The notes under the pieces: generated by a model
Database searches by the model: none
What the model was told of the DNA's origin: nothing
What the model saw: the letters and a program-made list of their open reading frames with translations, nothing else
Program-made: the position numbers and the translations under genes
Shown here: positions 1 through 36,225 of the stretch, piece after piece
Layout of the letters: every line of letters begins with the position of its first letter
Position numbering within the stretch: the stretch's first letter is position 1
Sequence record: SRR31156797_9811
Strand: one strand, 5' to 3'
Length of the DNA stretch: 36,225 nucleotides

Positions 1-651
1 CCCTTTTTCATGACCGAACAGTTCGGATTCGATCAGTTCTTCAGGGATGGCTGCGCAGTTGACGGCAACCAGTGGTCGGTCGGATCGGCCAGATTGATCG
101 TGGATTGATCGAGCTACAATTTCCTTGCCGGTTCCGTTTTCACCGGTAATGAGTACCCATGAATCCGTCGGAGCGACACGGCCAATGACTTGCTTGAGGT
201 TGGATATGGCATCGGATTCTCCGGTCAAATTGACTCTTTGTTCGGAATTGATGCGGGTTTTGAGAGCAATATTTTCCTGACGAAGGCGGGAGAACTCAAG
301 ACCGTTACGGGAAGAAACAACAACTTTTTCAAGGGACAAGGGTTTTTCGATGAAATCGAAGGCGCCCTTCTTCAGTGCTTTGACTGCTGTCTCAATGGTG
401 CCGTGTCCGGAGATCATGATGACGGGCAATCCCTCGTAGTCGCGGGCGATAATGTCGAGCACTTCCAATCCGTCCATGCCGGGAAGCCAAATGTCGAGGA
501 ATATGAGATCAGGAATGTCCGTTCCCAGTAATTCAAGTCCGTCTTCGCCGGATTCGGCCTCAACGACTTCAAGGCCTTCGTCTTCCAGAATGCCGCGCAA
601 GGAAATGCGAATACCTTCTTCGTCGTCTATGATGAGAATTTTTCCTGGCAT
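1..651 (-). CDS. Sigma54-dependent response regulator (NtrX/NtrC family), runs off the window's left edge
   Basis: Absent from the ORF track; manual minus-strand translation from ATG at 651: [18 protein letters not shown]...[17 protein letters not shown]...[28 protein letters not shown] (receiver) then [19 protein letters not shown]...[23 protein letters not shown] (AAA+ sigma54 activator). GGAG RBS at 660-657. Confidence 0.95.
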
Positions 652-729
652 GGATACTCCTTGCGGGCTGGTGTAATGTGCAATCCCTCTTATAGAATAC
701 AGAGCCGGATGATTCAAGGGATCGGCGTG

Positions 730-1878
730 TTAGAAATCCCAGTGTTTTTTACGCATCCATGCGTAGGAGCGTACTCCGTGGACCATTTCGGCCAGAGGAG
801 TGCTCGCCGCATTGACGAAAATTTTGAGACTTGATGGACCGATCCATTGCATGCCTTTGAACAAAGTCCAGCGGAGTCGATTGGACGCCTTGAGTTCCGG
901 CATGATTTGTTGATGCAGTCGACGGGTATACACCGGGCCGGGGTTGGTGTTGGTGGCAAGTCCATGGGCGACGGCTTCGCCAGCATACATGCCTGAGCAC
1001 ATGGCGAAAAAGATGCCTTCTCCGAAAAGTGGCTCAACGAATCCTCCAGCGTCCCCGGCCAGCAATGTGACGCCGAATACCGGGTCTTCCAGATAATTCC
1101 CATAAGGCAGGGGGTGCCCTTGAAGGTCGGGGATAGCCTTGGAATCTACCTTGAGAAAGTCTAGATATTCTTTAAAGAGTTGAGAAAACTTATGATTATC
1201 TGACTTGAGCCCACAGATACCGACGATGACGGTATTGCGATTGGGGAAGACCCATCCATAACCTGCTTCCATGAAACCAATGTAGAGCTCGGGGTATTTG
1301 ACTGGTCTAGGGAAGTCTTTTGCGTCCAAACGGATTTCTATGGTTGCGGCCATGAGTTGCTTCATTCGGTCGCGGTTTATGTTGGGGAAGGCTTTTCGTA
1401 CAACTGAATTAGCCCCATCCGCACCGATGATATATTTCCCTTGGAACGTTTCACCGTTGTTGCAGGTGATAATGCCCTTTTTAAGGTCACAGGCAACGAC
1501 TTTGGTCTCCTGAAATACCGTTGCCCCAGCTGTTTCGGCTTTGGCGAGCAGGTGCGCATCAAATACCGTTCTGTCCACGAAATGAAAGGGGAAAGATGTT
1601 TCCCCTTCAGCCAGAAGGCCGTCAAAGGTGTGGATAGCGTATTGGTTTGATGCAAAGTTGAGAGCGCCAACGTTGGAGAGCAACCCCGGGGTTTCCCCGT
1701 AGAGGTGTTCAAGGAGTTTGACGGATTTCCACGTCAGCAGTCCTCCACAGAGTTTTTTTCGTGGGAATGAGGCTCTATCCAGTATTGCCACGGAATGGCC
1801 AGCTCGTGCCAATGAAAATCCGGCTGCACTGCCAGCCAGACCGCCTCCGCAGATGATGGTGTCGAATTGTTGTGTCAT
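730..1878 (-). CDS. Geranylgeranyl reductase family FAD-dependent oxidoreductase
   Basis: GGGLAGSAAG dinucleotide-binding motif, FPRKKLCGG, IIGADGANSVVR, GYGWVFP, LLAGDAGGFVEPLFGEGIFFAMCSG. Confidence 0.9.
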   Translation of the reverse strand: MTQQFDTIICGGGLAGSAAGFSLARAGHSVAILDRASFPRKKLCGGLLTWKSVKLLEHLYGETPGLLSNVGALNFASNQYAIHTFDGLLAEGETSFPFHFVDRTVFDAHLLAKAETAGATVFQETKVVACDLKKGIITCNNGETFQGKYIIGADGANSVVRKAFPNINRDRMKQLMAATIEIRLDAKDFPRPVKYPELYIGFMEAGYGWVFPNRNTVIVGICGLKSDNHKFSQLFKEYLDFLKVDSKAIPDLQGHPLPYGNYLEDPVFGVTLLAGDAGGFVEPLFGEGIFFAMCSGMYAGEAVAHGLATNTNPGPVYTRRLHQQIMPELKASNRLRWTLFKGMQWIGPSSLKIFVNAASTPLAEMVHGVRSYAWMRKKHWDF

Positions 1879-1927
1879 GAATGAATCTCCGAATGGAGAA
1901 GATAATACACTGTCTGTAGTGCCTCAC

Positions 1928-1947
1928 GCAAGTCAAAGCCGACTTGC
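1928..1947. promoter_or_regulatory. Perfect 7-bp inverted repeat in divergent promoter region (possible operator)
   Basis: GCAAGTC-aaagcc-GACTTGC between the divergent starts at 1878 and 1979. Confidence 0.3.
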
Positions 1948-1978
1948 AATAGCAAGACAGGGAGCTTATGGAGTTGTA

Positions 1979-3142
1979 ATGTCACAAAATAGGGGAGTCG
2001 TTGGAGCGGCAATTATTGTTTTGATTTTTGGATTTATGATTGCACTGACTGGGATTTCACAGGCTGACGGTGATGCCAAGTTCGTGGAGGTCGTGGACGA
2101 TGCTTCTGATGTGGCTGAAAAGAGACACATTCCTTTTTGGGATAGACTGGTTTTTGCGCCAGTGCCTTTAGTTAATCCCACGTTGGGCGCTGGGCTCACA
2201 GGCGTTGTCATTTATATGCACCCGAAAGATGACTTTGGAAATAATCCCGAGAAAGAAGAGGATGCTGAACGGCATTCCATGACGGGTCTTGCTGCCATGT
2301 ACACTTCTAATGAGAGTTGGGCAGGTGGACTTTTTCATAAGGGCTTTTACCTTAATGATCGGTTTCGAGGGACGGCCTATCTTGCCTATGGCGAGTTTAA
2401 TTTGAAATTTTACGGTATAGGCAATGGGTCTCTTTTGCGGGACAGACCTCTTGAATACAGTGCGAATGTTACAGCGTTTCAGACGACTTTTTTTGCGAAA
2501 ATTTTGGAACATTGGTACATTGGTCCGCGAATAAGGGCTTTTAATTGGGCGTTTGGGATTGATTTTTCCAAGCTTGATTCCATTTTACCCAGTCTTGAAC
2601 ATTCCGTTACCACGACGGGCCTTGGTTTGGCCGGCGAGTGGGATACGACTAATGATAGCGTTTTTGCGACTAAGGGTGGGAAATTTCAATTTGATATAAT
2701 GAATTATAATGATGCATGGGGTGGCGATTACAATTACAACAAGGCTTCTTCAAGTTATGCTCATTATTTTGGATTATCAGAAAGGTTTGTTATCAGTTCC
2801 ATGGCAGAGCTGAATATTTCTGGTGGCAACATTCCTTTTTTTGATATGCCATTCTTGCATTTGCGGGGTTTTCCATATGCGGAATATGTCGATAAACAGT
2901 CGGCATCCATTCAGGCGGAAGCAAATTACAAGTTGACCAAGCGGTGGGGTGTCAACGTGTTCGGGGGGCTTGGCTGGGTGGCCGGTGAAGTGGGCAATCT
3001 TTTTCAAAAACCGACTATTCCCACAGGCGGTTTCGGTGTGCGTTATTTCTTGTCTGAGAAAGAAAAAATGTATTTGAGCACGGAAGTCGGATTCGGACCG
3101 GATTCCCAGGCTCTGTATTTCAGGGTAGGAGAATGGTTTTAG
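1979..3142 (+). CDS. Omp85/BamA-TamA family outer-membrane beta-barrel protein lacking POTRA domains
   Basis: Start moved to ATG 1979 (GGAG upstream; the ORF-track start at 1718 overlaps the opposite gene). Signal-peptide-like N-terminus, amphipathic beta strands, LRGF (VRGF-like) motif, GFGVRY, C-terminal YFRVGEWF ending in Phe. Confidence 0.8.
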   Translation: MSQNRGVVGAAIIVLIFGFMIALTGISQADGDAKFVEVVDDASDVAEKRHIPFWDRLVFAPVPLVNPTLGAGLTGVVIYMHPKDDFGNNPEKEEDAERHSMTGLAAMYTSNESWAGGLFHKGFYLNDRFRGTAYLAYGEFNLKFYGIGNGSLLRDRPLEYSANVTAFQTTFFAKILEHWYIGPRIRAFNWAFGIDFSKLDSILPSLEHSVTTTGLGLAGEWDTTNDSVFATKGGKFQFDIMNYNDAWGGDYNYNKASSSYAHYFGLSERFVISSMAELNISGGNIPFFDMPFLHLRGFPYAEYVDKQSASIQAEANYKLTKRWGVNVFGGLGWVAGEVGNLFQKPTIPTGGFGVRYFLSEKEKMYLSTEVGFGPDSQALYFRVGEWF

Positions 3143-3156
3143 CCTGAATTGTCCTT

Positions 3157-3639
3157 CTACATGGTATTAATCAAAGAGGTGGGGTTCTTTCCTTCTTTTT
3201 TGAGTTTCAGATATACACGTACATCCTTGTCCAATTTGGAAATAATGGATTTGGAAAGCCTTGCTCGTTGGGTACGACGTACCGGGGTGGAAAAGGTAAA
3301 CCCATCAGCCATGGTTACGTGGAGTTCGAAAAGGACCTGAGTCGTTGGCGTAACTTTTTTGTAGCTATCCTGAGGCGCAGCATCGATTTTTATTTCTTTG
3401 AACAGCTTTTTGTTCGTTTTGACGTAGTTGGCGATGCGGTCAATTTCTTTGCTGGTGAAATCCTTTCGGTTCAGGGTCCCACTGAATTTGAGTTGCCTTT
3501 GTGCCCTGTTGGTAAAGACCGAATCCCCTTTACGCACGACGTCCAGATTGAAGAAAATGACGAGCGCTGTGACTGCAAGGAGAATCAAGAGAGTATTTCT
3601 GGTCCATTCCATGGTCTTGGAAGAGCGTCGTCGCTTCAT
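3157..3639 (-). CDS. Hypothetical basic protein with one N-terminal membrane anchor
   Basis: ATG at 3639 with AGGAG RBS; MKRRRSSKTMEWTRNTLLILLAVTALVIFFNL hydrophobic segment, then Lys-rich soluble domain. Confidence 0.7.
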   Translation of the reverse strand: MKRRRSSKTMEWTRNTLLILLAVTALVIFFNLDVVRKGDSVFTNRAQRQLKFSGTLNRKDFTSKEIDRIANYVKTNKKLFKEIKIDAAPQDSYKKVTPTTQVLFELHVTMADGFTFSTPVRRTQRARLSKSIISKLDKDVRVYLKLKKEGKNPTSLINTM

Positions 3640-3758
3640 GCAATCTCCTGTTGTCGGATAGTCTGTTTGGAGTGGCGACCATACAAAGAATCGGCTGGAT
3701 GGAAAAGGAAAAGAGCGTAAAGCTTGGAGAAGGGCGACTCTCTTGACAAAATAGAGGG

Positions 3759-3774
3759 TGGAAGCCAAGTTGCA
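3759..3774 (+). promoter_or_regulatory. Candidate sigma54 -24/-12 promoter upstream of the maf-like gene
   Basis: TGGAAGCCAAGTTGCA = GG-N10-GC, about 60 nt before ATG 3834; a TTGACA at 3743-3748 is an alternative sigma70 -35. Confidence 0.3.
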
Positions 3775-3833
3775 CAGTTGAGGCAACCGTGTGCCAAACG
3801 GATATCCCTTTGTAACGCAACATCATTGAACCT

Positions 3834-5609
3834 ATGGAAAATAGTAAAATAGCCGCTCTTGTTGAACTAGGTATTCTGTGTCGAGGGGAACCTGTAGAGG
3901 TTGTCGGGGATGGCGGCATGGATTCCGGTCCGCATAAATATTCCGGGCATGACCAATTGTGCCAGTATGAAAATCCATCGTGTCGGTATCCTTTTGAAGA
4001 TTCATCCATACCCGCGTTTGAGTACTATACATCGGATATGACCATTGGAGAGGCCTTGGCCCACACGCGTCTTGTTGTGATGCTTGGTGTGGCAGATTCG
4101 GAAGCCTTAAAAGTATGCTTGGCAAATCCTAACCTGATACTCGTGATTTTTGAGCCGGATGAAAGAGTGTTGATCCATTTCTTGGAATCAGTCAGGTTGG
4201 CTGGCTTGAATCGAAAGAACTTTTTTTGTTTCACCGGCGATCCATACTCTTTCAACCCCGCACTGCAGGATTTGTTGCCCGGCGATATGTTTAAGGTTGG
4301 CACTCCTGCTTTTTTCATGACCGATCGTATTCGTGAAGACTATGGAACGTGGGCGAAAGATGTTATTGAATATTTGGAAATTCTTCATTACCGACATGTG
4401 ATTTATCCTCTGTCTGGTCAGACATTGGCGAGATCCCGTCCATTTAGGGATATTCACCGAGGGATTATCTGTGATCAACAGATTCACGCCTATGAGAACA
4501 TCAAGGATTGGATGTCTTTTCCGTCTATTGCTGGATTGAGAAATCGATTCTCAGGCGGCTCTGCCATTCTGGTGGCTGCAGGTCCCGACTTACCTGAAAA
4601 GTTTGAATATATTCAGCGTAATATTGACCGAGTGGTGGTCATCTGCGTGAACAACGCCATTAAGCCTTTGGTGGAAGCAGGAATTCATCCTCATTTCGTT
4701 GTTATCAACGACACCTCTATTTCCTCGGGACAGGTATTTAAGCACATCCCCAAAATGCCGGAGACCATTCTGGTTGGTCATTGCCTATCTGATCTTGGTG
4801 GAGACAGGTTTAGGCAGAAGTATTTATTTGGCAGCTTCTTGCCGGAATTGTTTGGTGAAAGAGATATGTTCCGTTTACACGGATCAGTTATTTCCACGGC
4901 CTTTGCCTTGGCAAAACACCTTGGCTGCGAGCAATGTGCTTTGGTCGGCGCACAACTCGCTTCCGAGAACCCTTGGGGGTTAGGGTATGCAAAAGGTACA
5001 GTGGGCAAGGATGTTGAGGAAATTTCTCGGCCACTTGTTAATCAATACCCGCAATTATATCCGACAATTACGCCCTTTGGTGACCAACTTTATACGACGC
5101 TTAATTTCAGGGACGCGGCCCTGTGGCTTGGTGAAGTCGTCAGGCTGTCTGGGGTGAAGTGTGTGAATACGTCGAAATCAAGTATTCTTTATGGTCGGGA
5201 GATGCGTTACGAAGCTGAACCGAATTTTGATGAGATACCGGTAAAACGTGTCATGGCTGATTTGTTTCGGACCGAACCGCCGCGAGTGGATCGGAAGGAA
5301 GTGAAGCGGTACCTTCATCACGAACTCGCTCTTTGGGCCAGTGTCCGTGATGCTGCGAAAGCCATTCTTGCGGAAGAAGGGACAGCTCTCACGGCTAAGG
5401 GGATGGCTGTTTTGAGTCAGTTGGACAAGAGTAATGTCACGTATCTACTTGAGCGATATGAAGGTTATTTGAATGGGATTTTTTATCCCAAGGTTTTCAA
5501 GGGCGACGAATCAACGCGAGAGGAAGGTTTGCGATATTATTTCACGTATCTTTGTCGGATGTGTGACGATTTTCTTGTAAAGTTGAACTCTGCGGCCCGT
5601 GTTTTTTAA
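3834..5609 (+). CDS. Motility-associated factor (Maf/DUF115, MptE-like) glycosyltransferase
   Basis: AILVAAGPDL...VVICVNNAIKPLVEAGIHPHFVVIND...GSVISTAFALAKHLGCEQCALVGAQLA core, N-terminal LVIFEPD segment; 591 aa. Confidence 0.85.
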   Translation: MENSKIAALVELGILCRGEPVEVVGDGGMDSGPHKYSGHDQLCQYENPSCRYPFEDSSIPAFEYYTSDMTIGEALAHTRLVVMLGVADSEALKVCLANPNLILVIFEPDERVLIHFLESVRLAGLNRKNFFCFTGDPYSFNPALQDLLPGDMFKVGTPAFFMTDRIREDYGTWAKDVIEYLEILHYRHVIYPLSGQTLARSRPFRDIHRGIICDQQIHAYENIKDWMSFPSIAGLRNRFSGGSAILVAAGPDLPEKFEYIQRNIDRVVVICVNNAIKPLVEAGIHPHFVVINDTSISSGQVFKHIPKMPETILVGHCLSDLGGDRFRQKYLFGSFLPELFGERDMFRLHGSVISTAFALAKHLGCEQCALVGAQLASENPWGLGYAKGTVGKDVEEISRPLVNQYPQLYPTITPFGDQLYTTLNFRDAALWLGEVVRLSGVKCVNTSKSSILYGREMRYEAEPNFDEIPVKRVMADLFRTEPPRVDRKEVKRYLHHELALWASVRDAAKAILAEEGTALTAKGMAVLSQLDKSNVTYLLERYEGYLNGIFYPKVFKGDESTREEGLRYYFTYLCRMCDDFLVKLNSAARVF

Positions 5610-7258
5610 AGCTCCCGCTTGCACGCCAAGGGCATACGCCAACCTGTGCCAAACGAGCGGGGAGTGAGCTTTATTCCAGGAGCAGCCTGTCTGCGTTTGA
5701 ATTCGGCAAAGCGGACCAACCTTAACACTTTTTTTACCACATCCGGGGCATACCCTTCGGCAATGATTTCCTGCTGTGTTTTTTGTTGTTCAATGTGCAG
5801 AGCGAGGATGCCGTCAAGAATATCATAGTCCGGTAGGGAGTCCTGATCCTTTTGGTCCGGTCTGAGTTCAGCAGATGGCGGTTTGGTGATGATGATTTCC
5901 GGGATGTCGGGTCTGACGTGTGCATTGTACCAACGGGCCAACGCAAACACGCCGGTTTTGTCCACATCTGAGATTACTGCATATCCTCCAGACATGTCTC
6001 CGTAGATAGTGCAGTAGCCCACTGCCAGTTCGGATTTGTTTCCTGTGGTCAGGAGCAAAGAGCCGAATTTGTTGGAGAGAGCCATGAGCAGATTGCCTCG
6101 GATACGGGACTGAATGTTTTCTTCAGTCGTATCCGGTTCGGTGCCTGCGAATGATTCGGACAAGGTGGCTTCGAATTGATCCATGATTGGCTGGATGGGA
6201 AGGGTTATGGTCTTAATGCCGAGATTCTTTGCCAGCTCAAGAGAGTCATCAATACTACCTTGGCTGGAATAAGGGGAAGGCATGAGTACGCAAGTGACGT
6301 TTTCCGCTCCGAGAGCTTTTGCTGCCACTGCGGCTGTCACAGCAGAATCGATACCACCGGACAATCCAACTAATCCTTTGGTAAAACCGCTCTTGTGGAC
6401 ATAGTCGCGGGTTCCGAGTACCAGCGCGTGCCATGTTTCGGACTCGCGTGAAAAATCGTCGTCGGCAATGGTGTTGTCGGCGTCGAGGTCCACAATAAAT
6501 ACATCTTCTTTGAATCCTGACGCACGGGCAATGAGTGTTCCATTTGCCGCAAAACCGCAGGATCGACCATCAAAGACAAGGTCGTCATTCCCACCGACCT
6601 GGTTCGCATAGATGAGCGGGATGCCGTATTTATGAGCCACGGTACTGAGCATGTCTTCTCGAAGTTGTTGCTTGCCGAGAAAAAGGGGTGATGCTGACAG
6701 GTTCAGGATGACATCGGGGTTATGGTTGGCGGCTTCTTCCAGTGGGTCGCGAGTATAGGATCGGGTGTCCCAATAATCTTTGTCATTCCAAGCATCTTCG
6801 CAAATAGTTACGGCGATGGTGTGCCCATTGAATCGGAGAATATTGTTTTCGGAATTGCCCGAAGGAGCCGGTTCGAAATAGCGAGCTTCATCAAAGACAT
6901 CGTAAGTCGGAAGCAGCGTCTTCCTGAATACCTGACGAATTTGTCCGTCCTCACAAAACAGGGCGCAGTTGAAGGCCGGTTTCCCTTGGCCTGTGGCATT
7001 TTGCTCCACGGAACCGAGCAGAAGCGGTGGGCCGTTTTTTAGAGCGTGAGCCAGTTCCTCGGCCTGTTGCCGGGCACGAGCCACGAAGCCTCCATATAGG
7101 AGCAAGTCGCGAGGAGGGTAGCCGGTCAGGGCCATCTCGGAGGTCATGCACAGGTCTACACCGAGTCGAGCGGCCTTTTGCGCCGCATCCATTATTTTTG
7201 CCGTATTGCCAGCAAGGTCCCCGACGATGGGGTTAAGTTGGAGAACACCGATTTTCAT
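5606..7258 (-). CDS. nadE: Glutamine-dependent NAD+ synthetase
   Basis: Nitrilase domain (EMALTGYPPRDLL, KTLLPTYDVFDEARYF, ICEDAW) plus synthetase domain (GLSGGIDSAV, ENIQSRIRG, TGNKSELAVGYCTIYGD, KPPSAELRPDQKDQDSLPDY). Start placed at MKIGVLQLNP (7258). Confidence 0.97.
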   Translation of the reverse strand: MKIGVLQLNPIVGDLAGNTAKIMDAAQKAARLGVDLCMTSEMALTGYPPRDLLLYGGFVARARQQAEELAHALKNGPPLLLGSVEQNATGQGKPAFNCALFCEDGQIRQVFRKTLLPTYDVFDEARYFEPAPSGNSENNILRFNGHTIAVTICEDAWNDKDYWDTRSYTRDPLEEAANHNPDVILNLSASPLFLGKQQLREDMLSTVAHKYGIPLIYANQVGGNDDLVFDGRSCGFAANGTLIARASGFKEDVFIVDLDADNTIADDDFSRESETWHALVLGTRDYVHKSGFTKGLVGLSGGIDSAVTAAVAAKALGAENVTCVLMPSPYSSQGSIDDSLELAKNLGIKTITLPIQPIMDQFEATLSESFAGTEPDTTEENIQSRIRGNLLMALSNKFGSLLLTTGNKSELAVGYCTIYGDMSGGYAVISDVDKTGVFALARWYNAHVRPDIPEIIITKPPSAELRPDQKDQDSLPDYDILDGILALHIEQQKTQQEIIAEGYAPDVVKKVLRLVRFAEFKRRQAAPGIKLTPRSFGTGWRMPLACKREL

Positions 7259-7298
7259 GGGGATGTTATTACGCGAAAGGTTGGTGGCGGGCAACGTT

Positions 7299-8423
7299 TC
7301 ATGAGAGGCGCTCAATATACGCGTTGAGAGTTGTTGTGAACAACTCAGCGCCGGTTTCGTTTAGATGTGAATCATCGTAAAAGTGTTCGTTATTGAATTC
7401 ATCAGCTCTCAACATGTCGAAAAAAGGGACATCATGTTTTTGTGTGAGCGAAGAGGTTGTTGCGAGAAATTCCCTTTCAATACCATGAGGAATTTTCTTT
7501 GTATAAAAGGAGTGGCCGGGAACGGTGAACAAGATGGGTTTCAGGTTGTTTTTTTTCAGGTCTGCGATGAGTTTATCCAGAATGAGAACATTTTCTGCAA
7601 AGGTTTTCGGATAGAATTTTATATGTTCTTTTTGGGAAACGAGTTCCATTTTTGCTTGAGCTTTGGAATTTTCTTTGAGCTGATTGAAGTTTCCTCGGTG
7701 TATATTTTTGAAATAATCGGAATACACTTTTTTTTGGGTTGTATAGATGGACATTATGTAGTCGGGGTCAATAATTGTATATGCTTTGTTCACCTTCTGC
7801 TGAGTTTGAAGGGCATTGTGGTAGTCATCTAAAATATGGGAGTACCGTGTCACCATATCGTTTTTTCGCATGGAAAGATCGTAGTGCAGGCTGTAACGGG
7901 TAAGACCTATCAAGGCAAATTCGAGAGATTCAACATGGTACTTTGTGAGGATGTGTTTCCATATTTTTGCATCGAAGTATAAGTCTTGTCCGTTCATTGC
8001 GAAGTTGAATGTCGGTGTTCCCATCTTCTCTTCGAGTACTCCGAGCATGGCATAGGAAATACCCGTTACCATACATCGGAAATCATTTGATCTGGGTGAA
8101 AAGTCATTAAGCCGAGACCTGAAGTAATGATCGTGAAACAGGGCATGCGTGTTCGTGATGCAATTTTCCGGTACTTCGAATTCTGACATGAGCTGGGGTA
8201 CGATGACCTCATGATACGCTGAACAGACTACAACATGGTCGTATTTCCCGCTTTTCAGGATGGAAGGAGAAAAGACTGGCAGGCCACAGAATTCGGTTTC
8301 CCATTTGTTAGAATCGTTGTCGAGGAACCCCAAGACCCGAACGTGTGTCCTCATGAATTGCAGCAGGTGTTTACCTGCGCCCCCGGCACCGAATATGTAT
8401 ATTGATATGGTATTTGTAGACAT
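7299..8423 (-). CDS. Rossmann-like N-domain plus SGNH/DltD-like domain protein (paralogue of 26622-27746)
   Basis: IYIFGAGGAG...GFLDNDSNKW...GLPVFSP N-domain; TGISY (Ser block), FNFAMNGQD, FYDDSHLN (DxxH). Confidence 0.7.
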   Translation of the reverse strand: MSTNTISIYIFGAGGAGKHLLQFMRTHVRVLGFLDNDSNKWETEFCGLPVFSPSILKSGKYDHVVVCSAYHEVIVPQLMSEFEVPENCITNTHALFHDHYFRSRLNDFSPRSNDFRCMVTGISYAMLGVLEEKMGTPTFNFAMNGQDLYFDAKIWKHILTKYHVESLEFALIGLTRYSLHYDLSMRKNDMVTRYSHILDDYHNALQTQQKVNKAYTIIDPDYIMSIYTTQKKVYSDYFKNIHRGNFNQLKENSKAQAKMELVSQKEHIKFYPKTFAENVLILDKLIADLKKNNLKPILFTVPGHSFYTKKIPHGIEREFLATTSSLTQKHDVPFFDMLRADEFNNEHFYDDSHLNETGAELFTTTLNAYIERLS

Positions 8424-8505
8424 GGGGTATGCTGTTGTTGAGGTGTTTAAAGAAAGTTGTTTCAGCTAAAGTCAGGCACAACTCAGGCTGCTTTTACCTT
8501 TTCGG

Positions 8506-9720
8506 TCATATCCACTGCAGAGAATAGAGGCGCTCCAATTCTTTTCGGCTTAGGGCTTCTTCACTCGTTATGTCCATGCCTTCTAATCGTGTTTTCCCTT
8601 TGAATCGAGAGGCTTCGATGAAGAGTTCTTCGTACTTATCGAATACCGTTCTGGGGGAAAATTGTTTTGACGTTTTCAGTGCGGCTTTGCCCATGCTCTC
8701 ACGGAGAGCAGCGTCATCAAGCAGTGTCTTTAATGCCTGTGCAATAACGTTAGGCTTCAGGTCGTCGAAAAGAAGTCCATTGATCCCGTTGACGATAATT
8801 TCATTGGTGCCGCCGCACTGTGCATATCCTATGGTAGGCAGGCCGTGGGCCATGGCCTCAAGCAGGGCATTGGGACATCCTTCAAATTCTGATGGGAACG
8901 CAAAAATTTGCGCCTGCGTGAGCTTTTCATTGATGTCGTCAGTGGATTTGTGGACATATGCTTGTTCCGCAACATCTGCTTTGGCAATGGTTTGTTTCAG
9001 ACTCTCTGCCAGTCTTCCTTCGCCGCCCCAAAAATGGAGTTCCCAATCGGGATAATTCGTTGCGATTAATCCGAAAGCTTTGGCGAGTAGAGGCTGATGC
9101 TTGTGTTCATCCATGCGGGCCACATTGATGATAATTTTTGGAGATTGATTCTTTCCAGTAGGGTCGGAAAGCGTTGTAGTCTGGGCAACCTGATTGGGAA
9201 TAGCGCGGAGACGCTTTTGGAGGAATTCGGGATAATAAGGTCTGAAACCTTCCATTTGAAAGTGGATGAGGTCGGCTGTGGAAAGTACAGCCAGACGTTC
9301 TTCTCTGCTTCCCCAGCAAAAAGGCTCCATGAATGTGGGGTCGGTCCTTTCTGAAAAGATGAGCGGCACGCCGGTGTTTTTGAGAATCGCTGGCCACATC
9401 AGGATCTCGCGGCTTGAACTCATGACAAGGATTGCATCCGGTGTCACGTCGAGAATTTGACGACGTACGTTCTCGTGGAATTGTGGGTCATTATGGTGGC
9501 GGAGAAGTTTGTCGCGATATTTTAGATGTTCTGAGGTGTCGATGTGCAGAAGTTTTATACCATCGTCAAGTTGGAACAAGGGGGCTGAAGGCTTAGTGTC
9601 ATTGACGAGAACTGTACATTGGTGGCCACGGCGAAACATGTCGTTGGCCAGTGCGGCTCCAGCACGTTGGCGCCCCCCTCGTCCCAGAGTCAGATTCCAG
9701 ATAACAATCAGTAGATTCAT
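8506..9720 (-). CDS. GT4 family (GT-B) glycosyltransferase
   Basis: GRGGRQR N-terminal loop, IINVARMDEHKHQ, FAFPSEFEGCPNALLEAMAHGLP, EIIVNGINGLLF. Confidence 0.93.
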   Translation of the reverse strand: MNLLIVIWNLTLGRGGRQRAGAALANDMFRRGHQCTVLVNDTKPSAPLFQLDDGIKLLHIDTSEHLKYRDKLLRHHNDPQFHENVRRQILDVTPDAILVMSSSREILMWPAILKNTGVPLIFSERTDPTFMEPFCWGSREERLAVLSTADLIHFQMEGFRPYYPEFLQKRLRAIPNQVAQTTTLSDPTGKNQSPKIIINVARMDEHKHQPLLAKAFGLIATNYPDWELHFWGGEGRLAESLKQTIAKADVAEQAYVHKSTDDINEKLTQAQIFAFPSEFEGCPNALLEAMAHGLPTIGYAQCGGTNEIIVNGINGLLFDDLKPNVIAQALKTLLDDAALRESMGKAALKTSKQFSPRTVFDKYEELFIEASRFKGKTRLEGMDITSEEALSRKELERLYSLQWI

Positions 9721-9735
9721 CGATATCTCACCGGA

Positions 9736-11910
9736 TTATTTTCCCTTTTCGGAGTGATGGAGTTCTTCCATAAGGTCTCTCGATAATTGCAGGGAATGTT
9801 TTCCCGCCAGCTTGTAGCTTGCTGCAGCCCGTTTGAGATTGTCCATATCCGTGAAGTAATCTCCTTGGGACATGAGAAATAATGCCTGCACCTTTCTGCG
9901 TATGAAATTTTGTTCTTCCTTAATGGTATTGGAGATGAAATCAGGGAGTTCCTTTCGTAATATCCGGCACACATTGGCCAGATAGCGGCGACGACTTGAG
10001 GTATTTAGATTGGTTATCTGTCCTAATCCTGTTGTTCCGGGAGATTGGCGAAAGAATCGTTCTGCCGTCAGCGAAGTGATATGGTACGGATCAGTACGCA
10101 TGGAGAGTCTTCTCCAAAAGTCGAAATCTACAAGGACTTCCAGAGAGGCATCCATTCCGCCTGTCTGTTCAAAAAGAGCACGAGTATGGACAACGGTTAT
10201 GCCCGGAATACAGTTGCATTCCAAGAGATCGCGGAAAGATACCTGTGGAGTATGTAGGGGGCGGCTGCGAACTTTTCTCCAGCTTTTTTCCTGTTGTTCA
10301 AGCGTGGTTTCGATCATATCCGAATAAGTCATATCCACTTGCGGCAGGTTGCGCAGGAAGAACAGGGCGTGTTCCAAGTGGTTTGGAAGCCAGATATCGT
10401 CGTCATCAAGGTAGGCAATATAACTGCCGGACGAAAGGGAAAAGGCAGTGTTTATGGCGTGTCCTTTCGAACAATGCTTTTCGTCGTGGTAGATAATCCG
10501 ACTGTCATTGTAGCCGCTCACAATATCGGCTGCACTTTCCCCGCCATCGTTGACGATGATCAGTTCCCACGAGTCGTGAGTTTGGCTTCTCACCGAGTCT
10601 ACGGCGGAGGAGATCAACTCCTTTCGATTGTATGTTGCCATGAGGATCGACACCTTTTTCGGGCCAGTCGTTGAGATCTTTCCGCTCGGCGGAGTCTTTG
10701 ACAATCGGACCATGGCGGATTCCAAGGCCGCGAGTTCAGAAGAGGAGCCCGTTGTCCTGTCAGAAATGGGTATGATTTCCGTATGAGTACACACGGTTTT
10801 CAGTGAAGATTCCATGGCTGTTGGGCAGACAATTAGTGAATATTGTTTCAGATCTCCAGAAGCGAGTTCTTTTTCGTTTTCTACCCAGAGGACGTTTTGG
10901 GAATAGGGTTTGGTTTTGTATCGGGTTCTGCCGACAAAGACTACGGTGATATCCACATCAAGATCGTCACGCCCCCATTCATCATTGAAATCTATGCGAC
11001 AGAAATGACCCATTTGGCTGAATTTTGCGGCAAGAGCTTCGGCCTTGAGTGTGTTGGCATCCGGCTCAGCTCTATGGTCGAGAGCCGGGATTTTGATAGC
11101 TATGGACAGTGGGTGGTCTGGTGTTTTGCGTTTGGACTCAAGAAAGGCGTAATTGAAATCATCTTGCGTCAACTTGTTGTACCAACGAAGATATGTGCGT
11201 TCCGTGTTGGCCTGACAGTGCTCGAATCGACCTTCACTCTGACTTTCGAAATGGGTGACCTTGCACTCGGGGCGATAAATGATTTTTTGGTGATTTTCAT
11301 GATAGCGCAGGCATAAATCTACATCCTCATGACCATTGATATAGCCTTCGTCAAAGCCGTCCATGCTCAGAAATTCTGTTTTGCGGACCGCCATACATGC
11401 GCCTGTGACTATGCGATATTCCCGACGTTCGGAAACCATCGGGTCATCGGGGCTGGCTGTATAAAAAATATGATACGGAATCCGATTTCGCCCGATGACC
11501 ACCCCGGCATGTTGGACCGTTCCGTCCGCATAGAGAAGGCAGCCTCCAACCACTCCGGTGTCTCTGTTCGAATTCAACTCATCAACAAGGGGTGTAAGCC
11601 AGTTCTCATGAACTTGCGTGTCGTTGTTCAGGAAAACGACATACTCTCCTTTGCTGGCTTGAGCTCCTTGGTTGCAGGCTCGGGCAAATCCGATATTTTG
11701 TTCGTTGCGGATTGCGTTGACAGGCGGGGATTGAGTCTGCGGGAGCTTTGAAAGGAATTCGGGAGTTCCATCAGTGGAAGCATTGTCCACAAAGATGATT
11801 TCATAGGGAAAGGGCGTGCCTGTATGCTTCAGAATGGCATTCCAGCATTGCTCGGTGAGTTCCACCCGATTGAAGAGAGGGATAACGATGCTTACTGTGC
11901 ATTTGGCGAT
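9736..11910 (-). CDS. Multidomain glycosyltransferase: GT2, degenerate middle domain, second GT2, TPR-like tail
   Basis: Two GT-A domains (VSIVIPLFNR...VDNASTDGT...FLNND; VSILMATYNR...VNDGG...YLDDDD). The frame stays open upstream of the GTG at 11865 to an ATC at 11910 preceded by GAGGG; start uncertain. Confidence 0.88.
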   Translation of the reverse strand: MAKCTVSIVIPLFNRVELTEQCWNAILKHTGTPFPYEIIFVDNASTDGTPEFLSKLPQTQSPPVNAIRNEQNIGFARACNQGAQASKGEYVVFLNNDTQVHENWLTPLVDELNSNRDTGVVGGCLLYADGTVQHAGVVIGRNRIPYHIFYTASPDDPMVSERREYRIVTGACMAVRKTEFLSMDGFDEGYINGHEDVDLCLRYHENHQKIIYRPECKVTHFESQSEGRFEHCQANTERTYLRWYNKLTQDDFNYAFLESKRKTPDHPLSIAIKIPALDHRAEPDANTLKAEALAAKFSQMGHFCRIDFNDEWGRDDLDVDITVVFVGRTRYKTKPYSQNVLWVENEKELASGDLKQYSLIVCPTAMESSLKTVCTHTEIIPISDRTTGSSSELAALESAMVRLSKTPPSGKISTTGPKKVSILMATYNRKELISSAVDSVRSQTHDSWELIIVNDGGESAADIVSGYNDSRIIYHDEKHCSKGHAINTAFSLSSGSYIAYLDDDDIWLPNHLEHALFFLRNLPQVDMTYSDMIETTLEQQEKSWRKVRSRPLHTPQVSFRDLLECNCIPGITVVHTRALFEQTGGMDASLEVLVDFDFWRRLSMRTDPYHITSLTAERFFRQSPGTTGLGQITNLNTSSRRRYLANVCRILRKELPDFISNTIKEEQNFIRRKVQALFLMSQGDYFTDMDNLKRAAASYKLAGKHSLQLSRDLMEELHHSEKGK

Positions 11911-12093
11911 TGGAATACCCTCATCGTGTTAAGATGGAAAAAACAGTATGAAGCGGCCAGATGGGGCGTAGTACAAAAAAACCCACTAGAATTGTCGATA
12001 CATAAGCATCGAATGTTAGTCAAATTGCTCCCAGTTTCAGCGCATGGTTTGTTCTTTTTCGTGGCCTGGGGCGTGTTTTTCCGGAGTAAGAGG

Positions 12094-12109
12094 TGGAACA
12101 CTTTTTGTA
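12094..12109 (+). promoter_or_regulatory. Candidate sigma54-like promoter for the rightward glycan operon
   Basis: TGGAACACTTTTTGTA: good -24 box and spacing, but GT instead of GC at -12. Confidence 0.25.
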
Positions 12110-12260
12110 GTACAACTTTTTGGGCGTTGAATTATTGTTATAAGAAAATATTTCAGCCTCGACTCTCTGTGACCTTTCGCTTATGAACAAAGGCGATGGT
12201 TTTCCTCCTTTTGAGGAGACTGTATAGCTTGATAAAATCAATGGAATCAAAGGTGTTAAT

Positions 12261-13850
12261 ATGAGCAAAGAGTACCCTCGCCTCGCTTTGATTGGAGCCG
12301 GATATTGGGGAAAAAATCTCATCAGAAATTTTCATAGCCTCGATTGTCTTGATCTGATCTGTGATAGGAGTGCGGAACATCTTGCCCTTTTTCAGAAGCA
12401 GTATCCTGGTTTGGAAGCCTGTCAGACATTGAGAGAAGTGCTTGAGCGTGATGACATTGATGCTGTCGCCATTTCTACTCCGGCCGAGTTTCATTTTGAA
12501 CAGGCCCGTGAAGTGCTTTTGGCTGGTAAGCATGTGTTTGTGGAAAAGCCGTTGGCCTTGAAGGATTCCGATGCTGCCATCTTGATTGAGTTGGCCAGAG
12601 AACGGGGATTGACGTTGATGGTTGGTCATCTGCTTCAATATCATTCTGTTTTCCGGGCACTCAAAAATTTGGTGGCACACGGTGAACTCGGCCGTATTAA
12701 TTATATTTATTCAAATCGCCTTAATCTAGGTAAAATCAGACGCGAGGAGAATATCCTCTGGTCTTTCGCGCCCCATGATATTTCCATGATTCTCTCTTTG
12801 GCAGGAGAGGCCCCCGATTCCATCATGGCTACGGGTGGTAATTTCCTTCATCGTGAGATCGCTGACGTGACCACGACTCATCTGACTTTTCCGTCCGGGA
12901 TGCAGGCACATTTGTTCGTATCCTGGCTGCACCCGTACAAAGAACAGAAATTGGTCGTGGTCGGTGAAAAGAAAATGGCTCTTTTTGACGATACAAAGCC
13001 GTGGGGTGAAAAGTTGTTGTTGTATCCGCACACGATCAGCTGGGAAAATAATATCCCAGTTCCAGATCAGGCCGAGGCCCAGAAGGTTGAGGTCTCGGAA
13101 AGTGAGCCGCTGCGTGCCGAGTGCGAGCATTTTTTGGAGTGTGTAGCTCAAGGCAAGGTGCCGCTGACGGACGGAGAAGAAGCCCTTCGGGTTTTGAGTG
13201 TGTTGAACAGTGCGCAGGAGTCCATGAATCAGGGTGGGAAGAAAGTTTTTCCTGAATCAGTTGCAGGACAATCTCCCTCGGCTGATGCAAGGGTACATCC
13301 TTCGGCCTGCATAGATGAAGACGTGACTATTGGCTCCGGCACCCGCGTTTGGCATTTTAGTCATGTGTTGAAAGCGAGTTCCATCGGTGCCAACTGCAAT
13401 GTCGGGCAGAATGTCGTCATTGGTCCCCGTGTGCAGATTGGTGATGGATGCAAGATTCAAAATAATGTTTCGGTCTACGAAGGTGTCACTCTTGAGGACG
13501 ATGTCTTTTGTGGTCCGTCCATGGTTTTTACCAATGTGATCAATCCCAGATGTCATATTCCGCGACTCTCGGAGATTAAGCCAACGTTGGTTCGCAAGGG
13601 GGCCACCCTCGGCGCCAATTGTACCATTGTTTGCGGTCACATTCTCGGTGAATACGCTTTTGTCGGAGCAGGTGCAGTGGTAACGCAGGACGTTCCCGCT
13701 CATGGTATGATGGTGGGCAATCCTGCTGTTTTGAAAGGGTGGATGTGCAAGTGCGGGACGCGTCTTTCTTCCGACTTCAACTGCCCGGCCTGTGGTGCTC
13801 AGTATGCAGAAAAAGGAACGGGACTTCATCAAGTGGAGAAATTGTCGTGA
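12261..13850 (+). CDS. Fused Gfo/Idh/MocA sugar 3-dehydrogenase and hexapeptide N-acetyltransferase (WbpB-WbpD / WlbA-WlbB-like)
   Basis: LIGAGYWGKNL, GKHVFVEKPLA, LMVGH, SFAPHDIS; then HPSACIDEDVTIGSGTRVWHFSHV...KIQNNVSVYEGVTLEDDVFCGPSMVFTNVINPR and C-terminal CKCG...CPACG zinc ribbon. Confidence 0.9.
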   Translation: MSKEYPRLALIGAGYWGKNLIRNFHSLDCLDLICDRSAEHLALFQKQYPGLEACQTLREVLERDDIDAVAISTPAEFHFEQAREVLLAGKHVFVEKPLALKDSDAAILIELARERGLTLMVGHLLQYHSVFRALKNLVAHGELGRINYIYSNRLNLGKIRREENILWSFAPHDISMILSLAGEAPDSIMATGGNFLHREIADVTTTHLTFPSGMQAHLFVSWLHPYKEQKLVVVGEKKMALFDDTKPWGEKLLLYPHTISWENNIPVPDQAEAQKVEVSESEPLRAECEHFLECVAQGKVPLTDGEEALRVLSVLNSAQESMNQGGKKVFPESVAGQSPSADARVHPSACIDEDVTIGSGTRVWHFSHVLKASSIGANCNVGQNVVIGPRVQIGDGCKIQNNVSVYEGVTLEDDVFCGPSMVFTNVINPRCHIPRLSEIKPTLVRKGATLGANCTIVCGHILGEYAFVGAGAVVTQDVPAHGMMVGNPAVLKGWMCKCGTRLSSDFNCPACGAQYAEKGTGLHQVEKLS

Positions 13851-13906
13851 CCTTGGAATTGCCTGTTGATGCGGGACTCTTTCCCCGCAGAGTGACCTTG
13901 GAATTG
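13847..13906 (+). repeat. 15-nt direct repeat flanking a short hairpin
   Basis: GTGACCTTGGAATTG at 13847-13861 and 13892-13906, 45 nt apart; TGCGGG-N8-CCCGCA between them. Confidence 0.8.
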
Positions 13907-14770
13907 ACGAATCGCTGCAATTTGAGCTGCACGTTTTGCCCACGGCAATTTATGGAAAAAGACCGTGGGTTCATGGATTTTGAATTGGCTCAAGACTTGA
14001 TCCTTGAAATGAAGGATCATGCACCGGTTACGGTTGTCCCTTTTTTTCGGGGTGAAAGCCTGCTGCATCCTCAATGGTATGATATCCTCCGCCTTATTCA
14101 GGATCATGAAGTCGGAGAGATTCAGTTTACAACCAATGCTTCACTGTTGAACGCGAAAAATAGTGAACGAATTCTTGATCTTGATCTTTCTTTTATTTCG
14201 TTCTCTCTTGATACTTTAGACCCTGTTCTTTATGCCGCCAGTCGTCGAGGAGCAGATCTCGACAAGGTAACGAACAATGTTTTGAAGTTTTTGAAAATGA
14301 GAGACGAGTGTGGTTCTAGTACTCAGGTACAGGTCAGCGCGGTGGAAACGCAGGCGCACAAGGTCGGCATGGATGCGTTCGTGAAATACTGGCGTGAAAA
14401 AGTGGACCGGGTGCGTGTCTATGCGGAACATTCTTCCGATGGTCATCCAGGAAGTATTGACGAGGAACTGCCAACGTTTGAAAAGCGTTTGCCATGTCAT
14501 AAACCGTTTAGTGACATGGTTGTATATTGGAATGGACAGACGGCCTGCTGCAATCATGATTGGACTCGGCTGGTCAACGGTGTCCCGTTAGGCGATGTTG
14601 GCGCCGATGGTATTGCTGCTGTCTGGCAAGGTGAATCATATGCACGGTTGCGCAAAATGCATATGGAGAGTCATCTTAATGGGGTTGTGCCTTGTGATGG
14701 GTGCGATCATTGGAAGATGTATTATATGGAAAATGGTTTTCTTGGTAGAACTTATACCCAAAGAGGGTAA
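13847..14770 (+). CDS. Radical SAM protein with C-terminal SPASM/twitch domain
   Basis: GTG start overlapping the upstream stop (GTGA), GGAG RBS; ELTNRCNLSCTFCP (CxxxCxxC), GESLLHP, FTTNA; CHKPF...CCNHD...CDGC. Confidence 0.92.
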   Translation: MTLELPVDAGLFPRRVTLELTNRCNLSCTFCPRQFMEKDRGFMDFELAQDLILEMKDHAPVTVVPFFRGESLLHPQWYDILRLIQDHEVGEIQFTTNASLLNAKNSERILDLDLSFISFSLDTLDPVLYAASRRGADLDKVTNNVLKFLKMRDECGSSTQVQVSAVETQAHKVGMDAFVKYWREKVDRVRVYAEHSSDGHPGSIDEELPTFEKRLPCHKPFSDMVVYWNGQTACCNHDWTRLVNGVPLGDVGADGIAAVWQGESYARLRKMHMESHLNGVVPCDGCDHWKMYYMENGFLGRTYTQRG

Positions 14771-14775
14771 CTCCA

Positions 14776-15882
14776 GTGTTTAGAATTCCTCTTATTAAGC
14801 CGTTTGTGCCTGATGAACTCAAGGAAAAGGTGTTTGGCGTACTTGAATCAGGCTATCTTACGGAAGGCCCGGTTACCCGAGAGTTTGAGAAGGGGATCGC
14901 CGAAAAGGTCGGTGCGAAACATTGTCTTGCCGTCACATCCTGCACGACCGGATTGGAATTGGCTTTAAGGGCTATTGGTGTTGGGCCGGGCGATGAAGTC
15001 ATTGTCCCGGATTACACTTATCCGGCTACTGCGAGTGTGGTGAATATTGTTGGAGCGACCTGTGTGATCGTGGATGTTGATCCGCAGACCATGCTCATCG
15101 ACTATGATGCATTGGAGTCGGCAATTACTCCGCTCACCAAGGCCGTGATTCCGGTTTCCCTGTTCGGCAATCCTCTGGATTGGGACAGGTTGAATGTGCT
15201 GAAAAAGGAACACGGACTTTTCATGGTGGAAGACGCCGCGTGTGCCCTTGGCTCTTCGTTCGGGGGAATCAGGACTGGTACCCTGGCTGACATCTCCGTC
15301 TTTAGTCATCATCCTCGCAAATTTATCACCACGGGTGAAGGCGGGACCGTCACTACTGACAATGATGACTGGGCAGAATGGATGGAGTCTTATAAACATT
15401 TTGGTATGCAAGGAAATAGTTCGCGTCTTGGGTGTGAATTTGTTCAAGCCGGAACCAATTATAAACTGAGTGATGTTTTGTCTGGTATAGGTGTTGCACA
15501 ATTACGGCATATGGACGAACTTTTGACGGAACGACGGGCTTTGGCGACGTTTTATTCGGAAAATTTTGCAGGGTGTGAAACCGTTCAATTGCCAAAAATC
15601 ACTCAGTCGGGTGAGCATTCCTGGCAAACCATGTGTGTTTTCGTGAAGGATAGGAACCGCGTCATGGAAGAAATGCGCAATCAGGGAATCGAGGTTCAGA
15701 TAGGGACGTATTCGTTGAGTATGCACCGGGCGTTTAATCAGAACCCGGATTGTCGAATAATGGGCGATATGGCGGGGAGTTTATATGCATTTAATCACGC
15801 TTTGGCATTGCCGCTTTACCACGGCATGACAGAGGCTGAACAGGTTGAAGTGATTGATATGCTCAAGGATGTCGTTGGGTGA
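14776..15882 (+). CDS. DegT/DnrJ/EryC1/StrS PLP-dependent sugar aminotransferase
   Basis: SCTTGLELAL, GPGDEVIVP, VEDAACALG, FSHHPRKFITTGEGG (PLP lysine), GTNYKL, LALPLYHGM. Confidence 0.95.
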   Translation: MFRIPLIKPFVPDELKEKVFGVLESGYLTEGPVTREFEKGIAEKVGAKHCLAVTSCTTGLELALRAIGVGPGDEVIVPDYTYPATASVVNIVGATCVIVDVDPQTMLIDYDALESAITPLTKAVIPVSLFGNPLDWDRLNVLKKEHGLFMVEDAACALGSSFGGIRTGTLADISVFSHHPRKFITTGEGGTVTTDNDDWAEWMESYKHFGMQGNSSRLGCEFVQAGTNYKLSDVLSGIGVAQLRHMDELLTERRALATFYSENFAGCETVQLPKITQSGEHSWQTMCVFVKDRNRVMEEMRNQGIEVQIGTYSLSMHRAFNQNPDCRIMGDMAGSLYAFNHALALPLYHGMTEAEQVEVIDMLKDVVG

Positions 15883-15976
15883 ATTGTGGGCAGGGTTGAT
15901 AGGACGGACGTATGCTTCAGTGATTCGAACCATGTATGGGAAGCCTCTCCCAAGTAAGTGAAGTAGGTATGTTTTT

Positions 15977-17866
15977 ATGTGCGGCATTTGTGGACTGTTG
16001 AATTTTTCGAGTGAGCGCCCTGACGTAGCAACTCTTCGTGCCATGACCGATGCCATCAGGCATCGCGGTCCTGACGGAGAGGGCTTTTACGTTGATGGGC
16101 CGGTCGGTTTTGGCCATCGGCGTCTCGCTATCATTGACCTGTCGGAAGCAGCAGCACAGCCCATGGTCTCCGAAGATGGACGGTATGTTCTCACTTATAA
16201 TGGTGAGGTCTACAATTTTCAGGAGTTGCGAAAAGAGCTGCGTGATCTTGGATATGGCTTTCGATCGACCTCGGATACTGAAGTTATTCTCACAGCATAT
16301 CAGCATTGGGGCAAGGCATGTGTAGAGCGTTTTAACGGTATGTTCGCCTTCGCCATATGGGACACGCGGAAGCAGGAGTTGTTTCTTGCGCGTGATCGCT
16401 ATGGCATTAAGCCGCTGTATTATGCCTTTTTTGGCAATACGTTTCTTTTTGGTTCGGAACAGAAGGCCATACTTGCTCACCCCGCAGTACGCCGTGAGAT
16501 GGACCACGAGGCCCTACTTGAATATTTTACCTTTCAGAATTTTTTTACGAATCGGACGTTACTGAAAGGAGTCACGACATTTCCGGCTGGATGGACGGCC
16601 ACGCTTTTGCCGACTGGTAGCCGTGAACTTCAGATGCATCAGTATTGGGATTATGATTTTTCTGAGCCGGAACACCCGCTGACCGAAGCCGAGTATCTCG
16701 AAGAATTGGACATGCTTCTTGAGCAGGCCGTCAAGCGTCAGATGGTGAGTGATGTTGAGATTGGGGCCTACCTTTCAGGCGGTATTGATTCCGGGACTAT
16801 TTCTGCTCTTGCCGCGCAATCAAATCCATATATCAAGAGTTTTACATGCGGCTTTGACCTTCATTCTTCCACGGGTTTGGAGGCCGGGTTTGATGAGCGG
16901 GAAAGGGCTGAGTTGATGTCGTATTTGTTCAAGACTGAACATTACGAGATGGTCCTCAAGGCTGGTGATATGGAGCGGTGCCTTCCCCGGTTGGCCTACC
17001 ATCTGGAAGAGCCGCGAGTTGGCCAGAGTTATCCCAATTATTATATCGCCCAGTTGGCCTCGAAGTTCGTCAAGGTCGTCCTTGGCGGAGCCGGTGGCGA
17101 TGAATTTTTTGGGGGATACCCGTGGCGGTACTATCGAGCTGTGACGTGTTCGAATTTTGAGGATTACATCGACAAATATTATGTCTTTTGGCAGCGCCTC
17201 ATCCCCAATGAGAAGATTCAGAAGGTGTTTGCCCCTATTTGGGGTGATGTGAGTCATGTCTGGACACGGGATATTTTTAGTAAAGTCTTCGGCGATCGAA
17301 ATGTCGCCCCGAGTTCTTCCGAGCAGTTTATCAACAATTCTTTATACTTTGAGGCCAAGACTTTTCTCCATGGTTTGCTCGTTGTCAAAGACAAGTTGTC
17401 CATGGCGCATTCACTTGAAGCGCGGGTGCCGTTCCTCGATAATGATTTGGTGGATTTTGCTATGCATCTGCCGGTCAGGACGAAGCTCGGCAACCTGAAT
17501 GAAGTCATCAGGATCAACGAAAACGAATCAAAATCAAAGGTCAATAAGTACTATCAAAAGACTCGTGATGGAAAATTGATTTTGCGCAAAGCTGCCGCAA
17601 AGTATGTCCCGGAAGGAATCTCCACGGGAATCAAACAAGGTTTTTCAGCCCCTGATGCGAGTTGGTTTCGAGGCGAGTCTATTAAATTCGTGGCAGATGC
17701 ATTGATCAAGAAAAATGCACGGATTTATGACTATCTCGACAAAGACGTGGTGCAGTCGCTTGTGATGGAACATCTGAGTGGCAAAAAGAATCGGAGATTG
17801 CTCATTTGGTCCCTGCTCAATGTCGAGGAGTGGGTAGGACAATTTTTGGGTGAGGGGGATGCTTGA
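15977..17866 (+). CDS. asnB: AsnB-family glutamine amidotransferase, likely sugar (uronate) amidating
   Basis: N-terminal MCGICG nucleophile, HRGPD, GHRRLAIIDL, NGEVYN, ARDRYGIKPLYY, LSGGIDS, SMAHSLEARVPFLD; operon context. Confidence 0.92.
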   Translation: MCGICGLLNFSSERPDVATLRAMTDAIRHRGPDGEGFYVDGPVGFGHRRLAIIDLSEAAAQPMVSEDGRYVLTYNGEVYNFQELRKELRDLGYGFRSTSDTEVILTAYQHWGKACVERFNGMFAFAIWDTRKQELFLARDRYGIKPLYYAFFGNTFLFGSEQKAILAHPAVRREMDHEALLEYFTFQNFFTNRTLLKGVTTFPAGWTATLLPTGSRELQMHQYWDYDFSEPEHPLTEAEYLEELDMLLEQAVKRQMVSDVEIGAYLSGGIDSGTISALAAQSNPYIKSFTCGFDLHSSTGLEAGFDERERAELMSYLFKTEHYEMVLKAGDMERCLPRLAYHLEEPRVGQSYPNYYIAQLASKFVKVVLGGAGGDEFFGGYPWRYYRAVTCSNFEDYIDKYYVFWQRLIPNEKIQKVFAPIWGDVSHVWTRDIFSKVFGDRNVAPSSSEQFINNSLYFEAKTFLHGLLVVKDKLSMAHSLEARVPFLDNDLVDFAMHLPVRTKLGNLNEVIRINENESKSKVNKYYQKTRDGKLILRKAAAKYVPEGISTGIKQGFSAPDASWFRGESIKFVADALIKKNARIYDYLDKDVVQSLVMEHLSGKKNRRLLIWSLLNVEEWVGQFLGEGDA

Positions 17867-18434
17867 GATGAATGAGAATGAGAATTTTATAGCCAGATTG
17901 AAAAAGTGCTACCTCGTAGCCGACATGAAGATGCAGGAAAGGTTCCGCAGAAGCCTGCCATTTGCCGATGCCCTTTTCGATCGGTGGGAACGGGCAGAAA
18001 TGTTGGGGTTTGGGAAAGGGACCAGCATCTATAATTCTTCGCTTGTGTTTGGTGATGTGAAGGTCGGCGAGAATGTTTGGATTGGACCTTTTACCATACT
18101 CGATGCCCATGCCGAAATCATTGAAATCGGCGACAGTTGCAGTATCTCTTCCGGTGTTCACATTTATACGCATGACTCCGTTATCCATGCCCTGTCCGGT
18201 CGGAAAAAACCGCTGCAATCAAGTCCTGTTTCTATCGGGGAGTGTTCCTATATCGGCGCACAATCCATAATCGGTGCCGGTGTTTCCATCGGTAGCCATT
18301 GTGTTGTTGGAGCTAACTCCTTTGTGAATCGAGACGTACCTCCAAAAACCATCGTCGCCGGTTCGCCAGCAAAGAAGATCGGTGTTGTTACAATTGATGG
18401 TGATGATATTAATTTGAAGTACAGTGACAATTGA
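17859..18434 (+). CDS. Hexapeptide-repeat (LbH) acyltransferase
   Basis: ATG 17859 after GAGGGG; VKVGENVWIG, IGDSCSISSGVHIYTHD, IGSHCVVGANSFVNRDVPPKTIVAGSPAK. Confidence 0.9.
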   Translation: MLEMNENENFIARLKKCYLVADMKMQERFRRSLPFADALFDRWERAEMLGFGKGTSIYNSSLVFGDVKVGENVWIGPFTILDAHAEIIEIGDSCSISSGVHIYTHDSVIHALSGRKKPLQSSPVSIGECSYIGAQSIIGAGVSIGSHCVVGANSFVNRDVPPKTIVAGSPAKKIGVVTIDGDDINLKYSDN

Positions 18435-19620
18435 AAAACGAGTGAAAATGACCAATATAAGCCCTGACATCTCGAAGGTTAATCTTCAGATATGCTCTCG
18501 TTGTATTTATGATGAGCGAGTTTCAGGTATTTCTTTTGATGAAGAGGGTGTGTGTAACTATTGTCATCAGCAAGATTCTCTTGTGGAGCAATATGGAACC
18601 GGGAATGCGAAAGGAGAAGCCGCGTTCGACGAAATAGTCGAAGATATGAAACTTCAGGGAAAGAATAAGAAGTATGATTGTATTATTGGCGTAAGTGGTG
18701 GGACAGATTCATCCTATATGCTTCATCTTGCCAAGGAAAGAGGGCTGCGCCCGTTGGCTGTGCATTATGATAATACCTGGAACACGGCAGTTGCCACACA
18801 GAACATTCGAAAGATGTTGGAAGCATTAGATATTGATTTGTATACACACGTCGTCAATAACAAGGAATCTGATGATATATTCAAATCATTCTTCATGGCT
18901 GGTGTTGCAGAAATTGAGGCTGCGACGGATTTGGCATTGGCGGAAGTCATGTACAGGGCTGCAAATAAATGGGGGATAAAATATATTCTTGAAGGTCATT
19001 CCTTTATTGCAGAGGGAATAACTCCTCTTGGGCGAAATTACTTTGATGGTAAGTATATTCAGTCCATTCACGCCCAGTACGGTACTCGGCCGATGAAGAC
19101 GTATCCGCTTATGACTTTTTCTCGTTTTTTGTGGTGGGCATTGGCGTGTCGCATCAAAAAAGTGCGTCCATACTGGTATATAAAGTATTCGAAAGAAGAT
19201 GCAATGAAACTCCTGAAAGAGAAATATGGGTGGGAGTATTATGGTGGGCATCATCTTGAAAATCGTATGACGGCCTTTGCGCACAATGTATATTTCCCGG
19301 AGAAATTCAATTCTGATTTTAGAAATAATACTTTGTCGGCTCTCGCTCGGCATGGTCGATTGTCGCGGGCTGAAGCATGGCGTCAATACAATACTCCACG
19401 TGCTGTTGAAACAGGACTTATAGCCTATTTTTGCAAGAGACTTGGTTTGTCTGAAGAAGAGTATAGTAAAATTATGAGCCGTCCTCCGAGGTCTTGGACG
19501 GAATTTCCAACGTACAAAAAAAGGTTTGAGCGTTTCCGTCCCCTTTTTGCTGTTCTCGCAAAAGCGGAACTCGTTCCATACAGTTTTTATATCAAGTACT
19601 GCTTTCCAACGGGGCTATAG
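18424..19620 (+). CDS. N-acetyl sugar amidotransferase (PseA/WbpG/WbuX/AglX family)
   Basis: CSRC...GVCNYC zinc site, YDCIIGVSGGTDSSY PP-loop, GLRPLAVHYDN, GWEYYGGHHLE; alternative start ATG 18448. Confidence 0.92.
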   Translation: MTIEKRVKMTNISPDISKVNLQICSRCIYDERVSGISFDEEGVCNYCHQQDSLVEQYGTGNAKGEAAFDEIVEDMKLQGKNKKYDCIIGVSGGTDSSYMLHLAKERGLRPLAVHYDNTWNTAVATQNIRKMLEALDIDLYTHVVNNKESDDIFKSFFMAGVAEIEAATDLALAEVMYRAANKWGIKYILEGHSFIAEGITPLGRNYFDGKYIQSIHAQYGTRPMKTYPLMTFSRFLWWALACRIKKVRPYWYIKYSKEDAMKLLKEKYGWEYYGGHHLENRMTAFAHNVYFPEKFNSDFRNNTLSALARHGRLSRAEAWRQYNTPRAVETGLIAYFCKRLGLSEEEYSKIMSRPPRSWTEFPTYKKRFERFRPLFAVLAKAELVPYSFYIKYCFPTGL

Positions 19621-20223
19621 ATGATAGTTGTGGTGGATTACGGAATGGGCAACTTGGGCTCAATTAGCAATATGTTCAACCGAATAGGTGTTCAATCGGT
19701 TGTGTCCAATGATTTTGATGTAATACGAGATGCTGAAAAGTTATTGCTTCCTGGTGTGGGGGCCTTTGATGCGGCAATGGGTATTATTCGAAAAACGGGC
19801 TTGAAAGATGTGCTTGATGAAAAAGTTCTTGAGAAGAAAACACCGATTCTTGGCATTTGTCTTGGTATGCAGCTGTTAACGAAGGGAAGTGATGAAGGCC
19901 AAATTCCGGGACTGGGTTGGATCGACGCATATACGTCTCGTTTTCCTCAAAGCGCAGGTTATAAAGTGCCGCATATGGGGTGGAATACAGTTCAGAGGAG
20001 CAATGGGTATCCATGGACCAATGATGTGGAAGAACAGCGATTCTATTTTGTGCATTCATACTATGTGCGAGTCGAAAATGAAGAAAATTCCATGCTGAAA
20101 ACCGAGTACGGTCTTACTTTTGATTCGGGGATTTGCAAAGATAATATCTTTGGATGTCAATTCCATCCAGAGAAGAGTCATAAATACGGGATGCAACTTT
20201 TGTCTTGGTTTGCGAGGATATAA
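19621..20223 (+). CDS. hisH: HisH-like glutaminase subunit of the acetamidino module
   Basis: DYGMGNLGS, LPGVGAF, GICLGMQL, PHMGWN, FYFVHSY, QFHPEKS; abuts the amidotransferase stop, so likely a glycan-dedicated paralogue (WbuY/AglY-like). Confidence 0.93.
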   Translation: MIVVVDYGMGNLGSISNMFNRIGVQSVVSNDFDVIRDAEKLLLPGVGAFDAAMGIIRKTGLKDVLDEKVLEKKTPILGICLGMQLLTKGSDEGQIPGLGWIDAYTSRFPQSAGYKVPHMGWNTVQRSNGYPWTNDVEEQRFYFVHSYYVRVENEENSMLKTEYGLTFDSGICKDNIFGCQFHPEKSHKYGMQLLSWFARI

Positions 20224-20984
20224 TGCTCAGGATCAGAGTCATTCCAACATTATTGCTGCACGACGAGAGTCTCGTAAAAACGACGCGATTCAAGAATCAT
20301 GCGTATATCGGTGATCCGTGCAATACCGTCAGAATTTTTAATGAACTTGAAGTCGATGAGCTTTTGTTTCTCGATATACTGGCAACCCCCTGTGGAGACA
20401 GCCCCAACTACAAACTTCTCGCGGAAGTGGCATCAGAGTGTTTTATGCCTATTGCCTATGGTGGTGGCATCCATTCGCTTGATGACGCGAAGAAGGCTTT
20501 TGATATCGGGATTGAAAAAATTTCCCTTAATTCAGCCTGTTTCGATTCTCCTCAATTGATAACCCAGATCGCGAATCATTTCGGTTCACAGGCTGTTATC
20601 GCATCAATTGATGTAAAATCGACTTTGTTGGGAAATCGTAGGGTGTTTTGCGGCGGAGGAAGAAAAAATACCGGAAAAGATCCTGTCTCATGGGCAAGAA
20701 GAGTAGAAGCACTTGGTGCTGGAGAAATTCTTTTGACTAATATTGAAAGGGAAGGCTCATGGCAGGGATTTGATGTGGAGCTTACCCGGAGAGTTTGCGA
20801 TGCAGTTGATATCCCCGTTGTTGCACACGGCGGAGCCGGCTGCGTCGATCATATTGCCGAAGTCGTCAATGAAGGAAAGGCCTCGGCTGTTGCTCTTGGA
20901 AGTATGGTCGTCTTTCAGAAAAAAGGCATGGGTGTGTTGGTCAATTTCCCGAATCGAACAAAACTTTTAAACGCAATACAATAG
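20223..20984 (+). CDS. hisF: HisF-like cyclase-fold subunit (HisF2/WbuZ/AglZ type)
   Basis: TAATG overlap with hisH; MLRIRVIPTLLL, YIGDPCNTVRIFNELEVDEL, ECFMPIAYGGGI, GAGEILLT, VFQKKGMGVLVNFP tail. Confidence 0.92.
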   Translation: MLRIRVIPTLLLHDESLVKTTRFKNHAYIGDPCNTVRIFNELEVDELLFLDILATPCGDSPNYKLLAEVASECFMPIAYGGGIHSLDDAKKAFDIGIEKISLNSACFDSPQLITQIANHFGSQAVIASIDVKSTLLGNRRVFCGGGRKNTGKDPVSWARRVEALGAGEILLTNIEREGSWQGFDVELTRRVCDAVDIPVVAHGGAGCVDHIAEVVNEGKASAVALGSMVVFQKKGMGVLVNFPNRTKLLNAIQ

Positions 20985-20988
20985 TCAA

Positions 20989-22050
20989 ATGAAATACTAT
21001 CTGCATGTAGGTCTCCATAAGACGGCGACAAAGTTTTATCAGCACAGCGTCTTTCCTCATCTTCCTGAGGAGAAGTACACGTATAATCCTGGTTTGTTGA
21101 CTCAGTTGATGGCTGATTTGCTGAAGGCATCATCTGGGGATGTTTCCCTTGTTTTGGACGCGATTGCGGAAGAAAAACAACGGTTGGAAAAGGTTGGTCG
21201 AGATGTCGTGATTTCTCGAGAGGTGATGTCTGGCGATTTGTTTAGCTTTTATCGGGATCATACGGAAACCATTTCCCGTCTTGGAAAGGCATTTGACGAT
21301 GCCGAGATACTTTTGGCTTTTCGGTATCAACCCGAATGGATCATCTCCTGTTACCGTGAAAGTGTACATGAACATCACTACCAGAGCCTCGCAGATTTTA
21401 TTAGTCAGTCCGTAACTGATGATGGGTTTGCCCATGCTGACTACAGGATTTTCGATTACACGAGCATTTTGAAGACCTATTGTGAGACATTTGGAAAAGA
21501 GCATGTCCATGTCTCTTTTTTCGAAAGTTTTTGCGAGGATCAGCCGCAAGCAATACGGGATGTTTGTACTATCCTTGGGCTTGAGAAGCCTCTCATCATA
21601 CAGCGATCTTCCTCCATCCCAAACCGAGGGTATTCCGCGTTGGCAATATCCTTGTCCATTTGGCGTTACAAGACACTAAAGGCGTTAGGGTTACATAAAC
21701 GATGTGTTCATCGGCCGATATTTTTCTTTGGAGAGAACGGGATTCCGGCAGGCTTTAAAAATTTGTCTGTGCTGCCCGATGAACCCTATTGGGGGCAACG
21801 TTTTTTGCGGGACAATGAAGAGGTCCGGTCAGATTCATATCCGAACGTTGGCTTTTGGGAGAAGGTTCAGATGGCTTTGAGTTGGCGCAGTCTCATGAAG
21901 CAGGGCGTTGATAGGATTACGTATGTTGATTCCGACTTGTTGAAAGAACAGCGTGCAGAGATTGAAGTTTATTTTCAGGAAAAGAACAAAGCCTTTGATG
22001 TGTACGCTCGTGAAATCAATGTGGAAATACCAAAACGGTATTTGGGGTAG
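20989..22050 (+). CDS. Sulfotransferase-like P-loop protein
   Basis: YLHVGLHKTATKFYQ (5'-PSB-like), VVISRE, ILLAFRYQPEWIISCY (3'-PB-like R...S), FGKEHVHVSFFESF. Confidence 0.7.
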   Translation: MKYYLHVGLHKTATKFYQHSVFPHLPEEKYTYNPGLLTQLMADLLKASSGDVSLVLDAIAEEKQRLEKVGRDVVISREVMSGDLFSFYRDHTETISRLGKAFDDAEILLAFRYQPEWIISCYRESVHEHHYQSLADFISQSVTDDGFAHADYRIFDYTSILKTYCETFGKEHVHVSFFESFCEDQPQAIRDVCTILGLEKPLIIQRSSSIPNRGYSALAISLSIWRYKTLKALGLHKRCVHRPIFFFGENGIPAGFKNLSVLPDEPYWGQRFLRDNEEVRSDSYPNVGFWEKVQMALSWRSLMKQGVDRITYVDSDLLKEQRAEIEVYFQEKNKAFDVYAREINVEIPKRYLG

Positions 22051-22105
22051 GTGCTGTCTATGACGTTTGCCAATGTTTCAACCCCAAAAGTTGAATGGGT
22101 GTAAT

Positions 22106-23656
22106 ATGGAAGTTGTTCTACTGTATATATTTGCATTTGTAATCCGCATCCTTTTTTTGTGTCCGAATTCCACGGACAGCTGGTTGGTCTGGTATTCTTT
22201 GAACAGCCAGAAAGGACGTTGGTTGAATCATGCTGCCTACAACTCCTGTATTGAGGGGGCCATCGGCAATCCAAAATTGCAATATTTTATTGTGAGCCTG
22301 TTTCCGGAAAAGTACCAAACAAGTGCCGGTAATTTGCTCAATATAGTTTATGATTTCGTCGTGATGACGTTTATATATATAATCGCATTCAATACCGTTG
22401 GCGGAGCCGAGGCCCGGTTGTTCGCCTTTCTTTCTGCAATGATCTATGCGACGGCACCCATTCTTTTGCCGTCAACGGCGAGGCTTACCGGGGTCAAGGC
22501 CCGTACTTTGAGCGGGTTGATAGGCTTTTTGTATTTTATGTCGCTCTCTCAGGCCCTTCTGTTTGATAACCATACCTTTTATCTTGTGTGCGGTGTGATT
22601 TCAGTGCTGGCAGTGTTAGCTTCTTCCTTTGCCATGCAGGTAATAGTCTTCTTTTCTCTTATCCTGTCCATTTTTTATATGAACCCGGCTCCGTTGCTGG
22701 CTTTTGTCATTCCGGTCTGTATTGCCTACTTCATCCCTGGAGTTGGTTTGAAGGAGATTGTTCGTCACAAAATCAATCACTACGGATGGTATTTCAATAG
22801 CTACGTGGGTACTGGGGCTAACAACAGAAACGACTTCAAGGGACTGATGGCAGAGATTCGTGGACAACGCAGGGGCAATATTATTCTGTACCATTTGTTT
22901 ATGACGCAAAGCATTCTGATTGCGATGTATTCTCTTCCGGTGCTTTTTGTTTTGCTTTATTATTGTGTTTTTGACGGAGCTTTTTTGCAGATCATCAGCA
23001 ATAGCCCTGTGTACACCTTTTATGCATATCTCGTCGCGGCTTCCTTTCTGTTGTTCATCATTATATCGACTCGGTATTTCCTTTTTTTGGGCGAGGCGGA
23101 ACGGTATTTTGAATATTCTTTTCCTTTTGCCTGTCTGCTGATGGTGCCTCTTTTTAGCTCGGGACGTTTGTCGGCCCTGTTTGGTATCGGTTTGATTCTG
23201 TACCAAATTACCATTGTGCTGTGCGGTCTCTTTTTTAAATATCGTTTTGAGTACTTCAAGGCCTTTGAATCCTTTAAGCCTGACGACGAGGATGTGGAAC
23301 TTGTCGAGATGATAAAGGGGTTGCCCAATGAGAATCCGAGCATTCTCGTTATTCCGACTAAATGCGCCTTCAAGCTGGCCACGCTGACACCGCCGGAATC
23401 CGGCATAAAATATTTGTTGTATTTCGTGACGAACAAAGTTGATGGATTCAAATACATGAAAAGGGCGTTCACGCATTATGAGTCACTTGATTTTGATTTT
23501 GACTATGTCAGATCAGAATACGGCATCGACACTGTTGTGGTGCTGAACGATCAGTGCAAGGTGCTTCCTGAAGTAACTCAAGAGTTTCTTGCGCAGGGTA
23601 CGGTTGTTGGGCGTAACGAGAGATACACACTGTATTCTTTGTTTGACGGACGGTAG
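22106..23656 (+). CDS. Polytopic membrane protein, possible GT-C-fold glycosyltransferase
   Basis: Start set at ATG 22106; roughly ten or more hydrophobic segments, Asp in the first loop (NSTDSW), GEAERYFEY, soluble C-domain ending YGIDTVVV...NERYTLYSL. Confidence 0.6.
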   Translation: MEVVLLYIFAFVIRILFLCPNSTDSWLVWYSLNSQKGRWLNHAAYNSCIEGAIGNPKLQYFIVSLFPEKYQTSAGNLLNIVYDFVVMTFIYIIAFNTVGGAEARLFAFLSAMIYATAPILLPSTARLTGVKARTLSGLIGFLYFMSLSQALLFDNHTFYLVCGVISVLAVLASSFAMQVIVFFSLILSIFYMNPAPLLAFVIPVCIAYFIPGVGLKEIVRHKINHYGWYFNSYVGTGANNRNDFKGLMAEIRGQRRGNIILYHLFMTQSILIAMYSLPVLFVLLYYCVFDGAFLQIISNSPVYTFYAYLVAASFLLFIIISTRYFLFLGEAERYFEYSFPFACLLMVPLFSSGRLSALFGIGLILYQITIVLCGLFFKYRFEYFKAFESFKPDDEDVELVEMIKGLPNENPSILVIPTKCAFKLATLTPPESGIKYLLYFVTNKVDGFKYMKRAFTHYESLDFDFDYVRSEYGIDTVVVLNDQCKVLPEVTQEFLAQGTVVGRNERYTLYSLFDGR

Positions 23657-23663
23657 GTAGAAT

Positions 23664-24374
23664 ATGGCTGCCCAGAGTGTAGCTGAGCGTTTTGAACAAA
23701 CGGAAGCGCTGGCGATCATACCGGCCCGGGGAGGGTCCAAAGGAATTCCGCACAAGAATATTCACCCGTTGTGCGGGAAGCCTCTGATTGCCTACTCTAT
23801 TGAGACTGCTTTGGCCGCATCCAGTATTGATCGTGTGGTGGTTTCCACGGACGATAAGGAAATCGCCGCTGTTGCGCGGGAATATGGTGCTGAGGTGCCA
23901 TATCTGCGACCAGAGTCGTTGGCTTCTGATTCTGCTGAAATATCAGGCTGCATAAATCATATGCTGCAATGGTTGTACGACGAGCAGGGATACGTGAGTG
24001 ATTTGCATACGGTGCTCTACCCGACCCATTTGTTTCGTAAAGTCTCGTTAGTGGATTCCATGGTGCAAAAGGTTGCTGAAGGTGGATATTATACAGCAAC
24101 AACCGTTCGACAGATTGATGTGCAAGAGTCTCAATATTACGCTCAAGACTGTGGCTGCCTGCAAGTACTTCATGATCGGAAGCGTCCATTGGGCCGGGGG
24201 CAATATTACAGAGGGTATGGTTCAGTGCTTGTCCGTTCAAATCATTTTATGCCGTATTCGCGTTATGCTTCTATATTGACAGATGAAATTGAGTTTATAG
24301 ACATTGATGAGTGGGATGATTTCTATCTGGCTGAGGAAGTCATCACACAAGGACTGTACGATTTCGAATTATGA
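23664..24374 (+). CDS. Acylneuraminate cytidylyltransferase family protein (NeuA/PseF/LegF-like)
   Basis: AIIPARGGSKGIPHKNI, GKPLIAYSI, VVVSTDD, YGAEVPYLRPESLASD, IDIDEWDDFYLAE. Confidence 0.92.
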   Translation: MAAQSVAERFEQTEALAIIPARGGSKGIPHKNIHPLCGKPLIAYSIETALAASSIDRVVVSTDDKEIAAVAREYGAEVPYLRPESLASDSAEISGCINHMLQWLYDEQGYVSDLHTVLYPTHLFRKVSLVDSMVQKVAEGGYYTATTVRQIDVQESQYYAQDCGCLQVLHDRKRPLGRGQYYRGYGSVLVRSNHFMPYSRYASILTDEIEFIDIDEWDDFYLAEEVITQGLYDFEL

Positions 24375-25612
24375 TTTTCATACTTCCCATAATAACCGCG
24401 AATACCGCGATGGACTGGTGCGAGGCGCCGCTTTTGGGCCTGTTGAAAAACACGGTGTCAGAGTTGCTTTCGTTACCGAGCCATTATGATGTTTGGTTCC
24501 TGACAGATTCTTCCGTGATTGAGGAGCTGGTTCGAAAGGGGGGGGCGACATCCGTGTTGCGATTCGAGTCAGACGAAAATGGGTTCACAAGTGAACAGAC
24601 AGCCAACATTATTAAAAATAATTTTGGGGATAAGAGTTCCGTCACGGTTCTTGATCACAGGAACCCTTTGTTGACAGCGTCTTTGCTGATGGATGCGGTT
24701 GAAAAGTACTTTGAAGACAGTCAGTCCCCACTTGTCTCAACGGTTACTCCAGATGATCATCCTGTGCAGTTGCGTACCCTTTATAATGTTGTTGATGTCG
24801 GGATGATTCATCTGCTTGATCGTGGGGCTAATACTGTTGAGAGTCTTCCGGCCCAGCTACATCGTGCGCAAGCTGTTACCAAGGTGTTCCCTTTTGATTG
24901 GCGAATCGTCGAAAGTGGTGATTCGGGGAGTGTCGTCTACATGTCCGGAGAGAAAGGGCTTGTACCCTTTACCTTCGGAGAAGTGGATTCCTGGAGCGAG
25001 ATGTGGGTCAAGGAAAGTCCGACAACGGCGCGCATTGCCTTGGACGTGAACGAGCCCGAGGTATGCGGATATGTTTCATCTTCGGTGGGTTTGAATGGCC
25101 GGACATTTGTATCAGAAGACGGCGGTGAATTGTTTTTTCACAGTGAGGAAGCAGACAATTCCATGATGCAGCTTGTGCCATTTACCAGAGACGGTCTGGT
25201 GTCTGAAAGTCCGATGCTTGTTTCTTTGCAAAACGTGAAAACATGGCTCGGCGAGTTCGACGAACATCTCGCGGGTTTTGCCTATGTCGAGCAAAAGCCT
25301 TCAGTCGGCGGACAGTATACCCATGAAAGCCTTTTTTCGCCTGCAAACGGGTGTTGGTGTGCAAGAACGCAGAGGGGGAATGACGGATGCAAGCTTTCTG
25401 GCAGGCAACGGTTCCCTTCGATTTTTCAAGTTGACCCGAGTTTGTTTGTTGGCACAGTGCAGCAGCTGAGGCATTTAGACGACTTGTTGTCTTCCGGGGA
25501 AGTACGTGGTTTCGAACTTGGCAATCATTCTTGTCTTATTCAAAAGCCGCTGGATGTTCTTCGCTATACTGCACGTTTTCGGTGTGTAAAGGGGGAGGGG
25601 CATGATGCATAA
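24371..25612 (+). CDS. Degenerate NeuA-like protein with a large central insertion
   Basis: ATGA overlap with the upstream gene; FLTD, VLDHRNPLL...LVST...DHP, then GRQRFPSIFQVD...IQKPLD are collinear with the NeuA fold; no PARGGSK loop. Confidence 0.55.
   Translation: MIFILPIITANTAMDWCEAPLLGLLKNTVSELLSLPSHYDVWFLTDSSVIEELVRKGGATSVLRFESDENGFTSEQTANIIKNNFGDKSSVTVLDHRNPLLTASLLMDAVEKYFEDSQSPLVSTVTPDDHPVQLRTLYNVVDVGMIHLLDRGANTVESLPAQLHRAQAVTKVFPFDWRIVESGDSGSVVYMSGEKGLVPFTFGEVDSWSEMWVKESPTTARIALDVNEPEVCGYVSSSVGLNGRTFVSEDGGELFFHSEEADNSMMQLVPFTRDGLVSESPMLVSLQNVKTWLGEFDEHLAGFAYVEQKPSVGGQYTHESLFSPANGCWCARTQRGNDGCKLSGRQRFPSIFQVDPSLFVGTVQQLRHLDDLLSSGEVRGFELGNHSCLIQKPLDVLRYTARFRCVKGEGHDA
24538..24545 (+). 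repeat. G8 homopolymer tract within coding sequence
   Basis: cgaaaGGGGGGGGcgaca, currently in frame (K-G-G-A). Confidence 0.85.
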
Positions 25613-26594
25613 GGGAGGAGGCATGAATTCGCGACTTATGCAATTTGCCGTCAAGAATATGGTGCTTAAATCTGTTTCGGAAAAGTCTGAAAGTACTGAT
25701 ATTTTACAAGAATTTTATCGAGATGTGTGCAACTTGCGACTTCCCAATAGGGGAAGGGCTGTGGATGTTCGATTGCCGCAGTCTGTGGAAAAGTACGTTT
25801 CGCCACCTAATACAGCTTTCCGCGATTTGACTCCTGTTGGAAATCGGCGATTTATGGGCATTGAGGTGTATAGCCGCCGCCTTGTCGAGATAAGCTGTGA
25901 AGATGGCATGCGAGATTTGCCTGTGGAATACGGCGCATTCGCATTGACAGGTACGCCCGACGGCTTTGCTTTTATTACTTCGATAGATCAGCAACTCACT
26001 GTACTTAAACGTGATTTGACTATTCATTCCACTTGTTCGCTAAAAGATTTTGGGGTCAGTGCAAATGGCGCTACCCGGATAACAACTTCAAATGACTCCT
26101 TTGTGGTGGTTGTTCCGGAAAGCAGAAAAGTCCTTTTTATCGATAAGGATTTGCGACTCAAAAAAAGTGTTAATTTGCCGTATGGTTCTACCGTTCATGA
26201 TGTTGTTGGTTACAATGGTGGGGTTTTACTTTCGGAGAGTGTGCCGGTTTGCAATGAATCTGGTGCTCTTCTTTGGATGAATGAGCATGGGGATGTTTTC
26301 ACCATATTTGAAGAATTGGATAGACCTTTCGGGCTTTCGACATATCAGGATTGTATCCTTGTCGGTGATTTTAGAGGATTACATTTTGTTCATGTTGAAG
26401 GAATGATCGTTGGAGGGCATCAATGTATTCCATGGAACGAGTTTGCTCAGAAGGTTCAGGCAAGAAGCGGATATATTTATGAATCCGTTATAGAATTGGA
26501 TAGAGTGACAACGATTGTGAGGTTCGCCAGCGGTGGGATCAGTGCAAATACCAATTTTTGTCTGTGTGAATTTGATTTGAACGATATCCGGTGA
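25602..26594 (+). CDS. Hypothetical beta-rich protein (possible beta-propeller)
   Basis: Open frame in operon; starts at 25602 or 25623 both have G-rich RBS; repeated short strands and an NHL-like LDRPFGL segment. Confidence 0.6.
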   Translation: MMHKGGGMNSRLMQFAVKNMVLKSVSEKSESTDILQEFYRDVCNLRLPNRGRAVDVRLPQSVEKYVSPPNTAFRDLTPVGNRRFMGIEVYSRRLVEISCEDGMRDLPVEYGAFALTGTPDGFAFITSIDQQLTVLKRDLTIHSTCSLKDFGVSANGATRITTSNDSFVVVVPESRKVLFIDKDLRLKKSVNLPYGSTVHDVVGYNGGVLLSESVPVCNESGALLWMNEHGDVFTIFEELDRPFGLSTYQDCILVGDFRGLHFVHVEGMIVGGHQCIPWNEFAQKVQARSGYIYESVIELDRVTTIVRFASGGISANTNFCLCEFDLNDIR

Positions 26595-26621
26595 AAGAAT
26601 TTAACGGCCCCCTTTTGAAGT

Positions 26622-27746
26622 ATGTGGGGTATGATGAATATGACACAAAAGTTGAAATTGGCACTCTATGGCGCGGGAAGTGGCGGCGAAATAATGGAAA
26701 GAACTCTTCGTGGTTCTGGGGTGCGAGTTGTCGTTTTTTTTGATTCGGATTCGTCAAAAAAGGGTTCTACCCTCAATGGAATCCCGGTCGATAGCCCTGA
26801 AAACCATGACAAATATGAGTATGATTTTATCATAATCGCATCGACAACAGTGTACGAAGAGAGCATCTACAATACTTTGAGGGCATTGCAAATTCCCGGT
26901 GAGGTCATTGTTCCTCGTACTCTTTTGACAAATAATCTTCCTTCAACAATAAGAGATTATCGAAATGGGGCTTGCCCGGATGTTTGCGCTTCCGGGATGT
27001 CTTATCACCGGCAAGCGATAATACCGCAGTATTCTGCCCATACAATTTTCAATTATGCACAGACTTCAATGGATATTTTTTATGATTTTTCCGTTGCAAA
27101 AGAGTTGCTCAATGGTCGCACGACAACTCCGAAAGTCTGGCTTATTGGTTTGACTTATTACTCTTTGCATTATGACATGAGCTTGTCACAGCCTTGGACG
27201 CGGGTGTTTTATTACAAGGATTTATTTGGCTATCATAACCTTTCAGAGAAAAGAAAAGCCTACTATTTGAACGAATTTGATGTGAAAAAAATGGCTGAGA
27301 TGCTTCCAGAGTCCCTTGTGAAAAGAGTTCAGGCGGCTGAATACACAACGCAGGTTCTGGAAAACAGGCACGTGGTTGACGCTAAAACCCTGGTTGATTT
27401 GTCTCGAAAACAGGCAAAGGCGGACTCCAACAAGGACTACCCTGCGACTTTGGATGAGAATAAAGATTTTCTCGAAGCGTATGTTCAGTTGCTTGTGGAT
27501 AAAGAGATTCAACCTGTATTCACATTGATTCCATTTCCCGATGCATATCCGATTGGAGAAAGTCTTTTTACGGAATTCTTTGAATACCTTGATGGACTTG
27601 GAACAAAATATGGCTGCCAATTAATAAATGGATATGATCTGAACGGATATGGCGACGAGTGTTTTTATGATACTTCACACCTCAATTTGCAAGGTGGGAT
27701 TAAGTATACTCAGCATGTGGATGAGTTTTTGAACAAGATACTCTAA
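26622..27746 (+). CDS. Rossmann-like N-domain plus SGNH/DltD-like domain protein (paralogue of 7299-8423)
   Basis: LALYGAGSGG...FFDSDSSKKG...GIPVDSP; SGMSY, FNYAQTSMD, LIGLTYYSLHYDMS, FYDTSHLN; true start may be 26631-26640. Confidence 0.7.
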   Translation: MWGMMNMTQKLKLALYGAGSGGEIMERTLRGSGVRVVVFFDSDSSKKGSTLNGIPVDSPENHDKYEYDFIIIASTTVYEESIYNTLRALQIPGEVIVPRTLLTNNLPSTIRDYRNGACPDVCASGMSYHRQAIIPQYSAHTIFNYAQTSMDIFYDFSVAKELLNGRTTTPKVWLIGLTYYSLHYDMSLSQPWTRVFYYKDLFGYHNLSEKRKAYYLNEFDVKKMAEMLPESLVKRVQAAEYTTQVLENRHVVDAKTLVDLSRKQAKADSNKDYPATLDENKDFLEAYVQLLVDKEIQPVFTLIPFPDAYPIGESLFTEFFEYLDGLGTKYGCQLINGYDLNGYGDECFYDTSHLNLQGGIKYTQHVDEFLNKIL

Positions 27747-27792
27747 TGAAAAATACTTATGATTTTATTTCTTTTGACAGATTTGATCGTGA

Positions 27793-28605
27793 TCAATTTT
27801 TCTTTTCCGTTCCCTGAGATGCGAACCAGCTCCTTGCTTTGAGAGCTAATTCTTTTGAATGATCCAACAGAGCTGTAAAGCGTGCCTTGCCGTGTAAGCC
27901 GACTTGTCGGGTGTCATGGCTTCTGTGACTATACAGTGTTTTGGGAACGTGCATGAACCGAGCACCGTTTATGGCGAATCGGAGATAACATTCGTGGTCA
28001 TCGGCCATGGCGGATTCGTCATAGTAGCCATGGGATAGATGGAGCGACGTCTTGTAAAGCGTAGCCACGCCACACAGATACCAGTCACAGAAAGAGTGGT
28101 CGAAACGATAATCCGGCAGCTGAAATTCTTGAAGAATTCTATGGGTATCGTCTATGATAAACATGTCGGAATACACAAAGTCTGCCTGGTCGGCATCAAG
28201 GTGTTCCGCTAGGGTAGAATACATTTGCGGGTGGCAGATGTCATCCGAGGCAACAAAGGAACAATATTCTCCTTTTACTGCGTGAAATCCTCGATTGTAT
28301 GTGCCGGTTGAGCCGAGATTCTGCTTGTTTTCAAGAAAAGTGATTGATCTGTTTTTTTTGTAGCGCTTGTGCGAGGTGCGGATGAATTCGTCCTTCCCTT
28401 CGTCATAACGCGACAGAAAAGAGACAGAGTCTTCGTCGACCCCCTTAATCCAGTTCTGAATAACCTGAGCAGAGTTGTCAGTAGAGCAATCATCTACGAT
28501 GATTATTTCAAGATTTTCGTAATCTTGAAAATAGATGGAATCGAGACATGTCTCTATGTATTCAGAATGATTATAACTCGGAACAACAATGGATATCAGT
28601 TTCAT
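27793..28605 (-). CDS. GT2 family glycosyltransferase
   Basis: ISIVVPSYNH, EIIIVDDCSTDNS, GEYCSFVASDD, ADDHECYLR. Confidence 0.92.
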   Translation of the reverse strand: MKLISIVVPSYNHSEYIETCLDSIYFQDYENLEIIIVDDCSTDNSAQVIQNWIKGVDEDSVSFLSRYDEGKDEFIRTSHKRYKKNRSITFLENKQNLGSTGTYNRGFHAVKGEYCSFVASDDICHPQMYSTLAEHLDADQADFVYSDMFIIDDTHRILQEFQLPDYRFDHSFCDWYLCGVATLYKTSLHLSHGYYDESAMADDHECYLRFAINGARFMHVPKTLYSHRSHDTRQVGLHGKARFTALLDHSKELALKARSWFASQGTEKKN

Positions 28606-28646
28606 GGCAATACCGTATGGGCAATAATGTTCATTTGCTGAATTAA

Positions 28647-28662
28647 TGCAAAAGATATTCCT
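28647..28662 (-). promoter_or_regulatory. Candidate sigma54 -24/-12 promoter upstream of the GT2 gene
   Basis: Minus strand AGGAATATCTTTTGCA = GG-N10-GC with TTGCA, about 40 nt before ATG 28605. Confidence 0.3.
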
Positions 28663-28707
28663 TGCTGTGTCCTTGGCAAGCGTCCCTTATACACTGTGTC
28701 AGTATGG

Positions 28708-29616
28708 TTACTTCCGGGTCGCAATGACAGTTATTCCTGCTTCCTGCACATCCATTCTGTCAATGTCCAGCCCGGCTTCTTGGCAGTAGTTTTGAATTTC
28801 TTCGGGAGTGCTTCTGATACAGTTGAGAGGTCGGAACCAGTCGAAGTTGATGTGGTTCATCTCTTCCATAGTCAAAGTGGGGTCGTAATACATCTTGCAG
28901 AAATTCCAATAGAGGAGACGTTGCAGATTTTGTGGGCCTTTTTTTATGCCAAGAAGTTCGATGTCTTCAGGGATATCAATGGTAATATCCAGTTCTCCCA
29001 AGGCTATGCCCAGTTTTGTGAGCGGCTTCAGCGCCTCCCAGGCTTCGTCATTATCCATGGGAACGAGTTGCTCACGAATGTAATCGTCGGAGTATTCTCG
29101 CATCGGGCTTTTTTTGACGTACACATAGAACATGAATTTCCCACCGGGTTTGAGCTTGGTGGTCAGGGAGATGATCGCATCCCGCACCGAGTCTGTGTGG
29201 TGGAGGACGCCTTCTGATAAAATGATGTCCACTGAGTTGTCCGGTACAGGCGAGTTGAGAAGATCGGACTTGTGGAATTCGCCGGACAGTCCCTCTTTTT
29301 CGAAACGATCTTTGGCAACAAAGACTGCGTCGCTGATATCTACTCCGATGAAATGATTGTCGGAAAGATATCCGTCAAAGAGAAGCAGGGCTGACATGGC
29401 TGCTCCACACCCTGCGTCCAGAATGGTTTTGGGGCCGTTGGCAAACCATTGTCCCCGCACCTCGGGGTTACCGCCGCAGTATCGTTCAAATAACCATTCT
29501 TTGGCGCGTTTCAGAGACGCTTCTGATTCAAATGTATCCAGTTTGGCCCACTTATACCCGAAAGTGTCAGCAGTTTGTGTTTGGTTTTCTGATATCTTTT
29601 TTGTGTCATTTTTCAT
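28708..29616 (-). CDS. Class I SAM-dependent methyltransferase
   Basis: ILDAGCG motif I, GVDIS, DIILSEGVLHHT, LKPGGKF; GGAG RBS. Confidence 0.9.
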   Translation of the reverse strand: MKNDTKKISENQTQTADTFGYKWAKLDTFESEASLKRAKEWLFERYCGGNPEVRGQWFANGPKTILDAGCGAAMSALLLFDGYLSDNHFIGVDISDAVFVAKDRFEKEGLSGEFHKSDLLNSPVPDNSVDIILSEGVLHHTDSVRDAIISLTTKLKPGGKFMFYVYVKKSPMREYSDDYIREQLVPMDNDEAWEALKPLTKLGIALGELDITIDIPEDIELLGIKKGPQNLQRLLYWNFCKMYYDPTLTMEEMNHINFDWFRPLNCIRSTPEEIQNYCQEAGLDIDRMDVQEAGITVIATRK

Positions 29617-29905
29617 TTTTTCTCCGGACGTGAGCTCGTGTTCGGTGAGTTGAAGCTTTCTGTGACTATTGGTGGTTGTTACCAGTTCAGAGTATGACTG
29701 ACTAGACTCGAAGATTTCAAATCTCAGTTTGTTTGTCCATATAAATCATTTGGTCGCAGTATGAAGGCGGTTGTCAGTGAAGTTTTGTTGCGTAGAGCTC
29801 GGAGCGCCGAAGAATGTCAAGAAGGTTACGTTTGCCCGTGTGGTACATGAGTGTTAACGTCCCGCGGTGTAAACAATTACCTTTTCAGCCTTTTTAGAGA
29901 ACATT

Positions 29906-30934
29906 ATGTCGCATGCCATTCGATTTTCCCACCCCGAACCTGAACCTGTCAGAACGCGCGTCTGGCCGGTGTTTCTGCCTTTTGCAGGATGTCCTTACAG
30001 GTGTGTTTTTTGTGCTCAGGATAAACAGACCGGACAGGATGAGGCTGATCTTGAGGCTATACTCCAAACATTGGAAGCAGACCTTGATCAAGCACTGGCT
30101 TTGGGGCAGGGGCCGTATGAACTGGCCTATTTCGGAGGCACGTTCACGGCCTTGCCGTCGCCATGGCCCGAAGCTTTTCTCGGATTGGCCATGCGTTATC
30201 GTGAGCGGGGACTGATTACTCATGTGCGTTGCTCCACTCGGCCTGACTGTGTGGACGAACCTTCTTTGGCTTTGCTCCGCGCTCAAGGGCTCGACATGGT
30301 GGAACTCGGCATCCAGTCCTTTGATGATGAGGCCCTCAAGACCTCTGGCCGTGGTTACACAGGCGATGTTGCTCGTGCAGCCTGTGAAGCGGTCAAGGCG
30401 TCTGGTCTGTCCCTCGGCGTTCAGTTCCTTCCCGGGCTTCCCGGTGATCGATCCGGCCTGTTTGCTTCGGACATGTGTATAGCCGCCGATTTAGAGCCGG
30501 AAACAGCACGTCTGTATCCTTGTCTGGTCATTAATGGCACGCCCATGGCTCGTATGTGGGAGCGCGGTGAGTATGAACCGTGGTCGTTGAAACGCGCCAA
30601 GGCAGAGCTTTCTGAGGCTTTGCCGGTGCTGTGGGAAAAGAATGTCCGCATCATACGACTTGGTCTTGCCCCGGAAGGTACACTGGAAGGAAATATACTG
30701 GCTGGGCCGTGGCATCCCGCCTTTGGGCAATCCGTGCGCGGAATGGCCTTGCTTAAAATACTTCGTGCCGAGATTGTCCGTCTTGGAAAGAAGCCGGTGT
30801 GCTTGGATGTTCCTCGTCGGTATTCTGGGGAAATTTATGGACACGGCAGGGAACTTGCCTCGTGCTATTTTGAGTTGGGTTTGCCGGAGTCGTCTATCAA
30901 TTTTGTGGATGGGGATTACTTTCGGCTTTCATAG
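29906..30934 (+). CDS. Elp3/YhcC-like radical SAM protein without an acetyltransferase domain
   Basis: VFLPFAGCPYRCVFCAQ, ELAYFGGTFT, RCSTRPD, VELGIQSFDD, RLYPCLVINGT, AGPWHPAFG. Confidence 0.9.
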   Translation: MSHAIRFSHPEPEPVRTRVWPVFLPFAGCPYRCVFCAQDKQTGQDEADLEAILQTLEADLDQALALGQGPYELAYFGGTFTALPSPWPEAFLGLAMRYRERGLITHVRCSTRPDCVDEPSLALLRAQGLDMVELGIQSFDDEALKTSGRGYTGDVARAACEAVKASGLSLGVQFLPGLPGDRSGLFASDMCIAADLEPETARLYPCLVINGTPMARMWERGEYEPWSLKRAKAELSEALPVLWEKNVRIIRLGLAPEGTLEGNILAGPWHPAFGQSVRGMALLKILRAEIVRLGKKPVCLDVPRRYSGEIYGHGRELASCYFELGLPESSINFVDGDYFRLS

Positions 30935-31083
30935 CTTTTGTACAGGACGGCAGAGGTGTCCGGGTCGGCGACGTGTATTCTTTTCTTTACCCCGAGAGCA
31001 AAAGCGACTATTCATTACTCTCAGTCCGTGCGCGGACATTTTACCGAACCATAGACCTTATGCAGGGGAGTAGGCGATACCGA

Positions 31084-32214
31084 ATGGTTGAACTCGTTCG
31101 TGCGGCCAAAGCCGCGATCATGACCCCCGGTTCCGAGCCCATCAATGATGCGGGCATTCTCGTGGACCAGGGAATCATCAAGGAAGTTGGCAGGTATAAA
31201 GACCTGTCCAAGTCTCATTCTGGTCCAGTCATGGACCTTGGCGATACCTTTCTCGTTCCGGGCCTGATCAATGCCCATTCCCATCTTGAATTGGCTCATT
31301 TGCGAGGCACATGCCCATCCGGTCAGGGATTCGTGACCTGGGTAGAGGATTTGCTTAAACAACCCATTTTTGATCTCGATCCCGTAGCGCTTGAATCAGC
31401 CGGACAGGAACTTAAACGATCCGGCACCATTATGGTTGGAGATATCGCCACCCGTTTCGCCAAGGAAATGGCCGGAATGCTTGAAGCATCCGGTCTTTTT
31501 TTTGTGGTCTTTTGTGAAGCCATCGGCGAAACCGTTCCCCGGAAAACTTTTATTCCTTCAGGTGACTTTGAAGCCGGTTTGATTTCCGTGGCAGGGCATT
31601 CTCTTTATACCACTCATGTGGATGTACTTCGAGCTGCCAAAGCTGAAACGCTTGAGAAGGACATTCCCTTTTCTTTGCATTTGGCCGAGCACGACGAAGA
31701 AGTTGCCATTATGGCCGGAACTGGAAGTATCTTTCTCGAAATGCTTCAGGCTCGTGGACGTTTGCTTGATTTTGAGCCACCCAAAAAGCGTCCTGTACAA
31801 CAGGCTGCCGCACTCGGTTTGCTCGACGAAACAACGCTTGCCGTTCATTGTGTCAAAGTTTCGGACGAGGATATCGAAACCGTGCGCCAGTCCGGTGCCA
31901 CGGTTTGTCTTTGTCCTCGATCCAACGAGTTTATCGGTGTGGGGCGTGCGCCATGGGAAAAGTGGTTTGCCTCTGGTGCCCCGCTTTGTCTTGGTACGGA
32001 TTCACTTGCGTCTAATCATGACCTCGACCTGTGGAACGAGGCCGTGTATCTTAAACAGAATTTTGACGGCGAGCTGTCACTGAATGACGTGCTTACCATG
32101 ATGACCCGCAACCCGGCCCGAATCATGGGCGCAGAGCATATTCTCGGCACGTTGGAACCCGGCAAGGTCGCCGCGTTCGCCAAGGTGCCGGAAAAAGTGA
32201 CGGAGTTGTTTTAG
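31084..32214 (+). CDS. Metal-dependent amidohydrolase (deaminase type; possibly aminofutalosine deaminase-like)
   Basis: Start at ATG 31084; PGLINAHSHLEL, GHSLYT, SLHLAE, AVHCV, LCPRSN, LGTDSLASN. Confidence 0.88.
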   Translation: MVELVRAAKAAIMTPGSEPINDAGILVDQGIIKEVGRYKDLSKSHSGPVMDLGDTFLVPGLINAHSHLELAHLRGTCPSGQGFVTWVEDLLKQPIFDLDPVALESAGQELKRSGTIMVGDIATRFAKEMAGMLEASGLFFVVFCEAIGETVPRKTFIPSGDFEAGLISVAGHSLYTTHVDVLRAAKAETLEKDIPFSLHLAEHDEEVAIMAGTGSIFLEMLQARGRLLDFEPPKKRPVQQAAALGLLDETTLAVHCVKVSDEDIETVRQSGATVCLCPRSNEFIGVGRAPWEKWFASGAPLCLGTDSLASNHDLDLWNEAVYLKQNFDGELSLNDVLTMMTRNPARIMGAEHILGTLEPGKVAAFAKVPEKVTELF

Positions 32215-32227
32215 AGGTAGGATGGAA

Positions 32228-32311
32228 GCCGCCTGTGGCGGCGATGTCGGGTGATTTCGTCTCCGACGGGCAAGGGGCTATACCCCTTGCATCCCCATTG
32301 TCGCTTTGCGA
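32228..32311. repeat. Cluster of short GC-rich hairpins (REP-like element)
   Basis: GCCGCC-tgt-GGCGGC (32228-32242), GTCGG...CCGAC (32246-32267), GCAAGGGG-ctata-CCCCTTGC (32270-32290), TCGC-ttt-GCGA (32301-32311). Confidence 0.7.
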
Positions 32312-32390
32312 GGTGGGTGAAAACGATTGAAAACAGTGTTCTGAAACGCTGTTAAAATATGATGATCTCAAGCCACGAATGTAGCTTGCT

Positions 32391-32476
32391 ATAAAAGTTT
32401 TGGAGATTCCCAAGACCCTTTTACAAAAAGGTTCTTGGGCCCCCGGTGGGCTCCCCGAGAGGGCTGCCTGAGGCAT
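32391..32476. repeat. Second palindromic intergenic element upstream of pyrB
   Basis: CCCAAGACCCTTTT-aca-AAAAGGTTCTTGGG (32409-32439, 13 of 14 pairs), preceded by AAAAGTTTT and followed by a GC-rich stretch ending GCC-tga-GGC. Confidence 0.7.
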
Positions 32477-32494
32477 ATTGGAGGCACACACGAT

Positions 32495-33424
32495 ATGAAA
32501 TGGTTACACAAGGATTTGTTGGACGTATCCCAGTTATCAAAATCGGAGGTCATGGCGATCTTTGAGACGGCTGGACGATTCCAGGAATTGCAGGAGCGAC
32601 CGGTAAAGAAAGTGCCGACCTTGAAAGGGCGGTCCGTGATTTTGTTCTTTGCCGAACCGAGTACCCGCACCAAAACCAGCTTTGACGTTGCTGGAAAGCG
32701 GTTGTCGGCGGACACGTTTTCGCTGGCCAAGAGTTCATCCAGCCTGACCAAAGGCGAGTCGCTCAAGGATACGGCCCTGACACTGCAAGCCATGGCCCCT
32801 GATGCCATCGTCATCCGACATTGGTGCTCAGGTGCGGCCCGTTTTTTGGCCGATCGACTGGATTGTGCGGTTATCAACGCCGGAGATGGACGACACGCCC
32901 ATCCTACTCAGGCCATTCTGGACAGCTTCACCCTGCATCAGGAGTGGGGCGATGTTGCGGGTAAGACCATTCTTATTCTGGGTGACATTGCCCATAGCCG
33001 TGTGGCCCGCTCCAATGTCATCATGTTGAATAAGCTGGGCGCGAAAGTTCGACTGTGCGCACCGCGTACATTGATGCCTCCGGCAGTTAAATCCTGGCCC
33101 GTGGAAGTCTATTCAGACCTGAATGAAGCGGTGAAAAACGTCGATGCGGTCATGTGTCTGCGTTTGCAGCTTGAACGTCAGAAAGATGGGCTGCTGCCTG
33201 ATTTGCGTGAATATGCCCGAACCTACGGATTGAATCAGAGACATGTCGATCTGGCCAATCAGGACGTGCGTATTCTGCACCCCGGTCCCATGAATAGGGG
33301 CATTGAGATCAGCTCGGATCTGGCCGATTGTGCCGATTCACTGGTGCTTGATCAGGTGTCGAGCGGTGTGGTCACGCGTATGGCCCTCCTCTTCCTTTAT
33401 ATGACCCGCAAGGGCGAAGAATAA
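32495..33424 (+). CDS. pyrB: Aspartate carbamoyltransferase catalytic subunit
   Basis: ATG 32495 with [68 protein letters not shown]. Confidence 0.98.
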
Positions 33425-33436
33425 GTCGGAGAAATA

Positions 33437-34723
33437 ATGATGCCTAAAATAGATTTGATAATTCATAGGGCCACGCTCGACGGCAAGGAAGTGGATGTCT
33501 TTGTTGCCAAGGGAAAGATCATTGAGATCAGGAAGTCTGTTGAATCTCTGGATGCGGGTGATGCGAAAGTGGAAGAGGCCTTTGGCCTCACGCTGATGCC
33601 GTCCATGACCGATGTGCATGTGCATCTTCGTGAGCCGGGGTACGAATACAAGGAAGATGTTGAATCCGGGCTTCGGGCTGCTGCCTGGGGCGGATTTTCC
33701 AATATCATGTGTATGGCAAATACCAAGCCGGTGAACGACAATGAGTCCGTGACCGAAATGATGCTTGAAAAGGCCCGGAAGTTCTGGCCCAAGGGACCGC
33801 GCCTGTTTCCTATCGGCGCATTGACCAAGGGATTGTCCGGCAAGGAACTGGCTCCCATGGCCGAATTGGCCAAGGCCGGATGCGCGGCGTTTTCCAATGA
33901 TGGTGTGCCGGTGAAGTCCACCAAGATTTTCCGTCGGGCCGTGGAATATGCCTCAGATTGGGACCGCGTGGTCATTGATCATTGCGAAGATCCATATATG
34001 GGTGTGGCCGCAGGCGTGAACGAAGGCGAAGTTTCCAGCCGTCTGGGATTGCCTGCTCAGCCTGATGTTGCCGAGGCCCTGCAGGTGGCGCGGGATATCC
34101 TTATGGCTGAATATCTGGAGTTGCCCATTCATTTGGCGCATATTTCCTGCCGTAAATCTGTTGATCTGATTCGGTTTGCCAAGGATCGCGGGGTCAAAAT
34201 AACGGCTGAAACCGCACCGCATTACTTGATATTTACTGAGGATTATCTGGAGAATGAGGCCACGGAGTATGACACCAACGCCAAGGTCAATCCGCCGCTG
34301 AGGACACAAGATGATCAGAACGCCATGTTCGACGCGCTCAACGACGGCACCATTGATTGCCTTGCAACAGACCATGCCCCTCACGCTTCCTATGAGAAGG
34401 AAACCGAGTTCGATGTGGCCCCGTGCGGCATTACCGGGTTGGATACGGCACTGAGTACGACATGGCAATTAGTGAAGGACGGCAAGCTGAACAAGGAAGC
34501 GTTTATGCGTGCTTGGACCACGGCACCGTGCTCCATCTTCAATTTGCCGGTAAACACCTTTCAGCCGGGAGACCCGGCGGACTTTTTCCTGTTTGATGAG
34601 GAAGAAGAATGGACAGTCTCCAACCAAACCTTATATTCCAAGGGTAAGAATACACCGTTGCTTGGTACCACCCTGAAAGGGCGGGTAAAAACCCATTTCA
34701 TTCAGGGCAAAAAGGTTGTATAG
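33437..34723 (+). CDS. pyrC: Dihydroorotase
   Basis: DVHVHLREPG, DHCED, IHLAHIS, ETAPHYL, KVNPPLR, ATDHAPH, SKGKNTP; follows pyrB. Confidence 0.96.
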   Translation: MMPKIDLIIHRATLDGKEVDVFVAKGKIIEIRKSVESLDAGDAKVEEAFGLTLMPSMTDVHVHLREPGYEYKEDVESGLRAAAWGGFSNIMCMANTKPVNDNESVTEMMLEKARKFWPKGPRLFPIGALTKGLSGKELAPMAELAKAGCAAFSNDGVPVKSTKIFRRAVEYASDWDRVVIDHCEDPYMGVAAGVNEGEVSSRLGLPAQPDVAEALQVARDILMAEYLELPIHLAHISCRKSVDLIRFAKDRGVKITAETAPHYLIFTEDYLENEATEYDTNAKVNPPLRTQDDQNAMFDALNDGTIDCLATDHAPHASYEKETEFDVAPCGITGLDTALSTTWQLVKDGKLNKEAFMRAWTTAPCSIFNLPVNTFQPGDPADFFLFDEEEEWTVSNQTLYSKGKNTPLLGTTLKGRVKTHFIQGKKVV

Positions 34724-34849
34724 CAATGGTTCTGGGGCGGTTGGCTTCAGACAGAAAAATGTGCTGTTCGGTATTGAACGAGACAACATAAGGACTACGC
34801 AAAGGCTGTTTCTGGAAGCATACGCTTACGGACGGCCGGAAGGAGCAAT

Positions 34850-36196
34850 ATGAGTCAGCCTTTCAAAGATGCTGTCGGCTTTTGTAAAACCATCATGCGC
34901 AACGGTTACGATGCGTATGTTATCAATGTTCGCCTCCAGGCCTTGACTCTGGACGAAACGGGCGACGAAAAAGAACTCGACATCTGCACTGAGGCCGGTC
35001 TTTCCGAGCTTCAAAAATATTTCCCCAATCTCGAAGAATCTCAGGATAAGGGTATTCTCGGTTATCTGATGGAAGGCGGCGTGAAGTACTACTTCTACCC
35101 CGCAGACGTCACCGAGGCTTCCTATACGGATGAGGCCGTGTCTGTCATGACACCTCGTCTGTTGAAGCGGCTGGAACAGCGCGGGGATATTCCCTTGTCC
35201 GCTGTCTGTCCATTCATCCCTAAGGCCAAGGACATGTACGCCGATTTTGCCGATTTTTCCGAAGGTAAAATCCGTTTCAAAGGCGTCCCGGATCAGGCCC
35301 TCAAGAAGGATTACTCCTTGGCATATCGCGCCCTGCGGTTCGCTGCCAATTTTGACAAGGAAATCGAGGCCAATTCTTGGATTGCCATTGTGCGTAATGC
35401 TCGGCGAGTGCTTGACTATGTGCCCATGTCCGACTTTTTGGACGAATGGCGCAAGGTTGAGGCCGAAGCCATGTACAAATTCTTCCGCCTGCTCTTTGAT
35501 TCCATGCTTCTGCATGGCCTGATTCCTGAGGTTGCGGCTTTGTCCCGTGTCCATCAGATCAAGAATCCCGAAGAGGGTTCCGAAGAGACTGTGCTTGAGC
35601 ACACCTTTGACGTGATGAAGGCGTATCCCGAAGAATTGCCTTATGATTGGTACGGCACCGTTGCGTGTCTGTTCCATGATGTGGGCAAGCTTTACACGGC
35701 TGAGTTTTACGAGGAAAAGTGGAATTTTCTTCAGCATCACCGTGTGGGAGCCAAGGTTTCCCGTAAGATACTCAAGCGCCTGCGTTTTGAGGAACAGGAT
35801 ATCGACCTTGTGTGCGATTTAGTCCAGAACCACATGCGGCCTCACTTCATGCTCACAGATAAGGGCATCCGCCGTCTGCGTTCTCTGGATGAATATCCAC
35901 GTATCATGGAAATGGTTAAAGCGGACATTAAGGCCCGTGGCGCTTCCTGGCGCGAATTCAACCATAACCTCAAGATGGCTGAACGCGCCGATATCCCGGA
36001 AGACGAGATCGAGCCATTTATGGACGGTAATCGGATTATGACGCTCACCGGCCTCAAACCCGGTCCTATTGTCGGTCAGATTCGCGACGAACTGCTCAAG
36101 GCACAAATCGCGGACGACGTTGTTACCGACGAAGACGCCGAAAAGTTCGTCATCGATTATGTCAAAAAGAATCAATGCAAAGGCACGACCTGCTAG
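34850..36196 (+). CDS. HD-domain protein of the CCA-adding enzyme/poly(A) polymerase family with a degenerate nucleotidyltransferase head
   Basis: YRALRFAANF, EHTFDVM, LFHDVGK, LKRLRF, NHMRPH, KADIKAR, MDGNRIMTLTGLKPGPIVG; AAGGAG RBS. Confidence 0.85.
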   Translation: MSQPFKDAVGFCKTIMRNGYDAYVINVRLQALTLDETGDEKELDICTEAGLSELQKYFPNLEESQDKGILGYLMEGGVKYYFYPADVTEASYTDEAVSVMTPRLLKRLEQRGDIPLSAVCPFIPKAKDMYADFADFSEGKIRFKGVPDQALKKDYSLAYRALRFAANFDKEIEANSWIAIVRNARRVLDYVPMSDFLDEWRKVEAEAMYKFFRLLFDSMLLHGLIPEVAALSRVHQIKNPEEGSEETVLEHTFDVMKAYPEELPYDWYGTVACLFHDVGKLYTAEFYEEKWNFLQHHRVGAKVSRKILKRLRFEEQDIDLVCDLVQNHMRPHFMLTDKGIRRLRSLDEYPRIMEMVKADIKARGASWREFNHNLKMAERADIPEDEIEPFMDGNRIMTLTGLKPGPIVGQIRDELLKAQIADDVVTDEDAEKFVIDYVKKNQCKGTTC

Positions 36197-36212
36197 CGCA
36201 AGCCACACAAAT

Positions 36213-36225
36213 AAAAAAAGGGCCG
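36213..36225. terminator. Probable left half of an intrinsic terminator, cut by the window end
   Basis: AAAAAAAGGGCCG 16 nt after the stop; the other stem arm is outside the window. Confidence 0.35.

Follow-up and report, generated by a model that had tools for sequence, protein, structure and literature searches.

The window, i.e. the whole stretch of 36,225 nucleotides analysed here, contains an island of two divergent arms with two related 374-aa genes (P0001 and P0002) at the arm ends. The main features of the island are as follows.

3834..5609, (+) strand: Maf-type (MptE-like) protein (Pfam PF01973, E 7e-23)
7299..8423, (-) strand: P0001 (paralogue A), 374 aa, with a C2185-like/PglD_N-like N-domain and a DltD-like SGNH domain
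8506-9720, (-) strand: GT4 (Pfam), upstream of P0001 on the same strand
9736-11865, (-) strand: double-GT2 protein (Pfam), upstream of P0001 on the same strand
22067..23656, (+) strand: 529-aa protein, the only polytopic membrane protein of the island, GT-C fold, not MBOAT
23664..26594, (+) strand: block immediately preceding P0002, its junctions either overlapping or short
23664-24374, (+) strand: PseF-like cytidylyltransferase (TIGR03584 PseF, E 1.5e-40, below its cut-off)
26622..27746, (+) strand: P0002 (paralogue B), 374 aa, same two-domain architecture as P0001

An earlier note had described the two genes as diverged paralogues of equal length with collinear motif blocks, and the comparison bears this out. 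In BLASTP, P0001 and P0002 align end to end (residues 3-373 against 8-373) with 25% identity and 44% positives (E 3e-31, for a single comparison), a likeness that by alignment is far above chance, and 7/7 of the quoted motif pairs were located in the translations. Domain profiles made from 74 diverse relatives and searched against 176 stop-to-stop frames of the window matched these two ORFs only (E<=10), with E-values of 3.7e-26 and 2.6e-25 for the N-domain and 9.2e-79 and 4.5e-71 for the C-domain. A FastTree phylogeny of 83 family proteins places the copies in separate supported clades (0.866 and 0.972), and their common node, with a support of 0.257, includes five further representatives. 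The pair does not stem from a recent duplication.

The proposed position at the arm ends was partly recovered: in the leftward arm P0001 is the final conserved gene and follows GT2-GT2 and GT4, and the rightward arm ends with P0002, which is preceded by the PseF-like cytidylyltransferase and two unknown ORFs (413 aa and 330 aa). Neither gene, however, is strictly the last of the island: a NadE-like ORF (5606-7315) on the strand of P0001 shares 17 nt with the 3' end of 7299-8423, the Maf gene lies beyond it, past the P0001 end of the island, and convergent GT2 and methyltransferase genes follow beyond 26622-27746. We take the Maf-type protein to mark the island as tied to flagellin nonulosonic-acid glycosylation, and the island also encodes PseC-like, PseF-like and WbuX/HisH/HisF2 amidino genes as well as two LbH acetyltransferase domains. 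The 413-aa ORF weakly resembles CMP-NeuAc synthetase at its N-terminus (E 0.02 and 0.07). The 529-aa protein has nine hydrophobic segments and no match in a Pfam search, and its AF2 model (pLDDT 85.6) finds STT3, AglB, PglB, ArnT and DPY19 as top Foldseek matches (E 1e-5 to 4e-4). Given this GT-C enzyme, part of the pathway may lie outside the cytoplasm.

Domains, proposed active site and location

The AF2 model of P0001 is confident (pLDDT 90.6) and agrees with the Rossmann plus SGNH architecture put forward in the note. Domains and proposed catalytic positions map as follows.

8148..8411, (-) strand: N-domain of P0001, residues 5-92, Rossmann-like, FGAGGAG after strand 1
7302..8147, (-) strand: SGNH domain of P0001, residues 93-374 (AF2 secondary structure, VIA)
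8055..8057, (-) strand: Ser123 codon of P0001 (T-G-I-S-Y), proposed nucleophile (alignment, AF2)
7365..7376, (-) strand: Asp350-x-x-His353 of P0001, SGNH block V, loop before the last helix
27000..27002, (+) strand: Ser127 codon of P0002 (S-G-M-S-Y), aligning with Ser123 of P0001
27669..27680, (+) strand: Asp350-x-x-His353 of P0002 (alignment with P0001)

The SGNH domain holds a helical insertion (approximately residues 176-294) between strands 3 and 4. Structure comparison with VIA over model residues 92-374 gave Z 12-15, with matches to PAF-AH 1bwp (Z 14.1, rmsd 3.1, 184 aligned), TesA 1ivn (Z 13.6), sialate O-acetylesterases (Z 12.9-13.2; 7pzg 13.2), DltD 6o93 (Z 12.9, 249 aligned, rmsd 5.6) and PatB 8tlb (Z 12.3), and Foldseek with the P0001 model ranked DltD first (E 1.7e-5). 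Conservation was scored among 161 family proteins. The Ser of G-x-S-Y and the His of D-x-x-H are both present in 157/157 proteins covering both columns (singly, Ser in 160/160 and His in 158/158 with a residue there); the Ser...DxxH set suspected earlier is invariant in these two residues. In the P0001 model, Ser123 sits at the start of the helix after SGNH strand 1. The acid position is Asp in 136/157 proteins and His (10), Asn (8) or another residue (3) in the remainder; the 18 with His or Asn count against the reading favoured below. Asp147 is kept in 161/161 proteins, and about ten further polar residues are conserved besides Ser and His. For the oxyanion residues of SGNH blocks II/III no assignment could be made, with Asn140 kept in only 141/161, and this too counts against the favoured reading.

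The N-domain of P0001 superimposes on 2g6t (VIA Z 12.2, rmsd 1.8, 85 residues) and also matches 3nkl. Profile matches include 2g6t (E 1.1e-11), 3nkl (E 5e-10), Rex and VioB, and these, together with the structure, back the claimed PglD/NeuD likeness, for which the PglD_N/NeuD models themselves score weakly and below curated cut-offs, as do most Pfam matches of the N-module, and the NeuD/PglB/VioB subfamily model gives E 2e-5 and 1.9e-4. The N-domains of PglD, NeuD and VioB bind sugar nucleotides. A further resemblance is to domains that bind CoA or NAD (Rex, DapB, succinyl-CoA synthetase), one related N-module gives a CoA_binding match, and the N-domain could hold the acyl donor instead of a sugar. 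In related loci the same module is carried by methyltransferases (TylF, FkbM and others) and by DUF1919 proteins; since these enzymes use a different donor, the common part is more likely the acceptor or a partner. The module is likewise shared with PDB 2g6t, an uncharacterised Clostridium acetobutylicum protein (Pfam C2185-like_N) whose C-domain differs from SGNH, being of DUF1919 type by homology to a relative in locus L023 that scores DUF1919. In L023, a 2g6t homologue (E 1.9e-32) stands directly upstream of a family member, beside flagellin.

Both proteins are predicted to be cytoplasmic and to lack a signal peptide, as stated in the note. No 19-residue segment of either reaches a Kyte-Doolittle mean of 1.6 (highest values 1.06 and 0.82), and the N-terminus of P0001 is modelled as the buried first strand of the N-domain. 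Across the family, 150/161 proteins are without any 19-residue window >=1.6. The module also occurs fused C-terminally to other domains, in proteins where no span averages >=1.7 in hydropathy; the partners among 18 representatives scanned were GT2+TPR (4), GT4 (2) and methyltransferase+TPR (1). The absence of an MBOAT partner was equally confirmed for the window, where a Pfam search of 28 ORFs gave no MBOAT or AT3 match and the single polytopic protein is of GT-C fold.

Genomic context of relatives

The context survey covered 18 related metagenome loci with their neighbours, among which soluble sugar-nucleotide enzymes and flagellin genes predominate. Glycosyltransferase or sugar-nucleotide genes occur at 17/18 loci, flagellin or other flagellar genes at four, Maf at three and NeuB at seven (any of these three at 11/18). 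These counts overstate how many cases are independent, since a Bacillota-type query alignment was used to find the loci and several of them nearly duplicate one another. The supposed linkage of homologues to glycan loci is thereby upheld, but the context is narrower than a general glycan role, comprising mostly flagellin-glycosylation and nonulosonic-acid islands. In the nearest genome examined, the flagellin and NeuB genes are far away from the island.

Both ends of the island have counterparts elsewhere. The order GT2x2-GT4-P0001-like is kept in L001 (58-63% identity), and the order PseF-like/413-aa/330-aa/P0002-like in L002, where a Maf homologue adjoins the P0002-like gene. A Desulfovibrio MAG contig again carries both paralogues at the ends of two divergent arms, ~19 kb apart, with the outer genes exchanged (GT2 after the P0001-like and Maf after the P0002-like copy); NadE was not found at the two Desulfovibrio MAG loci.

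Proposed sugar acylation and competing readings

Within the cell, P0001 and P0002 are probably responsible for acylating or deacylating a sugar. We favour, tentatively and with somewhat less than even confidence, that they are soluble cytoplasmic serine acyl-enzymes, most likely O-acyltransferases tailoring sugars of the island's glycan pathway. A nucleotide-activated sugar would be held by its nucleotide part in the Rossmann-like N-domain, and Ser123 (Ser127 in P0002), activated by His353 and Asp350, would accept the acyl group from a cytoplasmic thioester, with acetyl-CoA as the default candidate donor. The acyl group would then be passed to a sugar hydroxyl, similar to CASD1 with CMP-sialic acid, and no MBOAT or AT3 membrane partner would be required. 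The two copies might serve different steps of the pathway, with P0002, following the PseF-like cytidylyltransferase, acting on CMP-nonulosonic acid, and P0001, following GT2/GT4, on another sugar or the growing glycan. Against acyl transfer, minimal esterases slightly outscore transferases over the SGNH core (VIA), and the two LbH acetyltransferase domains of the island could provide all acetylations; moreover, no sequence feature of P0001 or P0002 distinguishes transferase from esterase. The idea of an acylating or deacylating family in the earlier note survives in its architecture, Ser...DxxH set, cytoplasmic location and glycan linkage, and has to be corrected for the last-gene position and the presumed rarity of cytoplasmic SGNH enzymes. 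As supposed there, the two-domain family looks uncharacterised, and literature searches gave no paper on it.

Precedents for this chemistry exist. The esterase domain of NeuA is of the SGNH/PAF-AH type; it is fused to a cytidylyltransferase and is without the N-domain of the window proteins. For E. coli K1 and group B Streptococcus, NeuD and the NeuA esterase are described as writing and erasing O-acetyl groups on cytoplasmic monomeric or CMP-sialic acid, the NeuA esterase by de-O-acetylation of the free or CMP-activated sugar (PMC8319020). NeuD shares a weak N-domain likeness with the window proteins, but its catalytic domain is a left-handed beta-helix and not SGNH. The SGNH-type domain of CASD1 is described as transferring acetyl from acetyl-CoA to CMP-sialic acid via an acetyl-enzyme intermediate (PMC4510713), the same serine acyl-enzyme chemistry as proposed for P0002. 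Unlike the window proteins, CASD1 is a eukaryotic protein of the Golgi lumen that carries a multi-pass membrane domain, and the likeness is mechanistic only, with no sequence or structural match to CASD1 obtained. PatA/PatB, AlgI/AlgJ/AlgX and OatA, on the other hand, are described as acting outside the membrane and relying on a membrane acyl translocator (PMC9487903). The notion that SGNH enzymes usually work outside the cytoplasm thus applies to DltD, PatB and AlgJ, and a cytoplasmic member is unusual only in comparison with these, because SGNH enzymes that work on sugars in the cytoplasm (NeuA) or in a compartment containing acetyl-CoA (CASD1) are already known. MBOAT-SGNH and AT3-SGNH pairs have the SGNH domain and the Ser-His-Asp logic in common with the window proteins, which are without such a partner nearby and without an export signal. 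The family profile also weakly matches the 'Acetyltransferase' chain 6vjp (E 0.056), presumably the OatA C-domain.

Possible, although we consider it less likely, is a role as cytoplasmic sugar O-acyl esterases, which would edit or regulate the modification by stripping O-acetyl or another ester from a sugar that is free, nucleotide-activated or linked to protein. The top VIA core matches are hydrolases (PAF-AH 14.1, TesA 13.6, sialate O-acetylesterases 12.9-13.2), an acyl donor, not evident in the island, would be unnecessary for hydrolysis, the LbH acetyltransferases could be the corresponding writers, and NeuA is described as de-O-acetylating monomeric sialic acid in the cell before or after CMP activation (PMC8319020). 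However, the nearest family by sequence is a transferase, DltD (profile E 0.021 to 6o93), glycosyltransferase fusions and the position in biosynthetic operons suit a building step better than editing, and two esterases within one island would be unusual.

At the sequence level, the C-domain is related only to DltD (PF04914), an SGNH-like D-alanyl transferase that belongs to the Dlt pathway for teichoic acids. P0002 matches the last third of the DltD profile in Pfam (residues 262-370, E 0.0056); the curated cut-off is missed by both window proteins and passed by 4/18 family members. DltD also gives the longest structural alignments (247-257 residues, Z 12.3-12.9) and shares the Ser...DxxH set. 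In contrast to DltD, the window proteins have a Rossmann-like N-domain and no N-terminal membrane anchor, have no DltA, DltB MBOAT, DltC or DltX nearby, and are cytoplasmic proteins, as predicted, of protein-glycosylation/nonulosonate islands and not teichoic-acid loci. A strictly DltD-like transfer of an aminoacyl or hydroxyacyl group from a ligase or carrier protein to a polyol-phosphate or sugar substituent of the glycan, which would be a cytoplasmic analogue of teichoic-acid D-alanylation, seems doubtful to us. Several related loci would suit it, with TagF-like glycerophosphotransferases close by (L012, L020), a CDP-alcohol phosphatidyltransferase (L014, L015) or small cytidylyltransferase (L017) directly before the family gene, and ATP-grasp ligases (L014, L016, L018, L026, L027, L032). 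In the window, however, 0/28 ORFs encode a carrier protein, adenylating enzyme, ATP-grasp, TagF-like or CDP-alcohol gene, and even a small carrier gene would not fit into the gaps of the island.

General thioesterases, lipases or amidases without a glycan role, or inactive scaffolds, are improbable: TesA-type thioesterases do rank among the best structural matches, but the strict conservation of Ser, His and about ten more polar residues, the persistence of the family within glycan clusters, the glycosyltransferase fusions and the retained position of both copies in a second genome argue otherwise. An action outside the cytoplasm, with acyl groups supplied by a membrane partner whose gene lies elsewhere, can hardly be expected, for although DltD and the structural relatives PatB and OatA are described as working outside the membrane (PMC9487903) and the GT-C enzyme of the island faces the periplasm, P0001 and P0002 have neither signal peptide nor anchor, MBOAT and AT3 are absent from the window, the N-terminus is modelled as a strand buried within a nucleotide-binding-type domain, relatives fused to GT2, GT4 or methyltransferase domains contain no span that averages >=1.7 in hydropathy, and soluble sugar-nucleotide enzymes and flagellin genes prevail around the family genes at the 18 related loci.

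Paralogous copies and their island

The window carries two family genes, P0001 and P0002, one in each of the two divergent arms of a sugar-decoration island. The earlier note had described them as paralogues, and the comparison bears this out: the two proteins align over their whole length in BLASTP (25% identity, 44% positives, E 3e-31), and all motif pairs that the note quoted are present in both translations. When profiles of the two halves of the protein (N-terminal and C-terminal), derived from 74 diverse relatives, were searched against the 176 stop-to-stop frames of the window, only P0001 and P0002 matched. The paralogy is real, and an effect of composition can be excluded. A third copy of either domain was sought among the same 176 frames with these profiles, and none was found. 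In a FastTree phylogeny of 83 family proteins, each copy falls in its own supported clade (0.866 for P0001, 0.972 for P0002), while their common node has a support of only 0.257 and takes in five other representatives. The paralogy is old, and the tree rules out a recent tandem-type duplication.

The leftward arm consists of a double GT2, a GT4, P0001 and an overlapping NadE-like gene, with a Maf (MptE-like) gene beyond it. The rightward arm contains a GFO/MocA-LbH fusion, a radical SAM/SPASM enzyme, a PseC-like aminotransferase and an AsnB-like amidotransferase, continues with an LbH acetyltransferase, WbuX/HisH/HisF2 amidino genes and a weakly sulfotransferase-like ORF, and ends with a GT-C protein, a PseF-like cytidylyltransferase, two unknown ORFs and P0002.

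Selected features of the window (coordinates, strand, description)
3157-3786, minus: 209-residue ORF without a match, one hydrophobic segment
5606-7315, minus: glutamine-dependent NAD synthetase-like gene (CN_hydrolase + NAD_synthase), overlapping the 3' end of the P0001 gene by 17 nt
7299-8423, minus: P0001, 374 residues
12261-13850, plus: GFO/IDH/MocA oxidoreductase fused to a hexapeptide acyltransferase, 529 residues
13739-14770, plus: radical SAM/SPASM ORF with a GTG start as called, overlapping 12261-13850 by 112 nt
20989-22050, plus: 353-residue ORF with a weak sulfotransferase-like stretch (E 9e-4)
22067-23656, plus: polytopic membrane protein of 529 residues, no Pfam match, GT-C-fold model
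24371-25612, plus: 413-residue ORF with a weak CMP-NeuAc-synthetase-like N-terminus (E 0.02-0.07)
25602-26594, plus: 330-residue ORF without a recognised domain, directly upstream of P0002
26622-27746, plus: P0002, 374 residues

For the NAD synthetase-like gene, a housekeeping function and a role as an amidotransferase that the island has recruited are both conceivable. The oxidoreductase-acyltransferase fusion resembles a joined 3-dehydrogenase and N-acetyltransferase, and its overlap with the radical SAM/SPASM ORF suggests that the true start of the latter is probably later. A PDB sequence search with the 413-residue ORF reached E 0.07, and the ESM Atlas yielded only unnamed clusters for the 330-residue ORF, with recognition below a useful level.

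G+C content is 0.41-0.49 over ~2-30 kb, with a minimum of 0.414 at 26-28 kb (P0002), compared to 0.50-0.53 in the flanks, which carry response-regulator and pyrimidine genes. The nearest comparison genome (G001) shares 76% of the sampled words of the window and contains both copies at a distance of 19 kb. Among 401 genomes of its phylum no other has full-length matches; six have single-domain matches only, at E<=1e-10, and a search of the others did not find the family. Both the low G+C and the presence of full-length copies in a single genome of the phylum agree with the acquisition of an accessory island. In G001, six flagellin matches and two NeuB matches lie away from the island. A profile search of genome contigs gave two loci, both on one Desulfovibrio MAG contig (L001, L002). 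Both arms are preserved on this contig, as are the two copies, with 54-58% identity, and the 413-residue and 330-residue ORFs are conserved upstream of its P0002-like gene. The genes outside the two copies are swapped relative to the window, and NadE and WbuX/HisH/HisF genes are absent from the two loci.

Domain architecture and predicted catalytic residues

The AlphaFold2 model of P0001, computed with a 16-sequence alignment (mean pLDDT 90.6, pTM 0.88), consists of two domains. An SGNH fold had been proposed for the second, and the model, Foldseek and the VIA structure comparison all agree on it: residues 93-374 form a five-stranded parallel sheet (strands 117-120, 138-140, 169-173, 295-300 and 334-336) alternating with helices, with a helical insertion at ~residues 176-294 between strands 3 and 4. 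Nearly all of the 48 Foldseek matches at E<=1e-3 are SGNH proteins, headed by DltD (3bma, 7dxm, 6pfx; ~2e-5) and followed by SGNH esterases and PatB. VIA gave Z scores of 12-15 over residues 92-374, namely 14.1 for the PAF-AH 1bwp (rmsd 3.1, 184 aligned), 13.6 for TesA, 12.9-13.2 for sialate O-acetylesterases, 12.3 for PatB and 12.3-12.9 for DltD, the last with the longest alignments (247-257 residues, rmsd 5.1-6.3).

By sequence, DltD is the only visible relative of the C-domain. Pfam and NCBIfam gave only sub-threshold matches on the two window proteins: P0002 matches the final third of the DltD model in Pfam (E 0.0056, 16.5 bits against a cut-off of 22.7) and scores 15.1 bits against TIGR04092 (cut-off 150), while P0001 has no DltD match in either scan. 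Four of the 18 relatives scanned pass the Pfam DltD cut-off (33.9, 28.0, 25.5 and 23.7 bits), matching only ~238-348 of the 348 profile positions. The broader 74-sequence profile (A2) reached DltD 6o93 at E 0.021; a C-domain-only profile of 16 sequences had no PDB match at E<=10, and phmmer with a DltD-positive relative (P0075) found no DltD among PDB sequences.

Conservation was assessed by aligning 161 family proteins to the C-domain profile (P0001 numbering). Block I is represented by the motif T-G-[ILM]-S-Y, in which Gly121 and Ser123 are invariant; Ser123 occurs in 160/160 proteins with a residue in this column and is the first residue of helix 123-128, following strand 117-120. His353 of the D-x-x-H motif is equally constant (158/158), and among proteins covering both columns each of the two residues is present in 157/157. 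The D-x-x-H motif lies in the loop just before the last helix (356-373), so that in the model both motifs occupy the positions of SGNH blocks I and V, with Ser123 as the predicted nucleophile. Other conserved positions are Asp147 (161/161), Asn278 (157 of 159 proteins with a residue there), Asp182 (151/161), Gln146 (149/161), Asn140 at the end of strand 2 (141/161) and Gly173 after strand 3 (134/161). Of these, Asn140, Gly173 and Asn278 are possible candidates for the block II Gly and block III Asn of the oxyanion hole. The acid of D-x-x-H, Asp350, is Asp in 136 of 157 proteins and otherwise His (10), Asn (8) or another residue (3). Ser and His are still invariant in the 18 proteins with His or Asn, which may constitute a sub-branch whose triad is altered.

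The first domain (residues 5-92) is small and Rossmann-like, and its strand 1 is followed by F-G-A-G-G-A-G. In the VIA comparison it fits the N-domain of the uncharacterised protein 2g6t (PDB) from Clostridium acetobutylicum at Z 12.2 (rmsd 1.8 Å, 85 residues aligned), and the family profile matches 2g6t at E 1.1e-11 (positions 1-104). This homology places the family in C2185-like_N (PF22674), an annotation precomputed on 14 of 14 close homologues; in the single-sequence Pfam scan P0002 scores 15.3 bits against a cut-off of 27 and P0001 is not listed. Family profiles also match 3nkl, a fragment named UDP-D-quinovosamine 4-dehydrogenase (E 5e-10 and 3e-7), as well as Rex, DapB and VioB (7txp, E 4.3e-4). 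Similarity to the NeuD/PglD group is weak: PglD_N matches the two window proteins below cut-off (E 0.0078 and 0.026), and TIGR03570 (NeuD/PglB/VioB) reaches E 2e-5 and 1.9e-4, or 24 and 21 bits against a cut-off of 160.8, within the N-terminal 60-80 residues only. NeuD and PglD have a left-handed beta-helix (hexapeptide) catalytic domain, whereas the C-domain here is SGNH and gave no Hexapep match in Pfam; lacking the beta-helix domain, the window proteins are not NeuD/PglD enzymes.

Predicted cellular location and gene context of relatives

No hydrophobic segment was found in P0001 or P0002, in which the mean hydropathy over 19 residues peaks at 1.06 and 0.82, respectively. The same applies to the family at large, with 150/161 proteins lacking a 19-residue segment >=1.6 and the marginal exceptions being mostly on the hydrophobic first strand. 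In relatives of 700-1,200 residues the module is C-terminal to GT2+TPR (4 of the 18 scanned), GT4 (2) or methyltransferase+TPR (1), and these fusions have no segment above 1.62.

The earlier note had also maintained that no MBOAT partner is present, and this holds for the 28 window ORFs scanned by Pfam, which include neither MBOAT nor AT3 proteins, carrier proteins or adenylating enzymes, and of the dlt genes neither the ligase DltA, the MBOAT DltB nor the carrier DltC. The lone polytopic protein (22067-23656) was considered as the missing MBOAT and rejected because of its GT-C fold: its model (pLDDT 85.6) matches STT3, AglB, PglB, ArnT and DPY19 in Foldseek (E 1e-5 to 4e-4), which identifies it as a GT-C glycosyltransferase rather than an acyl translocator. 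A PDB sequence search with this protein gave nothing; the Desulfovibrio MAG locus has a conserved counterpart of 63% identity. The modelled fold implies that part of the island would glycosylate something outside the cytoplasm from a lipid-linked donor. P0001 and P0002 themselves are predicted to be cytoplasmic, with no membrane partner of the Dlt, Pat or Alg type within the island.

In an exhaustive profile search of 1.84 billion representatives (clusters at 50% identity), the number of matching proteins was 15,320 for E<=1e-3, 2,775 for E<=1e-10 and 284 for E<=1e-30, the two looser tiers surely including N-domain-only proteins. The family is found mainly in Bacillota-type clusters and annotated only as hypothetical. 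The nearest ESM Atlas clusters are likewise Bacillota "C2185-like N-terminal domain-containing" or hypothetical proteins, and the top cluster has PF22674 in 91% and DltD in 18% of its members.

A metagenome scan with a 15-sequence subset alignment of Bacillota type as the query yielded 21 loci, of which three of 1.5-2.4 kb were omitted for want of room for neighbours and 18 (13 + 5) were scanned by Pfam. Near-duplicates (L013/L016/L018/L032 and L014/L015) reduce these to ~13 independent architectures. A link of homologues to glycan loci, the subject of the neighbourhood survey suggested earlier, is evident: 17/18 loci have glycosyltransferase or sugar-nucleotide genes nearby, the exception (L026) having IS genes and a "sugar-transfer associated" ATP-grasp. 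Flagellin or other flagellar genes are near the family member at four loci (L020, L023, L024, L028), Maf at three (L016, L019, L032) and NeuB at seven (L013, L016, L017, L018, L023, L027, L032), so that 11 of the 18 have at least one of them. L021 also has PseB-like, PseG-like and DUF2920 genes, and a GT2-TPR gene directly precedes the family member in L013, L016, L018 and L020.

The N-module also starts other proteins at these loci, i.e. TylF methyltransferases (L013:3515-4348, L016:3716-4588, L020:476-1531), other methyltransferases (L019, 2175-3332 and 9437-10429), an FkbM methyltransferase (L021:4233-5312) and a DUF1919 protein (L023:7137-7949), the last a 2g6t homologue (E 1.9e-32). Scores of the module on these proteins are mostly 20-29 bits, at or under the cut-off of 27, and we regard a module common to several tailoring enzymes as a lead. 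If it holds, its occurrence on unlike enzymes would suggest that the module recognises a shared acceptor or partner protein, not the donor.

Many relatives are longer (480-505 residues, e.g. L024:6568-8055, L028:7563-9077, L029:7475-8962, P0063, P0070 and P0075), with an extra soluble N-terminal stretch of ~110-125 residues without a Pfam match; of the three metagenome examples, two have flagellin genes on one side and flagellar chaperone or cap genes on the other.

Possible functions in glycan decoration

Fold and conserved residues suggest that P0001 and P0002 work like SGNH acyl enzymes, with DltD as the nearest. DltD is membrane-anchored, whereas the window proteins start with a Rossmann-like domain and have no hydrophobic segment; of the four features of DltD membership considered, three are lacking: a score above the model cut-off, a membrane anchor and a dlt operon. 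The reading that we tentatively place first is that both are soluble O-acyltransferases. The serine would form an acyl-enzyme intermediate from a cytoplasmic thioester, by default acetyl-CoA, and the acyl group would be passed to a hydroxyl of a nucleotide-activated sugar held by the N-domain. P0002 would act on the CMP-nonulosonate from the adjacent cytidylyltransferase and P0001 on the sugar used by the adjacent GT2/GT4 enzymes. A precedent is CASD1, which forms an acetyl-enzyme from acetyl-CoA and hands the acetyl group on to CMP-sialic acid (PMC4510713).

The main rival reading is that they are esterases editing O-acylation, the part that NeuA plays opposite NeuD (PMC8319020). The slightly higher VIA scores of the core fold against hydrolases and the LbH acetyltransferases in the island argue for it, and we consider it rather unlikely on balance, if a serious contender. 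Plain esterases would make a useful annotation and no surprise. A stricter DltD-like role, i.e. aminoacyl or hydroxyacyl transfer onto a polyol-phosphate or sugar, would suit the TagF-like, CDP-alcohol and ATP-grasp neighbours in some Bacillota-type loci, but no such genes occur in the window and the role appears improbable here. The location evidence and the gene context of relatives make a role outside the glycan pathway quite improbable and extracytoplasmic action of P0001 and P0002 very improbable indeed.

A broader proposal, possible yet doubtful, is that the soluble O-acyltransferases belong to a cytoplasmic, partner-free branch of DltD/PatB-type SGNH acyltransferases for protein-linked (flagellin) glycans, with the N-domain as a shared handle or docking module. 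Such enzymes would load themselves directly from a soluble acyl donor, and the acceptor would be a nucleotide-activated nonulosonic acid or a polyol-phosphate side group. Flagellin-glycosylation islands would then join the C2185-like N-domain to interchangeable SGNH, TylF/FkbM and DUF1919 domains. If so, the family may provide the enzymes, so far missing, that decorate flagellin sugars with O-acyl groups, and the N-module may predict the orphan enzymes that share one intermediate.

Flagellin and other protein-linked glycans are often decorated with acyl and methyl groups, which shape antigenicity and motility, and to our knowledge the enzymes adding them are mostly unassigned. The family is large, with 284 clusters in the strictest tier of the profile search, and suggests that the DltD-type catalytic domain, so far known from extracellular, MBOAT-fed envelope acylation, also exists in a soluble, cytoplasmic form joined to a nucleotide-binding-type domain or to glycosyltransferases. 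New are the architecture, location and pathway, while the catalytic fold and chemistry are already known. In the literature covered, to which subscription journals mostly did not belong, we found no paper on the family, none joining flagellin glycosylation to SGNH, GDSL or DltD, and nothing relevant on C2185-like, CAC2185, PF22674 or 2G6T. In the portion consulted of an SGNH review, DltD (PF04914) is given only as a lipoteichoic acid D-alanyl transferase, and PatB and OatA rely on a membrane translocator (PMC9487903).

A second SGNH type (Lipase_GDSL_2, 331-336 residues) occurs at L017:13086-14096, L021:9127-10125 and L032:4004-4999. These proteins have the catalytic domain in the first ~175 residues and adjoin NeuB or PseB-like genes.
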